Position numbers and translations under genes: made by a program. From contig JBMORM010000010.1 in the NCBI GenBank assembly GCA_049322675.1, forward strand, positions 19,028 to 83,027: a stretch of DNA of 64,000 nt. The letters are read 5' to 3'. The stretch is from Patescibacteria group bacterium. Lineage in GTDB: Bacteria > Patescibacteriota > JAHJAL01. Under the pieces are notes generated by a model. It had not been told where the DNA came from and did no database searches. It was given only the letters and a program-made list of their open reading frames with translations. Shown one piece after another: positions 1 through 64,000 of this stretch. Position 1 is the stretch's first letter; the number at the start of each line of letters is the position of its first letter.

Positions 1-2
1 CG

Positions 3-143
3 ACGGATATCGGCCAATATGGCGATTTTTCAGTTTCCTTTTCATATGTTTCCAGTGCCAAAAATGGTACTTTGTCAGTTTTCGCTTACTCAGCCAAGGA
101 TGGAAGCAAACAGGATTTGGTGCAGATAGAAGTTGAATTGTAA
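3..143 (+). CDS. 3' end of an upstream gene (partial, unknown product)
   Basis: Frame 3 is open from the window edge to TAA at 141-143 (...GTLSVFAYSAKDGSKQDLVQIEVEL*). Too short for the ORF track; not otherwise assessed. Confidence 0.3.
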   Translation, partial: TDIGQYGDFSVSFSYVSSAKNGTLSVFAYSAKDGSKQDLVQIEVEL

Positions 144-190
144 AAAATGCGGGGGAAAACAAAATATAACGAGGAGGGACTAAAACTAAG

Positions 191-1582
191 ATGGAAAAGA
201 CTAAAAAATTTCCACGGCCAATCGGTTTTTGGCAAATGCTGGGACCAAGTTTTGTGATACTGGCACTGGGTTTGGGTAGTGGCGAGGTGATCATGTGGCC
301 ATATCTGGCCGCCAATTATGGCTTGGGGATTGCCTGGGCGGCGGTACTCGGAATCACTTTTCAGTTTTTCGTAAATATGGAAATCGAGCGATACGCTTTG
401 GTCAAAGGCGAATCGGTATTTGCCGGGTTGGTCAGGATGTTCAAATGGGCGCCCTGGTGGTTTATTGTTTCGACTTTCTTGGGATTTGCCATGCCCGGCA
501 TGATGGCGGCGGCGGCCAAAGTCTTTACCTCCTGGTTGGGTTGGGATGAGTTTAAATGGGTGGCGATTGTCGGTTTACTGTTGATCGGGTTTGTCTTGAG
601 TTTTGGAAAAACAGTTTATGGAATGATAGAAAAGATAACTCAAGTCGTCATAGTTTTGGCAGTACCGATGCTGTTTATTTTTGTGATAATTTTGGCTTCA
701 CATGCGGATTGGGCTGATTTACTAAAAGGCTTGACCGGACAGGGAAATGGTTATCGCTGGATACCGGAAAATATGGATCTGATGATTTTTCTCGGGGCGT
801 TTGCCTATGCCGGTGCCGGGGGAAATTTGAATTTGACGCAATCGATTTATATCCGGGAAAAAGGTTATGGAATGGGAAAATACGCCCAAAAAATTGGTGG
901 CTTGTTTATGGGGGCATTAAAACAACAAAAGGTGAAATTGGCGGGGGAAGATTTTGCAGTCAATAAAGAAAATCTGGCAAATTTCCGGGAGTGGTGGAAA
1001 AGGGTCAACTACGAGCATGCATTGGTTTTCTGGTTTATCGGCGGGGTAGGAATTTTGTTGTTGATGATTTTGAGTTATGCCACGGTCTATGATCTGGGAA
1101 GTAACGACCAGAGTATCAACTTTGTCATCAGCGAGGCTGGGGTAATCAAGCAAATTTTGGGCGTCAACTGGGCGGGATTGTTTATGGTGGCCGTGGCAAT
1201 AATGTTGTGGCAGACCCAATTGGGAGTTTTGGATTCAACCTCCCGCATAATGTCGGAAAATTACGCTTTGGCGATATTGGACAAAAATGAAGAAGGTAAG
1301 GTTAATATGTCTAAAATTTATTTTACCTTTTTGTGGACACAAATTGTGGTGGGAATCGTGCTGTTTGTTTTGGATATCAAAGAGCCGAAAACTCTGTTGG
1401 TGGTGGGAGCGGTTATCAATGCGGTGGCAATGTTTGTTCATGTGGGCATGGTCAATTGGATGAACTGGAAGGTATTACCAAAAGAAACACAGGCAACTAT
1501 TTTTAGAAAAATCGTCATTGGGGGAATATTTTTGTTTTACGGCATTTTTGCCACGGTAACTTTGGGAAGTAAGATTTTTTAA
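191..1582 (+). CDS. Polytopic membrane transporter, Nramp-like (divalent metal transporter family, divergent)
   Basis: 463 aa with about 10-11 hydrophobic helices. The N-terminal segment GPSFVILALGLGSGEVIMWPYLAANYGLGIAWAAVLGITFQFFVNMEIERYALVKGES parallels the Nramp TM1-TM3 layout (GPGFL...DPGN...LLW...), but the canonical DPGN motif is replaced. Confidence 0.55.
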   Translation: MEKTKKFPRPIGFWQMLGPSFVILALGLGSGEVIMWPYLAANYGLGIAWAAVLGITFQFFVNMEIERYALVKGESVFAGLVRMFKWAPWWFIVSTFLGFAMPGMMAAAAKVFTSWLGWDEFKWVAIVGLLLIGFVLSFGKTVYGMIEKITQVVIVLAVPMLFIFVIILASHADWADLLKGLTGQGNGYRWIPENMDLMIFLGAFAYAGAGGNLNLTQSIYIREKGYGMGKYAQKIGGLFMGALKQQKVKLAGEDFAVNKENLANFREWWKRVNYEHALVFWFIGGVGILLLMILSYATVYDLGSNDQSINFVISEAGVIKQILGVNWAGLFMVAVAIMLWQTQLGVLDSTSRIMSENYALAILDKNEEGKVNMSKIYFTFLWTQIVVGIVLFVLDIKEPKTLLVVGAVINAVAMFVHVGMVNWMNWKVLPKETQATIFRKIVIGGIFLFYGIFATVTLGSKIF

Positions 1583-1594
1583 AATTATATAATT

Positions 1595-3340
1595 ATGGAA
1601 AATAAAATCTGTCGGCAGTGCGGAATAAGTTTTATTGTTTCTGACGATGATTTGAAATTTTTGGAAAAGATATCGCCGGAATTTACCCCTCCTTCGCTTG
1701 AAGCTTCGGCGAGGCAGGGAAAAAAGTATCTGATCCCCTCCCCGACTTTGTGTCCGACTTGCCGATTGCAAAGAAGATTGGCGCATCGCAACGAGAGAAA
1801 GCTTTACAAAAGAAAGTGTGATGCGACCGGAAAAGATATTGTTTCTTTGTATTCTCCCAACAAGCCCTACAAGGTTTTTGATCAAGAATATTGGTGGAGC
1901 GATAAATGGGAGGCGATGGATTTTGGTCAAGATTATGATTTTTCCCGGCCGTTCTTTGAGCAATTTAAAGAACTTTATGATCGGGTGCCAAAGTTGAATA
2001 TCATCAATTCCGGGAGCGAGAACAGCGAATATACCAACCTGGCGGCCTACAATAAAAATTGTTACATGATTGTGGAGAGTAGCAACAATGAGAATTGTTA
2101 CTATGATTACTGGATTCAATTGTCAAAAAATTTGGTTGATTCTTGTTATGCTCACCAATCGGAGATTGGATATTGGAACTCGGATATTCGGGAGGGGTAT
2201 AATTTGCAATTTTGCCGCAAGGCGATAAATTGCCGAGATAGTTTTTTTCTGGAAGATAGTGTCGGGTGTAAAAATTGTTTTGCCGGCACAAATTTACACA
2301 ATAAGGAATATTACTTATTTAATCAGCCGGCGAATAAAGAGCAATTTGAGGAAACGTTGCAAATTTGGCAACAAGGAAATCAGGAGGAGAGGAGAGCTTT
2401 GTATGAAAAAATAAATAAGTTTTTTAGTGAGCAACCATTAAAGGCCGGTAGGATAGTTAATTCGGAAAATTGTGTTGGCGACTATATTTCCGACAGCAAA
2501 GATTGCTATATGTGTTTTGACGCGAGTGAAAGCGAAAGCTGCCGTTATTGTTCTGACGTAATGCGTAATGTAAAAGAGGCGATGGACACTTCGACGGCTG
2601 GTTTAGATTGTGAATTGATGTATGAATGTTTGAATACGGCGATCAATGTTTACAAAATGGCTTTTACCAATGTCTGCTGGACCAATTTGAAAAATGTTTT
2701 ATACAGTATGTATTGCTACAAATCCGAAGATATTTTTGGTTGTGTCGGCTTGCGCGACCATAAACAATACTGCATTTTGAATAAGCAATATACGAAAGAA
2801 GAATATGAAAGACTAATACCAAATATCATCGGACATATGATCTCAACTGGTGAATGGGGAGAGTTTTTTCCGATGAATGTCTCGGCTTACGGTTATAACG
2901 AAACTGTAGCACAAGATCATTTTGTTTTAACAAAAGATGAGGCCGAAAAATTGGGGGCAAACTGGGAGGATGGAGATTTTACACCGAAATATGATGGTGA
3001 AGTTTATAAGCCAAAGCCAATCGACTTATTCCAATTGAAAAATAATCCCCAAGCACAAACAGAAATTGATCTCTGTTTGAAAGGAATAATAAAATGCGAG
3101 AAATCAGGGCGACCTTTCAAGATTTTGCCACAAGAACTGGCTTTTTATATTGAAAATAATATTGAATTACCCAAAATTCATCCGGATGAGAGACATTTGG
3201 AGAGAATCAATAATAGGCATCATTACAAGTTGGAGAAAATTAATTGTGATAATTGCGGGCAAGAAATATCTACTTCTTTACCAAAGAATATTGGTAGAAA
3301 AATATATTGTGAGGAATGTTGGCAGAAATCTTTTTTGTAG
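1595..3340 (+). CDS. Cys-rich protein with N- and C-terminal zinc-ribbon-like CxxC pairs and internal NC/SxxC repeats (paralog A)
   Basis: 581 aa. The N-terminus has CRQCG...CPTCRLQRRLAHRNERKLYKRKC and the C-terminus CEKSG...CDNCG...YCEECW. The centre carries about 20-aa repeats rich in N-C and S-x-x-C. It is a clear paralog of 6329..8107 (same N-terminal CxxC..RNER..YKRKC..YSP and C-terminal ELAFY..RH..YCEEC blocks). Confidence 0.75.
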   Translation: MENKICRQCGISFIVSDDDLKFLEKISPEFTPPSLEASARQGKKYLIPSPTLCPTCRLQRRLAHRNERKLYKRKCDATGKDIVSLYSPNKPYKVFDQEYWWSDKWEAMDFGQDYDFSRPFFEQFKELYDRVPKLNIINSGSENSEYTNLAAYNKNCYMIVESSNNENCYYDYWIQLSKNLVDSCYAHQSEIGYWNSDIREGYNLQFCRKAINCRDSFFLEDSVGCKNCFAGTNLHNKEYYLFNQPANKEQFEETLQIWQQGNQEERRALYEKINKFFSEQPLKAGRIVNSENCVGDYISDSKDCYMCFDASESESCRYCSDVMRNVKEAMDTSTAGLDCELMYECLNTAINVYKMAFTNVCWTNLKNVLYSMYCYKSEDIFGCVGLRDHKQYCILNKQYTKEEYERLIPNIIGHMISTGEWGEFFPMNVSAYGYNETVAQDHFVLTKDEAEKLGANWEDGDFTPKYDGEVYKPKPIDLFQLKNNPQAQTEIDLCLKGIIKCEKSGRPFKILPQELAFYIENNIELPKIHPDERHLERINNRHHYKLEKINCDNCGQEISTSLPKNIGRKIYCEECWQKSFL

Positions 3341-3482
3341 GGGGCGAGTCGCGACTCGCCCGTACGATAATTAATTCGTAGGGGCGAGGTCCCCTCGCTC
3401 GACCGATGTCATAATCGAAGGATCGGACCCATGTGTCCGCCAAATGTCCTAACCGTAGGGGCGGGTTTTAAACCCGCCCGTC
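3338..3482. repeat. Cluster of GC-rich REP-like palindromes (GTAGGGGCGAG...CTCGCCC type), 3-4 units
   Basis: The units are tagggggcgagtcgcgactcgcccgtacga, gtaggggcgaggtcccctcgctcg, ggacccatgtgtccgcc and gtaggggcgggttttaaacccgcccg. Each is a perfect or near-perfect hairpin. The same ordered cluster recurs at 6097..6276, and the gene's stop codon TAG lies inside the first unit. Confidence 0.85.
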
Positions 3483-3611
3483 AATAACATAAAAATTAAA
3501 TAATTGTATTCATTGCATTCAATGCAATTACATTTTAAAAAATAGCCTTAAAATTAAAAAATATAATTCGATTCAAGGAGATCTGTTTAAGAAAATGGTA
3601 CATCTGATTAT

Positions 3612-3693
3612 TTTTTCTTTCTGGATCCTGGATATTGGAGCGCCGTGCCTCGCCGAGCAGGCGGGGATTACCTTCCAGTTCCAGGATGACACA
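3612..3693. mobile_element. Partial (right-half) copy of the ~125-bp double-hairpin MITE-like element
   Basis: ctggatcctggatattggagcg...ccttccagttccaggatgacaca matches the right hairpin and terminal inverted repeat of the full copies at 8110, 18991, 19831, 38550, 46460 and 54810. Confidence 0.7.
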
Positions 3694-3763
3694 ATTTGGA
3701 TAACGCAACTAAAAAATATTAAGTATAATAAAGGCAGAATTTAATTATTAATAACGTAAAAAT

Positions 3764-6079
3764 ATGAGACAAAAATGGGTGGGAGGGGTTTTGGCTTTTT
3801 TTGTATTTAACCTGGCAATGATCAATTTGCCGGTAGCGACGGCGGCAGCGGAATATGATTATCAGTGGGTGAGCCAGTCGGCTTATCCGACGATAAATTT
3901 GGGTGAGACAAAAGAGCTGTCTTTAAAAATTAAAAACACCGGTAGTCAAACCTGGAAACGTGATGGTAATAACGCCGCACATCTCGGGACCAGTCGGCCG
4001 AAAGATCGCAATAGCGGCTTTAGTGCAAGTAATTGGATTGCCGCCAATCGATCGGCAAAATTGATTGAGGAATCGGTGGCGCCGGGAGCAGAAGGAAATT
4101 TTGTTTTTTCGATTGCGCCAGATGATTCAATGGTGGTTGCGGGCGGTTGTTATGACGAATATTTTACACCGGTAATCGAAAACATAACTTGGATGAAAGA
4201 TGAGGGAATTTTCTGGAAGATTTGCGTAACAAATTCGGCGACTACTTCTGATAATGCTTATACCAATTTCAAGGACAAAGCGGATTTTGATAAATATTTT
4301 GAACAGGCGGAAAAAATATATGGCGACGAAACTCCTTTATACAAAGGCGTCTATGATTACATGGGAGACGCGGCCCCAGGGCAACCGATTGTTGGCAATG
4401 GGGAAAGTGACTCTCGTTATTCTAGCACCAATGTCCAATACAGCGGGATCGATGAGCCGGATATTGTAAAAGTAAATGAAAAAAATATTTTTTATTCTCA
4501 CTGGCCGTATGTAGTTTATGACGAAAAACCAATCTCGAGTGAGACGGATTTTGTTCCACCGATGCAAACGGGAGAAACCAAGATTATCAATGCTCAACCG
4601 GTGAATGATTTAAAAATTAGCGGCAAAATTGGACAACAAGGTGATATGCTGCTGGATGGCAATAATTTGATAGTATTGGCTTATGATGCGGTATATGGTT
4701 ATGATGTGTCGGATGCGACCAATCCGATTGAAAAGTGGTCTTATCATTTCAAAGAAAATACCGGGTATTCACAAGCTCGATTGTACAATCACCAACTATA
4801 TCTTTTAACTACCACTTGGACATACTACGACCGACTTTGCCCAATGCCGATTGCCGAAGGTGTCGAGGTCCGATGTGCCGATATTTATCATCCGACTTCA
4901 ATAATTGACAGTGATCAGTTTTACAATTTTCAACAAATAAATCCGGAAAATGGGAATATTGAAAAAACCGTTTCCTTTGTCGGGGCGTCCTACAATTCGG
5001 CCTTTATGATGTCAGAAAACAATGCTTATTTGGCTAATACGATTGAGCCGGATTATTCGATTTTGTTGGTTGATTTTCTCGATCAAAATCCGACCGTGAT
5101 GCCGGAAGATTTGAAAAATAGAATCAGAACGATCAATGGTTACGAGATAAGCCGCTATTCCAAACAGACGGAGATTTCCAACGCAATTATGGATTATCAA
5201 TATTCTTTGGATGAAACTACTCGTGCCAATTGGGAAAATAATATCAATCAAGCTTTGAAAAGTTACGTGCAGGCCAATGCGACCAAGATCAGCCGCACAC
5301 AGATTGTTAAAATTGGTTTAAATAGTTTTGGTTTGGATGCCGTCGGACAGGTGCCGGGAAGTTTGTTGAGTCAATTTTCACTGGACGAAAGCAATGATTA
5401 TTTGCGAGTGGCTTCCACAGTTGATGTCAATTGGTGGTTTATGTGGTCTAGCAATGTAAGCAATGATACTTTTAGCCAGGTAACGGTGTTGGACAATAGT
5501 ATGCAAACGATCGGACAAATCAGTGATCTGGGTCAAGGCGAGAGAATTTATTCGGTGCGATTTGTCGGAGACAATGCCTATGTGGTAACTTTCAAGGAAA
5601 TTGATCCGTTTTATATTATTGATTTGACCAATCCGACTCAACCGGTCAAGGCAGGAGAATTGAAAATCCCCGGGTACTCATCTTATCTCCATCCGATCTC
5701 GGAAAATTTAATACTGGGATTGGGAATGGAAGATTCCAAATTGAAATTGGCTTTATACGATGTAAGTAACGCCAATAATCCGATTGAAAAATCAAAATAC
5801 TATCTGGAAAATACCTGGTCGGAAGCACTTTATGACCATCACGCTTTTTTGAATGACCTCAAACATCAGATTTTCTTCCTGCCCGGCAGCAATGAAGGTT
5901 TGATCATATCCTATGCCAACGGTCAGCTGGAATTGAAAAAGAAAGTGTCCGATTTTTATGCTTCCAGAGCGGTTTATATCAATGATTACCTCTATTTGTT
6001 GGGACAAAATGAAATCAAGGTGCTGAACGAAAATAACTGGTTGCAGGTAAATGAACTGGACATTGCCGCGTTTGGTTGA
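3764..6079 (+). CDS. Secreted protein: signal peptide, Ig-like (NBR1-FW-type) N-terminal domain, C-terminal beta-propeller domain (PF09826-like)
   Basis: 771 aa. The signal peptide is MRQKWVGGVLAFFVFNLAMINLPVATAAA. The N-terminal domain (..LSLKIKNTGSQTWKRDG..RPKDRNSGFSASNWIAANR..) is homologous to the N-terminus of 13981..16140. The C-terminus carries the YSVRFVGDNAYVVTFKEIDPFYIIDLTNPTQP...LLG motif, a hallmark of the secreted bacterial/archaeal beta-propeller domain family. Confidence 0.8.
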   Translation: MRQKWVGGVLAFFVFNLAMINLPVATAAAEYDYQWVSQSAYPTINLGETKELSLKIKNTGSQTWKRDGNNAAHLGTSRPKDRNSGFSASNWIAANRSAKLIEESVAPGAEGNFVFSIAPDDSMVVAGGCYDEYFTPVIENITWMKDEGIFWKICVTNSATTSDNAYTNFKDKADFDKYFEQAEKIYGDETPLYKGVYDYMGDAAPGQPIVGNGESDSRYSSTNVQYSGIDEPDIVKVNEKNIFYSHWPYVVYDEKPISSETDFVPPMQTGETKIINAQPVNDLKISGKIGQQGDMLLDGNNLIVLAYDAVYGYDVSDATNPIEKWSYHFKENTGYSQARLYNHQLYLLTTTWTYYDRLCPMPIAEGVEVRCADIYHPTSIIDSDQFYNFQQINPENGNIEKTVSFVGASYNSAFMMSENNAYLANTIEPDYSILLVDFLDQNPTVMPEDLKNRIRTINGYEISRYSKQTEISNAIMDYQYSLDETTRANWENNINQALKSYVQANATKISRTQIVKIGLNSFGLDAVGQVPGSLLSQFSLDESNDYLRVASTVDVNWWFMWSSNVSNDTFSQVTVLDNSMQTIGQISDLGQGERIYSVRFVGDNAYVVTFKEIDPFYIIDLTNPTQPVKAGELKIPGYSSYLHPISENLILGLGMEDSKLKLALYDVSNANNPIEKSKYYLENTWSEALYDHHAFLNDLKHQIFFLPGSNEGLIISYANGQLELKKKVSDFYASRAVYINDYLYLLGQNEIKVLNENNWLQVNELDIAAFG

Positions 6080-6096
6080 TAAAAAATAATATCATC

Positions 6097-6276
6097 GTAC
6101 GGGCGGGTAAACCCCGCCCGTACGATATCAATTGTAGGGGCGAGGTCCCCTCGCCCGACGTCAATCCGTAAGGGCGGACCCATGTGTCCGCCCTTTTTTG
6201 TTGGAGATTACAAAATGATACAATTGATTTATTGATTATTAATGAATTGTAGGGGCAGGTCATGACCTGCCCATCA
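6097..6276. repeat. REP-like palindrome cluster (duplicate of the 3338..3482 cluster)
   Basis: The units are cgtacgggcgggtaaaccccgcccgtacga, gtaggggcgaggtcccctcgcccg, gggcggacccatgtgtccgccc and gtaggggcaggtcatgacctgccc. The unit order matches the 3338 cluster, and it is followed by the same aaaaattaaataat tract. Confidence 0.85.
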
Positions 6277-6328
6277 AAAATGTAAAAATTAAATAATCGC
6301 ATTTTGAATTGTATTTTGATTAAATAAT

Positions 6329-8107
6329 TTGAATTTTATGGACAAAGCCGATCAATTGATTTTGGAACAATTAAATAAAGAAGTGCCTCATGAGCGGACT
6401 TGTCGGGTGTGTGGGGGGGAATGGAAAATTGAACAGGATGATTTGATTTTTTTAAAAAAATTTATTGTGCCGGTTCCAAAAATATGTCCGAGCTGCAGCA
6501 TGCGGCAAAAATTGGCTTGGCGTAATGAGCGAGTTTTTTACCGACGAAAATGCAGTGCAACAAGTAAAGAAATTGTCTCAATTTATTCTCCAGACAAAGA
6601 TTATCAAGTTTTTGATAAGGATTTTTACGCCAATGAAAATAACTGGAATCCCTTGGACTACGTAATGAATTACGATTCGGCAGAGAGCTTTTTTGTCCAG
6701 TTCGCTCAACTGATGAAGTTGGTACCTTATGCTAGTCTAATCACGGTAACTAACAAAGCGGATAACTGCGAATACGTCAATCATGGTGGTTGGAGTAAGA
6801 ATTGTTATATGATTTCGATGGCAGCCTACAACGAAAACTGCCTTTTTGGTAAAAATATTATGCATAGTCGCGATTGTGTTGAAAATTATAATATTAATAA
6901 ATGTGAAAGTTGTTACGAAAATATAAATGGCTTGAATAATAATAATTGTCAATTTCTCTACAATTCACAGGATTGTTTCGATTGTCATTTTTCGGCTGAA
7001 CTTAAAAATTGCCAGAATTGTTTGCTGTGTTTTAATTTGCTTGATAAAAAATATTGCGTGCGGAACAAACAAGTAACACATGAAGAGTTTGAACAGGAGA
7101 GACAGCGATTACAATTTACTGAATTGAAAGCAGAGTTTTTTCAGATGAGGGCCAGACAAGTTGTTAAGTTTGCTAATATCGTCAATTCGGAAAATTGTTC
7201 GGGTGACTACATTAATAATTCCAAAGATAGCCTGTATTGTTTTGGGGTGGAAGGATATGAAAGTTGTAAATATTGCTTTGATGGCGCCGGCGGATTATTT
7301 GATTGCTATAACATTTATTCCAGTGGCAATAAAGCCTCGCTGGAATATAATTCATTGGCAGCTCCTGGATCATATAATGTGATTTGTTCCAGTGCGGTGG
7401 GAAATAATTCACAGCGGATTGGTTATAGTTTGCACTGTTATGGCTGCTCAGATATTTTTGGTTGTATAGGTTTGAAGAATAAACAGTACTGTGTTTTGAA
7501 TAAACAATATTCGAAACAAGAATATGAAAGAATAGTCGAAGAAATAAAACTTGATATGCTTTCAAGAGATGAGTACGGAGAATTTTTTCCGGCAAATATA
7601 AGTTGGTTTGGTTACAATGAAACAATTGCTCAAGAATATTTCCCTCTAAATAAAGAGGAGGCCCAAAAACTTGGTTTCAAATGGAGTGGTTATGAGGCAG
7701 AAGGTAAATTTGACGGTCCATTTTATGAGCCATTGGAAATAAAAGAATATTTTAATGAACAAAAAGCGAAAGAATTATTGGCTGGAATTTTACAATGTGA
7801 AGTAACCGGAAAACCATACAAAATAATGGGGCCGGAGTTGGCTTTTTATTTGAAACATAATATTCCGATTCCTAAACGTTCGCCGAATCAACGGCATAAA
7901 GATCGGATGGCGTTGAAGAATCCGTATAAGCTTTGGCATCGACAATGTATGTGCGAGGGACAATTGACAATTAACAGAAATCAATTAACAGGGGAAAATG
8001 GGTGTCAGCATCAAGGCAGGTGTATAAATGAATTTGAGACAACTTATGCGCCGGAGCGGACGGAGAAAGTTTATTGTGAGGAGTGTTATCGGAAGAGTGT
8101 TTTATAA
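6329..8107 (+). CDS. Cys-rich zinc-ribbon repeat protein (paralog B of 1595..3340)
   Basis: 592 aa. It shares with 1595..3340 the N-terminal CxxC...CPSC..RQKLAWRNERVFYRRKC..IVSIYSP block, the internal NC/SxxC repeats, the KQYC(V/I)LNKQY(S/T)K(Q/E)EYER block, and the C-terminal ELAFY...RH...VYCEECYRKS. Confidence 0.75.
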   Translation: MNFMDKADQLILEQLNKEVPHERTCRVCGGEWKIEQDDLIFLKKFIVPVPKICPSCSMRQKLAWRNERVFYRRKCSATSKEIVSIYSPDKDYQVFDKDFYANENNWNPLDYVMNYDSAESFFVQFAQLMKLVPYASLITVTNKADNCEYVNHGGWSKNCYMISMAAYNENCLFGKNIMHSRDCVENYNINKCESCYENINGLNNNNCQFLYNSQDCFDCHFSAELKNCQNCLLCFNLLDKKYCVRNKQVTHEEFEQERQRLQFTELKAEFFQMRARQVVKFANIVNSENCSGDYINNSKDSLYCFGVEGYESCKYCFDGAGGLFDCYNIYSSGNKASLEYNSLAAPGSYNVICSSAVGNNSQRIGYSLHCYGCSDIFGCIGLKNKQYCVLNKQYSKQEYERIVEEIKLDMLSRDEYGEFFPANISWFGYNETIAQEYFPLNKEEAQKLGFKWSGYEAEGKFDGPFYEPLEIKEYFNEQKAKELLAGILQCEVTGKPYKIMGPELAFYLKHNIPIPKRSPNQRHKDRMALKNPYKLWHRQCMCEGQLTINRNQLTGENGCQHQGRCINEFETTYAPERTEKVYCEECYRKSVL

Positions 8108-8109
8108 AT

Positions 8110-8341
8110 TTCAAACTCTTTGAAACTCTTAGAAACACTTACAAACTCTTTTAAACTGTGCCGGATGTCACTTCGGAGCCGGAAGTGTAATCATATTCCG
8201 ACATCTAGAATCCATTTCGATATTTTTTTCTGGATCCTGGATATTGAAGCGGATTACCTTTCAGTTCCAGGATGACGACAGTCATTTTTTTGGTTTTTAA
8301 ACGTTTTAAAGAGTTTGTAAGGGTTTATAAGAGTTTGTATT
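8110..8341. mobile_element. Full-length MITE-like element: ~125-bp double-hairpin core (8158..8284) flanked by ~35-bp terminal inverted repeats (AAACTCTT-containing)
   Basis: The left TIR is caaactctttgaaactcttagaaacacttacaaactcttttaaac and the right TIR is gtttaaaagagtttgtaagggtttataagagtttg. The core has two hairpins (ggagccggaagtg...ccgacatctagaatcc and ggatcctggatattgaagcg...cagttccaggatgac). No ORF is present. The same architecture is found at 46460..46735. Confidence 0.8.
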
Positions 8342-8411
8342 TTATCCCCCCCCGTTTGCTACTGTTTGTTAGGTTTGTTATGTTTATAATATTGATTATT
8401 AATTAAAATAT

Positions 8412-10172
8412 ATGTTTCGAACACATACTTGCGGGGAGTTAAATAAAGAAAATGCCGGCCAAAAAGTAACTCTGTCCGGTTGGGTCAATAAAATGCGTAA
8501 TTTTGGCGGGTTGATATTTGTTGATTTGCGGGATCGTTATGGGATTACTCAGATAAAAATCGAACCGGAACAGGCGGAATTGGTTGAGTTGGCCAAGGAG
8601 ATTGGGAATGAATATGTGGTAAAAGTGGAAGGGACGGTGGGAACGAGACCCGGCAAGGAAGGAAATAAAAATATGGCGACGGGTGAGATCGAAGTAGTAG
8701 CAGAGAAGATGGAAATACTAAGTCAGGCCAAAGTGCCGCCGTTTGAGATTTTTGCGACGGACAAAGAAGAGCCGGCCGAGGAGTTGCGTTTGAAATATCG
8801 GTTTTTGGATTTGCGACGGGAGAAGATGCAGTACAACATTGCCTTTAGAGCCAAAGTGATTCGAATGATTCGAGATTTTATGGACGAACGCGAGTATATC
8901 CATATTGAAACTCCGATTCTCACCTCGTCTTCGCCGGAAGGGGCGCGGGATTTTTTGGTTCCTTCTCGTCTGCATCCGGGAAAGTTTTATGCCCTACCCC
9001 AGGCGCCGCAGCAATTTAAACAATTGTTGATGGTGGCCGGATTTGATAAATATTATCAGATTGCCGCTTGTATGCGCGATGAAGATCCGCGAGCGGATCG
9101 CTCGCCGGGGGAATTTTACCAGCTCGACGCGGAAACAAGTTTTAAGACTTCCAAAGAATTTCAAGACGAGATGGAACCCATGTTTATCCAATTGACAGAG
9201 AAAATGGCCGGGAAAAAAGTGAAAGAAAAACCATTTCCGCGAATTCCGTATATTGAAGCACTGGATAAATATGGCTCGGACAAACCGGATTTGCGTTATG
9301 AAATGGCCTTGATTGATCTGACTCACTGGGCCAAGGAGACTGATTTTAAAGTTTTCAATAGCGCGGATTGCGTCAAAGCTTTGGTAGTAGATGGAGCGGA
9401 CAAATTGTCGCGCAAAGATATTGATACTGATTTGGGTGAACTGGCTAAAAAAATGGGGGCGAAAGGTTTGGCGTGGTTGAAATACAATGATGGAAAGTAT
9501 GATGGCGGTATTGCCAAATTTTTTAATGAGAAACAATTGACTGAGTTGGCGGAAAAATTGAAACTGACCAATAATCAATTAATTCTTTTTGTAGCCGATG
9601 AATATTCTGTGGTTATCGAATCTTTGGGTAAAGTCAGAAATAGAGTGGCGGAAAAAATGAATTTGATCGATCCCGACTTGATTGCCTGGGCCTGGATTGT
9701 TGATTTTCCGATGTATGAAAAAAATAAGCAAACCGGCAAGATAGATTTTTCTCACAATCCTTTTTCGATGCCCCAAGGCGGGATGAAATCGTTGGAAAAA
9801 TTGGATCCATTGAAAATCGTGGCCGATCAATATGATGTGGTTGCCAACGGATTTGAGATGGCATCCGGAGCGGTGAGAAATTATAATCCGGATATTTTGC
9901 ATAAAGTATTTAAAATCGTCGGTTATGGACCGGAAGTTGTCAAAAAGAAATTTGGTGGAATGTTGAACGCTTTTTCTTACGGCGCGCCACCGCACTGTGG
10001 TTTTGCCTTCGGGATCGAGAGAATGACAGCGATTTTGTTGGGATTGAATCAAATAAAAGACGTTGTCGCTTTTCCAAAAAACAATCAGGCACAGGATTTG
10101 CTCATGAACGCTCCGAGCGAAGTGAGCGATGAACAGTTGAAAGAGTTGGGGATTGAGATTCGGAAAAAATAA
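8412..10172 (+). CDS. aspS: Aspartyl-tRNA synthetase
   Basis: 586 aa. Class II aaRS signatures: N-terminal OB fold ([26 protein letters not shown]), [83 protein letters not shown], and C-terminal [24 protein letters not shown]. Confidence 0.95.
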   Translation: [586 protein letters not shown]

Positions 10173-10296
10173 AATATTACTCTTACAATACAAGAAGATC
10201 CTTGAAAAATATGTTTTCGAGGATTTTTTTATTGACCAATAATATTTTTTTGTCTAAACTAGGCTTTGTGACATTTTTTATTTATTCAAAATATTT

Positions 10297-10758
10297 ATGA
10301 AAATTGGCTTGGAAAATAATTATTCGGATGAAGAAGTTGGAACGGAAACTGAAAAAATCGACAAAAGAAAAAAACATATGGGTATGAGTCTGGGAAATAC
10401 CTGCCATTATATTTCGATTGAAGAGAGATTGATGCAAAGGAGTTTATTGAAACCTACCCCCTATCAACTGGAATTGGCGGAAAAATTGGGATTGTCTCCA
10501 GAAACTTACAACAAAATGAATCGACAACAAATGCAGACTTTTTTAACAAATGTAATTCAGGATTCTTTTCGGGAAAAATTGGGTCAAAAGAAAATATATG
10601 TCAGGCAAGAAGTAATCGACGAATATGGCAATCGAGGTAAAGTTTATTCGATAAATTATATTAGCCGTATTCTACGAATAGAATATATTGTTGAAGGCAA
10701 GAAAAAATATCGGCGAATCACCTATCAGGATATTGATAAACTGAGTCTAGTAAAATAA
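10297..10758 (+). CDS. Hypothetical protein
   Basis: 153-aa ORF followed by a strong terminator. No recognisable motif. Confidence 0.45.
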   Translation: MKIGLENNYSDEEVGTETEKIDKRKKHMGMSLGNTCHYISIEERLMQRSLLKPTPYQLELAEKLGLSPETYNKMNRQQMQTFLTNVIQDSFREKLGQKKIYVRQEVIDEYGNRGKVYSINYISRILRIEYIVEGKKKYRRITYQDIDKLSLVK

Positions 10759-10762
10759 TTTC

Positions 10763-10795
10763 TAAAAACCCCGCTTTTTAGGCGGGGTTTTTTGC
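10763..10795. terminator. Bidirectional rho-independent terminator between convergent genes
   Basis: aaaaaccccgcttttttaggcggggttttttg is a GC stem (ccccgc/gcgggg) flanked by A-run and T-run on both sides. It sits between the 3' ends of 10297..10758(+) and 10822..13824(-). Confidence 0.8.
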
Positions 10796-10821
10796 AGGGT
10801 AAAAAAATCGAGGGGATGGGA

Positions 10822-13800
10822 TTAACTTATTTTTTCAACAGCGATCTGATCAATCGAGATATCGGTTTGGCCGTAGGTAAAGACGCGATATTCCATGGTG
10901 CCGGTGGCGGTGCGGGTAAAGTTGATGGTTTTTTCGGTAAAGCTGACGCCGGCAAAATCAGATTGGGTCAAATCCAGATAACTATACAAGCCATCGCCGC
11001 CGACATTGACGGCTTCGATTCTGGCCAAATTACCGGAAGCCGAACCTTCGTTTTTGATGCGGAAGGTGGCTTGATAATTACCGGGAGTTTGATCGGTGGT
11101 GTACGGGCCGTAAACTATGTGACTGGCACCTTCGTAAGCAAAAGCTTTGACGAAAATATCTTGATTGTAATTGTCTTTATAAACTCGGCCGATACCAATA
11201 TTTAGATCTTCAGCTTGATAGATTTCAAAGTCCGGGTTTTTCTTTCTGATCATGATATTGTCAATCATGATATCTGCTACATCAGTAAAATACACGCGGT
11301 ATTCCATCGTCCCACCGGTACCATGATGGAAGTCCAAGGAAAAATTTTGCCAACCATATGATTCGCCAAAATTTCGACCGAGGATTTCACGATAAGCAAA
11401 AGGACTGTTGCCGCCAGGATTATAAACGTCGATTTTGGCGACAGTCAGATGAGTTTGGTTGTCGCTGGAAGACATACGGAAGGTAATTGAGTAATCTTGA
11501 TTATCCTCGAGGTTGTCAGAATATGGACCATAAACCATATATCCCGCATTGTCATCACCGATTAAGGCTTGCCTGGCTTTCCCACCACTGTAATACATAT
11601 TTGGGGCGACAGAGCCCGTTTGACTCAACAAATCTTCCGCTTCGTAACTGAAAAAAGTATTGTCACCCAAAGCAATGATATTTACGTAATCAAGATAAAC
11701 AAGATTGTAGTCACTGTTTCCATAATTATAAATTCGATATTCCAAAGTATCGTTATCATAACAATTGAAATATACTCCAAAATCTTCATATTGATCTTGA
11801 TAAACAAAATCACGGGGTTTTATGGTGCGAGAAGATGACAATTCCGGATGTTGATGATTGAAAACTTCCAAACGGAGTAAATCTTCATTTGGGAAGTTGT
11901 TTTCAACTTTCAAGCGGAAAACCGCGCGATATTGAATATTGGTATTGCGATCGGAGGCGTAGGGGCCGTATTGGACGTAGCCTTGGTCATCCCAATTGAC
12001 TTGAACGGCGACTTTTTCGGAAGCATTTTCGTCATAGATCAATTTACCGGCTTGTCGGTACAGATCTTCACTTTGATAATTGACGTTATAGTCCGGGTAG
12101 AGCAGACTGGTCTCGGTAAAATCAGCGGTAATATCGGTTAATCCATAAGTATAGACGCGATATTCAATCATGCCCAAAGATTTTTTGCCAAATTTTAGAA
12201 AGAAATCTTGATAAGTATCTGAAAATTCAAAATCGGTTCCTTTAATAGAGAAATATTCCCATTCATTGGGATCGCCGGTGTTGACCACTTCGATCCGGGC
12301 GACAACGTCCGAGGTGGAATTGTCTGAGGTTTTCAGATTAAATTTGGCCAAATAATTGTTGTCGATATTATCGTATCCGACATATGGTCCGTATTGAATA
12401 AAACCGGGGCCGTCGGCCACCGTGGCTTGAACGACTTTGCCATTGGAAGCGTGCAGATCTTTGACTACACTACCAATTTGGTGATACAAATTTTCACTTT
12501 CATGTTTGCCTTCTATACTGCCGAAGCTTTGATCTTTTTTGATTTGACTTAAAGCAGATTGAACATTGAGACGGCCATAGCCATAGTATTGATCCCAAGT
12601 TTGCCCGTTCATATTATTTACTTTGTCGGCCGAGGAGATCAGATAGTTTTTGATTTGCTGATTGGTGAGGTTTGGTTGAAAACTCAGTAATAAAGCGGCG
12701 GCACCGGCAACATGGGGAGCGGAAAAAGAAGTGCCACTATAATACACATAAGACTGGTCGCTATCATTGTAAGCGGTAAAAACGGAAATACCGGGAGCCA
12801 CCAAATCCAACTCTGGACCATAATTGCTGAAATATGTCAGATTGTCATCTTGATCCACAGCGCCGACAGCCAATACTTGATGATAAGCGGCGGGAAAGCG
12901 TACACCGGCGGAATCATTTCCGGAAGAAGCAACTACCACCACACCGTGATTATCGGCGTATTCAACAGCATAACGGAGGGAAGAATAGTCGTAATATGTA
13001 CCCAAACTCAAATTGATTATTTTGGCACCATTATCTGTGGCATAATACATGGCTTGAGTAACATCCCAGAGATCACAACTGCCAGCGAAATTACATACTT
13101 TTAATGGCATGATTGTCGCCTGCCAATTCATACCGGCCAAACCAAGATTATTGTTGGTATTGGCGGCGATCACCGAGCTAACGCCCGTGCCATGACCATA
13201 GTCATCGGCGGGATTATTGTTGTCGAAAACATAGTTGTAACCTTTGACGTCGTCAACATAGCCATTGTTGTCGTCATCGATATTGTTGTCGGGAATTTCG
13301 TCTTGATTGGTCCAAGATAGTCCTTGCAAATCTTCATGAGTAAACAAAAGACCGGTATCAATCACGGCAATGACCATATCTTGGTTACCTTGAACTTCAT
13401 CCCATACCGTAGGAACAGCCACGTTACGCAGGTTCCATTGGCTGGATAGATAGTAGGTGTCATTGGGGGTGGTAGCCTGTAGATCCAAGACGCCATTGGG
13501 TTCGATTTGGTCGGCACCAAGCAAATTTAGACTATTGAGATCAATTTGGTTGTCGGCTCTTTGTTTATTATTGGTATCGGTTGGTAAATTTTTGATTAAA
13601 ATATAGCCATCTTTGCCGACTTCTATCTGACTACTTTCCAAGTGATTATTGATCAGAAAATTTTCCAGACTAATAGAATCAGAAAGTTTAACGATAATTC
13701 CACGAGAAATATCACTGACTTTGGTTTCCGTTTTTGTTTGACCAAGAGCCGGAGAAACAAAAGAAAAACCAGCGACAGCGAGACAGAGGAAAAGGCCGGA

Positions 13801-13824
13801 AGCGAACCATTTATTTCCTACCAT
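10822..13824 (-). CDS. Secreted subtilisin-like serine protease (peptidase S8) with five tandem ~120-aa C-terminal repeats
   Basis: 1000 aa. Signal peptide MVGNKWFASGLFLCLAVAGFSFVSPALG. Catalytic triad motifs VIAVIDTGL (Asp), DYGHGTGVSSV (His) and YYSGTSFSAPHVAGAAALL (Ser). Five C-terminal repeats follow the pattern YQAEDL...GYVQYGPY...A(V/T)FR(L/I)K...LARIEVxN. Confidence 0.9.
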   Translation of the reverse strand: MVGNKWFASGLFLCLAVAGFSFVSPALGQTKTETKVSDISRGIIVKLSDSISLENFLINNHLESSQIEVGKDGYILIKNLPTDTNNKQRADNQIDLNSLNLLGADQIEPNGVLDLQATTPNDTYYLSSQWNLRNVAVPTVWDEVQGNQDMVIAVIDTGLLFTHEDLQGLSWTNQDEIPDNNIDDDNNGYVDDVKGYNYVFDNNNPADDYGHGTGVSSVIAANTNNNLGLAGMNWQATIMPLKVCNFAGSCDLWDVTQAMYYATDNGAKIINLSLGTYYDYSSLRYAVEYADNHGVVVVASSGNDSAGVRFPAAYHQVLAVGAVDQDDNLTYFSNYGPELDLVAPGISVFTAYNDSDQSYVYYSGTSFSAPHVAGAAALLLSFQPNLTNQQIKNYLISSADKVNNMNGQTWDQYYGYGRLNVQSALSQIKKDQSFGSIEGKHESENLYHQIGSVVKDLHASNGKVVQATVADGPGFIQYGPYVGYDNIDNNYLAKFNLKTSDNSTSDVVARIEVVNTGDPNEWEYFSIKGTDFEFSDTYQDFFLKFGKKSLGMIEYRVYTYGLTDITADFTETSLLYPDYNVNYQSEDLYRQAGKLIYDENASEKVAVQVNWDDQGYVQYGPYASDRNTNIQYRAVFRLKVENNFPNEDLLRLEVFNHQHPELSSSRTIKPRDFVYQDQYEDFGVYFNCYDNDTLEYRIYNYGNSDYNLVYLDYVNIIALGDNTFFSYEAEDLLSQTGSVAPNMYYSGGKARQALIGDDNAGYMVYGPYSDNLEDNQDYSITFRMSSSDNQTHLTVAKIDVYNPGGNSPFAYREILGRNFGESYGWQNFSLDFHHGTGGTMEYRVYFTDVADIMIDNIMIRKKNPDFEIYQAEDLNIGIGRVYKDNYNQDIFVKAFAYEGASHIVYGPYTTDQTPGNYQATFRIKNEGSASGNLARIEAVNVGGDGLYSYLDLTQSDFAGVSFTEKTINFTRTATGTMEYRVFTYGQTDISIDQIAVEKIS

Positions 13825-13980
13825 ATGATTTTTTTAATAAATAATATTGGATTAAATATAACAGATGGTTCTCTTTTGTCAATTTGGGGGCTTGTTCTCG
13901 CATTTTGTCTTTTTGGGGACAATTGACAAGACTATCATTTTTGAGACACACTAAAAGAAATAAAATAAGAGGGAGAGTAT

Positions 13981-16140
13981 ATGGAGAAAAAAGTTTGGAG
14001 TGGGGTCGGATTGGTGTTATTTACATTGGCGATTTTCGGACAAACCAGTCTGGTACAAGCGATGAGTGATTACGATTATTCGATTTCTCAAAAGTCGGAC
14101 AATCCAATCGTAAAACAAGGGGAAGAAGTAATCTTGTGGGTGAAAATTTTGAATACTGGAAATGCCACTTGGTATGGCGACCGGGCCAATGAACATGATA
14201 CTTGTCATACAGATGAAAACGGGGAAATTTATTGCATGGGAGCTTTGGTGGAGCCTTTGCGATTGGGAACTGTTCGTCCGACGGATAGAAACAGCGGGTT
14301 TTTTACGCAAGACAATTGGATAGCATCCAATCGAGTCCACAAAGCCGATGAAGAAGAAATAATGCCGGGCGGAGTGGCTTCTTTCGGTTTTTACGCGAGT
14401 GTCCCTTATGATATGAACCCGGGAATTTACCGAGAATGTTTTGCGCCGGTAGTTGAAAATACAACCTGGATGGGAGACAAGGGTATTTGCTGGGATATCA
14501 ATGTCGTGGATAATCCGGAAGAAAAATCCTACAAAGCTGATGCGATCAATGATTATGACACTAGTTATATTGAACTGGCGCCGGGAGAACAAAAGAAAAT
14601 TACCTTGAAGGCCAAAAATACCGGCACGGAAACTTGGACAAGAAGTGGACAATATCCGATTCATCTGGCAACAGATAAACCGAAAGATCGTGTAAGCGAT
14701 TTTTATGATAAAAACTGGTTAAGCGAAAATCGTTTGACGATGCTAAATGAAGAAAATATCAAACCGGGAGGGTCGGGCAGTTTTTCATTTACTTTGACCG
14801 CCCCCGTCAAAGCGGAGATCGGTGATGAATATTATGAATATTACCGTTTGGTTGCCGAGGGCAAACAGTGGTTGGGTTCTTCGGATTCTTTGGAAGCCTT
14901 TGGTTGTGGCGGCAATAAGTTAGGTGAGAAAATGGCTTATACTCAGTGTGCCGGATATTACGACGGTTTTATCGTAGTCGTAAAGATAGTTGACGACGAA
15001 AGCAACATTGAGACAAATGTCGGAGAAGAATTTACAATAGAACTGGATTCCAATGGTACCACCGGTTACGCCTGGGATATAGTCGCTCAACCCGATAAAA
15101 ATATTATCGAACTTGTTGATTCCGGTTACAGAGACGAGTGCCCAGTTGATCTAACCGGTTGCGGTAATCCGCAATTTTGGACTTTTAAAGCTTCAAAAGA
15201 GGGGAAAACCCAGTTTGAAATGCAATATCGACGCAGTTGGGAAACGGATATCGAGCCTTTGCAGACCAAGAAATATAATGTTTTGGTATTGAGCAAACTT
15301 GAAGCTCAGGAGAATCTGAAAGAAATGGCGGAAAATTTGACGGCGGTAAAATCATTGGAATACAATGGTGAATTCAAGATGTCCAGTGAGGATGAAAAAA
15401 TTGATATGGACATTGATTTTAGCGGCGGAACTGACGAAAATAATATCAATAATCCGTTGGGATATTTTTTGGTTGGTTTCAATTTGGTTAATGCGGATGA
15501 AGATTTGAAATATGCCGGTGACTTGGAATGGCGAACTATCGATAACATCGATTATCTCAAATTGGATTATCAAAGCGAGGTGGAAAATCCTGAGATTAAA
15601 AAGTATCTGGATGTGATCAATGATCAATGGATCAAAATGGACAAGGAGACGGATGTCGAGGATTTTGATCTGGGAATGTTTAATGAAGAATTGGGCAATT
15701 GGCAGGACAAGTTGACCGACGAACAACAGGAAAAAATCAAAGAACTCAATCAAAAATATCAAATCATGAAGGTTTCCGAGGTGTTGGCCGATACGACGGT
15801 AGATGGAGTAGCAGTTTATCATTATCGTTACATGATCGACGTAGCGGAGATGGAACAAATGATCAACGAACTGGATCAGGTGTTGTCGCCGGAGTTGAAC
15901 CCGTATCGCAATCCGTCGATGGACGAGGTAAAAAATCTAACGGGCGAGATTTGGATTGGAAAGACTGATTTACTGCCCTACAAAATGACGGTGGAAATGG
16001 ATGAAATGATGGAAGCCAGTGATGCAACGATTGATTTTACAATGTATTTCAAAAATTTCAACCAACCACTGACCATTGAGACTCCCGCGACAGCAAAAAC
16101 TATTGATGAGATTGCCGAGGATATGGAGAAGATTGAGTAA
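13981..16140 (+). CDS. Secreted protein: two Ig-like (NBR1-FW-type) domains, a chagasin-family (I42) peptidase-inhibitor-like domain, and an acidic C-terminal region
   Basis: 719 aa. Signal peptide MEKKVWSGVGLVLFTLAIFGQTSLVQA. The N-terminal domain is homologous to 3764..6079 (..ILWVKILNTGNATWYGD..RPTDRNSGFFTQDNWIASNR..). The central IVVVKIVDDESNIETNVGEEFTIELDSNGTTGYAWDIV matches the chagasin/I42 (G-x-x-F-x-I-x-L-x-x-N-x-T-T-G-Y-x-W) signature. Confidence 0.75.
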   Translation: MEKKVWSGVGLVLFTLAIFGQTSLVQAMSDYDYSISQKSDNPIVKQGEEVILWVKILNTGNATWYGDRANEHDTCHTDENGEIYCMGALVEPLRLGTVRPTDRNSGFFTQDNWIASNRVHKADEEEIMPGGVASFGFYASVPYDMNPGIYRECFAPVVENTTWMGDKGICWDINVVDNPEEKSYKADAINDYDTSYIELAPGEQKKITLKAKNTGTETWTRSGQYPIHLATDKPKDRVSDFYDKNWLSENRLTMLNEENIKPGGSGSFSFTLTAPVKAEIGDEYYEYYRLVAEGKQWLGSSDSLEAFGCGGNKLGEKMAYTQCAGYYDGFIVVVKIVDDESNIETNVGEEFTIELDSNGTTGYAWDIVAQPDKNIIELVDSGYRDECPVDLTGCGNPQFWTFKASKEGKTQFEMQYRRSWETDIEPLQTKKYNVLVLSKLEAQENLKEMAENLTAVKSLEYNGEFKMSSEDEKIDMDIDFSGGTDENNINNPLGYFLVGFNLVNADEDLKYAGDLEWRTIDNIDYLKLDYQSEVENPEIKKYLDVINDQWIKMDKETDVEDFDLGMFNEELGNWQDKLTDEQQEKIKELNQKYQIMKVSEVLADTTVDGVAVYHYRYMIDVAEMEQMINELDQVLSPELNPYRNPSMDEVKNLTGEIWIGKTDLLPYKMTVEMDEMMEASDATIDFTMYFKNFNQPLTIETPATAKTIDEIAEDMEKIE

Positions 16141-16174
16141 TTGAATAGAACAAGAAAAATATTGATAACAAAAA

Positions 16175-16205
16175 ACACCCCTGAAAAAAAATCAGGGGTG
16201 TTTTG
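16175..16205 (+). terminator. Rho-independent terminator
   Basis: acacccctgaaaaaaaatcaggggtgtttt is a hairpin followed by a T-run, downstream of 13981..16140. Confidence 0.7.
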
Positions 16206-16299
16206 AAAAATCGACTCATATTTTTTATATTGTAACTTATTTCAAGAATTGAGATGATTGATTTGGTCGTCAGAAAATGTCTTGAAATTTTCATGAAAT

Positions 16300-17337
16300 A
16301 TGACAAAAAAATATTGGAATCCTTTGGGGGATGATTTGCCGAACGAAAAGTTGGCAAGCGAGTCAGATAAAAATCAATTAAATAGTAATGACTACTTCAA
16401 AGAAGAGGTAAAAAAATATCGAGGAATGGTCAGTAAGGCGGCCAGAGAAAGAATGGGGATTATTTTGGCCGCGATTATTGTTTTGACTTTATTTTGGCAG
16501 TTTATGGAAGTAAATAGTCGGATAGTTTTTCCATTAACCATATTGATTTTATTTTTTCTTTTTGCTTTTTATATTGCTAGTGGTGGAAAAATTACGGTAA
16601 TAGGTTTTAGATTACAAAAAGAATATTACTGGCATTTATATTCAAACGTCATTTTGGAAAACGGATGGCGAATTGATCAAAATGTTTTTCGCGATCAATC
16701 TAGTTGGCAAAAGGTTGTTGGTTTATATCCATTGATTTTCCGAAAAGGTGATAATGATCAGACTCTTGAAAAAATGGTTTGGGGTTGGGTCGGAGAATAT
16801 CCATTTTGGAAGACAATTTTTAGTTATCAAATTGAATTTAAAGACATTAATCATAATGCAAATTACAGGACAGAAAAGGAGTTAATAATGGCCTTTAAGG
16901 CTAAAAAGAAAATTTGTAATGGCTATATTTTGTTGCAAGGGAGAGTAAAAGATATATGGCAGGAAAAAGTAGAAGATTTGGTCAATATCGGCGCTGCGGA
17001 AATAAATAAAAAACAAATGCCAGAAATGGAATTGATTGATTTTAATCGGGCATTTTTTTGCGTAGATAGCCAGGGCATTAGTAACAATGATTGGCACAGA
17101 ATCTTTTCTCCGGTAATGCAAAGAAATTTGGTGGAATTTTGGCGTTGGCATAATCGATGTAATATTCTTATTAATAACGATGAATTGTGGGTAGTTACTG
17201 AAGAAAAAGTATGGGGAGGGGAAAAAGATGTTAATGAAAACGATCTTTTTGATTACGAGAAAAATTATTCGGAATATAAAGATAAAATAAATCGGTTATT
17301 GAACAATTTTGTGGAGATATTAGATAATTGCGATTAA
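16300..17337 (+). CDS. Hypothetical membrane protein (2 predicted TM helices)
   Basis: 345-aa ORF. Hydrophobic segments GIILAAIIVLTLFWQF and FPLTILILFFLFAFYIA. No recognisable catalytic motif. Immediately upstream of the LemA-like gene. Confidence 0.55.
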   Translation: MTKKYWNPLGDDLPNEKLASESDKNQLNSNDYFKEEVKKYRGMVSKAARERMGIILAAIIVLTLFWQFMEVNSRIVFPLTILILFFLFAFYIASGGKITVIGFRLQKEYYWHLYSNVILENGWRIDQNVFRDQSSWQKVVGLYPLIFRKGDNDQTLEKMVWGWVGEYPFWKTIFSYQIEFKDINHNANYRTEKELIMAFKAKKKICNGYILLQGRVKDIWQEKVEDLVNIGAAEINKKQMPEMELIDFNRAFFCVDSQGISNNDWHRIFSPVMQRNLVEFWRWHNRCNILINNDELWVVTEEKVWGGEKDVNENDLFDYEKNYSEYKDKINRLLNNFVEILDNCD

Positions 17338-17346
17338 GAAAAAAAT

Positions 17347-17895
17347 ATGAGAAGAATAAAAAATGTTGATTTGATAGCATATTACATTGCCATAACGGTC
17401 ATGCTTATTAGTTTACCGATATTAGGTGAATTGATATACAATCCGACCAATATCAAAAATATTGTCTGGATAATTATCATTTTATTAATTGTTCTTTATA
17501 TTTATTTCTGGCGAAGAATAGTGAAATATAAAAATTTTGTTCTGAGCGCTCGGTCTAATATTGATGTGCAGCTGAGCAGACGTCATAACTTGATTAATGG
17601 TTTGATTGGAATAATTGAAAAATATTCAAGACACGAAGAAAATATTTTACTAAAAAAAGAAAATAAAATAGATTTTAATGTTTTAATGGAAAAATATCCT
17701 GATTTGAAGGCGGACAAATTATTTGTTGAGTTGATAGATGCCTTATCAGACTGCGAAAACGAGATAGCTGCGACCAGAGAGATATTCAACGAGAATGTTC
17801 TTCATTATAATAAGATTATTCAAACCTTTCCGGGAAATGTGATCGCGGTGATTAATGGATACAAACAAATTAATTATTGGACAGATGAAGAATAA
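17347..17895 (+). CDS. LemA family protein
   Basis: 182 aa with N-terminal TM. IDVQLSRRHNLINGLIGIIEKYSRHEE and HYNKIIQTFPGNVIAVINGYK match the LemA signature (IDVQLKRRhDLIPNLV ... YNtaIrqFPsNivA). Confidence 0.75.
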   Translation: MRRIKNVDLIAYYIAITVMLISLPILGELIYNPTNIKNIVWIIIILLIVLYIYFWRRIVKYKNFVLSARSNIDVQLSRRHNLINGLIGIIEKYSRHEENILLKKENKIDFNVLMEKYPDLKADKLFVELIDALSDCENEIAATREIFNENVLHYNKIIQTFPGNVIAVINGYKQINYWTDEE

Positions 17896-17957
17896 ATTTC
17901 GAGATAATTTCTTGAAAAAAAATATTAAATAATGGCAGTAATATTGGAGATTTTTTT

Positions 17958-18875
17958 ATGGAAAAAGTAATAATTATCGGTTCGGGGCCGGCGGCGATGA
18001 CGGCGGCGATTTATACCGGGAGAGCGGAGTTGAAGCCGTTGGTGATTGCCGGGGTGCAGTGGGGCGGATTGCTGATGTGGACAACCTGTGTAGAAAATTA
18101 CCCGGGTTTTCCGGATGGCGTGATGGGACCGGAACTCATGATGCGTTGCAAACAACAAGCGGAAAAATTTGGTGCCAGGTTTATTTTGGACAATGTGGCG
18201 GAAGTTGATTTCAAGAGTTCACCTTTCAAAGTAAAAGTGGGAGACAAGTGGGAAGAAGCGGAATCGATCATTATTGGTGCAGGAACGAAACCGAGAACTT
18301 TGCGTTTACCTAGAGAAAAAGAGTTTATCGGACGCGGTTTGTCAGTCTGCGCCACTTGTGATGGCGCGTTGTTCAAAGAAAAAGATGTGATCGTGGTTGG
18401 TGGCGGGGATAGTGCGATGGAAGAGGCTAATTTTTTAAGTAAGTTTGCTAAAAGCGTCACTGTTTTAGTGCGTAGCGACAAGGTGAGAGCAAGTAAGATA
18501 ATGCTGGAACGTTCAGAAGCAAATCAAAAAATAAAGATTATGTACAATACCGAAGTGATTGAATATCTGGGGGACAAGGCTTTGGCGGGAGTTAAAATAA
18601 TTAATAACAAAACTCAAGAACAATCCGAATTGCCGGCAAATGGATTGTTCTTGGCGATCGGTCACGTGCCAACAACGGAAATTTTTCAGGGGCAATTGCC
18701 GATGGACGAATTGGGATACTTGAAGAAAGAAAAAAATAATATGTCCTCTATCGAAGGGGTATTTGTTTGCGGAGACGTGGAAGACGGGCGATACAGACAG
18801 GCGATCGTGGCAGCCGGCGATGGCTGCAAAGCGGCGTTGGATACGATTAGGTGGCTGGAGGGGAAGGAAAAATAA
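17958..18875 (+). CDS. trxB: Thioredoxin-disulfide reductase
   Basis: 305 aa. FAD-binding GSGPAAMTAAIY, redox-active CATC (GRGLSVCATCDG), NADPH-binding VIVVGGGDSAMEEANFL, and C-terminal VFVCGDV..YRQAIVAAGDGC. Confidence 0.95.
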   Translation: MEKVIIIGSGPAAMTAAIYTGRAELKPLVIAGVQWGGLLMWTTCVENYPGFPDGVMGPELMMRCKQQAEKFGARFILDNVAEVDFKSSPFKVKVGDKWEEAESIIIGAGTKPRTLRLPREKEFIGRGLSVCATCDGALFKEKDVIVVGGGDSAMEEANFLSKFAKSVTVLVRSDKVRASKIMLERSEANQKIKIMYNTEVIEYLGDKALAGVKIINNKTQEQSELPANGLFLAIGHVPTTEIFQGQLPMDELGYLKKEKNNMSSIEGVFVCGDVEDGRYRQAIVAAGDGCKAALDTIRWLEGKEK

Positions 18876-18968
18876 CAAATTTCCAATTCTCAATTTTCAA
18901 TTTCCAAACGATATTTTGTTGGGATATTAGGAAAAGATATTAAACAAATTTTTGGAATTGAAAATTAG
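18876..18968. repeat. AATTTCCAA/TTGGAAATT heptad-repeat dyad element (family 2)
   Basis: tttccaattctcaattttcaatttccaaacgatattttgttgggatattaggaaaa...tttttggaattgaaaatt gives a left arm of TTCCAA-type heptads, a central (A)TTTGTTGG, and a right arm of GGAAAT-type heptads. Confidence 0.7.
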
Positions 18969-18990
18969 TTATTGTATTTCAAATCAAGGC

Positions 18991-19116
18991 GTCATTCTGG
19001 AGCCGAAAGCGTATTCGCGCTTCGACATCCAGAATCCAGAAAGAAAAGAATAAAATATAGAAATGGATCCTGGATATTGAAGCGCCCAGTAGGGCTTTCA
19101 GTTCCAGGATGACACA
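18991..19116. mobile_element. MITE-like double-hairpin element (core copy)
   Basis: gtcattctggagccgaaagcgtattcgcgcttcgacatccagaatccagaaag...ggatcctggatattgaagcgcccagtagggctttcagttccaggatgacac. Its ends are inverted repeats of each other (GTCATTCTGGA / TCCAGGATGAC). Confidence 0.8.
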
Positions 19117-19167
19117 GAAAGAGTTATTAAACATTGAAAATTTAATGAAATTTGGTAGTTTCCAGTA

Positions 19168-19806
19168 GTGACTAGCTCCGTGAGTGGGGAAGTTGAAAAT
19201 TATTTTGACTGTAATATTATTGATCAATCTTCGTTAATATCTATGGATGAAAGTAATCAAATAGATTTACAAATGGAGCAGGAATTGGTGGAAAGAGCCA
19301 AGACGGACGATTTGGCTTTTGAGCAATTGTACAATCTGTATTTTCCGAAAATATATGGGTTTGTTTACAAGCGGGTTGGCCAAAAACAGATTTGCGAAGA
19401 TATAGTATCGGAAGTGTTTATGAAAGTTTTTACCAACCTCAAGGATTATCGGGATCAAGGGATGTCTTTTGGTTGTTGGGTTTACAAGATTGCGACCAAC
19501 AAATTGATTGATTACTATCGAAGCGGTAAAAAGCAAATGGTGGTGGGAGTGGAAATGATGGAAAATATCGGGTCGAAAGAAAACATTGGGGAGCAAACAG
19601 CCAACAAGATGGAAGTGGAGGAGATTCAAACAGTTATTTCCACTCTTGCCGAAAATTATCAACAGATTATAAATTTAAAATTTTTTGCGGAACTAAGCAA
19701 TCAGGAGATCGCGAAGATTTTGAAAATTTCGGAGAATAATGCTGGGGTAATTATTTTTAGGGCGTTGAAGAAGTTTAGGGAGGAATACGGGAAAAAGAAT
19801 TTATAA
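19168..19806 (+). CDS. ECF-type RNA polymerase sigma-70 family factor
   Basis: Region 2 (VERAKTDDLAFEQLYNLYFPKIYGFVYKRVG..EDIVSEVFMKVFTNLKDY..FGCWVYKIATNKLIDYYR) and region 4 (INLKFFAELSNQEIAKILKISENNAGVIIFRALKKFRE). The true start may be the internal Met at 19243 or 19273. Confidence 0.85.
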   Translation: MTSSVSGEVENYFDCNIIDQSSLISMDESNQIDLQMEQELVERAKTDDLAFEQLYNLYFPKIYGFVYKRVGQKQICEDIVSEVFMKVFTNLKDYRDQGMSFGCWVYKIATNKLIDYYRSGKKQMVVGVEMMENIGSKENIGEQTANKMEVEEIQTVISTLAENYQQIINLKFFAELSNQEIAKILKISENNAGVIIFRALKKFREEYGKKNL

Positions 19807-19830
19807 TTTTCAATTTTCAATAAAGAAGAT

Positions 19831-19951
19831 GTCATTCTGGAGCCGAAAGTGTAATCACGTTTCGACATCCAGAATCCAGAAAGAAAAAATTATTGAAATG
19901 GATCCTGGATATCGAAGTGCCCATTAGGGCTTTCGGTTCCAGGATGACACA
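19831..19951. mobile_element. MITE-like double-hairpin element (core copy)
   Basis: gtcattctggagccgaaagtgtaatcacgtttcgacatccagaatccagaaag...ggatcctggatatcgaagtgcccattagggctttcggttccaggatgacac. Confidence 0.8.
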
Positions 19952-20003
19952 AAGACAAGGAAGTATTGAAAATTGAAAATTATAAATTGAAAATTTAATA
20001 AAC

Positions 20004-23000
20004 ATGGAAAATGATTTCAATAAAAAACTAGAAGAGGCGATCAAAACAGGCGTGTTTGATCAAATCGAGTGTAATAATGACGAAGAAAGATCGTTACTTA
20101 AAGCAGGAAAGAAAATTTATCAGGCTAAATTTAAAGCAATTCCTGCTGATAACGGTTTTAAAAATGTTCTTTTTGACAGATTAAAACAGGCGCGGCAGGG
20201 AGAAGGAAAAACAATGGAAAAAGAAATGGTCAAAGGGCAACAATTTGATTGGTGGGCGTTTTTGACTCAAAGAAAATGGGCGGTGGGAATTGCCTCGTTT
20301 TTGCTGGTGGCAATAGTCGCTTCATTGTTGTATTGGCTGCCAGGGACCAAGCAGACGACCGGTGGGATTTTGATCCCACGGGCCCAGGCGGATGAAATGT
20401 TTACTTTCAAACCGACAAAAGCGGACAGTATCGGGATTGACGAAGAAAGTGATTTTTCTCTGGTAAGTCAGATTGATTTAAAATTGGCAGATGTTGAAAA
20501 GTATTTGGAAGTAGATCCGGCATTTAAATATAGTGTTAAGGAAATTTCCGCACGGGAATTTTTGATTGATAGCCAGGAGAAACTAAATCCAAAACAGATT
20601 TACAAATTTAAATTGAAAACAACGACTCAGGACGCGAACGTTTTGGAAAGCCGCGATTTTGATTGGGCATATCAGATCAAGGACGAATTTAGAATTACCG
20701 GAACCATACCTGGCGATAAAAGTGATGCTGTGCCACTGGATAGCGGAATTGAAATAAATTTTAATCAGGAGAATTTTGTTAATTTCGATCAGTCAATCGA
20801 AATCAGTCCTGCCATACCGGGTCGATTGGAAAAGCATTATAAAACTTTGGTATTTGTGCCGACGGAAAACTTGCAGGCTTCAACTTTGTACCAAGTAAAA
20901 GTCAGTAAGTCGATTGTTTTGGATGGAAGTGATAAAAAATTGGCCGAGGATTATACTTTTGCTTTTGAAACTTCCACCGATACTACAAAAGATGGATATT
21001 TTGAAATAGAGGATGAGGTTGGGCAATATGGTCCGGAGGAAGTGCCGGGGGTCAAGATGTGGGTCAATATTTTTGACTCAGACGAGAATAAAGATGTGGC
21101 GACCAAGTTATTTCGTTTGGAATCGCAGGATCAGTTTTTGGATTTGTTGAACAAACGAAACGAAATTCCGTTGTGGGCAAGTCAAGCGCGTAATCGCGCG
21201 CAGGTGGATGTGACCGGTTTGAATAAAGTTGGTGAATATAATTTGCCGATTCATCGTTTGGATTACAATCAGTATATTTTGTTTCCGGATAAATTGCCTA
21301 TCGGATATTATTTGGCGCAATTTACAGTCAAAGGACAAACTAGACAATCTTTTATTCAAATCAGTAATTTGACCGCATATACTTCGATCAGTAAAACAAA
21401 TAGTTTGGTGAGAATATATAGTTTGGCGGGACAGAAACCAGCAGCGGGTACGGTTTTAACTATGTATCAAGGCGAACTGGAAGAACAAACAAATGATGAG
21501 GGAATTGCCTTTTTTGCGACACCGGAAGTTTTGTTGACGATATCGGAAAAAAGTCGATTTTTGCTGGCGACCGGAGCGGACGGAGAATTGGTAATTCCGA
21601 TAAAGAACTACGAGCGTGGCCAGATTTTTGATACGGATACGTCGGAGAATGATAATTTTTGGCGATATGTTTTTCTCGATCGCAGCGTTTATCACCCGAC
21701 AGACACAATCAAATTTTGGGGAATGATAAAACCTCGTGATGCAAATACCGCTAAGGTCAGTAAAGTATCGGTCGGAGTAGAGATGTTTTATCCGCGAACA
21801 GATGTTTTCGGAACAGTAGAAGTTGATTTGAATGAAGATGGTATATTTAGCGGAGAATATCAATTGAAGAATATGCCGACCAGTTCTTTGAATTTTACAA
21901 TCAGGGGTGAAAATGATGAATTGTTGCTCACTTCGTATTTGAATATCGAAGATTATATCAAGCCGGCTTATAGGATTGAATTGTTGCCGGATAAAAAAGC
22001 AGTAGTGCAAGGAGAGACGGTAAATGTTCGGGTAAAGGCGAAATACTTTGACGGAACACCGGTCGCCAATTTGGATCTGGATTATCAAGGTTTGACCATC
22101 AAAACCGATCAAGTGGGAGAAACAAATTTTACAGTTGAGACCACTGATAAAGCCAATTGTTCCGATTATAACTGCTGGTCAAGTTCGAGCACGATTGAAG
22201 TAAAACCATTGCGGGCGGAAGAAGGAGAGATTGTCGGAGTGACATCTGTGGACGTTTTTCCGGCCAAAGAAATGGTGAAGATATCGGGTAAGTATGATGA
22301 GGAAAATGGACAGATTGCTTGGAAAATAAATGTTAATGAAGTCGGTTTTGAGCGATTGAATCTGGGTGAAAAAAATTATTACGATGATTATATCGGACAG
22401 AAATTACCTAATCATGAAATACAAGTTCAGATTTATGAAAACTGGTGGGAGAAGACCGAAACAGGAGAAGAGGAATATGATTTTATCAACAAAGTGACCA
22501 GAAAAAAATATAGTTATTCGAGAGAAGAAAAATTGATCAAAGAATTTGGGGAAAAAACAGACGAAAATGGAGAGTATGATTATGTATTAAATAATTTGAC
22601 GGCCGGTAAAGATTACACTATGCGGGCAAGCATAGTGGATCCGGACGGAAGACAATATTTCAATCGAGCCACGATTTATTTTGATGGAGGGAACTATCAA
22701 AGCATTTTTATTGATTCCTATGGTTTTAGAAAAGACGAAAATGAAGATGTCAAAACATTTAAATTGGGCGAGAAAGTCAATTTGACCATGGTAAAAAATA
22801 GTTTTGACTCTATACCGGACAAAACGGGAAGTTATATTTTTTATCAGGCACAAAACGGAATCACTGAATATCAGGTTGGTGATAGTTCAAAATATGAATT
22901 TACTTTTGAAGAAAAGCATATTCCCAATGTCAATGTGATCGGAGTTTATTTTGACGGGGCACGTTTTTATCACACCAAAAAAGTATGGAATGATATGACT

Positions 23001-25571
23001 ATATTCTTCGATTATGAGCAGCGCCGATTGCAGCTTGAGGTAAAAGCAGAAAAGGAACAATACGAGCCGGGTGATGAGGCGACGGTAAAAATTGAGGTAA
23101 AGGACGAAAATGGCCAGCCAACTCAAGCACATGGCAATATCTCTTTGGTGGATGAGGCGTATTTTGATTTGTTCAATCGGGAACCTGTGGATACCCTGGC
23201 TTTGTTGTACTCAAAAGTGGAAGACGGTATATTCTTTAGCGAGACTTCCAATAAACCGTTGACGAAAATGATTTTCCAAGGTGGATGTTTTACCGCCGGG
23301 ACAAAAATATTGATGGCCGATGGAACCACCAAGGCGATCGAAGATATTCGTTTGGGCGATTTGGTATCAACTTTTGTTAATGAACATTCCAATATCAAGA
23401 TGACGGACAAGGTAACAAAAATTTTCAACGAAATTTCCGGTGGATATTTGGTGATCAACGATCGGCTCAATGTCACCTCCCACCATCGACTTTTGGTTAA
23501 TAATAAATGGATGACAGCGGGCGAGATAAAAGTAGGCGATTATTTGCGGGATCAAGACGGTGAGTTGGTCAAAGTGGAAAAAATCGAAACAAAAAGTGGC
23601 CGATTCACGGTGTACAACTTTACCACGGAGGCAACTCATACATATATCGCTGACGGAATATATGTCCACAACAGCAAAGGTGGAGGGAGGGAAAGTTTTG
23701 AAGATACCGCCTTTTTCTCTTCATGGAAAACTGATCGAAACGGGAAAGCCACCGTCAAGTTTACTTTGCCGGATAATATCACCAGTTGGAGAATTACCAC
23801 TCAGGGAATTTCGTCCACATTGAGAGCCGGTAGTGGCACCAACAAATTGGTAGTGACTCAACCAATATTTTTGGACATGTCTTTGAATACAAGTTATGTC
23901 AATACAGACAAGCCGATTGTTCCTATCCGAGTCTATGGAGAAAATATGACGGCGGACGACGAGGTGGAAATTACTGTCGAATCAAAAACTTTGAAAACAA
24001 AAGAAAAGTTGCACGGCAAAGCATTTACGACAATCGAATGGTTGATGCCGGAATTGAAGGTGGGGGAACAGGAAATTATCGTGACAGCAAAAGCCAAAGG
24101 ACTGACCGATAGTGTCAAGCGTTCATTTGTGGTAAAAGATACACGATTGACCAAACAGATGAGTCAGAGCGTGAAATTGACAGCGGATTTGAAACCGAAA
24201 CAACAGTCAGAAAATGGCCGGGTGGAGTGGAAGTTTTTTAACGGCGATATCGGATGGGCTTACGAAAATTTGCTCAATGCCAGTTGGCAGGATGGAGAGA
24301 GAATTGATCAAAAGCTGGCGCCGGTAGTGGCAGAAAAATATTTGCAAGAAAGTTTTGGTCTCGGATCGGGCGCGCAAAAAGTTGACGAAATAGCCAAATA
24401 TCAACGAGAAGATGGCGGATGGTCATTGCTTCCCTACTCTGACAGCGATTTGAAATTGTCGGCACTGACGGCAGGAATCGTCCCGGCTGAATGGCAAAAT
24501 GTTACCGAAGCCAAAAAATATTTTAACAATATTTTGGATAATAAAAAAAGTAATACCACTGAGATAGCCATGGCTTTGTATGGTTTAACAAATCTGGATG
24601 AACCGGTTTTGAATCAAATCAATCAGATTTTGAAATGGCCGGAACTGAAGCCAATTGATCAAATCTATTTGGGATTGGCGGCGGAAAAATCGGGCGCCAA
24701 AGAATTGGGAAGAAATATATTGCATGATGTTTTGCAAAAAAATGCGAAAACTAGCGGTGACAATATGTTTATTCCACAATCAGACCAATCGGCTCAAGAC
24801 GAGATCACCAGTCTGGCGGCAATCTTGGCCAATGCCACCGAAATGGACGAAAAGGAAAGCCTGATGAATTATCTGCGAGAGGGTCGGGATGGTGACAATT
24901 TGTATCTTTGGGAAAAAATGATCATCACCAAGAATATTTTGGATAGAAACAATGACCTAGATAGCGAATTTACTTATACTGTGGCAGGAAAAAACAAAAA
25001 AATAAGCCTAAAAAATAACGAGGAATTTGCTCTGAGTTTGACCAATGAGGAAAATAGCAGTTTGGCCTTTTCTCAAATCAAAGGGAAAATAACAGCAGTA
25101 GCGACATGGGAAGAGAAAGCAATAGATACAACAACCGACAAAAATCTGAAAATCAGCCGGGAATACTGGGTCAACGACCAGAAAGTAGATGTCGTCAGAG
25201 AAAATGATTTGGTTGAAGTGCGCATATTTCCTCAAATCAGTGAAGAAGCTCCATCTGACGCTTATCAGATTACCGATCTTTTACCTAGTGGATTAAAACC
25301 AATTACCAGAACATATACGCCATATTGGGGGAACAATGGAGGAAATTGGAAATGCAATGTGTACTTCCCGTCGGATATTAGCGGACAAAAGTTGAGTTTT
25401 ATCGTTTATAAAAACTTAATGCACTCCGGCTGTGAGGGTGGATATATCAGTTATTTTGCCCGGGTAAGCAACAAGGGCGATTTTACCCGCGAATCGGTAA
25501 CGATCAATCAAGTTGACGAGCCAACGTTCCGTTTGACCAGCCAGGAAGACAAGAGATTGGTGATTGAATAA
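20004..25571 (+). CDS. Membrane-anchored alpha-2-macroglobulin (A2M)-family protein with an inserted Hint/intein-like domain; short N-terminal cytoplasmic segment + single TM (anti-sigma-like placement)
   Basis: 1855 aa. The TM helix is WAVGIASFLLVAIVASLLYWL, around aa 92-112. Big/SbsA-Ig-like N-terminal domains are present. The bacterial A2M macroglobulin-domain motif is RESFEDTAFFSSWKTDRNGKATVKFTLPDNITSWRITTQG (compare YfhM/ECAM ..F.ETAFF.P...TD..G...V.F.LPDNLT.WR). The thioester-domain region is FGLGSGAQKV...KYQREDGGWSLLPY, with the CxEQ site degenerated to GSGAQ. A C-terminal receptor-binding-like domain follows. Confidence 0.8.
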   Translation: MENDFNKKLEEAIKTGVFDQIECNNDEERSLLKAGKKIYQAKFKAIPADNGFKNVLFDRLKQARQGEGKTMEKEMVKGQQFDWWAFLTQRKWAVGIASFLLVAIVASLLYWLPGTKQTTGGILIPRAQADEMFTFKPTKADSIGIDEESDFSLVSQIDLKLADVEKYLEVDPAFKYSVKEISAREFLIDSQEKLNPKQIYKFKLKTTTQDANVLESRDFDWAYQIKDEFRITGTIPGDKSDAVPLDSGIEINFNQENFVNFDQSIEISPAIPGRLEKHYKTLVFVPTENLQASTLYQVKVSKSIVLDGSDKKLAEDYTFAFETSTDTTKDGYFEIEDEVGQYGPEEVPGVKMWVNIFDSDENKDVATKLFRLESQDQFLDLLNKRNEIPLWASQARNRAQVDVTGLNKVGEYNLPIHRLDYNQYILFPDKLPIGYYLAQFTVKGQTRQSFIQISNLTAYTSISKTNSLVRIYSLAGQKPAAGTVLTMYQGELEEQTNDEGIAFFATPEVLLTISEKSRFLLATGADGELVIPIKNYERGQIFDTDTSENDNFWRYVFLDRSVYHPTDTIKFWGMIKPRDANTAKVSKVSVGVEMFYPRTDVFGTVEVDLNEDGIFSGEYQLKNMPTSSLNFTIRGENDELLLTSYLNIEDYIKPAYRIELLPDKKAVVQGETVNVRVKAKYFDGTPVANLDLDYQGLTIKTDQVGETNFTVETTDKANCSDYNCWSSSSTIEVKPLRAEEGEIVGVTSVDVFPAKEMVKISGKYDEENGQIAWKINVNEVGFERLNLGEKNYYDDYIGQKLPNHEIQVQIYENWWEKTETGEEEYDFINKVTRKKYSYSREEKLIKEFGEKTDENGEYDYVLNNLTAGKDYTMRASIVDPDGRQYFNRATIYFDGGNYQSIFIDSYGFRKDENEDVKTFKLGEKVNLTMVKNSFDSIPDKTGSYIFYQAQNGITEYQVGDSSKYEFTFEEKHIPNVNVIGVYFDGARFYHTKKVWNDMTIFFDYEQRRLQLEVKAEKEQYEPGDEATVKIEVKDENGQPTQAHGNISLVDEAYFDLFNREPVDTLALLYSKVEDGIFFSETSNKPLTKMIFQGGCFTAGTKILMADGTTKAIEDIRLGDLVSTFVNEHSNIKMTDKVTKIFNEISGGYLVINDRLNVTSHHRLLVNNKWMTAGEIKVGDYLRDQDGELVKVEKIETKSGRFTVYNFTTEATHTYIADGIYVHNSKGGGRESFEDTAFFSSWKTDRNGKATVKFTLPDNITSWRITTQGISSTLRAGSGTNKLVVTQPIFLDMSLNTSYVNTDKPIVPIRVYGENMTADDEVEITVESKTLKTKEKLHGKAFTTIEWLMPELKVGEQEIIVTAKAKGLTDSVKRSFVVKDTRLTKQMSQSVKLTADLKPKQQSENGRVEWKFFNGDIGWAYENLLNASWQDGERIDQKLAPVVAEKYLQESFGLGSGAQKVDEIAKYQREDGGWSLLPYSDSDLKLSALTAGIVPAEWQNVTEAKKYFNNILDNKKSNTTEIAMALYGLTNLDEPVLNQINQILKWPELKPIDQIYLGLAAEKSGAKELGRNILHDVLQKNAKTSGDNMFIPQSDQSAQDEITSLAAILANATEMDEKESLMNYLREGRDGDNLYLWEKMIITKNILDRNNDLDSEFTYTVAGKNKKISLKNNEEFALSLTNEENSSLAFSQIKGKITAVATWEEKAIDTTTDKNLKISREYWVNDQKVDVVRENDLVEVRIFPQISEEAPSDAYQITDLLPSGLKPITRTYTPYWGNNGGNWKCNVYFPSDISGQKLSFIVYKNLMHSGCEGGYISYFARVSNKGDFTRESVTINQVDEPTFRLTSQEDKRLVIE
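23286..23672 (+). other. Hint-domain insertion (mini-intein or bacterial intein-like domain, 129 aa, no endonuclease) within the A2M-like ORF
   Basis: The segment starts with Cys (CFTAGTKILMADGTTKAIEDIRLGDLV...), ends with ...THTYIADGIYVHN, and is followed by Ser (+1). The flanks IFQGG | SKGGGRESFEDTAFF are continuous host sequence leading into the conserved A2M motif. Confidence 0.75.
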
Positions 25572-25595
25572 AGTTTGGGTTATATTTCAATTTTC

Positions 25596-25624
25596 GTAGA
25601 GGCGGTTCATGAACCGCCTCTACA
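25596..25624. repeat. REP-like palindrome (single unit)
   Basis: gtagaggcggttcatgaaccgcctctaca is a perfect hairpin, nearly identical to the copy at 52845. Confidence 0.85.
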
Positions 25625-25705
25625 TATTTTGTGGTTATTTTTCCTTGATTTTTACCTGATAATATGAGATAATATGGGGATTTGGAAAAATCTTAACCTT
25701 ATCAT

Positions 25706-28700
25706 ATGCCGGGAGAAAAACACCAGCAAATAAATCCAAAAAACGAAAGAATTGAAAAATATCTGAAACGATCAGTTGATCGAGGTGCATATCTGGACAA
25801 AAAGCAGGTGGTAGAGGCAGCAACAGATGTTTTCCAAAGGGAAAAGAAATTACAGGAAGATATTCTAAAATCTTATGAAGCGAAAGAGATTTCAGAATTT
25901 GATTATATCGTTTTAGCAAAAAGAGTATTTGAAGAATGTGATTCGGAACGAGGTTGGGAATTATTAAAAAATCTAAAAATTGAGAATATTGATCCAGTTA
26001 GTCTTTTTGGACATAAGGGAGTTGAGAAGCATCAATTGCTTTTCAATGAAATTGAAAGGCAAATTAAAGGTAAAATCTCGAAACTCAATTCGTTTTCAGA
26101 TAAAAAAGCAATTTTATTGAGAATAGAATATTTGAAAGCACTGGATAAGATTCAAAATAGATGCAGGGAAAATAAAAAAGAAGAATACCAATCCCTTGAT
26201 CAAATACCCTTTTCCACCAAGAAAGCACAAGAATTATATATCGAAATAAATAATCATTACTCTGAGTATCTTCGGTTAAAAAAACTGAAAGCTCTGGATT
26301 TTAAAGATTCGCGGTCGGCAGGAGTAACTTTGGCAGAAAGTACTTTGCAGGAATTTTTTACACCAGAGACTGAGCCACAAAAAGTAAATCATTCGGTGGG
26401 AGTAAATATAAATTCTGGTAAGAAAAGGGCTAAACAGTTGAGACTATTAAGAAGGATTCTTGATGAGACTTTAAACGATCCGGAGCAAAACTGGCGGGAG
26501 AAGCAACAGGAGTTTGCTCGGGAAGTGGCGATCGATGGGTTACAGAAGGAGATAAAAAGATCTTTGGAGAAAACCAATCCGGAAGCGAGATTGGAGTTTG
26601 ATGGGGAGAAAGGGGAATTTGTTGTGTATTCCAAAAAATCTACCGATGGCACTGACGCGTCGATTGCCGGCGAAAAAATAGAATTGATTCCAGAAAAAAT
26701 CACAGGATATATATTTTATAAGCGTAATTCCTCCAAGATTATTAGCGTTGGTAATAGTTTTGTGATTAATGAGGATGGCAAGCAAATTTATGGATTTGTT
26801 GACACAAAGCAACACGAAGAAAGGAATAATTATTATGGTTTTGGTTTTTTTCACAATGATGATTTGTGGATTCGAACAAATTCAGATCCAGAAATAGAAT
26901 TAGATGATAATAATATAATATATTTTGACAAAAATTACGCCAGAAGAGATAAAATTCTTTTTGGAAACAATCATCCTGATGGTGAAAAATATATATTTCT
27001 TGTACAGCATAATGGAGAACTAAAGAAAATTTTTGGGATTGATGTAGCTTGCTGCGACGAACCTTCATTTTTTGATAATGAGTTTGTTTTTACGGCAAAA
27101 ACTAAGGATGAAAAATGGCACATTGTAAAAGAAGATGGATCGAAAATAACGATTCCGAATAGTTTGATACCGATAAGCAAAATATACAAGCCAATCGACA
27201 AAATGGTGTTTGTCGCTCATGAACTGGACGAAAATGGTCAATCGACCGGAAGCGTTATTGTGGATACAGACGGAAACAAGATATCACAAAAACACGATTA
27301 TATAGATTTCAAAGGTGAATATATTTTTTCCGAGTATATTTATATCAAGAAAGGTGATCCCCAATTTAATCCGGACGGACCGGAGGAAATATGGGGAACG
27401 ACTAGCGGCAGATTAGCCGCGTCGGGTTCGTCAATTAAAAAAATCTGGGGGGTGCAGGACCGTTTGTATTGGGTCAATGGACAGAATGAATTTTTTACCA
27501 AATACACGGATATAAAAACCCACAAAGATGTAGTGGAGAAGCTTGGTCAGTATGACAGCAGCAAAATTGAGTTTATTACAAGAATGACAAAAGACGGAGC
27601 CAATGACCGGATAATATATCCAGATAATATTGGTTCGATTAAACCGGGGGCGGTAGGGTTGGATTTTATTGATTCAGAAGGCAAACGCCATATACTGGGC
27701 GGCGATCGACATTTTTGGAATGTTTTAAAAGTGGAGAGTATTCAAGAAAAATGTCTGGTAGTTCAAGAACACAAAGGAAAAATAACGGTGTATGTCGAAG
27801 GTATCGGTGATGTGGGCGGAGAATGGGACAAGATTTATTTTTTGAAAGAATATGAAAATCAACTGTTGATTTGCGGGCGGCGAGGAGACGAGATCGTTGA
27901 AGTGGCGGTTGATTTGGATAAAAAAGCGAAATTGACGCCAGAGGAAGCGACCAAATTGAAATTGCTCAATCTGTTAAAAAAGTATGATTGGTTGGCATAT
28001 GAGGAACGATCGGTGAGAAAAAATAAGTCAAACACCTATTCCAAATCAGGTAAAGAAAAATTGGCCGAAAAATCAGATAAACTGAAAAACGACCGGGAAG
28101 AATTGAAGAAAAAAATATTGGATTATTTTGAAAATGATTCAGTCCTGCGGGAAATTTGGCAGAAGTGGGATCCGGAAAAGGATTATCGATCACATTCGAA
28201 AAATTTTGCCGACAAAATAACCAAAATGGTACGAACCAGCCCGGAATTGTTTTTGGATTATTTCCGGGCAAAGAAAGATCGAAATGTGGAAAAATTGGCC
28301 AGAGAGATGGTGGATTTTGTTTTTAAAGAATATGAAGAAAAAATAGAAAACGAACCGGCCAAGAAAGATCATTGGGTAAAAGGTTTAGCCAAAAATATAA
28401 TCTCCACTTTGTTGGGAGAAAAAACCAGAGAACAAATTGGTAGCTGGTGGCAAAAAAATTCAAAAAAAAGTTTGAACAAGCCAAATTTGGCTGATTTTTT
28501 TCAAGACAGTGACAACATAAAAATATTGGGCGGAGATCCTGAGGAAAAGGGACCGGGTTTGGAAGTGATGAAATTTGGTCGGGAATACAAAGGTTTTATT
28601 TATGATCAAATATTGGGAAAATGCGATAACGGGAAAAATTGGAGTAAGATTGATTTTCCGGCAACATTTCTTCTCACCGAACCAACAAAAGAAACCACCG

Positions 28701-30055
28701 TCACAATCAATGTTGATAAAAAATGGGATAAAATAATTTTGCCAAAACCGGTTCAGTCAGCAATAATTTCGTCGAGAATAAAAGGAATAACCAGCAAGGG
28801 AAAAGAAATATCTTTGGAAAAAAGTGGAACGACCAATAAGTTTGGTCAAAGAACGGTTATTTTTAACCCCAAGGACAACATTGCCCAACTGAGATATTCC
28901 TGGAAAGAAAATCAGTTTGAGACAAAAATGCTGGAAATTGAAGAATATGATAGTTTTAGAAATAAGTTTATTTGGGAAACTAAAATATCGGATTTGACGT
29001 CGGATATCGCCCCAAAAATGGACGAAAATTTTGGGGAGATTTTGGAAAAAATAGAATTATTATCCCCAAAGGGAAAGGTGGAGGCGATTGAAGAATTTGT
29101 GAAAAAAATTGGCTACTATGACATGAAAAACGCGGAAACACTGGAAGACAAAAATGATATAACCTTGGATGAAAGGTTGATACTGATGAAATCCAGGATG
29201 GATTCATTGAAAAAAAATCCAAAGATGGCCGGCAAATTGGAAAAAAAGTTTGTTGCCGGTGTTTGTGCAGATTATGCTTTGCTGACAGTTGCATTATTGC
29301 GAAAGGCCGGCTTCATGGCCGGATATGCCAGTGGTTTTGACGTGAATGGGAAAGTAGCTACTTCCAAGGAAGCTCATGCTAAAGCATTTGTCCTTTGGCC
29401 GGATAAAGATGGTAACGCCACTTTGCAACTGGTGGACGGCACGCCCGGCGGAATTGATGAAAAACAACAAAATGAAATAGACGGATTTTTGAATATCGAA
29501 ACAATCGAAAAAAAAGAAAAAATAACTGAGCAAAAGAAGGAGAGAAAGATAAAGACAGTTAAAGAAAGAGTGCAAGAGTTGATGTCTTTGCGAGTTGAAG
29601 ATATCGCCAAGATTGATAATGGAGAATTGGAAAAAATATTAAATGATTATCTGGCTCTTGTCACTAAAAAGTCTCATTTCAAAATTGTGGAGCGGGTACT
29701 AAATACCTACTGGTACACCGGTTCCGAAAGAAAGGATATGTCAAATCAAGATATCAAAAGAAAAATTCAATTTTTGTTGTTGGAGGAATTTGGTAAAGAG
29801 TACAATAGTATTTTGGAAAAAGACAAAAAGGTGGCGAGCGGCAAGGAAATGTTTGAGATGGTGGAAACTTTTATCGATAAATTCAAGAAACAAGATAAAG
29901 ATTTGGCTACGAGTCAGGCTTTGGAAAATATAAGAATCATAATTGAAACGGTGCCAAAAGGACTTCTTTCCCGACCGGAAAGAGTGGCGATGGAGATTAT
30001 AGTCAAATATTTGGAAGCAAAGAAGATGAGTAGTCAGTTGGGTCAAAATAAATAA
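25706..30055 (+). CDS. Giant (1449 aa) K/E-rich protein with a C-terminal transglutaminase-like cysteine-protease-fold core
   Basis: KKFVAGVCADYALLTVALLRKAGFMAGYASGFDVNGKVATSKEAHAKAFVLWPDKDGNATLQLVDGTPGG matches the transglutaminase-like core (G-x-C-x-(D/E)-(Y/F)-A...LLRA.GIPAR...HAW.EV..W...DPT, a Cys/His/Asp triad). The rest is coiled-coil and low-complexity sequence, with WG-containing repeats in the centre. Confidence 0.75.
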   Translation: MPGEKHQQINPKNERIEKYLKRSVDRGAYLDKKQVVEAATDVFQREKKLQEDILKSYEAKEISEFDYIVLAKRVFEECDSERGWELLKNLKIENIDPVSLFGHKGVEKHQLLFNEIERQIKGKISKLNSFSDKKAILLRIEYLKALDKIQNRCRENKKEEYQSLDQIPFSTKKAQELYIEINNHYSEYLRLKKLKALDFKDSRSAGVTLAESTLQEFFTPETEPQKVNHSVGVNINSGKKRAKQLRLLRRILDETLNDPEQNWREKQQEFAREVAIDGLQKEIKRSLEKTNPEARLEFDGEKGEFVVYSKKSTDGTDASIAGEKIELIPEKITGYIFYKRNSSKIISVGNSFVINEDGKQIYGFVDTKQHEERNNYYGFGFFHNDDLWIRTNSDPEIELDDNNIIYFDKNYARRDKILFGNNHPDGEKYIFLVQHNGELKKIFGIDVACCDEPSFFDNEFVFTAKTKDEKWHIVKEDGSKITIPNSLIPISKIYKPIDKMVFVAHELDENGQSTGSVIVDTDGNKISQKHDYIDFKGEYIFSEYIYIKKGDPQFNPDGPEEIWGTTSGRLAASGSSIKKIWGVQDRLYWVNGQNEFFTKYTDIKTHKDVVEKLGQYDSSKIEFITRMTKDGANDRIIYPDNIGSIKPGAVGLDFIDSEGKRHILGGDRHFWNVLKVESIQEKCLVVQEHKGKITVYVEGIGDVGGEWDKIYFLKEYENQLLICGRRGDEIVEVAVDLDKKAKLTPEEATKLKLLNLLKKYDWLAYEERSVRKNKSNTYSKSGKEKLAEKSDKLKNDREELKKKILDYFENDSVLREIWQKWDPEKDYRSHSKNFADKITKMVRTSPELFLDYFRAKKDRNVEKLAREMVDFVFKEYEEKIENEPAKKDHWVKGLAKNIISTLLGEKTREQIGSWWQKNSKKSLNKPNLADFFQDSDNIKILGGDPEEKGPGLEVMKFGREYKGFIYDQILGKCDNGKNWSKIDFPATFLLTEPTKETTVTINVDKKWDKIILPKPVQSAIISSRIKGITSKGKEISLEKSGTTNKFGQRTVIFNPKDNIAQLRYSWKENQFETKMLEIEEYDSFRNKFIWETKISDLTSDIAPKMDENFGEILEKIELLSPKGKVEAIEEFVKKIGYYDMKNAETLEDKNDITLDERLILMKSRMDSLKKNPKMAGKLEKKFVAGVCADYALLTVALLRKAGFMAGYASGFDVNGKVATSKEAHAKAFVLWPDKDGNATLQLVDGTPGGIDEKQQNEIDGFLNIETIEKKEKITEQKKERKIKTVKERVQELMSLRVEDIAKIDNGELEKILNDYLALVTKKSHFKIVERVLNTYWYTGSERKDMSNQDIKRKIQFLLLEEFGKEYNSILEKDKKVASGKEMFEMVETFIDKFKKQDKDLATSQALENIRIIIETVPKGLLSRPERVAMEIIVKYLEAKKMSSQLGQNK

Positions 30056-30059
30056 AAAA

Positions 30060-33000
30060 ATGATTGAAAAAATTGATAATGTTTTTGAGAACAATGAAGA
30101 TAATCTGGGAAAAAACTCCTTTGCAGGCCCAACACAAGATGTCCAAAAACAGAAACCCAATGAAGATTTAGTTTGGATGCGAGGGGTAGAAAGTGGATTG
30201 ATCATGATGGATCAAGATTTGAAAGAGATTCAGGAAGGAGAATATTTTGAGAAAAAAAGACAGATCGATCAAAAAGAAAAAGAGATTTTTTGGCAGAGGT
30301 TGGCATCTTTGAATAATCAAGATATCAATGAAGAAAATGTCGGTGATATCTTGGCGATAGCAAAAATTGGTGAGTGTCTGCGCGGCGAACTGATAAATGA
30401 TATTGAGGAAAAATCGGCGAATGAAATGGAATTAAAGAATCAGATTGCTGCTCTTGAAGAAAAAAGAGAAAAAATAAGAAAAAACCATTGGACCAGATTA
30501 ATCCCGATTTCTGACATCGCTTATATTTTTCGACCAAAAGAGAAATTGAGGGAGGTAAATCAAGAGATCAGAAAACAAAAAGATGATTTGTATATTTTAT
30601 CTAGTAGAAAACAAAAGGATAAAGAGTCCTTGGAAAAGATAAATGAGTTTTATCAGAAAAATACACCAGAGAAATTGTTTGCCGCTAAAGCCAAGAAAGA
30701 AATTGGCAAGACAATCGAGGGAGCTTTAAAGTCAATCGAGCAGAAATATGGGGGAAAAATTGAGTCCGACAATCAAATTCTTTGGGATTTGACCAGGCAA
30801 AATTTCAAGAAGGAGATTCTTGCCAACGTGGCTAATTCTTTGTTGGATAAAAAATGGGAGGATGATTATCGTAAAATTTTGGAGGAGGCAATAAAAGAAA
30901 AGGTTAAAAAAATCGATCAGGAAAAAATAGTTTATAACAAAAAGAATTATAGCTTCGATCCTCAAAAGTGGCTATCTCAAGACAGTGATATATTTTTATC
31001 TGATTATGACGATTACGGAGTGAGAAAGGTGGCGGATTGGGATTGGAAAAATTATAGGGGGGTGTTTGACAACGCCCCGATGATCAGAGAAATAATTGAC
31101 GGATTGGCAATAAAAATCACTCGCAAATTAATGGAAGATGAATTTGTTTTTCATCCCCAGCAAACCAAAGAAATTTTGAACAGGATTATTGAACCGGAAA
31201 AGATTTTGCCCTATTTGTTTTTGGGAATCAAGCACAATTGGCTGGAAGGAAACGGATACAAAACGAAAACACATCTTGATTTTTTGACGGAAATAAAAGC
31301 CGATTTGAAAAATAAGAGTAATTTTTATCATGCAATCAAACAAGAGACTTCAGTTTTGAAAGTTGCCGATCGTAAAATAGCATACTCTGATGGAGGGGGC
31401 GATTTGAAGGTGAAATGGAATCAGGGAGATGAGTTTACCAATCAAGATGCCGAGAGATTAAAGTTGTTTTTTGATCCATCGTCTATGTTTAATCACTTGA
31501 GAGGCAAGATTAACGGCAAAAATGATAACGATCCCGACCTTACATTTTTAGTTGCCGACAAACGATGGGTGCAAAGACAGGAAAAGTATTCGCGATTACT
31601 TTTGCAAAAAAACATTACTGCTGATTTGGAAAAAAATATCAAAACTGAAAAAGATTTGGCCGGATTTTATCATGATGAGATTAGTTCTTTGGATAGGTTT
31701 GCCAATAGAATATTTAGTTTGGCAGAGAATAAAGACGAGGGGGATCGGATATTTCAGGATTTTAAAGACGATTTATCGAAAAGGATGAGTTTCGGCGAAG
31801 CTACTTTGAAAGGTTGGAATACGATTTCCGAGAATACAAATCTTGCGAAAGAACAAATTTGGCAGATTTTTTTTGATGGTCTAAAAACTAAAAAAAGTTT
31901 TCCGTTTGATCCGCAAATAGTCGGACGCGAATTGGATATTTTTTCCAAGATGGCGGCGGCAGGATATTGTCAGGAACGGATTTTGTTGGATAAATTTGAG
32001 GAGCAATTGTTGGAGGTGGCTAATTGGGATAATGTTTTAGGTATTTTTAAGATGGTAAAAATAATGCCCGGGCTGGAGAAAGAAACGGTGCAATCATTTT
32101 TTCACAAAGTCTATGATGGCATCAATCACCAAAGACCGTTTGTTAGCTTTGAGGATTGGGTAAAACAATTGGACGAGATGATCAATATGACCGCAATAGA
32201 TAAAGACGGATTGCCCAACTGGGAAATAGATGTAAAAGAATTTGAGGAAAGTAAAGATATTACCCAATATCAACAGATGATATATAAAAAATTTATCTCC
32301 AGTCTTGTATGCAAAATTGATCAAACCCAATCAAACGCGAGGGAAAATGCTCAAATGCTTTCGGAAAAAAGCGGAGTTTCATTGGAAAAAATATACGCCT
32401 GGTTGTTGTCTTTGGAAAACGATGTGAGATTGGAAAACAATCAAATTTTTCAGAATTTGTTGGCTGAAGAAAATGAACAATTTTTAATCAAATTTATTGG
32501 CGAAATATCCGGATGGAAAGAAGACAAATCAGAAAACAGATTAACCGACGAAGAGATAAATGAGAAGATCAAAATATTTTTGACGAAATGCCCCAAAAAA
32601 AATAAAAAATCCATCCTATCGGAGATGGTGAATCTGAGTCGAATGAAAAACCGGGAGAAAAATATCGGACAGACAATGATAGCCTGGATAATAAATAGTG
32701 CTGGTAGAGAAAAGAATTTTAATCCCAATAAATTGTCAACTATTGTCTCCATGTTATCAGTTTGCAAAAGATTACACTGGAATACAGAATTTTTACCACT
32801 CGGACCCGAATACGAAAAATTGTTGAATGAAAGAAAAATGGCAGTCATGACATTGGATTTAAAGGAATTTAATTGGCAGAACATGTCGGATAATATAATT
32901 GAGCAAATGCGAGAATTTTTGGGTCGGGAGAAAGATGAAGTCAGAAATAGTTTGACACAAGAGTTTTTGTACTGTCCCCTGGTGAACAAGAAGATTTATC

Positions 33001-34661
33001 AAGAGATTTTTGGCAATGATATTATTACCACATTTCTTAATTGTTTACCGAAGTCTCCCGACCGACGGGAACAAAGCGACCCAAAAAAGGAAGCATTGAA
33101 TCGGGGTAAATATGATCGAGTAACTCCCTGGCTACAATTGATAAGCAATTATTCCGCCGGACTGACATTGACTGAAACTAGTTGGAAATACTGCGGTGAA
33201 TTTATCAAAAAGTACGGCTTGAATGAAGAGAGATTGTGGTTTGAAACATACCGAGATCTATGGCTAAAGGATAATAATATGGCCGACAAAAATGTATTGG
33301 AGAGGATAAATACAACTGGGTTGCAATCGTTGAAAGACTTGGAAGAAAGCAAGAAAAAAATCGAAGATGGACTAATCGGCGACAAATTTGAACTCGATTT
33401 CACCAAATTGAATAATTTTGAGAAATCAATGTTGGACATTATTTTGGGATTGAGCAGTCATAGTCACAATCAAGGAAAACTTTCTCTAGAAGAAGTAATT
33501 GATAATTTTTTACTGGAGAAAGACAACATTAGAGACCTGACGGAAAAATACAAAATATTTTCTTATGATGTCAAAAAGTTGGGCGAGGCGGCGGAGATGC
33601 CGGCCGAAGATAAAGAAAAATATCTCAATATCATCAGTCAAATTAAAGAATTTAGAAAAACCGATTGGCGAAAAATTTGGTCGGGAATGGTTGGAAAAAT
33701 GACCGGAAAGGAACTAACGCAAGATGAATTCGAGCGAATTGACAACAGGCAAACGTTGATGGATTTGTTGAAATTGATAACCGAGAACAAGACTGAATTC
33801 ACCTATAAATACGAGGCTTTAATCAAAAGAATTATTTGGAATACCGTATTAAAGAAAGATTTTCCGACTGAAGAGATGGCTAGCCAACGTCTGAAGGCGT
33901 TGGGAAATCCGGAGAATATTGAACAGGCTGAATCATTGTTGATAAACAATGTTTTGGAGCATGCAATAATCGGGCATATCGAAGATGGTAGCGAAGGAAA
34001 AAATAGTCTGGGAGAGATATGGGGAGAGGAGTTGGCAACAATCATGTCTCGACCGGAGACGCAAAAATGGTTGGTGGAAATATTTGCCCCCGAAAAAAAT
34101 TTATTGGCGGAATTGCGCACAAAACGAGACCGAATAAAAAAATTATCAGAAATAACCGAGATCAAATTTGTTCCCGGACGGGATTTTTTGGGTAGTGTCG
34201 CCGCATATATCGGCGACGCCTGCTATTCAAAAAAAGTACAGTACATGAGTTCTTATGACGGTATCAAAGGACCATTGGTTATGCCCTATCGCATTATCGT
34301 CAATAGAGAAATAGTAGGTTCGGTTTTGATTTTTGAACTCAAAGACGAAAAGGGAGAAAATGACGCTATGTTGGTGAGAGCTTTTAATATTCCGAAACAT
34401 GCAAAGGATTTTGATATGAACGAACTGATAGAAAATTTCTTGAACGAATTGGAGCCAATAGCCAAAGAAAAAGGATATCGAAAAATTGTTGTACCCGGCA
34501 AGTCGCAATCCGGATCGATCAGTAATTCCGAGGTGATAAAAAATATATTTATAAATACTTATACGAAAGAGGAAAATAAGATAGAATTGAAACAGGAATT
34601 TGATTTCAATGGTTATCCGTTGAAAAATGACTGTTATGTAGCAAGGGAGATTAAAATATGA
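30060..34661 (+). CDS. Giant (1533 aa) K/E-rich hypothetical protein, probably co-transcribed with 25706..30055
   Basis: Uninterrupted ORF that starts 5 nt after the preceding stop. Heavy antisense ORF noise inside is typical of a real AT-rich coding region. No recognisable catalytic motif. Confidence 0.7.
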   Translation: MIEKIDNVFENNEDNLGKNSFAGPTQDVQKQKPNEDLVWMRGVESGLIMMDQDLKEIQEGEYFEKKRQIDQKEKEIFWQRLASLNNQDINEENVGDILAIAKIGECLRGELINDIEEKSANEMELKNQIAALEEKREKIRKNHWTRLIPISDIAYIFRPKEKLREVNQEIRKQKDDLYILSSRKQKDKESLEKINEFYQKNTPEKLFAAKAKKEIGKTIEGALKSIEQKYGGKIESDNQILWDLTRQNFKKEILANVANSLLDKKWEDDYRKILEEAIKEKVKKIDQEKIVYNKKNYSFDPQKWLSQDSDIFLSDYDDYGVRKVADWDWKNYRGVFDNAPMIREIIDGLAIKITRKLMEDEFVFHPQQTKEILNRIIEPEKILPYLFLGIKHNWLEGNGYKTKTHLDFLTEIKADLKNKSNFYHAIKQETSVLKVADRKIAYSDGGGDLKVKWNQGDEFTNQDAERLKLFFDPSSMFNHLRGKINGKNDNDPDLTFLVADKRWVQRQEKYSRLLLQKNITADLEKNIKTEKDLAGFYHDEISSLDRFANRIFSLAENKDEGDRIFQDFKDDLSKRMSFGEATLKGWNTISENTNLAKEQIWQIFFDGLKTKKSFPFDPQIVGRELDIFSKMAAAGYCQERILLDKFEEQLLEVANWDNVLGIFKMVKIMPGLEKETVQSFFHKVYDGINHQRPFVSFEDWVKQLDEMINMTAIDKDGLPNWEIDVKEFEESKDITQYQQMIYKKFISSLVCKIDQTQSNARENAQMLSEKSGVSLEKIYAWLLSLENDVRLENNQIFQNLLAEENEQFLIKFIGEISGWKEDKSENRLTDEEINEKIKIFLTKCPKKNKKSILSEMVNLSRMKNREKNIGQTMIAWIINSAGREKNFNPNKLSTIVSMLSVCKRLHWNTEFLPLGPEYEKLLNERKMAVMTLDLKEFNWQNMSDNIIEQMREFLGREKDEVRNSLTQEFLYCPLVNKKIYQEIFGNDIITTFLNCLPKSPDRREQSDPKKEALNRGKYDRVTPWLQLISNYSAGLTLTETSWKYCGEFIKKYGLNEERLWFETYRDLWLKDNNMADKNVLERINTTGLQSLKDLEESKKKIEDGLIGDKFELDFTKLNNFEKSMLDIILGLSSHSHNQGKLSLEEVIDNFLLEKDNIRDLTEKYKIFSYDVKKLGEAAEMPAEDKEKYLNIISQIKEFRKTDWRKIWSGMVGKMTGKELTQDEFERIDNRQTLMDLLKLITENKTEFTYKYEALIKRIIWNTVLKKDFPTEEMASQRLKALGNPENIEQAESLLINNVLEHAIIGHIEDGSEGKNSLGEIWGEELATIMSRPETQKWLVEIFAPEKNLLAELRTKRDRIKKLSEITEIKFVPGRDFLGSVAAYIGDACYSKKVQYMSSYDGIKGPLVMPYRIIVNREIVGSVLIFELKDEKGENDAMLVRAFNIPKHAKDFDMNELIENFLNELEPIAKEKGYRKIVVPGKSQSGSISNSEVIKNIFINTYTKEENKIELKQEFDFNGYPLKNDCYVAREIKI

Positions 34662-34975
34662 TCATTTTTTTAAATTGGTATTATCGGACTTTGACCGTCG
34701 GACTGGCGGGGATTTTTTTGGATATATTTAGCACGATATCTCAGTCGTTCGCCATATCGATTATGGCCAAACATATTTTTGAACCTCTTTACCAGGATTA
34801 CACTTACGCCGGACGAGTGATCGGATTTTTTATCCGGTCGGGGAGGATAATATTGGGACTGATAGTAGAATTTATTTTTCTGCTTATTATCGGCTTGATC
34901 ATGATTTTATGGGTCTTGCTGCCACTGATTATAATTGGAAAAATAATTTTTATACTTTTTACGATGTGGGGCTAA
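34658..34975 (+). CDS. Small membrane protein (105 aa), translationally coupled (ATGA overlap) to the preceding giant gene
   Basis: The start ATG overlaps the stop of 30060..34661. Two to three hydrophobic helices (TVGLAGIFLDIF..., ILGLIVEFIFLLIIGLIMILWVLLPLIIIGKIIFILF). Confidence 0.5.
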   Translation: MIIFLNWYYRTLTVGLAGIFLDIFSTISQSFAISIMAKHIFEPLYQDYTYAGRVIGFFIRSGRIILGLIVEFIFLLIIGLIMILWVLLPLIIIGKIIFILFTMWG

Positions 34976-34977
34976 AG

Positions 34978-35087
34978 AGCAATTTCCAATTTCCAATTCT
35001 CAATTTCCAAAAAATATTTTGTTGGAATATTGGGAAATTGGTTATTGGAAATTTATTGGAAACTGGAAATTGGTTATTGGAAATTTT
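34978..35087. repeat. AATTTCCAA/TTGGAAATT heptad-repeat dyad element (family 2)
   Basis: caatttccaatttccaattctcaatttccaaaaaatattttgttggaatattgggaaattggttattggaaatttattggaaactggaaattggttattggaaatttt lies immediately upstream of the ClpC-like gene start. Confidence 0.8.
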
Positions 35088-37766
35088 ATGAATAAGTTGA
35101 AGGTTGAACTCATTGATTGTCAAAACTGTGCGGTGAATAACGGCGATAGTAATTGCGTGTATTGCAATGGCAAGCAGTATTTGGCCAAAGCAGGCGGCAT
35201 GATATTGTTTTGGGGGCCAAGTAAAGATCCGACTTTTATCAAATCGCCGGAGTATTTGCGTTTTAAAAAAATGACCAAGACCTTGATGTTTTTTGCCAAT
35301 TTGATCATGTTGATTTTGACGACGGTGATTATGGCGATTACTGCTTTGAAGGGCGGACAGAATTTTGTTTTGGATATTTTGGTAAAAAGTTCGCCGGCCA
35401 CTTTTTTGTGGTGGGTGTTGTCGGGATTACTTTTGATAACAGCTTTCAATTATTTTTATCGGGAAGCAAAAATTAAACCGGTCAGGGATTTTGGACCGGT
35501 ACCGACACACGACAGTTTATTTCGACGCGTGGATATTGCAAAAGCGTTTGACGGGGATTTGGTGACGACTTTGAATTTGGCGATAATATCTGCTCATAAG
35601 GCCAATAAGACCCCAAATATTTGGTGGCTACTTCGAGAATTAATGAGCGACAACAAATTTTTGTGGATGATTGTCAAAATGGAATTAAATCCGCAACTTA
35701 TTTCCGGTTTTGTCGATTTTCGCTTGAACAATTTTGAAAGCCGAGAAAATTGGGAAAAAGATTGGGACAAAGTTTTGCTTGAGGCTTATCTGGAGGGAGC
35801 TCGCATGCGAGCGGACGAGATTTCCTTTAATCATTTGTTTTTGGCCATGATAAAAGCAGATCCGGAAATCGCCCACATATTTGATGAACTGGGGCAATCC
35901 CCACGGGAAATTGAAACAGTTTGTCTATGGCAGGAAAAAATAAATAAACAAATCGCCCGTAATCGGGAATATCGGGAAAAATCTCGTTTCAAGCCGATGG
36001 GGCACATGAATCGGGCCTGGACAGCAGTGCCGACACCGATATTGGATTCTTTTGGTCAGGATTTGACAGCCATGGCCAAATATGAAGCGTTGGAGAGATT
36101 AATCGGAAGGGAAAAGGAAATTTCTCAGACGATGAATGTTTTGGAAAAAATGTCCAAAAATAATGTTTTGTTTATCGGTGAATCCGGGGTGGGAAAATCA
36201 ACGATTGCCAATGGTCTGGCCTACAAAATGGTTTCGGAAGAAGTGCCGGAAATGTTGAAAGACAAGAGATTGATCAATTTGAATATAACTCGTCTTTTTA
36301 GTTCAGCGGGAGACGGGGCGGAAAGATTATTTTTGGGCGCATTGAACGAAGTAATACGGGCCAAAAATGTGATTTTATATATCGATGATTTACATTTGCT
36401 GGCTGGCATCAAGACACGTTCGGGCGGACCGATGGATGCTTTGGCAATTTTGTCGGAAACTTTGAGTAAATATCGGATTCAATTTATCGCTTCCACCAGT
36501 CCGGAAGGTTATTCCAAATATATCAGCACTTATGACCAAATAGTTTCCGAATTGACTTCGATTGAAATACCGGAAGTGGACAATGAAACAGCAATTGCGA
36601 TTTTGGAGGAGGTCACGCATCGGATTGAAAATCAAAATCAGGTGCTAATCACCTATCCGGCGTTGAAAATGGCGGTGGAATTGTCAGCGGATTTGATTAC
36701 CGAGAAAAAATTGCCATCCAAGGCCTATGATCTTTTGACAGAAGCAGCGGTAGTGGCTCGTAATCAAAATAAAAAATTAATGACCAAACAAGATATCATT
36801 AATTTAATGCAGGAAAAAACGCATGTGCCGATTGCCCAGGTAACGACAGAGGAATCAAAATTGTTGCTCAATTTGCACGATGAATTGCACAAACGAGTGA
36901 TCGGTCAGGAATTGGCGGTCAAAGAGGTAGCGGAAGCGATCAAACGGGCAAGAGTAGGATTGAAAGATAAAAGCAAACCGATTGCCTCATTTTTGTTTGT
37001 GGGACCAACCGGAGTGGGAAAAACAGAGCTGGCCAAAGCTTTGGCGGCACTATATTTTGGTGATGAAGAACGAATGATCCGTCTGGACATGAGTGAATAC
37101 CAAGAGGTAAGCGATATCAAAAAAATAATCGGCGCGCCGCCCGGTTCGTCGGAATTCGAGGAAAGAGGTTATCTCACCGAAGCAGTGAAAAAGAATCCAT
37201 TTAGTTTGGTCTTGTTGGACGAGTTGGAAAAAGCTTATCCCAATATTTTGAATCTGTTTTTGCAAGTGTTGGACGAGGGAAAGATCAAGGATAGTCTGGG
37301 ACGGACAGTGAAATTTAATAATACGATTATAATCGCTACCTCCAACGCGGGAACGCCCAAGATTCAGGAAGGGATAAAAAATAATCTGCCTCACGAACAG
37401 ATCGAAGAACAGTTGATGGAAGAATTGAAAAAAGTGTATCGACCGGAGTTTTTGAACCGGTTTGACGGAGTGATCATGTTTGAACCGCTCAAAGTGGAGG
37501 AAATATTACAAATTGCCAAATTGATGATTGCCAAGATAAACAAGTCGTTGGCCAACCAAAAAATCACCGTGGAGGTGATGGATGAGGCTTTAAAATCTTT
37601 TATCGCCGGCGGTTACAATCAAGAGTTTGGCGCCAGGGCGCTGTATCGCACTTTGCAGGACAAGGTAAAAAATGTGATCGCGGAGAAGATGCTGACGGGC
37701 GCACTAAAAGAAGGGATGAAGTTGACCATCGTCAAAGATGGGGAGACGAAGGTGGAGAGGGGGTAA
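35088..37766 (+). CDS. Membrane-anchored ClpC/ClpA-like double-AAA+ ATPase with N-terminal zinc-ribbon and TM helices
   Basis: Start chosen at ATG 35088, because the ORF-track start 35019 runs through the repeat element. The N-terminus has CQNCAVNNGDSNCVYCNGKQY plus 2-3 TM helices. Two Clp_N repeats are present. NBD1 is LIGREKEISQTMNVLEKMSKNNVLFIGESGVGKSTIANGLA. NBD2 is VIGQELAVKEVAEAIKRARVGLKDKSKPIASFLFVGPTGVGKTELAKALA...SEYQE and ...FRPEFLNRFDGVIMFEPL. Confidence 0.85.
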   Translation: MNKLKVELIDCQNCAVNNGDSNCVYCNGKQYLAKAGGMILFWGPSKDPTFIKSPEYLRFKKMTKTLMFFANLIMLILTTVIMAITALKGGQNFVLDILVKSSPATFLWWVLSGLLLITAFNYFYREAKIKPVRDFGPVPTHDSLFRRVDIAKAFDGDLVTTLNLAIISAHKANKTPNIWWLLRELMSDNKFLWMIVKMELNPQLISGFVDFRLNNFESRENWEKDWDKVLLEAYLEGARMRADEISFNHLFLAMIKADPEIAHIFDELGQSPREIETVCLWQEKINKQIARNREYREKSRFKPMGHMNRAWTAVPTPILDSFGQDLTAMAKYEALERLIGREKEISQTMNVLEKMSKNNVLFIGESGVGKSTIANGLAYKMVSEEVPEMLKDKRLINLNITRLFSSAGDGAERLFLGALNEVIRAKNVILYIDDLHLLAGIKTRSGGPMDALAILSETLSKYRIQFIASTSPEGYSKYISTYDQIVSELTSIEIPEVDNETAIAILEEVTHRIENQNQVLITYPALKMAVELSADLITEKKLPSKAYDLLTEAAVVARNQNKKLMTKQDIINLMQEKTHVPIAQVTTEESKLLLNLHDELHKRVIGQELAVKEVAEAIKRARVGLKDKSKPIASFLFVGPTGVGKTELAKALAALYFGDEERMIRLDMSEYQEVSDIKKIIGAPPGSSEFEERGYLTEAVKKNPFSLVLLDELEKAYPNILNLFLQVLDEGKIKDSLGRTVKFNNTIIIATSNAGTPKIQEGIKNNLPHEQIEEQLMEELKKVYRPEFLNRFDGVIMFEPLKVEEILQIAKLMIAKINKSLANQKITVEVMDEALKSFIAGGYNQEFGARALYRTLQDKVKNVIAEKMLTGALKEGMKLTIVKDGETKVERG

Positions 37767-37772
37767 CAAAGA

Positions 37773-37806
37773 CAATTTCCAATTCTCAATTTCCAATTTC
37801 CAAATA
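37773..37806. repeat. Heptad-repeat element (family 2, short)
   Basis: caatttccaattctcaatttccaatttccaaatat. Confidence 0.6.
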
Positions 37807-38446
37807 TATTTCGAGGGGATCATATAAAACTTAGCAAACATATCAAACCTAGCAAACTTAACAAAATTTTTAAAAAATACAGCCGAAGGGCTGTTTTTTT
37901 AGAGTTCGGACACAACTTGAATGTTTACACTTTTAACTTATCACCTCACACGGGATCTGTTGCAAGCCCGTAAGGTAAGAGGCTCCTACTCGATCGTGGC
38001 CGGAGAGGACGGCGTAAACCGGGCCGCAGGCGAGGTTGATTTGAAACAATTTGATCCGGCTGGAATTTTTGTTGGGACTGAAAATTGTTTCAATATTCAT
38101 GGGAAATTGCGGGATAGTAATTATTTGTTGAAAGAGATTGAGAAAATGTTGTTTTTTGTAATCCAACAAGCGACGATCGGACAAAATTCTATTTACCCCT
38201 ACCCAACTATATGCGACATCCCGGTTGGTTGATTGTTGTGAATTGATGGAAATGGGGCGAAAGGAATATTGTCTGACTCGATGCCGAAGTTGACGCAGTC
38301 GCGTGGCAAAGTCGTTGGTAAGAGTCAGGGGTTGATCGGCCTGTATAACTTCAATTTGTAAACACAGACTCTTGTATATTTCCAGGCGGGAAAGCCGGTT
38401 TTTGGCGAGATTGTTTAATTTGATAGATTCGAGGGAAGACATAAGA

Positions 38447-38545
38447 CAATTTTTAATTTTCAATTTTTCCCCTCACGGGGACCAGCTGCTGCCGGTAATT
38501 TTCAATCAATTTTCAATGTTTCAATTTCACAATTTTCAAACAAAA
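38447..38545. repeat. Left arm of a family-2 heptad element, interrupted by a MITE copy
   Basis: caatttttaattttcaatttttcccctcacggggaccagctgctgccggtaattttcaatcaattttcaatgtttcaatttcacaattttcaaacaaa. The right arm lies at 38688..38735 beyond the MITE. The ccctcacgggga-ccagctgctg segment recurs reverse-complemented at 63300..63340. Confidence 0.7.
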
Positions 38546-38549
38546 AGAT

Positions 38550-38674
38550 GTCATTCTGGAGCCGAAAGCGTAATCGCGTTTAGACATCCAGAATCCAGAA
38601 AGAAAAAATTTAATAAATTAAGGAAATGGATCCTGGATATTGGAGCGGATTACCTTCCAGTTCCAGGATGACAC
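38550..38674. mobile_element. MITE-like double-hairpin element nested inside a family-2 heptad element
   Basis: gtcattctggagccgaaagcgtaatcgcgtttagacatccagaatccagaaag...ggatcctggatattggagcggattaccttccagttccaggatgacac. Confidence 0.8.
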
Positions 38675-38732
38675 AATACATTATTATCATTGGAAATTTA
38701 TTGGAAATTGAGCCTTGGAAATTGGAAATTTT

Positions 38733-39512
38733 TTACTCAAAATCTATATCTTCCAAATCCCAAGGTCGTTCTTGGCGAATATAATTGAAAATGGGAGCCA
38801 ATCTTAGTTTCCAGGGAGTCAGAAGGGCTTCCCAGATGATTTTGTTGCTCATTTTGGATTGGCCGAAGGTGCGATCGACAAAGGTGATGGGGATTTCTTT
38901 GAGGCGCCAGCCTTTTTGCCAGGCTTTGTAGTGCATTTCGATTTGAAAGGCGTAACCTTCGGAGACGACATCATCCAAATTAATTGATTGCAAGACTTCA
39001 CGACGGAAACATTTGAAACCGGCGGTGGTGTCGTGCAGGGGCAAGCCGGTTACTAGGCGAACATACAGGCTGGCAAAGAAACTTAGTAAAAATCTAAAGA
39101 CGGGCCAGTTGACCAAGCGGCCGCCCTTGATATAACGGGAACCGATAACCAAATCATTGTTTTCAATGTGAAGAAAAAAGTTTTCCAGTGAGGCCGGGTC
39201 GTGGGAAAAATCAGCGTCCATCTCCATGATGTAATCAAAATCATGTTTGAGGGCGTATTTGAAACCCAATTTGTAAGCTGTGCCCAAGCCAAGTTTGCCC
39301 GGACGTTGGATCAAAATTAAGTTTGAATATTGCGATTGGAGATTTTTTACGATAGTGGCGGTACCGTCAGGCGAATTGTCGTCGATCACCAAGACATAAA
39401 CATCCGGAACCATGGTAAATATCTCTGCCAGCAAATCGACGATGTTGTCTTTTTCGTTGTAAGTGGGGACGATGACGATTTTTTTATTTGTTTTTGTTTT
39501 AACTGCTTCCAT
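38733..39512 (-). CDS. GT2 polyprenyl-phosphate mannose/glycose synthase (DPM1-like)
   Basis: 259 aa. KKIVIVPTYNEKDNIVDLL, VLVIDDNSPDGTATIV, YIMEMDADFSHDP and LVIGSRYIKGG are canonical dolichol/undecaprenyl-phosphate mannosyltransferase-family motifs. Confidence 0.9.
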   Translation of the reverse strand: MEAVKTKTNKKIVIVPTYNEKDNIVDLLAEIFTMVPDVYVLVIDDNSPDGTATIVKNLQSQYSNLILIQRPGKLGLGTAYKLGFKYALKHDFDYIMEMDADFSHDPASLENFFLHIENNDLVIGSRYIKGGRLVNWPVFRFLLSFFASLYVRLVTGLPLHDTTAGFKCFRREVLQSINLDDVVSEGYAFQIEMHYKAWQKGWRLKEIPITFVDRTFGQSKMSNKIIWEALLTPWKLRLAPIFNYIRQERPWDLEDIDFE

Positions 39513-39623
39513 GTTTTTTATTTGTTTTTGATTTTGGATAAAACGAAGTCAAAATCAGATAAATCAGCGATAATTACCTTTTGGTTTTTGTCGACGATCT
39601 TCTGACACAAGTCACAGTGAGAT

Positions 39624-42413
39624 TTATTTAGTTTTCTTTTGACGGGTTTTTTTCTTGTTAACATGTTTGGTTTTTATTTTATTGGTTTTCTTTGATTTTT
39701 TTGTCGGTTTCTTTGGCAAGTCTGAATCTTTATCATTGTTGATAGTTGTCGGATGCATGGTTGGATGCGGGGCGTAAAAGAATAGATGATAGACAACCCA
39801 AATCGCTGATAACAAGGAAACAATAATTGAACCCCACTCGAGCCAGGAACGATGATAGATAAATTGGACTTTGGCTTTTTCCTGGATATTTTCCGGTAAA
39901 TGAACATACATCAGATTGGGGCCGGCTTTGTGAATAGTTAGATTGGCGGAACTAGTAGAATCGCTGATTTTGGCGGACCAGTTGGCAAAATAATTTTCTT
40001 TGAGTAGGACACCTTTGTATCCTGTCTTGTCCAAGATCACTTCCCGCAGATGAGGATCGTTGATAGTTCCGGTTTGCTGGATAAAATCATCACCTTGGTC
40101 GAGATCGAGAACATAATTCAATAAGTTGGCCACGAAACGACCTTCGTTTTCCGTCGGATAATTGTTGTAGTGATACAGCAAGTTGAGTCCACTAAAAACC
40201 ACTTTACCTTCTCCCCTATTCAGGCCAGAAACCACAACTTTGTCATGATTGAGAAGAATCGGAAACGCGTCCGCTCGAAGTTCATTTGGTTCGGCATACA
40301 ACATGCTCCATGCCAGTTTTTGATCGCCATAGATCGCCGGACCAAATTCATTTAGATCTACATTTTGAAATATTTCCGACAAATTTCCCGCTTTGAAGTC
40401 CCAGGTGGTGCCAAATTGACCGGGGTTTATTTTTTGAACAGGCGCGGGCAAAAAGGCAATCACTCCCTCCGGTTTGGATAAAATACCGGCTGACTCTATC
40501 ATAACTTTGCCACCGGCGTAGGCATATTGATCCAATAAACTAAAGGCATTTTCTTTTTCCAGATAATTGAAGTTGTTTAAGAATATTGCATCAAATTGTT
40601 TGAGATCGTCGATAGTGTACAGATCAATCATTTGATTGCCACGGATAGGAATTAGTTTATCGCTACCAATATTTAGTTTGGCGAGAACGAACAAGAAATT
40701 GCGATAGGCAGCGTCATCACCGATTACCAAAACGGTTTGGGCGTTGGTGGCCTCGATGATTGGTCGCGGTTTGGTATATTCATAGACATCAAAACGTTCC
40801 TCTTTGATCGGATTATTGTTGGTGGATTTGAGTTGAAATAGTTCGGGTAATTTTTGAAATTTTTCGAAATTGAAATTGGGGTATGAGACCGAGAGCCATT
40901 TGACAGCAAACCAGTCTAAAAGAAATTTGGTCTCATTGGTGTTGTCGTTGAGATGGAATACAGAATCTTCAAACCAAAATTTGTCATTGCTGTTTAAAAG
41001 GGCCTGAGAATAATAGTCGCGGGTTTGTGCCAAAAATGGAAAATCATAATTGAACCAGACAGCAACAAATGAATTGTTGTGAGCGTAACGATAGAGAGAA
41101 TTGGCGGTATCTGCGGGTAGAACATCTTTTAATTCGTTTTTGACAACGTCTTCTTTATTAAAATTTCGAAAAACGGTATTGATATTAATATTTTTAGTAA
41201 AAGAGATAAACGGATAATATTGATTGATGGTAATGGCGATCAAGATGGCCACGACGGCAAAACTGATTTGGCGGACGACTACGCTTTTGATAGCAAAATG
41301 ATAAGCAAGTCCAAATAGGATCGGCAGACCCAGACTCAAAAAATAAAAAGTGTCAGTGGGCGGAAGGGAAGCATTGTATAGATTACCGGGAAAACCAAAG
41401 TAGATCGATAAACCATACAAGGCAAATAAGATATTCATAAAGAAGAAAGCTTTTAAAATACGCCAGTTGTCCCAGGGCAAGATCATTTTTTCGCGGCGAC
41501 TGATAGCAATGAGCAAGAATATGCCGATCAAGGGTAAAACCAACCAAGGAAGAAAAGCGCCGTAACCGCTATCCATCCAGGCGATGCGATTGTTGAGAGC
41601 CGTGCCGTTTTGAAAGAAGCTAAGAATCTTGAGAGGTTGATGAAATGATTCGCCACCGAAAAAGCCTTCGCCAAAGACTTGTTTAATACCGGTGGAAACT
41701 AAAAACGATAAGAGAGTAAAGCATGACAATAAGAAGGCGGGGAGATATAAATCTTTGAGCAAATCGTAAAATTTACGAGTGAAACCGAGTAGCCACCAGG
41801 CGATAAACACCAGGGTAAATACGGTTAAACCGGTAATAATATAATGTCCTGAAAGGGATAGAGTAATAATTACTAAAGTGAAAAAGTATAATTTTTTGGA
41901 GGGGTTGGGTTGGCTCAAATAGCGAACCACAATCCACCAACTCAAGGGTAAAAATGAGGTGGCAATAAAACGGGGAATTTCACCCATGGCGAATCGGCCC
42001 CAAACGGCCGGCATGGACAACATCAAGAGACCGGATAAAAATGCGGCCAAACGGTTTTTGGTGGATTCATAGACCAACAAATAGCTGGAAAAAGCGATTA
42101 TTATCACGGCCAATATCGAAGCCAGATTGATAGCCAGTTCATAAGAATTACAGATCAAATAAATAGCATAGATTATAAAATACGGGACCGAGCTATACCA
42201 CAAGAACATTGGCATACCGTTGGCCCAGAGGTGATTCCAATCGAAATTGGGAAAATACTCAGCCAAAAATTTTATTTTGCTCAGATGGGCGTAGGAATCG
42301 GTGCCAATCGGATAGTCCTGCCAAAAGCCGGCGACATAACTGATATAGACGGCGGCGGCGGCCAGAAGCAAGAGATCGATGGCGATAATTATTTTTTGAC
42401 TAAGGTTTTTCAT
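39624..42413 (-). CDS. Large polytopic membrane protein (929 aa), GT-C-fold glycosyltransferase-like (PMT/ArnT/YfhO-type), with a Lys-rich C-terminal tail
   Basis: At least 12 N-terminal TM helices followed by a roughly 500-aa soluble domain. Directly downstream of the DPM1-like gene. The C-terminus is KKPTKKSKKTNKIKTKHVNKKKTRQKKTK. The family assignment is inferred from architecture and context only. Confidence 0.6.
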   Translation of the reverse strand: MKNLSQKIIIAIDLLLLAAAAVYISYVAGFWQDYPIGTDSYAHLSKIKFLAEYFPNFDWNHLWANGMPMFLWYSSVPYFIIYAIYLICNSYELAINLASILAVIIIAFSSYLLVYESTKNRLAAFLSGLLMLSMPAVWGRFAMGEIPRFIATSFLPLSWWIVVRYLSQPNPSKKLYFFTLVIITLSLSGHYIITGLTVFTLVFIAWWLLGFTRKFYDLLKDLYLPAFLLSCFTLLSFLVSTGIKQVFGEGFFGGESFHQPLKILSFFQNGTALNNRIAWMDSGYGAFLPWLVLPLIGIFLLIAISRREKMILPWDNWRILKAFFFMNILFALYGLSIYFGFPGNLYNASLPPTDTFYFLSLGLPILFGLAYHFAIKSVVVRQISFAVVAILIAITINQYYPFISFTKNININTVFRNFNKEDVVKNELKDVLPADTANSLYRYAHNNSFVAVWFNYDFPFLAQTRDYYSQALLNSNDKFWFEDSVFHLNDNTNETKFLLDWFAVKWLSVSYPNFNFEKFQKLPELFQLKSTNNNPIKEERFDVYEYTKPRPIIEATNAQTVLVIGDDAAYRNFLFVLAKLNIGSDKLIPIRGNQMIDLYTIDDLKQFDAIFLNNFNYLEKENAFSLLDQYAYAGGKVMIESAGILSKPEGVIAFLPAPVQKINPGQFGTTWDFKAGNLSEIFQNVDLNEFGPAIYGDQKLAWSMLYAEPNELRADAFPILLNHDKVVVSGLNRGEGKVVFSGLNLLYHYNNYPTENEGRFVANLLNYVLDLDQGDDFIQQTGTINDPHLREVILDKTGYKGVLLKENYFANWSAKISDSTSSANLTIHKAGPNLMYVHLPENIQEKAKVQFIYHRSWLEWGSIIVSLLSAIWVVYHLFFYAPHPTMHPTTINNDKDSDLPKKPTKKSKKTNKIKTKHVNKKKTRQKKTK

Positions 42414-42424
42414 TTTTTATATTA

Positions 42425-42605
42425 TTTATTATTTTGAGACAAATTTCCAAGGATCAATTTCCAATTTCCATTAAATTTCCAATGACCAATTTTCAAACAA
42501 ATAAAGAAACAATATAATTCCATATTTCTACAAGGTTATAATTGTTTGGAAATTGGAAATTGAGCCTTTTTTGGAAACTGGAAATTGGAAATTGGAAATT
42601 AATAA
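42425..42605. repeat. Family-2 heptad-repeat dyad element (full length)
   Basis: ...caatttccaatttccattaaatttccaatgaccaattttcaaacaaataaag...ataattgtttggaaattggaaattgagccttttttggaaactggaaattggaaattggaaatt has left TTCCAA arms, a central TTCAAACAAAT...ATTGTTTGG dyad, and right GGAAATT arms. Confidence 0.8.
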
Positions 42606-43279
42606 TTTATATTCGGATATTTCGGTCGGGCTTTAATGGCCAGAAGCAGCCCGAGGTTGAACCATTTTTCTTCCAAGATTTCGTAACCGATAAATTCCAT
42701 CAGGTGGCGTAATTTGCTGCCGTCGAAACGCTGGACGTGGGAATCGTCCCAGACTCCCCCACCGAGGTTGCCGGGCAAGCGGGTCCAGATTTCCCAGCCA
42801 AGACGAAAATGCAGGTTTTCCGCCGGAACCAAAACAATAACTTGTCCGTCCGGCTTGACCATGCGTTTCATATCTTGCAGGATTTCTACCGGATTTAAAA
42901 CGTGCTCCAAAGTTTCTAAAATCGTAACTGTATCAAAACTTTGATCATCAAATGGAAATTGGTCACTGGCGGCGTCATAGACGGAAAAATCGATGTGAGG
43001 ATATTTTTGACTGGCGTATTGGATAGCGTCAGGAGAAATGTCGATTCCGGTAATCTGAGCATCGGTGTATTTTGACAATTCATTGGTAAAAGTACCGCCG
43101 GCGCAGCCAATATCCAATAATTTACCCTTTGTGCCTCGCAACATGTGACCGATTTTTTTGAAACGATGTTGGTGATAAATACGTTTGATCGGGTGTTTGG
43201 CAATACTGTCGTCATAATAATCGCCGGTAATCGCAGTGTGGATTTGGTCTAAAACTTGTTTGTTGATTTCTTTTTCCAT
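42599..43279 (-). CDS. Class I SAM-dependent methyltransferase
   Basis: 226 aa. LLDIGCAGGTFTNELSKY (motif I), ITGIDISPDAIQYA, FDTVTILETLEHVLNP and DGQVIVLVP. Confidence 0.85.
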   Translation of the reverse strand: MEKEINKQVLDQIHTAITGDYYDDSIAKHPIKRIYHQHRFKKIGHMLRGTKGKLLDIGCAGGTFTNELSKYTDAQITGIDISPDAIQYASQKYPHIDFSVYDAASDQFPFDDQSFDTVTILETLEHVLNPVEILQDMKRMVKPDGQVIVLVPAENLHFRLGWEIWTRLPGNLGGGVWDDSHVQRFDGSKLRHLMEFIGYEILEEKWFNLGLLLAIKARPKYPNINY

Positions 43280-43317
43280 TTTGATATTTATTTTATTTAT
43301 TAATTAATTTTTTATAT

Positions 43318-43456
43318 TCTATTATGCACAAATTTCCAGTTTCCAGTTTCCAAACGAATCTAATTCTCATTCAATTTCCCTGTATTTGTTTGGAAATTGT
43401 GCCTTGGAAATTTACTGGAAATTGGAAATTGATCATTGGAAATTGTATTAAAGAAT
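43318..43456. repeat. Family-2 heptad-repeat dyad element
   Basis: cacaaatttccagtttccagtttccaaacgaatct...atttgtttggaaattgtgccttggaaatttactggaaattggaaattgatcattggaaattg. Confidence 0.8.
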
Positions 43457-43459
43457 CAT

Positions 43460-45574
43460 TTAGTCAATCAATTTCTTCTGCCTGGTTTTAAGTAGCCAAA
43501 GCAGGAGAACAATTGTGACAATCGTAATACCCGCACCTAACATGAAGCTGTTGTTGGATCCATAAGTAAAGGTAATGGTTGAATTTTCCAGATTATTTGG
43601 AGTAATAGCGACAAAATTTGGTCCGATTGATTCGATTTTGACAGTTTTACCGTCCTGATCGACTGCTTGCAAGCGATCATCAAAGTTCATTTTGAAGATA
43701 ATTTTTTCATTGGTTTTTAGATTGGAGAATTTGACTTGATACTTGTCGGAATCAATTATTTGGTAGCTTAGGCGATCATCTTTTTGGTCAGGAATCATCT
43801 TGGCAAAGGCGTTGATGGCTTCGGAATTGGATTTGCTGTCGATTCGGCCGTAAAAAGGATTGGAACTGGGATCAATGATATTGAATAAACTTGGGGAATA
43901 ACCGGGTGAGTTAAAAAGTTTGAAACCGCCGTCGGCAAACTTTGTTACCAAATCAAAGTCGGCGAATCGTTCATAATTTTCGTAGTCAACGTAGTGAGTA
44001 CCGCTTTCGGGGTAGTTGACCAGGATGTATTTTATATTAAGAATTTTTAGCCAGGATTTGAGCAATTGAGGATCTTCGCCCTTGTTTATTTGATAGGAGG
44101 CGTCGGCCCACCAGGGATTGGGCTGGGCATTGTCGGCACCACCACGGATTTGCGGAACATCACTAAAGACGTTGAGCCAGAAAGCCGGAGTACCGGTGAG
44201 ATAGACGCGATCGCCGGTTGACAGATCGATATTTTTGTTCAACCAAGTGGCGATTTCATATTCACTGGAATGATTCATTTGGTTGGGCTGAGCGATAAAA
44301 TAAGGGCGAGAAATATATCCGTAGGAAATAACCAAAATCAAAACAAAAATCGCAATTTTGGTAATGGTATAAAGCGTGTATTTTTTTACTCCTGAATATT
44401 GAGTGAGAATATGACTCAATAAACGAGTCAGAAACATAGCCAACAAAATTACAAAACCCATTTGCCCTTCGACCAGATAACGGTTTGGTTGGGAAAACAG
44501 GGAAAATCCGGTATGGTAATAGACGGCGCCGACAGCGAGAAAGATAAAAGTCCAGGCTCCGATCAAGAACCAGCGGAAAGAATTGTCGCTACCCATCATT
44601 TTGTGTCGTAGAAATAGGGCCAAGGGCAATATTCCAAATAAAACAACCAGAAAGACAACCAACATTGGAGGAAGATGGATCGAGTTTTCCGGGTGAATAT
44701 AGCTACTTTGCAAGATTGATTGGACAAAGTTGAAATCGTAGGAGAAGGCGGTAAGACCGTAGGCAAAGAGGCCAATAAAGAACAAGCGGCGATAATTGAA
44801 ATTGAAAGTATAGATGGCGAATTTTCCCAAAACCACTAGGACAATAATTACAATCAAGGCATAGGCACCGAAAAGATTGGACAAACCAGTCAGAGCGATA
44901 AAAATAGCAGCTAGGATATAATTTTTGATATCGGGCGAGCGAAAACTTTTGATAAAAAATAAAACGGCCAGGGGAGCAAAAAATAGAGAAACCAAGTGGG
45001 GACCTTCACCAAATTGCGAAAATACGATCCAGTGATAGGGAGGATAACCGGCAATGCTGGGACCACCGGCGATTTGCGGGATAAAGAGGTAGGCAACCGA
45101 CGGCAATAGAATATACATCAGGGCGGCGAGAAAAGCAGTCGTTTTTTTATTGTTCAAATAATAGGTAAAAAGATAGATACTAAGCGGGGTCAGCCAGACA
45201 AAAAATGCCACAATCAGACGATAACTATAGGAAACATCAAGCTTGAACAAGTAAGAGACCAGAGCGATCAGATACGGCACAAACGGCGGATAGGTCAGGT
45301 GAACCGGGAAGCCAAAGTACCAGAGATTATTCCAACTGGCGCCGAAGTGTTCCAAAATATATCTGGCATTGACCAAGTGGGCGCCTTCAATATTTTCAAT
45401 AAATCTGGAATATCCGGGAAGCAGCAAGGGATAAACCAGCAGACCGGAAATAACCAGCAGGACTCCGAGTAAAATACTGTGAGAGACGTGGATAAGGTTT
45501 TTATTTTCCGGATGAATGATTTGGGGTTCGACCGGGGGTTTATTTGATTTTTTTTGTTTAGACATCTTTTTCAA
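43460..45574 (-). CDS. Large polytopic membrane protein (704 aa), GT-C-like / YfhO-like; C-terminal extracytoplasmic domain
   Basis: About 14 hydrophobic helices across the first roughly 470 aa, then a soluble domain and a C-terminal TM (ITIVTIVLLLWLL). The family assignment is by architecture and context only. Confidence 0.6.
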   Translation of the reverse strand: MKKMSKQKKSNKPPVEPQIIHPENKNLIHVSHSILLGVLLVISGLLVYPLLLPGYSRFIENIEGAHLVNARYILEHFGASWNNLWYFGFPVHLTYPPFVPYLIALVSYLFKLDVSYSYRLIVAFFVWLTPLSIYLFTYYLNNKKTTAFLAALMYILLPSVAYLFIPQIAGGPSIAGYPPYHWIVFSQFGEGPHLVSLFFAPLAVLFFIKSFRSPDIKNYILAAIFIALTGLSNLFGAYALIVIIVLVVLGKFAIYTFNFNYRRLFFIGLFAYGLTAFSYDFNFVQSILQSSYIHPENSIHLPPMLVVFLVVLFGILPLALFLRHKMMGSDNSFRWFLIGAWTFIFLAVGAVYYHTGFSLFSQPNRYLVEGQMGFVILLAMFLTRLLSHILTQYSGVKKYTLYTITKIAIFVLILVISYGYISRPYFIAQPNQMNHSSEYEIATWLNKNIDLSTGDRVYLTGTPAFWLNVFSDVPQIRGGADNAQPNPWWADASYQINKGEDPQLLKSWLKILNIKYILVNYPESGTHYVDYENYERFADFDLVTKFADGGFKLFNSPGYSPSLFNIIDPSSNPFYGRIDSKSNSEAINAFAKMIPDQKDDRLSYQIIDSDKYQVKFSNLKTNEKIIFKMNFDDRLQAVDQDGKTVKIESIGPNFVAITPNNLENSTITFTYGSNNSFMLGAGITIVTIVLLLWLLKTRQKKLID

Positions 45575-45582
45575 TTAACAAT

Positions 45583-45705
45583 TAATAAGTTTTCAATTTC
45601 CAGTTTCCAGTTTCCAAAAAAGGCTCAATTTCCAATTTTCAAACAAATGCATTCGAAATTGTATTACTACTGTGTTTGTTTGGAAATTGAGAATTGGAAA
45701 TTTAG
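45583..45705. repeat. Family-2 heptad-repeat dyad element
   Basis: tttcaatttccagtttccagtttccaaaaaaggctcaatttccaattttcaaacaaatgcattcg...gtgtttgtttggaaattgagaattggaaatttagcc. Confidence 0.8.
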
Positions 45706-45707
45706 CC

Positions 45708-46424
45708 TTAACTGTTGTGTGCTTTAACTTTTATGAAGTCAGTATGATGAAGTATGTATCGATAGCAAAATATCCAGTAAAAAATCAGCCAGCAGATGAC
45801 AAACAAAGTACTGATGTAATCGTGAAAGACGATGGAGGCCATTTCGCCAAGATAAAAGGCAATCATAGCAACTAAGCTGATGCGGACGAGATTTATAATG
45901 ATTGTTCCCAAAATTCCGATGGCGATTGTTTCCAATTTGCTATTGAGAGTAAATGGCCCTTTGAGGCCGACAAACATACTGATAAAAAGCAGAATAAAAC
46001 TTTGCCAGCCGATACAGTTCCAACTGATGAAAATATTGATAGGATTGCCGTCTTTGATGATTTGCAAACCGGTGAGACTGGAAGAAGCTTCGATGCCAAT
46101 CAGTTTGAGGGTGGAGACTACCATTTTGGCTTCAAAGGGAACGACGTGATATTGGAGAATGCGGTAAAGTTCGACTTTGCCAATGATCGTCGTGATAAAT
46201 TCATTGAAAGTACTCACAAACGGCATGACCAAAAATGTGACACAGGCCAAGATAATAATGATTTGAAAGTTGGAAAAGCTAACAGTTTTGATTTCCTCCA
46301 ATTCTCTTTCCAGATTGGTGAGACCAGTAGAAATCGCAGCCAAATTGGCTTCTCCCTTTTGTTCCTTCCGCCAAAATTTCCAGCTTTTGAGTTTAGTAAA
46401 TAGTTTATTAATTTTATTTTTCAT
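45708..46424 (-). CDS. Exosortase/archaeosortase-family-like integral membrane protein (putative sorting transpeptidase)
   Basis: Start set at Met 46424. The ORF-track extension to 46544 is translated repeat DNA. Six to eight TM helices. The candidate active-site region is NIFISWNCIGWQSFILLF...IINLVRISLVAMIAFYLGEMASIVFHDY (Cys, then Arg about 35 aa on, then His/Asp). It lies immediately downstream of a gene ending in a PEP-CTERM-like signal. Confidence 0.55.
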   Translation of the reverse strand: MKNKINKLFTKLKSWKFWRKEQKGEANLAAISTGLTNLERELEEIKTVSFSNFQIIIILACVTFLVMPFVSTFNEFITTIIGKVELYRILQYHVVPFEAKMVVSTLKLIGIEASSSLTGLQIIKDGNPINIFISWNCIGWQSFILLFISMFVGLKGPFTLNSKLETIAIGILGTIIINLVRISLVAMIAFYLGEMASIVFHDYISTLFVICWLIFYWIFCYRYILHHTDFIKVKAHNS

Positions 46425-46459
46425 ATTTGTTTTTTTGTTTTGAAATAAAATATAGTTTC

Positions 46460-46735
46460 GTGTCATCCTGGAACTGGAAGGTAATCCGCTCAAATATCCA
46501 GGATCCATCTCCTTAATTTTCAATTTATAATTTTCAATTTTCATTAAATTTTCAATGTCTCAATGAATCAATGTTTCAAACTGTGCGTCATTGAAAATTA
46601 AAAACCCTGGATTCTGGATGTCGAAGCGCGATTACGCTTTCGGCTCCAGAATGACAACATTTTTTGTCTGCTTCAATTTGATTTATTAAGTTTAAAAGAG
46701 TTTGCAAGGGTTTATAAGAGTTTCTAAGTGTTTGT
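46460..46735. mobile_element. Full-length MITE-like element (reverse orientation) with nested family-2 heptad repeats, abutting the stop codon of the GT2 gene
   Basis: gtgtcatcctggaactggaaggtaatccgctcaaatatccaggatcc ... [ttttcaatttataattttcaattttcattaaattttcaatg] ... ccctggattctggatgtcgaagcgcgattacgctttcggctccagaatgacaa, then TIR gtttaaaagagtttgcaagggtttataagagtttctaagtgtttg. The stop TAA of 46735..50703 (at 46735-46737) lies at the end of the TIR. Confidence 0.8.
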
Positions 46736-49700
46736 TATTGTTTGTTTTGTTTCTTCCTCGAATACCACCACCCAAGTAACGCCGGTACGCCTAGTAATAA
46801 AGTTGCTTCCGGAACGATAATGTGGGGGCAGGATAAAATGGAAATGCCGTTGTTGTACTCGATTACCAAGTCATCGCAGCAGCAATTGGTAGTACAGCGA
46901 GGAGAACTGGAAGAAGCGATAGCAGTGGCGCTTTGACCATTGGGACTTTTTAAGTACCAGGTAAGGTTACTGCCATTAAAATTAACCTGGAAACTGTCTA
47001 CAACGCGTCCGGGGGTAAAGGTAGCCGGTTGTCCCCGATTGATTGGCGTGGGAGTAAATTTGTTTTTACTGCCGATAGCAATGGTAAGATTACTGTTGTA
47101 CAAATTTTCGTAACCAAAATGAGCTGTGTATGTTCCGTCATTATTGGCATCGACACATTCCAAAATCGGATTGACCTTTTTGATCGGACAGACGGATTGA
47201 GCGGTAATGTGTTCGGTATCGGAATAGGCAACAATTACACCACCTTTGTATGCCCCGATGCGATAATAATAACTTTGACCTTGGACAATACCCGTGTCTG
47301 TATAGGAGATGGTAGATTGACCGGATAAATATTGATAATAACCATCTTCCGGATAGGTTAATTCGGGATCGGTAGTAGAACGAAGCAATTTGTAACCATC
47401 AATAGTTTGATCGGTGTATTTTGTCCAATTCAATTTGATACTGTTGCAGTCATTGGCGGCGGTTAAAGCGATTGTTTCCGGAACTTGGCAGTCAACATTG
47501 CCGCACAAACTAATACTTTGGATACCTTCCTGGGTGTTGGTCAGTGTCAGACCACTTCCGGATGTCAGAGTAGTTTTTGAAGTTAAGCGAGCTTTCAAGG
47601 TGAGTGTGTTATCTACAATCAAATTATTTGGAATAGTAAAACTCCAATCAAAGTCATCGTTGTAACCCGAGGAATTATTGAGAGTAGTTAAAACATTGCC
47701 ATTACTATCCATTAAGCTAAAAGTTTCGTACAAAGTGGCAACGTTACTGCCCGAAGTTATTGTGTCACCGGTCAGATCCAAATCAGTAAAATGCATTTTT
47801 AAGGAAGCATCTGAAAAATTGTCGGGAATGCCATAGATGGAATATTCAAAATCAAGATAACCACTGGAGGTCGGGACCGATCTGGTCAGAGAAACACTAT
47901 CTGATGTCGTACCTTTGGTGGGATAGATACCCGAGGTACTTGTTTTCAACGGGATATAAAAGTAGGTATCGTCTAGATAAAGACAGTTTTCACCTTGTTG
48001 ACAGGTCGGGACGACCATGGCGTGAGCGGTGGGAATAATATCCAATTTGGGAAGGATGCTTTTTTGTTCAGTTGAAGAACCAGAATCGTAGGCTACGGCA
48101 GCGTCACAGGTTACGGCGGAGCAGGTTGCCGCTGAGTCACAATCTCCTTCGGAAGAAAGATAAGTGATGGTATAAACCAATTTTCGTTTATGTTCGACGT
48201 CACAGGTGACGGCGGGACCATTGCCGAGACTAATCGTAAGAGTCGAGGGCGTACTTTGATTGATGACGTAGTTGGTGGAGGTGATGTATTGATAATCGCC
48301 GCCGCTGGCATTGACGTGACCGACGGTAAAACTATATGTTTTATTGTGTTGCGGCTTGGAAGTCAATTTTAAAGTGGTAGAATAATTGCCGGCGGAAATA
48401 CCTCCGGGGTCATTGCCGGTCGGACAAGGATCAGAATACCAACTGTAAGAGGGATTTTGACGGTTAAATTTGACCGTTTTAGGACTAGAGGCGGCAGTCG
48501 AACTCAGATAATTGGGGTTGTTCAAATAGGCCAAATCATTGCTGGCAGCGGTAATCTCAGTAGTTGCCAAATAACTGATGGAGCCGACGATGATGGCCAG
48601 AATAACAATAATAGCCATTCCGAGCCGAGGTACACGTTTTAATTCTACCCAGAAACGTCCCTTTTTCAATTCTTCAGTTTGTTTCTTTTCAAATTTATAT
48701 ATTTTTTGTTGCGCCTCAAACGATTTGGCGGTTTTGTCCAAACTCTTGTTCAATAGTTGGACATTGGCATCAATCAAATCGAGGGAGGAACCGGCCATTT
48801 GTCCTTCCATAACAGCATCGGTCACGGAGCCGGTTTTAAAAGTCCGAACCCAGGCGCCTTCATTGGGAGAGATTAAACCTTTCAAGGACGCATAGGCCAA
48901 ATGAGGAATAATATAGTAAATATATGTCAAAAACGGTAAAAAATTGTAGTCTTTATCTTCTCCTCTTTCCAGAACTAGTCCGGAAATACACATAACCGGC
49001 AGAGCCATCAAATTGGTAAAAACCAAACTCCAACCCAAAGTGGCAGTCCAGCCGGGAACTTTGATGTGGAAAATCAATTCCCCAATCACCCAGCCGATAG
49101 TACCGACGATAAAGAAGAAAGCTTGCATATAAAAAGGAGCATAGAAGATGAATTCAATTTTTTCAATTAAGGTCATATGAGGCGAGAGCATGACTTTCCA
49201 GAAATATTTTTTAACGTTCCAGGTGTGACCTTCGGCCCAGCGGATCTGTTGTCTGGCCAATTTGTTTAGGCTGTTGACACACTCACTGGGGACTCTGATT
49301 TCCGGGGTATAACCGATTTTCCAGCCATCGATATACATTCTGATAGTGAGATTCCAGTCTTCAACGATCGAGGTATAACCGTTGGGCATTTGCCAGGTAT
49401 ATTTTTCCAAGACATCACGTCGGATGATAAAAACACTACCGGCGATCATTTTCATAGCGCCCAAATGTTGTTGAGCTGTTCGTTCAATCATGTAGCCGCC
49501 GGAGAAACCAAAACGAATACCGGAGGTCACAAAGTTTTCATCTTTATTTAAAACGTGCCATTGATAACCTTGAACGGCGGCCAGATTATTTTCTTTTTCA
49601 CGAGCAAAAGTATTACCGTTTTGGGTAAAAAACTCCTTCAAGAAACTTTTTATACTTCCCGGAGGCGGAACAAAATCGGCGTCAAAGACAATGATGAAGT

Positions 49701-50703
49701 CCGCTGCCGGGTTGGTTTGTTTGATAGCCTCTTTCAAAGCACCGCCTTTATAACCTTCACGACTTTCGCGGCGCAAAACTTTGATCATTTTATTTTTGGC
49801 ATATTTTTGCAAAATCTGTGGAGTACGATCGGTACTGTCGTCAGCGATGATTATTTCATACCGTTTATAGTCTTGTTTCAGACATGCTTCAATAACACGT
49901 TCGGCAACGTTTTCTTCGTTATAAAATGCCAAATGGATAGATACGAATGGTTGATGAATCGGATCATCAATCAAACCGATACTATCCATATTTATTTGTC
50001 GGAACAACTTTTTGGCCTTGGGACCAAGTTGGACCGGGTGTTTTGAAAATTTCAGATCACGGCTGCAAAAAGTGAAATTGTCGATATTTTTGGCTGTCTG
50101 CGGCAAGATTCTATTTTTGTTTACTGTCCAACTGGAACTTCCGGTAAATAATTTTCCTAACGCGGAAAGCCAAACCAAAAACATGGAAGATAAATCTTCA
50201 TAATTTGATTTTTTCATGACCATGATCAGCAATTGGTGCAGACGTTTACGCAAGCCGATCCGGGCCGGATGAACCACGATTTTTTCCTTACCGCGTTTTA
50301 TTTCCCAAAACATATCCCGGAGTTTGTTACTAACTTTTTGAAAAATTGCCTGATCAGACATATTAACGCCTTGACGAGAAAAACCGAGGTCGTGTTGATC
50401 GATGTGATTGATCAATAATTCAGTTCTGACTTTTTTCTTTTTAAAACCGATGGATTTTTTTGATCGAATATTGGTTCGATTTTTCTTTAATTGGTGAGCC
50501 AACATATCAATCGAACTAAAAGTAAAACCCAAACCGAGATTTGATTTTTCGGATTGAGCTTTGTCCAATGCTTGTTGATCTTTTAATAAGATGAAGATGG
50601 AAAACAAATAGTAACGGACGGAGTAAACAAAAAAGAACAATCCACATATCAAACCGATAATCGAACTGGTCAAACCGATAAAATGAATTATTTCTGGACT
50701 CAT
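46735..50703 (-). CDS. Processive family-2 glycosyltransferase (cellulose/chitin/hyaluronan-synthase-like, QxxRW) fused to a ~650-aa Ser/Thr/Cys-rich, FN3-containing ectodomain ending in a PEP-CTERM-like sorting signal
   Basis: 1322 aa. GT2 motifs VSIHLAFYNEENV (D1), IIIADDSTD, IIVFDADFVPPP (DxD), GSVFIIRRDV and QQIRWAEG (Q-x-x-R-W). At least six TM helices flank the GT domain. An FN3-like segment (CNSIKLNWTKYTDQTIDGYKLLRSTTD...GQSYYYRIGAYKGG) is present. The C-terminus is VPEATLLLGVPALLGWWYSRKKQNKQ, giving a P-E-x motif, a TM helix and a basic cluster. Confidence 0.8.
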   Translation of the reverse strand: MSPEIIHFIGLTSSIIGLICGLFFFVYSVRYYLFSIFILLKDQQALDKAQSEKSNLGLGFTFSSIDMLAHQLKKNRTNIRSKKSIGFKKKKVRTELLINHIDQHDLGFSRQGVNMSDQAIFQKVSNKLRDMFWEIKRGKEKIVVHPARIGLRKRLHQLLIMVMKKSNYEDLSSMFLVWLSALGKLFTGSSSWTVNKNRILPQTAKNIDNFTFCSRDLKFSKHPVQLGPKAKKLFRQINMDSIGLIDDPIHQPFVSIHLAFYNEENVAERVIEACLKQDYKRYEIIIADDSTDRTPQILQKYAKNKMIKVLRRESREGYKGGALKEAIKQTNPAADFIIVFDADFVPPPGSIKSFLKEFFTQNGNTFAREKENNLAAVQGYQWHVLNKDENFVTSGIRFGFSGGYMIERTAQQHLGAMKMIAGSVFIIRRDVLEKYTWQMPNGYTSIVEDWNLTIRMYIDGWKIGYTPEIRVPSECVNSLNKLARQQIRWAEGHTWNVKKYFWKVMLSPHMTLIEKIEFIFYAPFYMQAFFFIVGTIGWVIGELIFHIKVPGWTATLGWSLVFTNLMALPVMCISGLVLERGEDKDYNFLPFLTYIYYIIPHLAYASLKGLISPNEGAWVRTFKTGSVTDAVMEGQMAGSSLDLIDANVQLLNKSLDKTAKSFEAQQKIYKFEKKQTEELKKGRFWVELKRVPRLGMAIIVILAIIVGSISYLATTEITAASNDLAYLNNPNYLSSTAASSPKTVKFNRQNPSYSWYSDPCPTGNDPGGISAGNYSTTLKLTSKPQHNKTYSFTVGHVNASGGDYQYITSTNYVINQSTPSTLTISLGNGPAVTCDVEHKRKLVYTITYLSSEGDCDSAATCSAVTCDAAVAYDSGSSTEQKSILPKLDIIPTAHAMVVPTCQQGENCLYLDDTYFYIPLKTSTSGIYPTKGTTSDSVSLTRSVPTSSGYLDFEYSIYGIPDNFSDASLKMHFTDLDLTGDTITSGSNVATLYETFSLMDSNGNVLTTLNNSSGYNDDFDWSFTIPNNLIVDNTLTLKARLTSKTTLTSGSGLTLTNTQEGIQSISLCGNVDCQVPETIALTAANDCNSIKLNWTKYTDQTIDGYKLLRSTTDPELTYPEDGYYQYLSGQSTISYTDTGIVQGQSYYYRIGAYKGGVIVAYSDTEHITAQSVCPIKKVNPILECVDANNDGTYTAHFGYENLYNSNLTIAIGSKNKFTPTPINRGQPATFTPGRVVDSFQVNFNGSNLTWYLKSPNGQSATAIASSSSPRCTTNCCCDDLVIEYNNGISILSCPHIIVPEATLLLGVPALLGWWYSRKKQNKQ

Positions 50704-50987
50704 ATTTGTATTATTTTTATTTTGTGATTATTTTTTTCTTTGTTTTAGCAAATCGTTTGATTATATCTCATAAAATATTTTTGTGTCAAAGGTTTGGGTG
50801 TGGATAAGTTTATAATCGCAATATATATTTTCTTTTTTACTCTTTATTTATGCATATTTCCGTGTTTTACAAAATTAATAATGAATAGTGAATAATGAAT
50901 AATAATTTGGTAAAAATACATAAAAAAACAGGCGGTGATTTGACCGCCTGTGGAAAAGTTTTTTTCTATAATTTGGGTAACAAGAGA

Positions 50988-52751
50988 TTATCGATTCAAC
51001 TGCAAATTGGTTATCATTTCTTCTTCCATCTCTTCCAGACTCTTGCCATATACCTTGGTAAAACCTTCGGGAAATTCTTTTTCTTTGGCTAGATTGATAT
51101 ACAAATCGATGCCGTATTTATCGACGAGATATTGTGAGAGAACGCCGACCTCGAAATATTTGATGTCGCCTTCCAAAAGTTCCCAATTGACGCTCATCAA
51201 ATCTTTAAGAGGGATAAAGTGATTTTGACGGAGCATCCCCAAATAGTCACGATTGGTTTGATCCATCATGACGGCTATGCCTTCCAGAACAAAACGTTCT
51301 TTGACGGTACCAAATGTATTTTGAAAAATAATTTTGGTGGTCTCATAACCGAAACTTTGGTGGACGTCTTGGCTTTCAAATAAAATATGCATTTCTTTGT
51401 TATCCAAATCGGAAAAACTATTTTTGGCCAAGGTATAAATTTTGATCTTGTCCCAGGAAGGATAAAGATAGACATTAATTTTTTCTTTCCAGTTGATCAA
51501 CATTTTATCATTGATACTTTTGAGAGCATTTTGAAAATTTTCTTGAATAAAACTCTGATCTTCTGGCGTAAGACTGGCCCAGCCGTGAAAGACGAAGTTG
51601 GCGCTTTCGAACGTGGTTAGTTGATCATAGCTTTCGAGATCAAACTCGGGAAGTAGGGCAAAACTTTGAACAAATTGTTTGAATACTGTCTGGTTTTGAC
51701 TGAAATCTTTTTTGGGAACGAGAATACTTATTTCGTAACCAAAATAATATTTTTGCATCAAAACAGTAATCTGATAGAAATTGTCCTGTTCCAAAGCAAT
51801 GATCTCCGACTGGTTATTTTTAAAATTAATATCCGATTTGGTGGCTAGTATTGTTGTTTTTTGATCAAGATCAGTTTTAAACAGTTCTTCAACTTTTTGC
51901 AAATAATTGGCCTTGGGATATTTTTTGACGGTCAGGCTGCTATCTCCCGAAACAAGTTTCAAATCGGCGTTGGATTCGATTTTTTCCCAACCGGTGGGAA
52001 GCATTATTTTGTAATGATTGTCCGGATCAAGATACTCCTGCTCGGGGGCTACAGTAAAATCTGGTTCATGAGCAATGTCAAAATTACCTAACAGCAATTC
52101 GCCTCTTTTTTGATTGACTTTGGTCAAAAGTTCCAAGGCAGGTTGATAATCCGGAGACATGGCCAAAATCTCATCCACTTTCGTTTTGGCCGGTTCAAAT
52201 GAATTTTGATTATAAAAGTCCTGGGCTTGTTTAAAAGCCAACTCGATTTCAGTCAGCGGACGGTTAAATAATTTTTCTTTGATGAGATTGATTAAACCAA
52301 AGCTGGCAAACAAAAGGATGATTATTACCAGCAAACTAATGGCGCCACCGATAAGCCAGGCGATTGATTTACCCCGGAAAATTTCATTTTCAAGAATAAC
52401 GCTGCTGCCACCAGGACTGAGCCAACTACTTTTTTCTTTTTTATCCTGTTTGGTAGCGGCGGAGAAAAATTTTTCGGCTAGTTTGGAATTGGTTATCGAA
52501 CTATGTGTTTTGGACATTTCTTTGTCAATAAATTCCTCGTCGATATTTTCAGTTGCCCCAGTTTTTACCGTATTTTCTTTGTTTGGAACCGTGTTCTCGG
52601 CACGAGAATGATCATCTTTTTGTTTGAAAAAGATGTTAATTTTTTCATTTGATTCCAACCATCTACTGAACCGACTCCACAAATCATTTTTTTGTGGTCC
52701 AAGTTTGATCGGTTTGGATAAATTGGCCAGGTTTATTTGTTTTACATCCAT
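50988..52751 (-). CDS. Hypothetical type-II membrane protein (587 aa)
   Basis: The N-terminal roughly 115 aa are cytoplasmic. A single TM (IAWLIGGAISLLVIIILLFASFGLINLI) precedes a large extracytoplasmic domain. No recognisable motif. Confidence 0.6.
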   Translation of the reverse strand: MDVKQINLANLSKPIKLGPQKNDLWSRFSRWLESNEKINIFFKQKDDHSRAENTVPNKENTVKTGATENIDEEFIDKEMSKTHSSITNSKLAEKFFSAATKQDKKEKSSWLSPGGSSVILENEIFRGKSIAWLIGGAISLLVIIILLFASFGLINLIKEKLFNRPLTEIELAFKQAQDFYNQNSFEPAKTKVDEILAMSPDYQPALELLTKVNQKRGELLLGNFDIAHEPDFTVAPEQEYLDPDNHYKIMLPTGWEKIESNADLKLVSGDSSLTVKKYPKANYLQKVEELFKTDLDQKTTILATKSDINFKNNQSEIIALEQDNFYQITVLMQKYYFGYEISILVPKKDFSQNQTVFKQFVQSFALLPEFDLESYDQLTTFESANFVFHGWASLTPEDQSFIQENFQNALKSINDKMLINWKEKINVYLYPSWDKIKIYTLAKNSFSDLDNKEMHILFESQDVHQSFGYETTKIIFQNTFGTVKERFVLEGIAVMMDQTNRDYLGMLRQNHFIPLKDLMSVNWELLEGDIKYFEVGVLSQYLVDKYGIDLYINLAKEKEFPEGFTKVYGKSLEEMEEEMITNLQLNR

Positions 52752-52844
52752 GAATATTGGTTTTTATTTGGATATTATTTTTAGATTAAATCCGTATATT
52801 GTAGCATGCCTGGGTAAATTTTGCAAGGTTTGGGGCGCAAAAAA

Positions 52845-52872
52845 TGTAGGGGCGGTTCATGAACCGCCCCTA
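52845..52872. repeat. REP-like palindrome (single unit)
   Basis: gtaggggcggttcatgaaccgcccctac is a perfect hairpin, downstream of groEL. Confidence 0.85.
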
Positions 52873-52999
52873 CGATGATATTTTATTTGCAGACATGGGA
52901 CCAAAAATTGTATTTAATTAAAAACACAATCCCTCAAATCATGTCTGCGTAGGCCAGTGTATGCTTATCGGGATATTTAAGCAATACTTTTTCAAGAAA

Positions 53000-54682
<1,683 letters not shown>

Positions 54683-54744
54683 TTATTCAGTTAAAAAAGT
54701 GAATTGTGGTTCTTGATGCGTGGAAGAAAGAAAGTTGGTTCATA

Positions 54745-54800
54745 AATTTCCAATTTTCAATTTTCAATTTCCATTAAATTTCCAATTTTCAATTTCCAAA
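54745..54800. repeat. Family-2 heptad repeats in the groES-groEL intergenic region
   Basis: aaatttccaattttcaattttcaatttccattaaatttccaattttcaatttccaaacg. Confidence 0.7.
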
Positions 54801-54809
54801 CGAAAAAGA

Positions 54810-54932
54810 GTGTCATCCTGGAGCTGGAAGGTAATCCGCTCCAATATCCAGGATCCATTTCCTTAATTTATTTTATTTTTTTCTGGATTTAAGGATAAGA
54901 AGCGTGATTACACTTTCTTTCCAGAATGACAA
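54810..54932. mobile_element. MITE-like double-hairpin element inserted between groES and groEL
   Basis: gtgtcatcctggagctggaaggtaatccgctccaatatccaggatcc...ttctggatttaaggataagaagcgtgattacactttctttccagaatgacaa. Confidence 0.8.
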
Positions 54933-54955
54933 GATTCCGTGAATGCGTCTAGTAA

Positions 54956-55243
54956 TTAATCTTTGACAATGGCGATGACATCGGATTCGGCGAGAATCAT
55001 GTATTCTTTGCCGTCGATTTTGAATTCGTCGGGAGCGTAGCGGCGGAAAATGATAATATCACCGACTTCAATAGTCATGGGGATGATTTTGCCGTTGTCA
55101 TCCCGCTTGCCCTTACCTACAGCCAATACTTTGGCTTTTTGCGGTTTTTCTTTGTCCATGGTTTCCGGGACGACAAAACCTGATTTACTGGTTTCGACAA
55201 TCGCTTCGATAAGCAGGCGATCGCCTAGAGGGAGTAGTTTCAT
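54956..55243 (-). CDS. groES: Co-chaperonin GroES (Cpn10)
   Basis: 95 aa. MKLLPLGDRLLIEAIVETSKSGFVVPETMDKEKPQKAKVLAVGKG...IIFRRYAPDEFKIDGKEYMILAESDVIAIV. Confidence 0.95.
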   Translation of the reverse strand: MKLLPLGDRLLIEAIVETSKSGFVVPETMDKEKPQKAKVLAVGKGKRDDNGKIIPMTIEVGDIIIFRRYAPDEFKIDGKEYMILAESDVIAIVKD

Positions 55244-55297
55244 AAATGACTCCTTTCAATTAAAAATGGTTAATAGATGAATAAAATCGAATTTATT

Positions 55298-55324
55298 TTA
55301 GCACTCAAATAATTCATGTGCTAT
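55298..55324 (-). promoter_or_regulatory. Degenerate CIRCE-like inverted repeat upstream of groES (putative HrcA operator)
   Basis: The + strand reads TTAGCACTC-AAATAATTC-ATGTGCTAT. One half-site is a perfect CIRCE half (TTAGCACTC / GAGTGCTAA on the other strand), and the other half matches 5 of 9 with the correct 9-nt spacer. It sits about 55 nt upstream of the groES start. Confidence 0.45.
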
Positions 55325-55703
55325 TTTTTATTTTAAAAAAGTTTATGGCGACTGACAAGAGGAAAGTTATTCAATTTTTAATTTTCAATTTATAATTTAT
55401 AAACAGATTTTGTTAGGATATTTATGGGAGATTTGAAGAGATAAAAATTTAGTGTTAAGATGTTGTTGTGTGATTTTGCTTGAAAAAAATCTTGGTAATA
55501 TAGATCCAAATATTTTTTCTCGTGAAAATTGTCGAAGAAATTTTTAAAATATTCCAAAAATTGTGAATGCTCCGATTGACCGGAGTGTAACGAGGATCAA
55601 TCAGGAAATGAAAATTTTTGGAAAGAGGAGGAACCGGTCCGGTAGTGCAGCGAAAGGCAAGTATTCTTGACTTGCTCGAAACAGTAGGATCGTGTTCTGA
55701 CGA

Positions 55704-55777
55704 GGGCGGTTAGCTCAGCTGGTTAGAGCGCCACATTGACATTGTGGAGGTCAGAGGTTCGATTCCTCTATCGCCCA
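55704..55777 (+). tRNA. tRNA-Val (anticodon GAC)
   Basis: Cloverleaf: acceptor GGGCGGT/ATCGCCC (7 bp, one G-T), D-arm GCTC-AGCTGGTTA-GAGC, anticodon arm CCACA-TTGACAT-TGTGG (U33, G34 A35 C36, A37), variable loop AGGTC, T-arm AGAGG-TTCGATT-CCTCT, discriminator A. No CCA is encoded. Confidence 0.85.
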
Positions 55778-55784
55778 TTATTTA

Positions 55785-55822
55785 AAAAAACCGTTATGAA
55801 ATTATAACGGTTTTTTGTTGAT
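55785..55822 (+). terminator. Rho-independent terminator after tRNA-Val
   Basis: aaaaaaaccgttatgaaattataacggttttttgttg is a hairpin (accgttat/ataacggt) followed by a T-run. Confidence 0.75.
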
Positions 55823-55833
55823 TTTGAAAAAGA

Positions 55834-56037
55834 TTATTCCTGATTTTCCTTGATTACTTCCTGATTAGCTAGCTTTTCTAGTTTCGTTAAATAATTTTCC
55901 AGGTACGAGTCACGTAAATCAATTCTTTCTTCCGTTTCTTCTTGATTATTTTCTCGGGGACAAAAATTGGGTTTGGTCATGTTTTCGTTATTAAATATTA
56001 TTTTTTCTATATTAACGATTATTTTGCCAAAGGGCAA
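55834..56037 (-). CDS. Small hypothetical protein (67 aa)
   Basis: ORF only. Acidic C-terminal half. No support beyond an open frame. Confidence 0.25.
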   Translation of the reverse strand: MPFGKIIVNIEKIIFNNENMTKPNFCPRENNQEETEERIDLRDSYLENYLTKLEKLANQEVIKENQE

Positions 56038-56540
56038 ATGGGCAAGAAAAAACCCCGGGCGAGGACTCTATTTTATATTTTTGGTGGTGATAGAGTGCCG
56101 AATTGTGCCCGGGGTAAAAGATTTATTTAAATTTTGATTTTTTCAAAAAACCCTGACCGCTTTAATTTCGTGAATCGAAGCTCTTTTGAGATTTAATGAG
56201 CGGCGGCCAGGGTATCAAAAACCCCTTAAATCTCTCCCTTTCGAAAGAAAAGGAGAGATAAAGAGGATTGTTTTAAAAAATAATTTGAGGAAATGTCGAA
56301 AAGGAGGTAAATAGAGAAAACGACATTTCCTCAAATTTTTTCAGAAAGAAAGGATGATTTTTTATTTCAACAAACCAAACACCTGCCCTTGCTCCAAGGC
56401 AAGAAGACCTTTTAAAGGAGGGAATAATAAAATGGTCTTCAGTGAGGGGGGATTTTTTTATTTTTTCCCCGGCTTGGAGCAGATTTTTTTGGGATTTTTA
56501 AAAGGGAGGTGTTTGGTTTGGGATTTTTTGGTTTTTTATC

Positions 56541-56570
56541 GTAGGGGCGGGTTTCAAACCCGCCCCTACA
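56541..56570. repeat. REP-like palindrome
   Basis: gtaggggcgggtttcaaacccgcccctaca. Confidence 0.85.
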
Positions 56571-56687
56571 TATATTTTTTTTAAAGATCAAAATAATACC
56601 GATGAATTCATGTTTTTATCGAATCCATCAGTGATTTCATCATATCAGAAAATATTGGAATGTGCCAAAATTTGGGGGTTAATTTTG

Positions 56688-56714
56688 TTGGGGCGGGGTG
56701 ACCCCGCCCGTACA
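56688..56714. repeat. REP-like palindrome
   Basis: ggggcggggtgaccccgcccgtaca. Confidence 0.85.
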
Positions 56715-56774
56715 TTAATTATTTATTAATTTTTATTTCATTTGAAAATAATTTCGGTTTGTTAATTTGGGAAT

Positions 56775-57377
56775 ATGCGAATAAATGCCAGAAAAACAAT
56801 CCGTTTGCCAAATTATGATTATTCATCACCCGATGATTATTTTGTGACGATTTGTACGAAGGATCGGGAATGTTTGTTGGGAAATGTGATTGATGATGAA
56901 ATGGTGTTGAATAAATACGGGAAAATTATTGAACAATATTGGTTTGATTTACCCAATCATTATCCCAATATCATATTGGATGAATTTGTGGTGATGCCCA
57001 ATCATGTGCATATGATCATATCAATCGTAGGGGCGGGGTCTCCCCGCCCTTCCACGGTTTTGCCCCGCCCCTCCATGAATCAAAACGCAATCCGAAACAT
57101 TAAACCGATTCACCAAATAAACGACAATTGTGTGAGGGGCGAGGAAACCTCGCCCCTACGAAAAATACGAAAAATAACGTTGGGCAATATTGTTGCATAT
57201 TTTAAATATCAAACAACCAAACAAATAAACAAAATTTTGTGCAATATTGGTCATAAAATCTGGCAACGGAATTATTTTGAACGGATCATAAGAAATGAAC
57301 GCGAATTGAACAAAACCCGGGAATATATTCAAAACAATCCATACAATTGGCCAAACGATCGAAATAATAATTTATAA
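56775..57377 (+). CDS. IS200/IS605-family Y1 (HuH) transposase of the REP-associated tyrosine transposase (RAYT) type, carrying an in-frame REP insertion
   Basis: 200 aa. The HuH motif is MPNHVHMII. The catalytic-Tyr helix is WQRNYFERIIRNERELNKTREYIQNNPYNW (compare the IS200/RAYT consensus WQR.YY-H.IR.E.-L....YI..NP). Between the two, about 45 aa (GAGSPRPSTVLPRPSMNQNAIRNIKPIHQINDNCVRGEETSPLRKIRK) are encoded by REP DNA (57027..57160). Confidence 0.8.
   Translation: MRINARKTIRLPNYDYSSPDDYFVTICTKDRECLLGNVIDDEMVLNKYGKIIEQYWFDLPNHYPNIILDEFVVMPNHVHMIISIVGAGSPRPSTVLPRPSMNQNAIRNIKPIHQINDNCVRGEETSPLRKIRKITLGNIVAYFKYQTTKQINKILCNIGHKIWQRNYFERIIRNERELNKTREYIQNNPYNWPNDRNNNL
57027..57160. repeat. REP units inserted in-frame inside the RAYT coding sequence
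   Basis: gtaggggcggggtctccccgccc ... ccccgcccctcc ... gaggggcgaggaaacctcgcccctacg. No stop codon in the gene's frame. Confidence 0.8.
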
Positions 57378-57483
57378 CGTACGGGCGGGGTCTCCCCGCC
57401 CCTCCATGGTTATTTTTCCTTTCCACGTTATTTTAACCTCCTTGGGCAATCGCAATGAGGGGCGGGGAAACCCCGCCCCTACG
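57378..57483. repeat. Two REP units immediately 3' of the RAYT gene
   Basis: gtacgggcggggtctccccgcccctcc and gaggggcggggaaaccccgcccctacgg. Confidence 0.85.
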
Positions 57484-57736
57484 GTATGGTATGTGATTTC
57501 AGGGTGGGGTTTTGGGGCGTTTTTTCATTGACAGATTGCGTTTTCGATGGTATGTTCGCGTTAACCATTAAATAAAATTTTTAAAGAAATTTTGAGAGGT
57601 GGTGAACATTAAAAATTAGCAACTCCGACGACGTTTTTGGGAATTTTGACGTCTCGGAGAAAAAATTAGGAAAGTTTCCTATTCCTGCATGCCGACAGGA
57701 AGAAAAAATAACATGGCATATATTTTTTGAGAGGAT

Positions 57737-59407
57737 GTGAGAAAAATGACGAGAGTCATTTTTTTGTTTTTTGTATTAACATACTTAGGTTTTTCTTTGA
57801 TAGGTTGCGGCGGAGGATCTGGAACGGGGGCGGATGTGAATGTAAACACTCCAGTTCCCTTGGCTACCGCTACGCCGTTAAACCAATTAACTACGACAAT
57901 AAGCGGAATTTTTTTAATGAGGGATAAGACTACTCCACAAAATGACCCAAATATGGTTGTACTTATCCAAAGTTCTTCTATAAATTCAAGCGCCATTCAA
58001 ACAAATTATAATGTTCTTGTTCACATAAATAATCTTGGAAAGTTTACATCTGCAGGAGCTCCTTATGGAACATTATTTTTTTATGGATGGCCAAGCTCTG
58101 TTGCTTATAACAATGATGCACAAAAGAATCAGTTTGTTTGTTCGTCAAAGTTTGAAGCTACAGGACCAGAATTAGCTGTTGTACTTGTTGAGGGTGAATT
58201 TATTCAGGGGAATCCAACCCCTGTCTCCACGCCAACAGCAAATCCAATTATGACCCCGACTCCCACAGGCACGACAACGCCTCCAACTACTACCCCAACA
58301 ACAGTTCCTACAACTTTGCCCACTCCGAATGGGGCACAAGTTGTTGTTTCTGGGTTGCCAATCGGGGCAGTTATTGAGGTGTTGCCTAAGATTGATATTT
58401 CTGGTTACAACTGGGTTGAGTTTTCTCCAGCTGACAAGGTCAGCGGAGACGATCATAGATATCGATTGAATTTTACTGCCCCATCTCCTTTGATTTCTGG
58501 AACAGCTGGTAATAGTGGGGTGGTAAATATTAATGGATTAACTGTTGGAAACTATTACAATGTCAGAGTCATGGATAGCTCTGGCAAAATTATTGGTAAT
58601 TTTTATTTTCAGACGGTAGCGGGAAATAACAGTTTTACATATCCGTCAGGAAATAAAAGAACTGTTCGTTTTTATATTAACCAAAAGACAAATACCACGA
58701 CCGAAAGATTAGTGGATTTGTCTAAGTGCACAGTATATCTTCAAATGAACAATGGGTCAGCGTGGTATTCCGAATGCTACTGGCAGGATTACTCGGACAC
58801 AAAGGGATACTACGTTGATTTTCAGGGGATGGGCACTGGAGCCGGAACGGTGAACTTTTGGCTGGTTGACAAATTTGGAAACAATATTGGGTCCAATACA
58901 GTTTATGTCAATATTGGTTCCAGTACTTCCAAAGTAACCATTCCGATGACTGACTTCCAACCCATGGGTGACCAATTTATGGAAGACCCCAATGGGGTTG
59001 ACCATTTTGGCAATGGGTCAGCTGTCAGCGGAGGCTGGAACTGGCCAGTAACTGCAGTTTCCAGCGATAAGTATTTTTGGCAGAAGACAAGTGGATACAC
59101 TTTTTCAACTTCAAGGTTGGTAGCAGTGAAAATTAAGTGTAGTCCATTGTCTCGAAACCAGACAGAAACCCTGATCTTCCGGTCTGACATCACAGGCGCC
59201 GCTGGCGTCTGGTACTATCGCGGAGTTAGGGAAAAGGATTTTTATGCGGGAAATGATTATGTAATTATAATCTTTCCAGCAGAAGCTGGCACAAATTATA
59301 AGATAAGCCAGTTGGCGACTTCAGGATATCTGGGAGGCGTCACAATCAACTGGGTGAGTATCTTCCAGATCATGACCGTCGTTGCCGGAAATCCCGAATA
59401 TCAATAA
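57737..59407 (+). CDS. Lipoprotein with Thr/Pro-rich linker (hypothetical, 556 aa)
   Basis: Signal plus lipobox MRKMTRVIFLFFVLTYLGFSLIGC|GGGSG. Linker PTPTGTTTPPTTTPTTVPTTLPTP. No recognisable catalytic motif. Confidence 0.7.
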   Translation: MRKMTRVIFLFFVLTYLGFSLIGCGGGSGTGADVNVNTPVPLATATPLNQLTTTISGIFLMRDKTTPQNDPNMVVLIQSSSINSSAIQTNYNVLVHINNLGKFTSAGAPYGTLFFYGWPSSVAYNNDAQKNQFVCSSKFEATGPELAVVLVEGEFIQGNPTPVSTPTANPIMTPTPTGTTTPPTTTPTTVPTTLPTPNGAQVVVSGLPIGAVIEVLPKIDISGYNWVEFSPADKVSGDDHRYRLNFTAPSPLISGTAGNSGVVNINGLTVGNYYNVRVMDSSGKIIGNFYFQTVAGNNSFTYPSGNKRTVRFYINQKTNTTTERLVDLSKCTVYLQMNNGSAWYSECYWQDYSDTKGYYVDFQGMGTGAGTVNFWLVDKFGNNIGSNTVYVNIGSSTSKVTIPMTDFQPMGDQFMEDPNGVDHFGNGSAVSGGWNWPVTAVSSDKYFWQKTSGYTFSTSRLVAVKIKCSPLSRNQTETLIFRSDITGAAGVWYYRGVREKDFYAGNDYVIIIFPAEAGTNYKISQLATSGYLGGVTINWVSIFQIMTVVAGNPEYQ

Positions 59408-59536
59408 CACATATCAACATACAAGCAAGGCGATCCCCCGGCCTTTAACTGGGGGAATTTTTTTGTCCGGAAATGGGGGGAATATTATTGGGGCGGGTTT
59501 TTTGAAACCGGTCTTTTTTTTGTGGGGTTTTTCCCG

Positions 59537-59687
59537 TCGTAGGGGCGAGGTCTCCTCGCCCCTACATGTTTATTTTTCTTTTTTCAGGTCAAACCCGATG
59601 AAGGGCGGGGAAACCCCGCCCCTACGATTTTGGGCGGACATATACAATCGGGCAGACACGTGGGTCCGCCCCTACGGGGACAAACGC
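59537..59687. repeat. REP-like palindrome cluster (same composite order as 3338 and 6097 clusters)
   Basis: cgtaggggcgaggtctcctcgcccctaca; gggcggggaaaccccgcccctacga; gggcggacatatacaatcgggcagacacgtgggtccgcccctacgggg. Confidence 0.85.
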
Positions 59688-59737
59688 GGGGGGGGGTGGT
59701 GGTGGGGGTTTTGGGGATTTGGGGTATAATTGGGGAA

Positions 59738-59866
59738 TGAGAGAAATTTCCAATTCTCAATTTCCAATTTCCAAAAAATGTCCAATTTCCAATTATCAAA
59801 CTAAATAACATTGGAAATTGTGCCTTGGAAATTTATTGGAAACTGGTCATTGGAAATTGGAAATTT
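59738..59866. repeat. Family-2 heptad-repeat dyad element upstream of rlmN
   Basis: gaaatttccaattctcaatttccaatttccaaaaaatgtccaatttccaattatcaaactaaataacattggaaattgtgccttggaaatttattggaaactggtcattggaaattggaaatttgtc. Confidence 0.8.
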
Positions 59867-59914
59867 GTCAATCAAGCTGATAGACAATTGATAATTTAAT
59901 GAAATAAGAAAAAG

Positions 59915-61150
59915 ATGTTTTCCGAAATTATTAAACAACAGGGGTGGAGTAAGTACCGCGAGAAGCAGATCAATCGCGGGGTTTTTGTGGAACTTGTAAA
60001 TAATTGGCAGGAGATTACTAGTTTACCGAGGGAGATTCGGGATTATTTGGACGATAATGTGCCGTTTTGTTCTTTGAAACTGGTGCGGGAACAGGTAAGT
60101 AAAAATAACGATACGGTGAAAGCATTATTTGAATTGGCGGATGGTAATATGATCGAATCGGTGCTGATGATGCATGCGGACCGCAATACGGTGTGCGTGT
60201 CCAGTCAGGTCGGGTGTCCGGTGGGTTGCACGTTTTGCGCCACCGGGGCGATGGGATTCAAGAGAAATTTAACCAGTCGGGAGATTGTGGATCAGGTGTT
60301 GTGGTGGGCGCGGAAGGCGAGAAATTTCCAATTTCCAAATCCCAGTTTCAAAAAAATTTCCAATGACCAAACAGATACCGTAGGGGCGACCCTTGCGGTC
60401 GCCCGGAATGGGGATATCGTCGGGGCGGATCAATGCGTTCGTCCGGATTTATCGTCCGTAGGGGCGGGGTCTCCCCGCCCATCCATGGATATTTTTCGGG
60501 CAAATATTTCCCGGGTAAATGGCAATACCGCCAAGGGCGGGGAGACCCCGCCCCAACGAGTTAATAATATCGTATTCATGGGGATGGGGGAACCGATGAT
60601 GAATTTGGAGAATGTGGCTGATGCGATAACTGTTTTGACGGACAAAGAGAAATTTGGGATTAGTAAGAGGAAAATTACCATTTCGACCAGCGGATATATT
60701 GCCAATTTGGATAAATTGTTGAAACAATTTCCGCATATTGGACTGGCAATCAGTTTGCATGCGCCGACGCAAGAGTTGCGGGAAAAAATCATGCCGACAG
60801 CGGCAAAAAATAATCCGTTGGATAAATTGATTGATCTGGTAGCAGATTATTCTCGCAAGACGAAACGGAGGGTGAGTTTTGAATATATACTGATTGAAAA
60901 GGTCAATGACGACTTGATTCAGGCGCAACAATTGGCAAAATTGTTGTCAAATAAAGGTTTTCTTTTTCATGTCAATTTGATAGCATTTAATGCGGACAAA
61001 AAAAATGGCGCGCAAAAATACTCTCGACCAAACAGCCAGCGGGTGAATTTTTTTCGAGATGAACTGATCAAACTGAAAGTGCCGGTATCGATCAGATCCA
61101 GCATGGGTGAGGATATCGCCGCCGCCTGCGGACAATTGGCCAATAACTGA
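59915..61150 (+). CDS. rlmN: 23S rRNA (adenine2503-C2)/tRNA methyltransferase RlmN (radical SAM) with a ~240-nt in-frame repeat insertion
   Basis: 411 aa. The radical-SAM cluster is CVSSQVGCPVGCTFCATGAMGFKRNLTSREIVDQV. Downstream are NIVFMGMGEPMMNLENV, ITISTSGY, LAISLHAPTQELREKIMP and FEYILIEKVNDD. Between WWARKA and NNIVFMGMGEP lie about 80 extra aa (RNFQFPNPSFKKISNDQTDTVGATLAVARNGDIVGADQCVRPDLSSVGAGSPRPSMDIFRANISRVNGNTAKGGETPPQRV) encoded by family-2 heptads plus three REP units. Confidence 0.85.
   Translation: MFSEIIKQQGWSKYREKQINRGVFVELVNNWQEITSLPREIRDYLDDNVPFCSLKLVREQVSKNNDTVKALFELADGNMIESVLMMHADRNTVCVSSQVGCPVGCTFCATGAMGFKRNLTSREIVDQVLWWARKARNFQFPNPSFKKISNDQTDTVGATLAVARNGDIVGADQCVRPDLSSVGAGSPRPSMDIFRANISRVNGNTAKGGETPPQRVNNIVFMGMGEPMMNLENVADAITVLTDKEKFGISKRKITISTSGYIANLDKLLKQFPHIGLAISLHAPTQELREKIMPTAAKNNPLDKLIDLVADYSRKTKRRVSFEYILIEKVNDDLIQAQQLAKLLSNKGFLFHVNLIAFNADKKNGAQKYSRPNSQRVNFFRDELIKLKVPVSIRSSMGEDIAAACGQLANN
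60320..60560. repeat. Composite repeat insertion (family-2 heptads + 3 REP palindromes) lying in-frame inside rlmN
   Basis: gagaaatttccaatttccaaatcccagtttcaaaaaaatttccaatgaccaaac... gtaggggcgacccttgcggtcgcccgg ... gtaggggcggggtctccccgcccatcc ... gggcggggagaccccgcccc. Length is about 241 nt (a multiple of 3 within error), with no stop in the gene frame. Confidence 0.8.
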
Positions 61151-61165
61151 TTAAATCTATATATT

Positions 61166-61687
61166 ATGACATTGAAGGCAAAAGAGAAAATTTCGTTTCA
61201 AATGGATGAATCGAAAATAGATCGGTTCAAATATCGAGACTATAATCCGGAGATTGTTGAGGAAAACGAAAAAACAATTATTATTTATCGAGGGTATCAC
61301 TGGTGCAAATATGAAAAAAATACCGATCCGGAGTTTTTGAGAGAGAAAAAGAGTTATAATTATGGGTTGCTTTACAATAATTTTGATATTTGGTTGTCAA
61401 AAAATTATTTTCATAAAGAGACTTTAAACAGATGCGATATTGAGAGAATCAGGGCGGAGCTGAGAACTATTATGGAATTGCTGAGTTTTGTCAAAGCTTC
61501 GACTATGCCTTTTCAAAAAAGACTGAATAGAGCGGTCGAGGTGTATCGAAAAAATATTTGCGACTACCAGAAAAATCCCAGCGAATTTGTAGATGATATT
61601 GTTGACTGCCAAAAAAGTTTAGATTTGTTGTGTGCGGCTCAGTCTGAATATTATTATTTGCGCAAGGAATTATTGCTGGGAAAATAG
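61166..61687 (+). CDS. Hypothetical protein (173 aa)
   Basis: ORF only. Its 3' end overlaps the convergent 61670..63181 gene by 18 nt. Confidence 0.45.
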   Translation: MTLKAKEKISFQMDESKIDRFKYRDYNPEIVEENEKTIIIYRGYHWCKYEKNTDPEFLREKKSYNYGLLYNNFDIWLSKNYFHKETLNRCDIERIRAELRTIMELLSFVKASTMPFQKRLNRAVEVYRKNICDYQKNPSEFVDDIVDCQKSLDLLCAAQSEYYYLRKELLLGK

Positions 61688-63181
61688 ATAAAGATGCGAA
61701 TATCGGTTGATTTCTGATTGCCAGAGGAGAGAATAATTTTTTTCAATGTATTCCAAAAGGGCCGGTTCGAGTCGATCACGGGCCATTTGGTCGTACAAAA
61801 TATAGGTTTTTTTGGTGGAAGAGAGTTTTTTTAATTCCTCCAGATTGTTGATAGTGGGGGCATTGGCATAAATTTCCCTTCCTGATGATCCGACATATTT
61901 GTCAGGGTTATTTTTACCGAGGTAATCAAAGGCTAGCCAGTATCCGGGCTGGTTTAGATATATTTTGGTCAAATTGGGATAGGCGGAAATCACAATATCT
62001 TCAGCTTGCAGATTGGATTTGATTTTGGCGTAGCCGGCGGCGAAATCCGGTTGGGGGGTGTAGGAGAGATAGGTTTTGGTCGAAGATATTGGACTTGATT
62101 CGAGGGCGTAGAAAGATTGTGGGATTAGAATTAATTCCTTGGTTAGGAAGAGGGAGAGGAGAACAGCTAAGAAAAAAATGATTTTTACTGTTGCTGACTT
62201 TATTTGTAGGTAAATTTTTTCAATAAGGATGGCGGAGATGATAAATAATATCGGGGTGAAGATAAATAGGTAGCGGAAGATGAGATTTTTGAAGAAGAAA
62301 CTGAAGATGATAAATGGCAGGAGAAAAATTAATAATATAAAAATATGGGGGCGATCGGCTTTTTTATTGGTAAATAACCAGATTGAGCCAACGATGGTTA
62401 AAATGGAAAAAATTGGCCAGGAGTGGGCGAAAAATTCTAGAAATGATGGGAGGTAAAAGTTGAATGCCAGATTATTTTTGATCAAATTGATGGGACTAAA
62501 GATGGTTTGAGGGAGAAAGAAATGGAGAACTTCCAAGAAAATTGGGGCAAAAATCAATAACAATAACCCGGGTTTTTTGTGCTGGCTGGGGAAATATATG
62601 AGCCAGAATAGGAAATAGATGGGTATGAGTAATAAGGCGACGGGGTGAAAGATGGTGGCGATTGATAAAAATAATATCGACCGCAACAAGTCTTTAGTAT
62701 TTTTTAACGTAATTAATTTCCAGAAAAAGTAGACGGAGAGCCAGGCAAAAAGTTCGACAAAGATATACATGCGGATTTGCCGAGACCAAGCGATTTGCCA
62801 AAAAGAGAAACCGACAAAGATGGCGGCCAATATTCCGGTAAAGCGGTTGAATAATTTTTTAACAATATAATAAAATACCAAAATAAATAGAGTGCCAACG
62901 ATGACACTGGGTAACCTTAAGAAAAATAGATCGAGACCAAATATTTTTATGACGCCGGCGAGTAGATAGGTATGAGGAAAAGCACCCCAATAATTGGCGC
63001 CGCTATCAAGAACAGGGATTCCTTTGGTCAAAATTGACAAGGCAGCGTTGAGAGTATAACCCTCATCCATCCAGAGACTGGGAGAGGAGAGTTGGTAGAG
63101 GCGGAGGGAGAGAGCGAGGATCAATATGATTATTATCAAAATCATGGGCCATGGGAAGTGATTGAGGTGTTTTTTTGTCAT
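61670..63181 (-). CDS. GT-C family glycosyltransferase (ArnT/PMT-like, GT39/GT83-type) integral membrane protein
   Basis: Start set at Met 63181. The ORF-track start 63235 lies inside the heptad repeat. The N-terminal loop LRLYQLSSPSLWMDEGYTLNAALSIL carries the conserved D-E/Y of ArnT/PMT-type enzymes. About 11 TM helices and a C-terminal soluble domain. Confidence 0.7.
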   Translation of the reverse strand: MTKKHLNHFPWPMILIIIILILALSLRLYQLSSPSLWMDEGYTLNAALSILTKGIPVLDSGANYWGAFPHTYLLAGVIKIFGLDLFFLRLPSVIVGTLFILVFYYIVKKLFNRFTGILAAIFVGFSFWQIAWSRQIRMYIFVELFAWLSVYFFWKLITLKNTKDLLRSILFLSIATIFHPVALLLIPIYFLFWLIYFPSQHKKPGLLLLIFAPIFLEVLHFFLPQTIFSPINLIKNNLAFNFYLPSFLEFFAHSWPIFSILTIVGSIWLFTNKKADRPHIFILLIFLLPFIIFSFFFKNLIFRYLFIFTPILFIISAILIEKIYLQIKSATVKIIFFLAVLLSLFLTKELILIPQSFYALESSPISSTKTYLSYTPQPDFAAGYAKIKSNLQAEDIVISAYPNLTKIYLNQPGYWLAFDYLGKNNPDKYVGSSGREIYANAPTINNLEELKKLSSTKKTYILYDQMARDRLEPALLEYIEKNYSLLWQSEINRYSHLYLFSQQ

Positions 63182-63187
63182 AATATT

Positions 63188-63366
63188 TAGTGAAAATTTC
63201 CAATTTCCAAGGCGCAATTTCCAATAAATGATCAATTTCCAATTTCCAGGTGAAATACTAAAACCATTATTCGTATTATTCGAAAATCTAATTTGTTTGG
63301 AAATTGCCAGCAGCAGTTCGGTCCCGTGAGGGAAAAATTTTTTGGAAATTGGAAATTGTGAATTGG
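63188..63366. repeat. Family-2 heptad-repeat dyad element (full length)
   Basis: aaatttccaatttccaaggcgcaatttccaataaatgatcaatttccaatttccagg...aatttgtttggaaattgccagcagcagttcggtcccgtgagggaaaaattttttggaaattggaaattgtgaattggaaattttt. Confidence 0.8.
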
Positions 63367-63542
63367 AAATTTTTTTTCCTTGTCTAAATTATAAATGATC
63401 CCTGGGCTTTACGGCAGAGATATTTTTGTGGTAATATGAATTAAATAATGTGTACCTTAAAAATTAGGGTTTCAGACGAAATTTTTGAAAATCATGTTTT
63501 TAATTATATTAATTTTCTTTTATTCTTTAAATGAGGTTTGTA

Positions 63543-64000
63543 ATGATAAAAAATAAATTGACAATGGTATTGTCGATTGCGGTTATCGCCGCGTTGACCG
63601 CAGTATCTTTGTTTGATGTCAGAAAAGGTTTTGGTTATGGCGGGGGCGGAGGTGGTTCATCTCAACCCAGCGCGACAATAACCTTGAGCAGTCCAAATGG
63701 CGGAGAGCTTTGGGGTGCTGGTACTACACATTCGGTTGACTGGACGACTACCGGCGGAACCTTGATTTCAAATGTCAAAGTGGAATATTCAACCGATGGC
63801 GGTAACAATTATTCGACATTGACAGAAAATACACCAAATACCGGAACTTTCAGTTGGGCAATTGCCGAGGGAGTTGATTCTTCACAAGTTCGAGTTCGAG
63901 TGAAGGGACTCAATACTGGCGGCGGTTTGATGGCGACAGACACTTCGGACAATAATTTTACTATTACAGAAAATGTCGTAAAACCGGAAGCTCCTACCAG
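63543..64000 (+). CDS. Secreted Gly/Thr-rich protein, 5' part (runs off window end)
   Basis: Signal peptide MIKNKLTMVLSIAVIAALTAVSLF, then GFGYGGGGGGSSQPSATITLSSPNGGELWGAGTTHSVDWTTTGG.... The frame is open to the window end. Confidence 0.55.
   Translation, partial: MIKNKLTMVLSIAVIAALTAVSLFDVRKGFGYGGGGGGSSQPSATITLSSPNGGELWGAGTTHSVDWTTTGGTLISNVKVEYSTDGGNNYSTLTENTPNTGTFSWAIAEGVDSSQVRVRVKGLNTGGGLMATDTSDNNFTITENVVKPEAPT

Follow-up and report, generated by a model that had tools for sequence, protein, structure and literature searches.

The presence of two cysteine-rich proteins on either side of a secreted beta-propeller protein, with similar clusters of REP hairpins between the three genes, raises the question of how such an arrangement arose and whether the gene products are functionally associated. 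The window (the whole stretch of DNA analysed, 64 kb in length) carries the first cysteine-rich gene, hereafter pA, at 1595-3340 (581 aa, 29 Cys) and the second, pB, at 6329-8107 (592 aa if translated from the TTG at 6329, 35 Cys), both on the forward strand. Translation of pB probably begins at the ATG at 6338, since the alignment with its ortholog extends only from pB residue 4 onwards. The gene between them (3764-6079, forward strand) encodes a secreted or anchored protein of 771 aa that fits the Beta_propel model (PF09826, E-value 4e-98) end to end and bears a hydrophobic signal or anchor segment at its N-terminus (Kyte-Doolittle peak 1.96, residues 6-24), in agreement with the initial annotation of a secreted beta-propeller protein flanked by pA and pB. 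PF09826 is a family of secreted proteins of uncharacterised function, and the present member is unusual only in its placement between two genes of the cysteine-rich family and two REP clusters.

pA and pB are alignable over their full length with 37% identity (E-value 2e-128), as expected from the initial description of the two as paralogs with common blocks. The aligned positions include the N-terminal CxxC...CPxC..RNER..Y(K/R)RKC block, the KQYC(I/V)LNKQY(T/S)K(E/Q)EYER block and, at the C-terminus, the ELAFY...RH...YCEEC block. The 64 kb window contains no further member of the family. Their assignment outside any named family was likewise upheld, as no model of Pfam, NCBIfam, PADLOC or PHROGs matched either protein above its curated threshold, and the sole matches were sub-threshold hits to a treble-clef or LIM finger at the extreme C-terminus. 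The two proteins diverged long ago within a family that is very large, uniform and uncharacterised and is found almost exclusively in Patescibacteria, and for which neither Pfam nor NCBIfam holds a model. The family comprises 5,749 clusters at 50% identity, nearly all of 545-600 aa, with 2,484 of the cluster representatives matching at E-values of 1e-30 or lower, almost all of them over the full length; 7,569 of 8,000 scored candidates match the family and every one of these is annotated as hypothetical. At least 596 family loci occur in the GTDB species genomes, under labels such as Peribacteria, Peregrinibacteria, Gracilibacteria, Abawacabacteria and Paceibacterota, among others. Copy number reaches at least 7-8 in a genome of about 1 Mb, and single-copy genomes also exist. 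The closest relative, a related contig (L001), carries six paralogs in 20 kb, including separate orthologs of pA (61% identical) and pB (55%).

The AlphaFold2 model of pA (pLDDT 86, pTM 0.89) predicts a basic treble-clef module (residues 1-130, with C6, C9, C53 and C56), a first solenoid (about 131-245), a helical hairpin (248-279), a second solenoid (about 283-400), an acidic helical region (401-495) and a C-terminal pseudo-ribbon with a CxxC-x17-CxxC finger (C551, C554, C572, C575), which is LIM-like and resembles the second LIM finger in a profile search. The family proteins are thus predicted to contain two narrow beta-solenoids each, with a period of 12 residues, and not the internal repeat of about 20 aa proposed earlier. 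A strict 12-aa Cys register is retained in solenoid 1 of pB (positions 147, 159, 171 and onwards to 243), and an insertion is present in its C-terminal finger. Cys content is 29-38 per protein, CxxC motifs are stacked every 12 residues, Cys-Cys distances across the family are almost exclusively multiples of 3, and the consensus includes a CxxCxxCxxC stretch. Of the 29 consensus Cys residues, 9 are missing from pA, which means that not every one of these sites can be essential, and zinc binding in the solenoids is putative, being read only from the CxxC spacing. The strongest conservation lies in non-Cys polar and aromatic motifs of residues 381-440. The charge profile is basic at the protein ends and acidic at the centre; no transmembrane segment was found by hydropathy, and the family proteins are cytoplasmic.

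Comparison with known folds accounts for a part of this architecture. The spacing C551-x2-C554-x17-C572-x2-C575 of pA is exactly that of the treble-clef zinc fingers (zf_Tbcl, PF13451; zf_Tbcl_2, PF23477) and of the TIGR04272 CxxC-x17-CxxC domain, PF23477 and PF13451 being matched at E<0.01 by 35 and 21, respectively, of 68 family members. The family profile also matches PDB sequences of the LIM domain second finger (e.g. CRP1, 1B8T; E-value 6e-4), and the N-terminal module of pA (C6, C9, C53, C56) shows the same F.I...DL.FY...P..CP.CR pattern. However, pA and pB score only 21.4 and 14 bits against the treble-clef Pfam models, below the cut-off of 27 bits; the fingers make up less than 15% of such a protein, each terminal module lacks one of the two presumed zinc sites, and the solenoids and the conserved 381-500 region are not part of the treble-clef or LIM families. 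The solenoids resemble those of the ryegrass ice-binding protein (LpIBP, 3ULT) and of antifreeze proteins of spruce budworm and the Tenebrio type, which are also narrow and Cys-containing, but the sequences are not similar (8-11% identity). Unlike these secreted proteins, the family is cytoplasmic, which makes disulfide ladders unlikely, and its Cys residues follow the 3-residue lattice with CxxC every 12 residues, which suggests either metal sites or merely a small core residue. Moreover, its solenoids are set between zinc-finger and helical domains, and an ice-binding role is not implied. No structural neighbour of the C-terminal half was found in the PDB.

The intergenic regions bear on the origin of the arrangement. 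REP cluster 1 (3338-3510) begins at the end of pA, the TAG stop codon of which sits within the GTAG of the first REP, and consists of H1 (3342-3361), H2 (3378-3403), a degenerate H3 (about 3420-3441) and H4 (3459-3479). REP cluster 2 (6094-6303), lying 3' of the propeller gene and 5' of pB, contains H1 (6094-6126), H2 (6134-6159), H3 (6170-6195), which is followed by a terminator-like T-run, and, after an insert of about 43 nt, H4 (6253-6272). The four hairpins are in identical order and AAAAATTAAATAAT follows H4 in both clusters (3491-3504 and 6284-6297), confirming the earlier observation of the same ordered cluster 3' of the first two genes. The clusters are direct repeats with collinear matches of 85 nt (82%, 75 bits) and 56 nt (79%, 45 bits); the remaining REPs of the window mostly match them over one hairpin (20-32 nt), and the longest of these matches (40-53 nt, of lower identity) reach at most 44 bits, so that the likeness is specific among the REPs of the window. 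Given the placement of cluster 2, the clusters bracket the propeller gene and not the two paralogs, relative to which their positions are not equivalent.

As the paralogs are only 37% identical, with separate orthologs in L001, whereas the REP clusters retain about 80% DNA identity, the gene duplication is ancient and long predates the younger duplication of the REP clusters. The initial annotation had proposed a segmental duplication or REP-mediated recombination; the related REP copies make a REP-associated event reasonable, but the discordant divergence does not fit a single segmental duplication. Such a recent duplication of a gene-plus-REP unit, giving rise to both paralogs with their REP flanks, would account for the shared order and spacer sequence of the clusters, yet the DNA similarity ends at the gene ends and the genes that precede the clusters are pA and the propeller gene, not pA and pB; it is refuted, with a probability close to nil. 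The window would rather represent a two-gene remnant of a tandem array, with the propeller gene placed between the two remaining genes, inside the directly repeated clusters, through recombination or insertion mediated by these clusters, the genome having an active-looking REP/RAYT system. The cluster hairpins probably also terminate transcription or stabilise the mRNA at gene 3' ends. The insertion scenario is not polarisable, since none of the relatives was found to have pA and pB side by side without interruption.

A RAYT-like gene (REP-associated tyrosine transposase; 56775-57377, forward strand; Pfam Y1_Tnp, 30.7 bits, cut-off 23) with REP hairpins on its flanks and inside is a candidate mobiliser of the REPs. 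As in the REP/BIME and RAYT systems of Enterobacteria and Pseudomonas, the elements are GTAG-initial, GC-rich imperfect palindromes that are present in many copies and cluster at gene 3' ends, with a Y1_Tnp (RAYT-type) gene between REPs and a T-run after one hairpin. They differ in that the host is a Patescibacterium, several REPs lie in frame within coding sequences (the RAYT gene and an rlmN-like gene) and each of the two clusters combines four different hairpins that were duplicated together as one specific composite.

The gene neighbourhoods of the family were examined in the best-scoring 78 distinct loci out of at least 596, a sample biased toward Peribacteria-like genomes, using crude ORF calling with code 11; counts out of 78 refer to other organisms only and counts out of 80 include this window. 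The 80 loci contain 259 family genes. In relatives, 2-7 old paralogs stand in tandem on one strand, with 35-50% identity within an array. A TrmB-like regulator, mostly divergently transcribed, is present in 31 of the 78 loci, and a soluble VirD4/HerA-like P-loop ATPase directly adjoins the arrays on the same strand in 22, the gap being 16-140 nt in over half of the cases. The neighbours that recur around the family are the TrmB-like regulator and the ATPase rather than the propeller gene. The ATPase (roughly 747 aa) matches the T4SS-DNA_transf, TrwB_AAD_bind, TraG-D_C, DUF87/HerA and TraD models; its maximum 19-aa hydropathy of about 1.0-1.2 in most copies predicts no N-terminal membrane anchor. 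Neither the regulator nor the ATPase was found near the paralogs in this window or in L001, indicating that the partnership is not universal, and the ATPase is absent from the whole window.

The explanation considered best combines ancient paralogs, a REP-mediated insertion of the propeller gene and a role of the family as zinc-stabilised solenoid scaffolds or adaptors, and is assigned a joint probability of roughly 0.55. The last is its weakest step: the basic terminal zinc modules would hold a nucleic acid or protein client, individual paralogs would provide distinct specificities and, where the ATPase is present, the proteins would cooperate with a translocase-type enzyme under TrmB control.

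A functional pairing of the cysteine-rich proteins with the propeller, as toxin and immunity proteins or as maturation factor and substrate, had been raised initially and could draw on their adjacency on one strand and on Beta_propel being the third commonest real neighbour family, usually lying 1-3 genes off the array edge. This proximity (7 of 80 loci within 10 kb, this window counted) may represent a weak enrichment above chance; however, the propeller gene varies in strand and side, is missing from the other 73 loci and from L001 despite its six paralogs, and is found between two family genes only in this window among the 80 loci. With no PADLOC or toxin-domain matches, and with repeated REP clusters around the gene as for an inserted passenger, the pairing is very unlikely, and we infer that the propeller gene is a passenger and not a functional partner. 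Metal handling (zinc or iron storage or buffering, chaperones or Fe-S carriers) is an unlikely reading that would account for the Cys lattice, with its 29-38 Cys, and for the neighbouring gene of an Nramp-family divalent metal transporter (191-1582, forward strand; 463 aa; NCBIfam NF037982, E-value 9e-89), which ends 12 nt upstream of pA, is probably co-transcribed with it and has a 79% identical ortholog between two paralogs in L001. Against this, tblastn detected no Nramp gene in the loci from other organisms, the adjacency thus being confined to this lineage; many solenoid Cys residues are dispensable, the highest conservation falls on the non-Cys motifs, and 6-8 retained paralogs with individually recognisable orthologs are unexpected for bulk storage.

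The ATPase allows for another reading, in which it serves as a type IV coupling protein (T4CP) that feeds the family proteins as effectors through the patescibacterial T4SS into host cells. Its T4SS-type matches directly after the arrays and the diversified paralog arrays, typical of effector repertoires, agree with this, as does the widespread occurrence and importance of T4SS in Patescibacteria described in PMC12102498. The same paper reports 5,713 VirD4-like T4CPs, of which just 148 lie near virB4, and considers exaptation possible; the array-adjoining ATPase matches the same model types as these orphan T4CPs, and a link with the present family is not raised in its passages on VirD4, coupling proteins, effectors, zinc, cysteine or tandem arrays. 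Translocation is nevertheless improbable, since most ATPase copies lack the transmembrane anchor that canonical T4CPs carry at their N-terminus, most patescibacterial T4CPs are not near virB4, the sampled loci showed no virB genes, a tightly folded multi-zinc solenoid protein is poorly suited to being unfolded and secreted, and the paralogs are old and evenly conserved instead of fast-evolving. There is a similarly small chance that the paralogs self-assemble into a filament or lattice in the cytoplasm by stacking their solenoids end to end, and that the ATPase assists in building or remodelling it. The beta-solenoid core has similarities to stacking folds of the ice-binding, curli and bactofilin-like kinds, and several old, equally diverged paralogs per genome are expected of a hetero-oligomer, but in the predicted structure, a compact monomer, other domains seem to cap the solenoids at both ends, and single-copy genomes exist. 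The scaffold or adaptor role itself is opposed by the Paceibacteria-type loci, where one family copy lies between ArgRS and IleRS, a placement that hints at a different, housekeeping role.

Two further intergenic elements occur in the region. A half copy of a second repeat family (GGATCCTGGATATTGGAGCG...CCAGTTCCAGGATGACAC; direct-repeat families D10 and D16), full copies of which are nested palindromes, lies upstream of the propeller gene (3600-3695). Downstream of pB (8104-8345) is a nested palindromic element, distinct from the REPs, with outer arms of 10-nt tandem units around an inner long hairpin.

The beginning of the window carries, all on the forward strand, an Nramp transporter gene (191-1582), the gene of the Cys-rich protein pA (581 aa; 1595-3340), an ORF of 771 aa (3764-6079), the gene of a second Cys-rich protein, pB (592 aa as counted from a TTG start; 6329-8107), and a gene for AspRS (8412-10172); the ATG at 6338 is the likely start of pB. 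The initial annotation had described pA and pB as paralogs, and they do align over their entire lengths with 37% identity (E 2e-128), while tblastn across the 64 kb window found no further copy. The ORF between them matches the Beta_propel family (PF09826) at E 4e-98 and 329.8 bits (cut-off 22.4) over profile positions 1-493 of 495 and its product has an N-terminal hydrophobic signal or anchor segment, in agreement with the secreted propeller protein that the paralogs were said to flank.

pA and pB are members of a large family of Patescibacteria proteins. A word-indexed search yielded 7,569 significant matches from 8,000 scored candidates, every one a hypothetical protein from Patescibacteria, Gracilibacteria or Berkelbacteria and, among the 120 matches listed, nearly all full length (~530-640 aa). 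When 1.84 billion representatives were searched exhaustively with a profile, 5,749 clusters at 50% identity were recovered, of which 2,484 had E<=1e-30; all but a handful of the 150 matches listed were 545-600 aa long and aligned end to end. Scanning of the GTDB species genomes revealed at least 596 family loci, in genomes labelled Peribacteria, Peregrinibacteria, Gracilibacteria, Abawacabacteria, Paceibacterota, Liptonbacteria, Saccharibacteria and WS2. One full-length member, 38% identical to pA, is encoded at 10001-11614 of locus L021 on a 3.26 Mb contig of Bdellovibrionota (JAXLVP010000001.1), that is, on a large non-Patescibacteria chromosome and with neither of the recurrent neighbours (TrmB, ATPase) discussed below; it is a candidate for horizontal transfer into a predatory bacterium. 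Another copy occurs in a bin labelled Micrarchaeota (L016), which is possibly mis-binned. A phage or plasmid origin of the family was rejected, as tblastn against 50,697 phage records and 72,556 plasmid records produced no match; the 2.9 M contigs of IMG/VR gave a single marginal partial match.

Searches of pA and pB against Pfam, NCBIfam, PADLOC and PHROGs returned only sub-threshold matches of treble-clef/LIM fingers to the extreme C-terminus, as did a scan of all 68 aligned members, which bears out the earlier remark that the two proteins resemble no named family. No description of the family was found in the literature. It lacks a name, a curated model and a solved relative. Undescribed and structurally unusual, this large component of Patescibacteria deserves both a curated model and experiments.

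An AF2 model of pA, built from the 68-sequence alignment, is confident and compact (pLDDT 86, pTM 0.89) and, combined with the alignment, gives the following domain layout (residue numbers of pA). A basic N-terminal module (1-130; pI 8.6) with the zinc knuckles C6, C9, C53 and C56 and an Arg-rich helix (CR.QRRL..RNER.LY.RKC) is followed by a first solenoid (about 131-245), a helical hairpin (248-279) and a second solenoid (about 283-400), at the end of which lies the most conserved motif, GC(V/I)GL..K.YCILNKQYTKEEYE. An acidic helical region (401-495), which includes GEWGEFFP...SPFGYNET.A.EYFPL, leads to a basic C-terminal module (496-581) that repeats the N-terminal pattern (F.I..EL.FY...P..HPD.RH), with the first site reduced to C501 and the CxxC-x17-CxxC finger intact. 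Acidic as a whole and basic at the ends, the proteins carry neither a signal peptide nor a TM segment and are cytoplasmic. Internal repeats of about 20 aa had been described earlier; the actual repeat is of 12 residues. Cys residues in the first solenoid of pB are spaced exactly 12 residues apart (147, 159 ... 243), and nearly all Cys-Cys distances in the solenoid regions of 200 family members are multiples of 3, peaking at 3, 9 and 12, which places CxxC motifs in stacks on successive 12-residue coils. Of the 29 consensus Cys residues, nine are missing in pA and six in pB, and therefore not all of the solenoid Cys are indispensable. The terminal modules and some of the stacked CxxC pairs probably bind structural zinc.

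The four Cys of the C-terminal CxxC-x17-CxxC finger are conserved in 95-99% of the family; in pA they are C551, C554, C572 and C575, and the pB finger reads C565-x17-C583-x2-C586, its first knuckle carrying an insertion. For the zinc-finger model PF23477 (zf_Tbcl_2; cut-off 27 bits) pA and pB score only 21.4 and 14 bits, and for TIGR04272 (cut-off 36 bits) pA scores 19.4 bits; some relatives, such as the protein matches P0006, P0025 and P0099, pass PF23477 in precomputed matches. The finger is similar to the second finger of LIM domains (CRP1, E 6e-4), and whether PDB sequences were searched with a single sequence or with a profile, matches were to LIM-type fingers only. A LIM domain, however, consists of two contiguous zinc fingers (C2HC and C2C2/C2CH), whereas here the second-finger half alone aligns (positions 19-58 of PF00412) with 17.4 bits against a cut-off of 22.9, and the alignment to LIM proteins of the PDB covers 30 residues. 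At the level of structure, Foldseek with the full-length model gave nothing in the PDB at E<=0.001 and the C-terminal half has no PDB neighbour. The regular solenoid can be superposed on beta-solenoid ice-binding/antifreeze proteins, but membership in that class also calls for secretion, a flat Thr/Ser-rich ice-binding face and sequence homology; the family proteins have no signal peptide or TM segment, show 8-11% identity and gave no family match.

The genomic context of the family was examined in 80 loci (78 from other organisms, the closest available relative, and the window), in which ORFs were called and then clustered; the counts reflect crude ORF calling and a biased sampling of loci. 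The 259 family genes in these loci typically form same-strand tandem arrays of 2-7 genes. Identity within the arrays is 35-50% everywhere, which indicates that they consist of old, maintained paralogs rather than recent amplifications. The closest relative, a 97.6 kb ENA contig (L001), carries six paralogs in 20 kb, including orthologs of pA (61%) and pB (55%), and several MAGs have multiple loci that sum to at least 7-8 copies. Patescibacteria genomes are tiny, and yet many of them hold at least 7-8 old copies of this 65-kDa protein, a sizeable investment. In seven loci a family gene is fragmented under code 11, so that the arrays in those loci are under-counted. The alternative code 25 was tried for the loci and gave no better tblastn scores; the ORF-length heuristic that had flagged 20 loci was dropped as wrong.

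Two gene families recur next to the arrays. A TrmB-family regulator (PF01978; roughly 250 aa) is present, mostly divergent, in 31 of the 78 loci from other organisms, and a P-loop ATPase of roughly 747 aa in 22 of the 78, on the same strand as the arrays and, in over half of the cases, 16-140 nt away from them. In the canonical cluster, as at 5732-20738 of locus L014, a divergent TrmB-like regulator, 3-6 paralogs and the soluble VirD4/HerA-like ATPase of ~747 aa occur together; similar clusters are seen in L028, L036, L062, L068, L070 and L076, and the module of TrmB plus paralogs is repeated two or three times in others (L009, L038, L061). The window itself has no homolog of TrmB and no such ATPase. 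Loci of the Paceibacteria type have one family gene in the order ArgRS, 90-aa ORF, family gene, IleRS, and the organisation into array, TrmB and ATPase is thus lineage-specific. No conserved small partner ORF exists within the arrays, inserted ORFs being miscellaneous TA-like genes. Small genes of TA type (HicA, nucleotidyltransferase/MNT-like, RelB-like) are often found between family genes, for example at 1719-2338 in L001, 14013-14573 in L008, and 5931-6296 and 16546-16983 in L017, and the arrays therefore tolerate the insertion of accessory genes.

The ATPase qualifies as a P-loop NTPase of the T4CP type by its scores of 32 bits for PF02534 (cut-off 20.1), 22.4 for PF10412 (20.5) and 24.6 for PF12696 (22). 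The models matched are T4SS-DNA_transf, TrwB_AAD_bind, TraG-D_C and DUF87/HerA, with weaker matches to TraD, CedD, and the mad8 and HerA models of PADLOC; it scores far below the cut-offs of the NCBIfam TraD and CD1115 models. Unlike canonical T4CPs, which possess an N-terminal TM anchor and are linked to virB4 or a relaxase, the array ATPase lacks an N-terminal membrane anchor in most of the 12 copies analysed (ten have no hydrophobic segment above about 1.3, and no such segment was seen at the N-terminus), and no VirB-like cluster was seen among the neighbours in the 80 loci. A recent survey gives 5,713 VirD4-like T4CPs in Patescibacteria, just 148 of them near virB4, and considers their exaptation possible (PMC12102498). 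The link between these orphan ATPases and the present family appears to be previously undescribed, literature searches having found no mention of it. Its architecture and its connection both with a dedicated regulator and with the orphan VirD4-like ATPases offer a starting point for work on what is among the larger uncharacterised families of Patescibacteria.

With respect to function, the family proteins may tentatively be viewed as scaffolds or adaptors, the basic zinc modules of which might hold clients, either nucleic acids or proteins; the paralogs could differ in specificity and, where present, the soluble VirD4/HerA-like translocase might act as a partner of the family under the control of TrmB. 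The fuller proposal, to which we assign a probability of about one in four, is that the family, the TrmB-like regulator and an exapted soluble VirD4/HerA-like ATPase would constitute an undescribed system of Gracilibacteria-class Patescibacteria, taking up at least 1% of genomes of ~1 Mb. The solenoids would represent a new 'zinc-ladder' type of beta-solenoid, with CxxC motifs on successive 12-residue coils jointly binding metal, and the paralogs would be specificity adaptors that hand their clients, whether nucleic acids or proteins, over to the translocase.

There are three rival readings. The family proteins could be secreted effectors. They could also serve in metal storage linked to Nramp: the Nramp gene adjoins family paralogs both in the window, 12 nt before pA, and in L001 (15442-16833; 79% identity), where it lies between two paralogs. 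On the other side, Nramp is absent from every locus fetched from other organisms, and the adjacency could be either a lineage-specific metal link or a coincidence. The third rival, a role as filament subunits, has to be weighed against the compact fold predicted for the protein as a whole. The adaptor reading is preferred here, with low confidence.

The propeller gene is not a conserved operon partner of the family. Beta_propel ranks third in frequency among genuine neighbour families; 7 of the 80 loci, the window included, have a gene of this type no more than 10 kb from family genes, on varying strands and sides, and the window is the only locus with such a gene between two family genes. L001 has none. 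PADLOC gave no match for pA, pB or the propeller protein, and no toxin or defence signature was present. The toxin/immunity or maturation relationship suggested in the initial annotation is therefore not borne out. The most likely reading of the propeller gene is that it is a passenger, although the counts over 80 loci would also accommodate a weak association of the two families.

Eighteen perfect-stem hairpins of the type GTAGGGGCG..CGCCCCTAC, confined to four zones of the window, show the hallmarks of REPs, namely repeated GC-rich imperfect palindromes (20-40 nt) with a 5' GTAG, located mostly at gene ends. Two clusters (3338-3510 and 6094-6303) lie directly 3' of the stop codons of pA and the propeller gene and form direct repeats bracketing the latter; the left copy begins within the pA stop codon (TAG of a GTAG), and the right copy ends about 25 nt upstream of pB. 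That the same ordered cluster and tract occur at both flanks, as first noticed, holds: each copy has four GC-rich hairpins in identical order with a common trailing AAAAATTAAATAAT tract, and the two are collinear over 85 nt (82%) and 56 nt (79%), with 75 and 45 bits. Most of the remaining REPs of the window (52.8 kb and 56.5-60.6 kb) match one hairpin over 20-32 nt, the longest matches being 40-53 nt of lower identity and at most 44 bits; the two clusters are thus specific copies of one composite unit and not simply as similar to each other as to clusters elsewhere. They probably act as 3' hairpins; the third hairpin of the right copy, with a T-run behind it, scans as a terminator.

The composite cluster is missing from L001, where one 35-nt hairpin matches. 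Since pA and pB are 37% identical in protein sequence and have their own orthologs there, whereas the repeats are ~80% identical in DNA, the REP duplication must be much younger than the gene duplication. Of the two origins proposed earlier, a single segmental duplication is accordingly ruled out by the discordant divergence of genes and repeats, and a REP-mediated event stays plausible. The pA-pB pair, itself old and belonging to an array, may have been split by recombination or insertion mediated by the REP cluster, an event that would have brought in the propeller gene or duplicated around it; no intact pA-pB junction was found in the relatives. The first observation is confirmed and its interpretation supported in part, and the local arrangement reflects fairly ordinary genome plasticity in which two old paralogs were probably rearranged through the activity of REPs and RAYT.

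A RAYT-type gene is indeed present: the ORF at 56775-57377 matches Y1_Tnp with 30.7 bits (cut-off 23) and is flanked by REPs at 56541-56709 and 57383-57480. This forward-strand gene also contains two in-frame REP hairpins within its coding sequence (57027-57157), which encode stretches such as VGAGSPRPS. An rlmN-like radical-SAM gene (59915-61150, forward strand) carries an insert at ~60316-60560 comprising ~250 nt of AATTTCCAA-type repeats and three REP hairpins in frame, across which the ORF remains open; a housekeeping protein thus seems to have taken up repeats of an intergenic type.

Intergenic elements of a second family are nested palindromes, with outer arms of 10-nt tandem units (AAACTCTTAG... 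or AATTTCCAAT...) enclosing a ~120-nt hairpin GATGTCATTCTGGAGCCGAAAG...CTTTCGGTTCCAGGATGACA; copies are located at 8104-8345, 18873-19120, 19798-19995, 38497-38737 and about 46540-46740, with a half copy at 3600-3695. Rfam identified no known RNA among the intergenic repeats. Elsewhere in the window, an alpha-2-macroglobulin-like ORF of 1,855 aa (20004-25571, forward strand) has a HINT/intein-type domain (aa about 1095-1224) between the bait region and the A2M domain. At 10822-16140, a secreted S8 subtilase of 1,000 aa (minus strand) adjoins a 719-aa protein with a chagasin-type inhibitor domain (I42), and the two may form a protease/inhibitor pair.

Follow-up and report, generated by a model that had tools for sequence, protein, structure and literature searches.

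Probable REPIN-like doublets of CGTC-tagged REP hairpins in the intergenic spacers of a Patescibacteria genome

The CGTC-tagged REPs described by Di Nocera, De Gregorio and Rocco in 2013, which include dRS3 of Neisseria and RPE-4 and RPE-6 of Rickettsia, share an unpaired CGTC or TGTC tag, an 8-9 bp stem with A-T pairs at positions 1 and 2, a loop of 4-5 nt (Table 1; that study also notes exceptions) and a short, unpaired tail of 3 nt that is mostly CCA (PMC3733652). These REPs are intergenic, lie near the 3' end of the upstream open reading frame (ORF) and occur mostly as HH dimers, in which the tags are on the outside and the units are usually 20-100 bp apart; heterodimers are common, and REP dimers inside longer palindromes have been reported for other species (PMC3733652). 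The superfamily was recorded in Proteobacteria, Chlorobi, Bacteroidetes, Spirochaetes and Thermotogae (PMC3733652). REPINs are REP doublets that form hairpins (Bertels and Rainey 2011, PMC3116915), and in the model developed for GTAG REPs, REPINs and RAYTs an HUH/Y1 enzyme acts on a single-stranded DNA hairpin (PMC3116915). Here we describe a repeat in a 64-kb stretch of Patescibacteria DNA (hereafter the window, which refers to the whole stretch that was analysed). Its best reading, to which we assign a probability of about 0.7, is that two CGTC-tagged REP hairpins, H1 and H2, form an inverted, REPIN-like doublet, the match to the superfamily being judged on the written rules of PMC3733652 rather than on the family consensuses CGTC-1 to CGTC-4. 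An earlier appraisal of the same DNA (the original prediction) had regarded the repeat as a novel family; its tag, stem rule, tail and dimer layout, however, are those of the CGTC-tagged REPs of 2013 (PMC3733652).

The element comprises one palindromic unit repeated in inverted orientation, as a doublet, and is not a core bounded by terminal inverted repeats (TIRs). Each doublet consists of H1 and H2 with an A-rich spacer between them, which measures about 15-30 nt (~100 nt in copy E); the tags are outside and the units face each other. On the opposite strand H2 reads as a homologue of H1, and the palindromic unit is ~48 nt long (47-52 nt); the consensus of H1 is TGTCATTCTGGAGCCGAAAGYGTAATCRCGYTTCGACATCCAGAATCCAG and that of H2, on the strand of H1, is ATGGATCCTGGATATTGRAGCGGATTACCTTYCAGTTCCAGGATGACA. 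The ends of the copies had been described as mutual inverted repeats, and inverted they are, because the entire H2 is the reverse-complement homologue of H1; the homology embraces the whole unit, however, so the ends are not TIRs placed on a core. From its outer end inwards and back, a unit is made up of an unpaired YGTC tag, the stem arm AT-YCTGGA, a second helix, the stem arm TCCAGR-AT and an unpaired CCA tail, the ends of the module being written as YGTCATYCTGGA...TCCAGRATCCA. All 13 units in the window have both the unpaired tag (CGTC in two, TGTC in 11) and the unpaired tail. The 8-bp basal stem, ATYCTGGA/TCCAGRAT, is degenerate in H1 of copies A and F. The two arms of the stem enclose an inner region of 23-27 nt (45 nt in copy G), which folds into a 7-bp helix followed by an apex helix of 2-4 bp with a 4-nt loop. 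The window units thus conform to all the CGTC rules except that on loop length.

The strict unit pattern, GTCATYCTGGA N20-48 ATCCAGRATCC, was matched 11 times in the window, compared with 0.00 matches expected from shuffles of the window, and a profile search added the degenerate H1 of copies A and F to this set. The proposal that each copy contains two adjacent hairpins is borne out, as the folds of single units and of whole doublets surpass those of shuffled sequences (z -2.9 to -4.4). It was also correct that the repeat lacks coding capacity; it is non-coding and intergenic. The spacer motif AGAAAGAAAAAA...AAGGAAATGG is common to different loci in three genomes, indicating that the whole doublet, spacer included, is the unit that is copied. 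Hairpins without a partner exist as well (copy G, locus L007 twice, L116 and L120).

Seven copies had been placed at 3612 (half), 8110, 18991, 19831, 38550, 46460 and 54810, and the repeat is present at all of these sites, as six doublets and one singleton. Doublet A (8166-8277, + strand; H1 8166-8214, H2 8230-8277) lies 59 nt past the stop codon of the ORF at 6329-8107, with aspS (8412-10172) downstream. Doublet B (18990-19114, + strand) comprises H1 at 18990-19038, which bears the tag CGTC, and H2 at 19064-19114, of the apex type GCCC-AGTA-GGGC, and is flanked by a trxB-like ORF (17958-18875) and a sigma factor gene (19168-19806). Doublet C (19830-19949, + strand), which starts 24 nt past the stop codon of the sigma factor gene, is the centre of a palindrome of AATTTTC arrays (19800-19822 and 19963-19995). 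A palindrome of AATTTYC arrays (38497-38540 and 38689-38740) is likewise centred on doublet D (38549-38673, + strand), which lies between convergent genes. Doublet E (46461-46656, - strand; H2 46461-46509, H1 46606-46656) owes its longer spacer to an AATTTTC array at 46510-46606. Doublet F (54811-54931, - strand; H2 54811-54860, degenerate H1 54882-54931) has an AATTTCC array (54745-54804) as its neighbour and occupies the spacer between groES (54956-55243) and groEL (53000-54664), in agreement with the original prediction. Singleton G (3622-3691, + strand) is, as the profile search showed, a lone H2-type hairpin with a 22-nt G+C-rich insertion at its apex. Five of the six doublets start 22-115 nt past a stop codon. 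One copy was said to abut the GT2 gene (38733-39512) at its stop codon; the AATTTCC array that flanks doublet D does abut this codon, but the doublet itself ends 59 nt away. The genes of the window include aspS, the trxB-like gene, that of the ECF-type sigma factor, groES/groEL, GT2 and one for an exosortase-like protein.

The arrays that accompany some of the copies are separate repeat families, distinct from the doublets. At copy A, a left array of four AAACYCTTNN units (8107-8157, + strand) is mirrored by a right array (8290-8339, - strand) that is inverted relative to it, and at copy E an AAACYCTTNN array (46689-46739, - strand) stands beside the H1 side without a partner arm. The two longest copies had been credited with outer TIRs; these are actually the tandem AAACYCTTNN arrays, of which both arms are present only at copy A, one at copy E and none at the other copies, and related arrays occur alone elsewhere. 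The heptamer arrays, AATTTYC, are arranged as inverted pairs in many of the intergenic spacers in the window, and copies B and F adjoin one. The suggested nesting of the repeat with a second repeat family holds, both for C and D, at the centres of AATTTYC palindromes, and for the AATTTTC array inside the spacer of E.

The closest DNA found belongs to the Patescibacteria MAG DAIRGB (CTOTU29514), which shows ~88% identity in coding regions; a second relative, JAEAMF01, shows ~74% identity. Both DAIRGB and JAEAMF01 carry the H1 and H2 types of the window, whereas no CGTC-type unit occurs in ~97 kb of contigs whose GroEL is 77-82% identical, compared with 11 units in the 64-kb window. The family is restricted to a small clade. 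In the window the spacer between groES and groEL measures 291 nt, as against 31, 36, 44 and 49 nt in four relatives, and so the presence of the array and doublet F is most simply explained by an insertion. Two long GroEL matches (P0009 and P0010) that were suspected of reading through a doublet came from unrelated organisms and were set aside. Copy A is found at the orthologous site in JAEAMF01 (locus L117), where it has the same site-specific spacer and is ~92% identical, whereas the adjoining coding DNA is only 72-78% identical between the window and L117; the left decamer array has only two units in L117. Conservation of copy A above the level of coding DNA is no less compatible with a host function than with selfish DNA. 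In the orthologue of copy C in DAIRGB (locus L027) the inner helix of H2 is of another subtype (ATCGAAGTGCCCATTAGGGCTTTCGG in the window and ATTGGAGCGGATTACCTTCCAG in L027), a coordinated swap that is best explained by exchange between copies. The site of copy B in DAIRGB (also in L027) is rearranged and contains a single inverted unit and an extra ORF of 341 codons.

Conservation of the structure was assessed in an alignment of 34 units from three related genomes (the window genome, DAIRGB and JAEAMF01), scored for one specified hairpin. Standard pairs occupy 88% of cells, compared with 20-48% when the partners are slid, and six of the 17 pairs have changed on both sides. Doubly changed cells number 56 against 19.8 in shuffles, and none of 500 shuffles reached the observed value. 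The pairs 5-50 (AU) and 6-49 (UA) are kept in 34 and 33 of the 34 units, respectively. Some of the double changes separate H1 from H2 and thus represent single events; pairs 18-36 and 22-31, in contrast, vary repeatedly within the types. The compensatory changes lie within the hairpins, and structure is conserved, as had been surmised. It should be emphasized, however, that the proposed test, in which covariation would signify an ncRNA and target-site duplications (TSDs) without covariation a MITE, does not discriminate, because covariation also arises when a hairpin-specific enzyme reads the hairpin as single-stranded DNA.

The same data bear on which structure has been preserved. The minimum-energy RNA fold of all six doublets is a long H1:H2 hairpin, and the whole doublet folded as DNA gives -20.5 kcal/mol (z = -3.8), such that a hairpin or cruciform of ~50 bp is possible. 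At stem position 3, however, the T/C difference between H1 and H2 is matched by A/G inside the same unit and not between units, which argues that two local hairpins are kept by evolution despite the long-hairpin minimum. At two positions most units have C.A on the tag strand and hence G.U on the complementary one, so that in most of 12 window-type units the anti-tag strand folds 3-5 kcal/mol better, and in none does it fold worse. As these G.U pairs lie opposite the unit's own tag in both H1 and H2, and thus on opposite strands of the doublet, they are a misfit with selection acting on one transcript. The notion that this anti-tag advantage is a general property of the module was rejected: of 105 units, 36 favoured the anti-tag strand and 52 the tag strand, and 17 were equal (Wilcoxon p = 0.24). 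Sense and antisense folds of whole doublets differ by 0-5 kcal/mol without a consistent sign.

The doublets are also oriented with respect to their genes. The direction from H1 to H2 runs with that of the gene in 10 of 11 informative independent doublets (one-sided binomial ~0.006), namely A, B, C, E and F of the window and those of L046, L048, L100, L118 and L125, the discordant case being L126. This count leaves out D (between convergent genes), L058 (divergent genes), L121 (uncertain gene calls) and the orthologues L027 (of C) and L117 (of A). GC skew is positive throughout the window, whereas gene and doublet direction both flip near 38.7 kb, suggesting that the bias tracks transcription and not replication, a distinction for which only two copies are informative. 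At copies A and F, scans for promoters of the sigma-70 type and for intrinsic terminators gave nothing above shuffles, and thus the doublets are most likely carried within mRNAs. Retention or insertion that depends on the direction of transcription could account for the orientation bias, few as the copies are. Within mRNA the doublets would form stable stem-loops, which may protect the upstream message.

It could be argued that the doublet is kept for these stem-loops, as a cis-acting RNA that stabilizes or processes the upstream message or tunes the downstream gene, its repeat nature being secondary. An RNA-level role of this kind, in mRNA protection or processing, is the main rival explanation. 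The copies lie inside transcription units, copy F being in the groES-groEL spacer with no promoter- or terminator-like site. The orientation follows gene direction, and not the sign of the GC skew, and orthologous copy A is more conserved than the coding DNA beside it. The REPs of E. coli are known to protect upstream mRNA (PMC3733652 also considers this role). The orientation that H2 takes in the sense transcript is the one in which it folds better (-22.0 versus -18.4 kcal/mol); H1 in the same transcript, however, is in its worse-folding orientation (-15.1 versus -17.5 kcal/mol), the strand asymmetry being tied to the tag of each unit and not to the transcript. Searches of Rfam 15 at gathering and permissive thresholds (E up to 10) identified no family for the repeat; the only feature of the window at threshold was tRNA-Val, and the best sub-threshold matches over copies B and C were plant and animal miRNA hairpin models of 15-23 bits. 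The genes next to the copies are functionally unrelated to one another, and the relatives with GroEL 77-82% identical have no doublet between groES and groEL, so any mRNA-level role is not essential. The conservation of tag, stem and tail around unrelated inner helices in unrelated phyla points, furthermore, to a protein that recognizes the base of the hairpin and away from an RNA function held in common. Taken together, these observations make it unlikely that an RNA function is the primary reason for the repeat.

A further explanation is that the doublet serves as a DNA structural site of the kind proposed for E. coli BIMEs, either as a site that gyrase or a nucleoid protein binds or cleaves, or as a cruciform that relieves supercoiling behind transcribed genes. 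The capacity of the whole doublet to form the ~50-bp hairpin or cruciform described above, the long hairpin at the energy minimum of all six RNA folds and the position of copies downstream of genes are consistent with such a site, and a conserved host protein would be in keeping with the 8-bp stem, tag and tail seen in many phyla. We consider this explanation highly improbable: compensation operates within units and not between H1 and H2, there is no known candidate protein, and the absence of the family from close relatives means that it cannot be generally required by chromosomes.

The original prediction viewed the element as MITE-like with TIRs, and a search for direct repeats of at least 4 nt within 12 nt of the ends found none at five of the six doublets, the sole flanking match being a 5-nt A-rich direct repeat at the ends of copy C that is unconvincing as a TSD. 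A classical MITE, that is, a deletion derivative of an IS moved by a TIR-binding DDE transposase that makes TSDs, is largely refuted: the doublets do have ends that are inverted repeats, are short, non-coding, multicopy and intergenic, and in copy A are bracketed by a further pair of inverted arrays, but the lack of TSDs together with the lone hairpins causes the reading to fail, the inverted repeat spans an entire palindromic unit instead of 15-30 bp at the termini, four of the six doublets lack the outer arrays, which have relatives that stand alone, and no IS with matching ends (GTGTCATCCTGGA) was found in the window or in 128 loci.

The repeat has probably spread as mobile or copied DNA, and the doublets are best read as non-autonomous, REPIN-like DNA that shares transcripts with the genes around it. 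Spread may proceed, on the model of GTAG REPs, REPINs and RAYTs, through a hairpin of single-stranded DNA on which a hairpin-specific HUH/Y1-type enzyme acts, and gene conversion between copies could keep the copies alike. The only candidate for a hairpin-specific enzyme in the window is encoded by a RAYT-like tyrosine transposase gene (56775-57377, + strand). Its product matches Pfam Y1_Tnp (E = 3.9e-7) and NCBIfam REP_Tyr_transpos (E = 2.8e-14; 53 bits, under the cut-off of 80), and the HUH and Tyr motifs are visible in its sequence. G+C-rich REPs with GTAG heads, and not CGTC REPs, flank the gene and interrupt it in frame; indeed no RAYT flanked by a CGTC-type REP is present in the 64-kb window, and tblastn of the RAYT of the window against the fetched loci revealed no further copy. 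No transposase lies beside the seven copies among the neighbours with an identifiable function, several neighbours having no Pfam match. An all-against-all BLAST of ORFs within 2 kb of the 102 loci listed identified no recurrent transposase; only housekeeping genes recur. A transposase was likewise not found in the 2013 study (PMC3733652).

The units of the window belong to a wider pattern. When one genome per species was searched with the unit pattern, at least 102 stretches matched, many genomes having several matches, compared with a chance expectation estimated at ~8 (from 596 Gb, two strands, 29 gap lengths, and 20 fixed and two two-fold degenerate bases). The matches listed include Patescibacteria, Rickettsiaceae, other Alpha-, Beta- and Gammaproteobacteria, Chitinophagales, Cytophagales and Rhodothermales, as well as contigs labelled Streptomycetaceae, Chloroflexi and others. 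A cluster of matches (L028, L045, L075 and L095) lies inside a conserved coding gene and is probably due to chance. Viral contigs yielded a single match when scanned for the module. In almost all the matches listed the inner sequence is unrelated to that of the window, and among those listed 53% of 105 units fold with z < -2 relative to shuffles. Two bases that the pattern did not force are also preserved in the distinct matches listed from other genomes: the base before GTC is C or T in 93 of 105, and ATCC is followed by A in 87 of 105. The HH layout is seen in loci of DAIRGB, JAEAMF and Rickettsiaceae as well as in the window.

The recurrence of a tag-stem-tail module across many phyla, with unrelated inner helices, implies a conserved, putative partner protein. 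It is conceivable, although we regard it as doubtful, that the 22-nt base (YGTC, AT-YCTGGA...TCCAGR-AT, CCA) is the handle for one widespread hairpin-specific protein, with the inner helix free to diverge. If so, one modular family would extend over Patescibacteria, Alpha-, Beta- and Gammaproteobacteria, Bacteroidota, Rhodothermales, contigs labelled Streptomycetaceae, Chloroflexi and others, and a Patescibacteria genome of ~1 Mb, with few candidate enzymes, would be a good place in which to seek the mover of CGTC REPs.

As an element the repeat is of an ordinary kind: a known superfamily is represented here by a new structural variant, in a phylum not previously listed for it, and the doublets reveal no new kind of system. 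Their identification nevertheless names, and provides rules for, the repeats that fill most intergenic spacers of a small genome, over which gene callers otherwise make spurious ORFs (such as 38372-38671 and, in its 5' part, 45708-46544). It also adds the Patescibacteria to the range of CGTC-type REPs, shows that the 'loop' of a REP can hold a whole extra helix, and supplies natural compensatory-change data indicating that each unit folds on its own. The question of which enzyme copies CGTC REPs, left from 2013, is restated in a genome with a short list of candidates. The most interesting residue is the 22-nt tag-stem-tail module, which recurs over many phyla around unrelated inner helices.

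Among the known systems closest to the repeat described here are the CGTC-tagged REPs. The tag, the 8-bp stem beginning with A-T pairs and the CCA tail of the window units all fit the rules of that superfamily; the window holds six HH heterodimers and one singleton, and the copies are intergenic, near the 3' ends of upstream ORFs, without a flanking transposase and in some cases within longer palindromes. They differ in that the published loop of 4-5 nt is replaced by a second helix of 23-27 nt (45 nt in copy G), and in that the published phyla do not include the Patescibacteria, to which the host belongs. A literature search found no paper joining REPs and Patescibacteria, such that, as far as could be checked and without absence being proven, this is the first instance of CGTC-type REPs in small-genome Patescibacteria; a search of the literature with the terminal 11-mers returned primer matches only.

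The likeness to REPINs (PMC3116915) lies in the copied unit, which comprises two inverted REPs and a spacer and can form one long hairpin in single-stranded DNA or mRNA, in singlets that resemble decayed remnants and in the lack of TSDs. REPINs, however, are of the GTAG type, each family having a cognate RAYT flanked by its own type of REP (PMC3116915), whereas the only RAYT of the window is flanked by another REP family, and compensation in the window units favours two local hairpins over the single long one. Like the REPs and BIMEs of E. coli, for which roles in mRNA protection and DNA topology have been proposed, the doublets consist of palindromic units in alternating orientation within intergenic, transcribed space. 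The E. coli elements, in contrast, have GTAG heads, short G+C-rich stems and defined partner proteins (gyrase, IHF, Pol I and TnpA-REP); none of these features was seen for the window doublets. Bacterial MITEs such as Correia/NEMIS, RUP, ERIC and Nezha resemble the doublets in being ~120 nt long, non-coding, intergenic and co-transcribed, with an overall inverted symmetry, but they have TIRs of 15-30 bp matching an IS, together with TSDs, whereas for the doublets no such IS was found in the window or the fetched loci, convincing TSDs are lacking and the units also occur singly.

Comparison of orthologous sites in related genomes revealed two differences that involve REP units. The first lies in a CGTC doublet, an inverted pair of CGTC-tagged REP hairpins (H1 and H2), whose orthologue is present in the Patescibacteria MAG DAIRGB (CTOTU29514; locus L027). 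H2 (19896-19949 in the window, 2368-2419 in L027) differs en bloc between the two species in its inner helix and apex, with both arms altered in a mutually compensating manner; elsewhere in the doublet, and on either side of it, the two sequences are almost the same. Judged from these sequences, the block difference looks like gene conversion among repeat copies. The second is an additional 341-codon ORF in DAIRGB (L027 3119-4144, minus strand), located between the trxB-like and sigma factor genes, which the window lacks at 18876-19167. This ORF appears to have been gained or lost at a REP unit, since a single inverted H2-type unit borders it.

Two further doublets, D and E, are crossed by mechanically called ORFs, D by the ORF at 38372-38671 (plus strand) and E by the 5' part of the ORF at 45708-46544 (minus strand). 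Automatic gene calling over these doublets would probably generate spurious or over-extended proteins. With respect to coding sequences elsewhere in the window, two ORFs, at 1595-3340 (581 codons) and 6329-8107 (592 codons), are paralogous and contain direct repeats (2760-2815 versus 7479-7534) that display 88% identity. Apart from a weak match to a treble-clef zinc finger at the C-terminus of the former, neither ORF has a match in Pfam. Their gene neighbourhood recurs in JAEAMF01 (locus L117), a more distant relative.

Many intergenic spacers in the window contain arrays of the heptamer AATTTYC, which form inverted pairs and hence long A+T-rich palindromes (18878-18913, 19963-19995, 34976-35086, 37774-37801, 38497-38540, 38689-38740, 42437-42608, 43294-43444, 45581-45704, 46510-46606, 54745-54804, 59741-59869 and 63188-63403). 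Some of these palindromes are 'empty', exemplified by the arms at 59741-59799 and 59811-59869, which are 11 nt apart; others have a CGTC doublet at their centre.

A third repeat family comprises G+C-rich palindromes that read CGTAGGGGCGGGG-N3-4-CCCCGCCCCTACG (3340-3490, 6085-6166, 52845-52877, 56540-57483, 59524-59626 and 60443-60558), which are classical GTAG-tagged REPs and occur in clusters. A RAYT-like (IS200-type Y1) transposase gene, whose cognate repeats these probably are, lies at 56775-57377 (plus strand) and encodes HUH (NHVHMII) and tyrosine (WQRNYFERII) motifs. GTAG-headed hairpins (56540-56572, 56690-56714, 57027-57059, 57130-57160, 57380-57411 and 57455-57483) are found on both sides of this gene and, in two cases, within its reading frame, which stays open.

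The tag, stem and tail of the CGTC units are shared, with far longer inserts, by loci in a Gammaproteobacteria chromosome, OZ220716 (L009, L034, L055, L072, L087 and L096), and a Rickettsiaceae MAG (L003, L035, L038, L040, L052, L079, L081-L083, L091 and L094). The OZ220716 units contain two internal hairpins, one constant (TCCTTGAGTAGTCAAGGA) and one that differs from copy to copy through compensating changes. The units of the Rickettsiaceae MAG are 67 nt long, belong to two subtypes and form HH heterodimers. Head-to-tail tandem units, a layout described as rare for CGTC-tagged REPs (Di Nocera et al. 2013, PMC3733652), were evident in a Chitinophagales MAG (L037 5522-6007; three units spaced by ~200-235 nt) and a Longimonas MAG (L090; two identically flanked units separated by 612 nt).

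Follow-up and report, generated by a model that had tools for sequence, protein, structure and literature searches.

In model bacteria, Clp-family unfoldases degrade fragments of anti-sigma factors, as ClpXP does with both RseA and RsiW. Bacillus subtilis ClpC has an M-domain, a VGF loop and a D2 pore loop reading GYVGY, and A2M proteins with a CxEQ motif carry a cysteine at the thioester. The locus described here holds relatives of the latter two but departs from each: its Clp-type protein has none of these ClpC features, with GSSEF instead, and its A2M-like protein has Arg1433 in place of the thioester cysteine.

The window is the whole 64-kb stretch of a Patescibacteria (CPR) genome that was analysed, numbered from its first letter. 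A preliminary description of it read six consecutive plus-strand genes, speculatively, as a single envelope-stress module. All six ORFs are present at exactly the claimed coordinates (the outer two at 19168-19806 and 35019-37766, the four between them as in Table 1). Their co-orientation is in itself unremarkable, as the plus-strand run is ten genes long, spanning 13981 to 37766. Most of the earlier domain assignments hold and several are corrected below; on the interpretive side, the anti-sigma position of the A2M-like protein, the loss of its thioester and the transglutaminase (TGase) triad stand, and the six-gene module does not. On balance, we favour the view that the interval comprises two adjacent transcription units and not one six-gene machine, with unit 1 (19.2-25.6 kb) being an ECF sigma/anti-sigma pair and unit 2 extending from 25.6 to 37.9 kb. 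Such an arrangement would pair a sigma factor with a protease-trap-like membrane protein bearing a self-cleaving intein-like domain at its bait site, in a tiny uncultured Patescibacteria bacterium.

Table 1. Predicted and annotated features of the two units, by window position
Feature	Position	Strand	Details
ECF-type promoter motif TGTAAT-N15-TCGTTA	19210..19236	+	Predicted; ends 7 nt before sigma ATG
ECF sigma factor, 187 aa	19243..19806	+	Pfam Sigma70_r2, r4_2, Sigma70_ECF
Palindromic repeat element, 130 nt, between sigma and A2M	19826..19955	+	RNA fold -59.3 kcal/mol, z=-9.1
A2M-like membrane protein, 1855 aa, candidate anti-sigma factor	20004..25571	+	Pfam Big_5, MG2, A2M_BRD, PT-HINT, A2M
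Cytoplasmic N-terminal tail, aa 1-91, candidate sigma-binding domain	20004..20276	+	Tail-length survey
Second copy of sigma promoter motif	20070..20096	+	In frame, A2M codons 23-31 (CNNDEERSL)
Single TM helix, aa 92-112	20277..20339	+	Hydropathy scan
BIL-type HINT domain, 129 aa, aa 1095-1223	23286..23672	+	Pfam PT-HINT 4e-11; NCBIfam intein_Cterm
Degenerate thioester site GERIDQ, R1433 replacing CxEQ cysteine	24294..24311	+	hhalign
Terminator-like hairpin, directly 3' of A2M stop	25596..25623	+	12-bp stem, 7 G-C pairs, T-rich tail
Sigma70-type promoter for unit 2, TTGATT-17-GATAAT with upstream TG	25645..25673	+	Predicted
Giant 1, 1449 aa, K/E-rich, TGase-like core near C-terminus, aa ~1115-1260	25706..30055	+	Pfam Transglut_core
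Giant 2, 1533 aa	30060..34661	+	GNAT-fold C-terminal domain, aa ~1364-1533, nt 34149-34658
Conserved membrane protein, 105 aa	34658..34975	+	Overlaps giant 2 stop by 4 nt
AT-rich inverted (AATTTCCA)n/(TGGAAATT)n repeat, small gene to Clp gene	34976..35085	+	
Membrane-anchored Hsp100/Clp-type double AAA+ ATPase, 892 aa	35088..37766	+	Pfam AAA_2, AAA_lid_9, ClpB_D2-small
Terminator-like hairpin after Clp gene	37879..37894	+	

The sigma gene, its promoter motif and the unit boundary

The first ORF had been called an ECF sigma factor, which its Pfam matches bear out; NCBIfam places it in the sigma70-ECF superfamily, the nearest models (BldN and SigM) falling below their cut-offs. Its start is likely the ATG at 19243 and not the GTG at 19168 taken previously, because orthologues (185-211 aa) align from the ATG and a conserved promoter lies inside the longer ORF. 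The promoters and terminator in the window are predictions from sequence only. TGTAAT-N16-CGTT precedes the sigma gene in at least 13 lineages, CGTT lying 7-8 nt from the start codon, and a relaxed form of the motif occurs 14 times in the regions upstream of sigma genes against ∼0.05 expected at the background rate. The window contains just two matches (0.01 expected), and the spacing of 7 nt at the first of these implies a leaderless or near-leaderless sigma mRNA.

The second match lies inside the A2M gene. Eight loci carry the motif at this same in-frame place (eight matches, ∼0.2 expected), where nucleotides are kept while amino acids change: the encoded residues vary, and Ser/Ala is in every case encoded by NCG with TTR as the next codon. 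A conserved peptide, C-N-x6-[SA]-L-L, could also account for the motif. The palindromic element between the two genes has further copies at 18988-19116 and 38547-38685 and partial copies elsewhere; it is present in lineage L010 and missing from L001 and L004, and we regard it as an insertion that is not part of the conserved sigma-A2M system.

Gene by gene, the ECF promoter motif was found before sigma and within A2M, and was not found before any gene of unit 2 (both giants, the small gene and Clp). The hairpin after A2M occurs in L001 with compensatory stem changes, and the sigma70-type promoter has a near-identical counterpart there, in front of a different giant gene. We treat units 1 and 2 as separate because this terminator and promoter are conserved in L001, the ECF motif is absent downstream and the giants are variable.

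The A2M-like protein as a candidate anti-sigma factor

Homologues of the A2M-like protein are found in more than 585 loci, all of them in Patescibacteria. The topology given in the preliminary description, a short cytoplasmic N-terminus (91 aa) followed by one transmembrane helix, proved correct. We surveyed 77 non-redundant Patescibacteria loci with an A2M-like gene, using inferred start codons, and in 35 of these the gene directly preceding A2M, on the same strand, encodes an ECF sigma factor. The two are separated by -35 to +197 nt, with many pairs overlapping. The cytoplasmic tail is 36-109 aa long in these 35 loci, and in the 42 others its median is at most about 18 aa (Mann-Whitney p=3e-11, a value that overstates independence because of shared phylogeny among the loci). 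With the cut placed at 37 aa, long tails are found in 34/35 loci with sigma versus 8/42 without. This restriction of the long tail mostly to sigma-adjacent A2Ms supports an anti-sigma role. An independent case is provided by P0039, an unrelated A2M that keeps its CFEQ thioester intact and matches zf-HC2 weakly, and whose gene overlaps that of an ECF sigma factor by 4 nt. The comparative data therefore support the earlier placing of the A2M-like protein in the anti-sigma position, and suggest that it acts like an anti-sigma factor.

The sigma factor might instead merely control A2M as a member of its regulon, the tail serving another purpose such as localisation. We consider this improbable given that the tail accompanies adjacent sigma genes and is nearly always missing otherwise, that overlaps of 1-35 nt between stop and start are a typical trait of sigma/anti-sigma pairs, and that the zf-HC2-A2M fusion independently adjoins a sigma gene. 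Furthermore, there is no alternative small membrane gene between or after sigma and A2M to fill the anti-sigma role. The regulon reading does draw on the tail having no match to a known anti-sigma profile at E<=1, and on the ECF motif within the A2M gene, which makes A2M a likely sigma target.

The thioester is absent, as previously claimed, with its remnant at a different place. GSGAQ (aa 1454-1458), the site first proposed, is ruled out by profile-profile alignment of the CPR family with CxEQ-bearing A2Ms (hhalign probability 100%, 615 columns), in which the CxEQ cysteine aligns with R1433. This arginine is invariant in the CPR family, the homologous site being ERIDQ here and DRxDQ in the family consensus.

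Unit 2 and its synteny with unit 1

The TGase-like Cys/His/Asp core reported for giant 1 is well founded: the Transglut_core match scores 24.9 bits (cut-off 23), and the triad C1187/H1224/D1244, catalytic Cys included, is conserved in all four homologues, the only ones among 5.8 billion proteins. The single distant homologue (P0058, 44% identical) is encoded between cytidylate kinase and SecA, away from any A2M. Giant 2 has no Pfam match. Neither giant has a signal peptide or TM helix, which predicts a cytoplasmic location for both; the A2M body, by contrast, is extracytoplasmic.

The 105-aa membrane protein keeps 62-74% identity in L001 and L004, and its gene invariably lies immediately 5' of Clp. 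The inverted repeat separating the two genes is missing in L001, where they overlap by 4 nt. For the Clp protein (86% identical to its L001 orthologue), ATG 35088 is likely the start, not 35019, because it matches the orthologues. The protein had been described as a membrane ClpC-like unfoldase. Its double AAA+ architecture (D1, D2), conserved N-terminal CxxC...CxxC motif (aa 11-26) and two TM helices (aa 65-87 and 104-124) agree with this; the Clp_N-like region is only weakly supported (one repeat, E=0.004), and the expected ClpC features are missing, including the ClpP loop, the M-domain and both pore-loop tyrosines. The D1 domain has DD as Walker B and no pore-loop Tyr, a state conserved in three lineages.

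The A2M-TGase-giant-ClpC order, and with it the full gene order, recurs only in L010, a 93%-identical relative. A sigma-A2M-...-small-Clp order recurs in three lineages, including L001, where one unrelated giant (Peptidase_M48+ABC1) replaces both giants, and L004, which has no giant between A2M and the small-Clp pair. The flanking genes (TrxR, I42, S8, a 176-aa ORF and GT2) are conserved too, and the adjacency of the units therefore reflects general synteny.

These comparisons bear on the module originally proposed, in which A2M traps proteases, the TGase giant makes the isopeptide bonds otherwise expected from the missing thioester and a membrane ClpC services the complex under envelope stress. 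Co-orientation, the order repeated in L010, the intact triad and the sigma-A2M-X-small-Clp order in L001 and L004 are in keeping with it, but we rate it as very improbable and already largely refuted by synteny, the giants being replaced in L001 and missing from L004. It also conflicts with the location of P0058 elsewhere in its genome, the terminator and separate promoter that part A2M from the giants, the lack of ECF motifs downstream, giants without an export signal beside an extracytoplasmic A2M body, the defects of the Clp protein and the conservation of the flanking genes.

A functional link between A2M and the Clp ATPase is conceivable, for example in extraction of the anti-sigma tail. 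The ATPase and small membrane protein would then form a sigma release machinery that unfolds the tail after cleavage, with the units coupled and yet transcribed apart. Precedent exists in the anti-sigma fragments degraded in model bacteria, and adjacency is kept in three lineages even as A2M identity falls to 34-42% (Clp 64-86%). The chances of this appear slim, since neither a Clp gene nor a small gene of this kind lies within 10 kb in 31 of the 35 surveyed A2M loci linked to sigma, the ATPase lacks the ClpP-docking loop and pore-loop tyrosines, giant genes are inserted between the units, and unit 2 has its own promoter and no ECF motif. We conclude that the giants and membrane ATPase are a separate lineage-specific unit, tied to unit 1 by shared regional ancestry and not by demonstrated function.

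The HINT domain and a proposed mechanism

Between the Pfam A2M_BRD and A2M domains lies a HINT domain that the preliminary description missed, beginning with Cys1 (C1095), ending with H1222-N1223 and followed by S1224 as the +1 residue. In the AF2 model it has a pLDDT of about 90, and the linkers on either side are low-confidence (disordered). HINT is present in 72 of the 77 surveyed loci and is equally frequent in A2Ms with and without a sigma gene, and is thus not specific to signalling. A 14-member alignment shows no variation at Cys1, at block B TxxH or at the terminal HN, and every one of the matches listed likewise has Cys1 and HN. The +1 residue (D 30, E 26, A 8, Q 5, N 1, S 2) is non-nucleophilic except in the window lineage, where Ser (window and L010) allows ordinary splicing that would restore a continuous chain.

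A selfish mini-intein, silently spliced out to leave a normal continuous A2M and having no host function, would account for this Ser as well as for the intact Cys1, TxxH and HN and the intein_Cterm match. It is unlikely for a domain fixed at one site across many candidate phyla, lacking a homing endonuclease and followed by D/E/A/Q/N in 70 of 72 loci. The insertion site is a non-conserved Gly-rich loop and not a conserved active site, and the closest PDB structures are BIL domains (BIL2 6y75 and Clostridium thermocellum BIL 2lwy), which cleave or conjugate.

Under the favoured two-unit reading, we predict that an ECF-type promoter of its own drives the sigma gene, probably giving a leaderless mRNA, and that the sigma factor is held by the cytoplasmic tail of the single-pass A2M-like protein. 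HINT would form a thioester at Gly1094-Cys1095 and cyclise Asn1223, cutting the A2M chain at the bait position or, in the Ser+1 lineage of the window, possibly splicing it. Ectodomain damage or cleavage by foreign proteases would be the signal, destabilising the anti-sigma factor and freeing the sigma factor to raise its own transcription, and the second promoter may yield an A2M form that lacks the sigma-binding tail. Unit 2 would be a separate operon with a housekeeping-type promoter, encoding the small membrane protein, the membrane-anchored Clp-family ATPase and either one or two giant, lineage-specific enzymes of the cytoplasm; the two in the window carry a TGase-like core and a GNAT-fold C-terminus, respectively.

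The earlier idea of a substitute for the lost thioester chemistry may yet hold, with the HINT domain inside A2M as the candidate and not the TGase giant. The A2M sequence that follows HINT aligns from residue ∼81 of the C5 alpha-chain, just past C5a, and the domain occupies the same flexible-loop position as the protease bait of A2M and the anaphylatoxin domain of C3 and C5.

Gene order and the downstream unit

The best-supported reading of the cluster is an ECF sigma factor with an alpha-2-macroglobulin (A2M)-type anti-sigma factor bearing a HINT domain, a 129-aa intein-like domain predicted to cleave itself (together unit 1), adjoining a separate operon of two giant genes, a small membrane protein gene and a Clp-type ATPase gene (unit 2). 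Behind this reading, the domains, synteny, statistics, motif conservation and fold matches are observed, and sigma binding, the chemistry of HINT, a protease signal and use of the promoters are inferred. The ingredients are of known kinds, namely ECF signalling, bacterial A2Ms and bacterial intein-like (BIL) domains. For their combinations we found no description in the literature searched, either of A2M with an intein or HINT domain in Patescibacteria/CPR or of A2M as an ECF anti-sigma factor.

The preliminary description had, as a speculation, joined all six genes into one envelope-stress module that traps proteases. The six ORFs are all present and the observation is real, if partly misannotated, but the single-module interpretation is not supported: the giants are replaced in one relative and absent from another, and a conserved, predicted terminator and promoter separate the units. 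Immediately 3' of the A2M stop codon stands a hairpin with a 12-bp stem and a T-rich tail, and beyond it TTGATT-17-GATAAT; hairpin and promoter sequence are both kept in the diverged relative L001, with compensatory changes in the stem, despite a different giant gene downstream. A generic scan found no enrichment over shuffled sequences (61 sigma70-type sites vs 55.6 and 18 terminators vs 15.7), so only sites conserved in L001 were used as predicted promoters or terminators. L001 carries in the same slot one unrelated 1565-aa giant (Peptidase_M48+ABC1) and L004, a second diverged relative, no giant. L004 has here an 870-bp non-coding spacer (L004:12905-13775) with several hairpins, no remnant of a giant and no Rfam match.

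Co-orientation, remarked on at the outset, is uninformative alone, as the genes belong to a run of ten consecutive plus-strand genes (13981-37766). Base composition is even across the region (~35-43% G+C) and GC skew positive. The flanking genes (S8 subtilase, chagasin-I42 protein, TrxR-like, 176-aa ORF and GT2) are conserved as well, so the adjacency of units 1 and 2 looks like general synteny within one clade. A search for the ECF promoter motif upstream of each gene, proposed at the outset as a check, placed it only before the sigma gene and inside the A2M gene, with none upstream of any of the four genes of unit 2. In CPR genomes, a run of giant genes in one orientation calls for a synteny check before it is described as one module.

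Unit 2 is closely packed, with a 4-nt gap between the giants and a 4-nt overlap of the small gene with giant 2. Ahead of the Clp gene is a spacer of 112 nt, an AT-rich palindrome that was inserted here and that L001 does not have. Giant 1 has only four homologues in 5.8 billion proteins, including the window's own and one from the contig of L010 (a 93%-identical relative), and a 44%-identical homologue sits between cytidylate kinase and SecA. Its match to Transglut_core (PF01841) scores 24.9 bits against a cut-off of 23, and C1187, H1224 and D1244 are kept in the four homologues. The transglutaminase (TGase)-like Cys/His/Asp core proposed earlier for this 1449-aa protein is thereby borne out, in that a papain-like Cys-His-Asp triad is present as judged from sequence; the core may act as a protease or as a transglutaminase. 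The C-terminal region of giant 2 is common to 184 remote cluster representatives, nearly all of them large proteins; its C-terminal domain has a GNAT fold, with C, R, P, N, L, F and N invariant in the family. Giant 2 has no Pfam GNAT match, Pfam returned nothing for nine of its relatives, and an HMM built on the C-terminal domain had no match in the remaining 90 loci; two of the relatives lie on contigs that carry that gene alone. Pfam at E<=1 gave noise only for segments of both giants, the small protein and the N-terminal region of the Clp protein, and neither a TM helix nor a signal peptide was detected in giant 1, giant 2 or the L001 giant.

The 105-aa protein, which has no Pfam domain, and the Clp-type ATPase are confined among the surveyed loci to the window lineage and those of L001 and L004. 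Identity across these lineages is 62-74% for the small protein, 64-86% for the Clp protein and 34-42% for the A2M. Like ClpA, ClpB, ClpC and ClpV, and as expected of the broad Hsp100/Clp group, the Clp protein has two AAA+ domains with Walker A motifs, AAA_lid_9 and ClpB_D2-small (Pfam: AAA_2 8.7e-59, ClpB_D2-small 7.4e-19), and it matches ClpC and ClpB at E ~1e-130. Unlike these proteins, it has an N-terminal region with zinc-ribbon-like pairs (CxxC...CxxC) and two TM helices; D1 carries SSAGDGAER without the pore-loop Tyr (KYRG expected) and a Walker B DD, and in D2 GSSEF replaces GYVGY with Walker B DE kept. The M-domain is missing, query residues 560/557 joining directly where ClpC has 405-463, and the (I/L/V)-G-(F/L) ClpP loop is deleted relative to Bacillus subtilis ClpC, as it is in L001 and L004. 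These losses of M-domain, ClpP loop and pore-loop tyrosines are, like the Walker B DD, common to three lineages and make the label "ClpC-like unfoldase" unsafe. The double AAA+ architecture, N-terminal Zn-ribbon-like region and TM helices first described stand, while the Clp_N assignment reduces to a weak Clp_N-like repeat (E=0.004). A metagenome scan with the N-terminal region recovered the L001 and L004 contigs only, and a word-index protein search one partial match (protein P0059, 34% identity). Assignment to a defence system was not accepted, PADLOC having matched the Clp protein only, through generic ClpB-like models (PDC-M37B, DolB).

Among the neighbours, the S8 subtilase gene just upstream of the cluster contains three internal repeats and is conserved in L001, and the following protein, with a chagasin-type I42 peptidase-inhibitor domain, is conserved in L001 and L004, giving the neighbourhood a protease/inhibitor theme. 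The 176-aa ORF beyond the Clp gene, on the opposite strand, has no Pfam match, 49% identity in L001 and a conserved C-terminal GH(D/E)RVGA...GLQQIPCEV motif. Further upstream, direct repeats connect the 581-aa and 592-aa ORFs and suggest that these are paralogues. A ~130-nt palindromic repeat without an Rfam match flanks the sigma gene with one copy on each side; it occurs in L010, L001 and L004 lack it at the corresponding site, and it so looks like a mobile intergenic element. Simple tracts occupy most intergenic regions, often as inverted pairs, one such pair having been inserted ahead of the Clp gene, after the small gene, and the GC-rich hairpins fall into two related families of repeats, each with 5-7 copies. 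Rfam found nothing across the window beyond one tRNA.

Genes and repeats of the window, with positions on the forward strand
Feature	Position	Strand	Remark
581-aa ORF	1595-3340		
Direct repeats	2702-2815; 7424-7534		
GC-rich hairpins GGGGCGGGG-N4-CCCCGCCCC	6085-6166; 56675-60558		surrounding sequence ~40% G+C
592-aa ORF	6329-8107		
S8 subtilase gene	10822-13824	-	1000 aa
Repeats within subtilase gene	10859-12174		
I42-domain protein gene	13981-16140	+	719 aa
~130-nt palindromic repeat	18988-19116; 19830-19951; 38547-38685		branched hairpin, -59.3 kcal/mol, z=-9.1
Palindromic repeat, partial copies	8231-8289; 46460-46519; 54810-54869		
(AATTTCCA)n tracts / complement (TGGAAATT)n	18873; 19786; 34976-35085; 37774; 42437; 45583		also reverse copies
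(AATTTCCA)n / (TGGAAATT)n tracts, further sites	46510; 54740; 59740; 60318; 63190		
ECF sigma gene	19243-19806	+	unit 1
A2M-like gene	20004-25571	+	unit 1; 1855 aa
Giant 1	25706-30055	+	unit 2
Giant 2	30060-34661	+	unit 2
Small membrane protein gene		+	unit 2; 105 aa
Clp-type ATPase gene	35088-37766	+	unit 2
176-aa ORF	37933-38463	-	

The sigma factor and its candidate A2M-type anti-sigma factor

By domain criteria the first gene product is an ECF (group 4) sigma factor, consisting, at 187 aa (~170-220 aa expected), of regions 2 and 4 alone (Pfam: Sigma70_r2 1.3e-16, Sigma70_r4_2 6.6e-12, Sigma70_ECF 1.8e-06) and scoring 103 bits against a cut-off of 42.9 for NCBIfam sigma70-ECF; Pfam agrees with the original naming of this ORF as an ECF sigma factor and of the second as A2M-like. 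Upstream of the sigma gene, four diverged lineages have in common only TGTAAT-N16-CGTTAA and the start codon, and we predict TGTAAT-N16-CGTT to be an autoregulatory promoter. In at least 13 lineages CGTT stands 7-8 nt ahead of the sigma ATG or GTG (19236-19245 in the window), a constant distance that implies leaderless sigma mRNAs across many Patescibacteria lineages. The predicted promoter position puts the true sigma start at 19243, inside the ORF first delimited. In 1.70 Mb of loci a relaxed motif occurs 14 times before sigma genes, 8 times in A2M 5' ends and 26 times elsewhere. From its background rate, ~0.05 occurrences would be expected in the pre-sigma windows and ~0.2 in the A2M 5' windows.

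The strict motif occurs twice in the 64-kb window (0.01 expected), the second time across codons 23-31 of the A2M gene. It lies at the same in-frame place in eight loci, with the hexamers kept (TGTAAT/C ... NCG-TTR) and with differing encoded peptides (CNNDEERSL, CNNSEFGAL, CNDPEVSAL, CNDEELSSL, CNDPELCAL and CNKFNKKAL). The Ser or Ala codon within it is TCG or GCG without exception, in genes where TCG makes up 2-17% of Ser codons and GCG 15-34% of Ala codons. A sigma-dependent promoter at this site might give rise to an A2M isoform that lacks the tail and begins at M71, the next in-frame Met (after GGGAGAAGG), and, if used, would be a compact way to induce a protein that also inhibits its own activator.

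The A2M-like protein of the window, encoded just 3' of the sigma gene, has a cytoplasmic tail, one TM helix (aa 92-112) and then the putative sensor. Its homologues all come from Patescibacteria/CPR MAGs (Magasanikiibacteriota, Uhrbacteria, Peregrinibacteria, Gracilibacteria, Collierbacteria and others). A genome scan gave at least 585 loci, of which 80 were kept, and statistics were computed with our own HMMs on 77 that are non-redundant. An ECF sigma gene lies directly upstream of A2M in five loci (the window, L001, L004, L007 and L008), and it runs into the A2M start by 4 nt in L007 and 8 nt in L008; the A2M loci L002, L006 and L009 have none. The TM helix lies at residue 66-94 in all five loci with sigma and at 5-21 in all three without. 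Across the 77 loci, 35 have a co-oriented sigma gene immediately 5' of A2M (gap -35 to +197 nt). With sigma the cytoplasmic tail measures 36-109 aa (median 68), as against an upper-bound median of 18 aa in loci that have no sigma gene (Mann-Whitney p=3e-11, which is optimistic given that the loci are related to one another). A threshold of 37 aa divides them into 34 of 35 loci with sigma vs 8 of 42 without.

The suggestion that the A2M takes the place of an anti-sigma factor thus gains from the sigma adjacency and the tail correlation, and loses on the side of known anti-sigma profiles. Neither ASD nor zf-HC2 recognises the tail; aa 1-120 have no Pfam match at E<=1 except a noise-level SAP (E=0.16), and the tail contains no HxxxCxxC motif. 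We therefore call the protein single-pass anti-sigma-like and place it in neither family. An independent candidate for an A2M-type anti-sigma factor outside the CPR family is P0039 (L093:4423-10136), a distant A2M with an intact CFEQ thioester, a thioester domain (TED) and a receptor domain, which shows a weak zf-HC2 match at its N-terminus and whose gene shares 4 nt with the end of an ECF sigma gene upstream. Should the A2M body be the sensor, it would offer a direct route to detect proteolytic attack on the surface and respond transcriptionally, in a group of ultra-small bacteria that depend on hosts and have a barely explored surface biology.

The commonest A2M neighbour is a Memo-family gene (PF01875), immediately downstream and often with stop/start overlap, in L002 (L002:12263-13150, for example), L006-L009 and 44 more loci; the window lineage lacks it. 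The five Memo-family proteins inspected all start with a signal peptide or anchor.

The intein-like domain and the lost thioester

The A2M-like protein carries Big_5, MG2, A2M_BRD and A2M (Pfam), with MG, bait-region and A2M domains in family order, and Foldseek matches the flanks of its HINT domain to A2M, C3, C4, C5, CD109 and A2ML1. Distant A2M homologues mostly have CxEQ, and a profile-profile alignment of the CPR family with them (probability 100%, 615 columns) sets the thioester Cys on R1433, which is invariant in the CPR family (ERIDQ in the window, consensus DRxDQ). Loss of the thioester is thereby upheld, but at ERIDQ and not at GSGAQ (aa 1454-1458), where it had been placed. A TED-like region aligns, lacks CxEQ and has no Pfam TED match.

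At the bait site, between A2M_BRD (ending at aa 1056) and A2M (starting at aa 1235), lies the HINT domain, running from C1095 to H1222-N1223 and followed by S1224. It matches PT-HINT (Pfam, 4e-11) and NCBIfam intein_Cterm, and Intein_splicing and Vint more weakly, below cut-off. A polymorphic-toxin reading of the PT-HINT match was rejected because a conserved A2M/TED/MG10 body follows the domain rather than a variable toxin tip. HINT is present in 72 of 77 loci, with Cys1, the block B T-x-x-H and the terminal His-Asn invariant in the family alignment; where a family member has no HINT, a Gly-rich linker takes its place. AF2, run on aa 905-1335 (BRD-HINT-A2M), folds HINT at pLDDT ~90 between two beta-sandwich domains, with low-confidence linkers on each side (aa ~1079-1093 and 1226-1233).

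Cys1, TxxH and the C-terminal His-Asn are as in class 1 inteins. The Cys/Ser/Thr expected at +1 is missing in 70 of 72 domains (D 30, E 26, A 8, Q 5, N 1), Ser occurring in the window and L010 only, and since +1 is non-nucleophilic outside the window lineage, canonical class 1 splicing is not open to the family as a whole. The insertion site is also a variable Gly-rich loop instead of a conserved functional site, and the distribution is not sporadic. A-type BIL domains, as defined in PMC5874633, agree with it in fold, Cys1, His-Asn, the usual want of a +1 nucleophile and placement where a surface protein varies. The top PDB matches are BIL2 of Tetrahymena BUBL (6y75, TM 0.80) and a Clostridium thermocellum BIL (2lwy, TM 0.82, 30% identity), both ranked above mini-inteins. 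According to PMC5874633, BIL domains occupy variable regions of bacterial proteins, often have no +1 nucleophile and either cleave themselves or splice in a non-canonical way, and BIL2 forms lysine isopeptide bonds without ATP, conjugating a ubiquitin-like domain to lysines (PMC8616854).

The sequence after HINT (RESFEDTAFF...LPDNITSW) aligns to the C5 alpha chain from about residue 81, with residue 26 of the query matched to residue 106 of that chain. As C5a comprises alpha-chain residues 1-74, the C-terminal junction of HINT falls ~7 residues past the end of C5a. By this alignment HINT occupies the site of the A2M bait and of the C3/C5 anaphylatoxin domain. Its occurrence in 72 of 77 loci, drawn from >585 candidates, suggests that autocatalytic cutting of the chain, or conjugation, is part of how CPR A2Ms work.

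A bolder and improbable proposal is that the bait-position HINT/BIL domain supplies the thioester lost by the TED, captures targets covalently, frees sigma and triggers the intragenic promoter. A Gly1094-Cys1095 thioester would be attacked by a lysine of a protease or cell-surface target, independently of ATP as in BIL2, and the same cleavage would serve as the "site-1" cut that releases the ECF sigma factor. Freed sigma would then fire the promoter at codons 23-31, producing tail-less A2M from near M71 and so raising output without re-sequestering sigma.

Comparison with known systems

As an ECF sigma factor with a candidate anti-sigma partner, unit 1 resembles SigW-RsiW, SigV-RsiV and SigE-RseA in its small sigma factor with regions 2 and 4 alone, in the often overlapping downstream gene for a protein with cytoplasmic tail, one TM helix and extracytoplasmic sensor, and in a predicted autoregulatory promoter with a CGT-containing -10 element, resembling the B. 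subtilis SigX/SigW/SigM promoters. Those pairs are released by regulated proteolysis. Unlike in them, the putative sensor is a 1700-aa A2M-like body with a predicted autoprocessing HINT domain, no ASD or zf-HC2 is recognisable, and the gene for the candidate anti-sigma factor contains a second predicted promoter copy; neither a site-1 nor a site-2 protease was identified for unit 1.

With E. coli YfhM/ECAM, Salmonella A2M, YfaS and Pseudomonas MagD the CPR A2Ms share the MG chain, bait-region domain, A2M domain, TED-like helical domain and C-terminal MG10-like domain. YfhM/ECAM and Salmonella A2M have the thioester and YfaS and MagD do not, so thioester-less forms were already known. The window A2M has a signal-anchor helix and cytoplasmic tail in place of the lipoprotein signal of known bacterial A2Ms, and differs from them also in the HINT domain at the bait position. 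The usual partner in the CPR family is an exported Memo-family protein (49 of 77 loci) or an ECF sigma gene, and not PBP1C, with which A2M is normally paired according to the preliminary description, or the yfaS/mag operon genes.

In C3, C4 and C5 the chain is broken at the same topological site, between the MG6/bait domain and the start of the alpha-prime chain. The cut proposed for the CPR A2Ms would be autocatalytic, through HINT, and not made by furin or convertases, in a protein without anaphylatoxin domain or thioester. A HINT domain fixed at the bait position is a widespread, unnoticed arrangement that parallels complement processing and gives BILs a concrete, widespread host protein. 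The window domain is like A-type BILs and Tetrahymena BUBL BIL2 in fold, Cys1, TxxH and His-Asn, and CPR HINT domains share with A-type BILs (PMC5874633) the general want of a +1 nucleophile and the setting in a surface protein, within a region that varies; they are unlike known BILs in that the host, as read from the genomes, is an A2M and the insertion site is fixed across hundreds of them.
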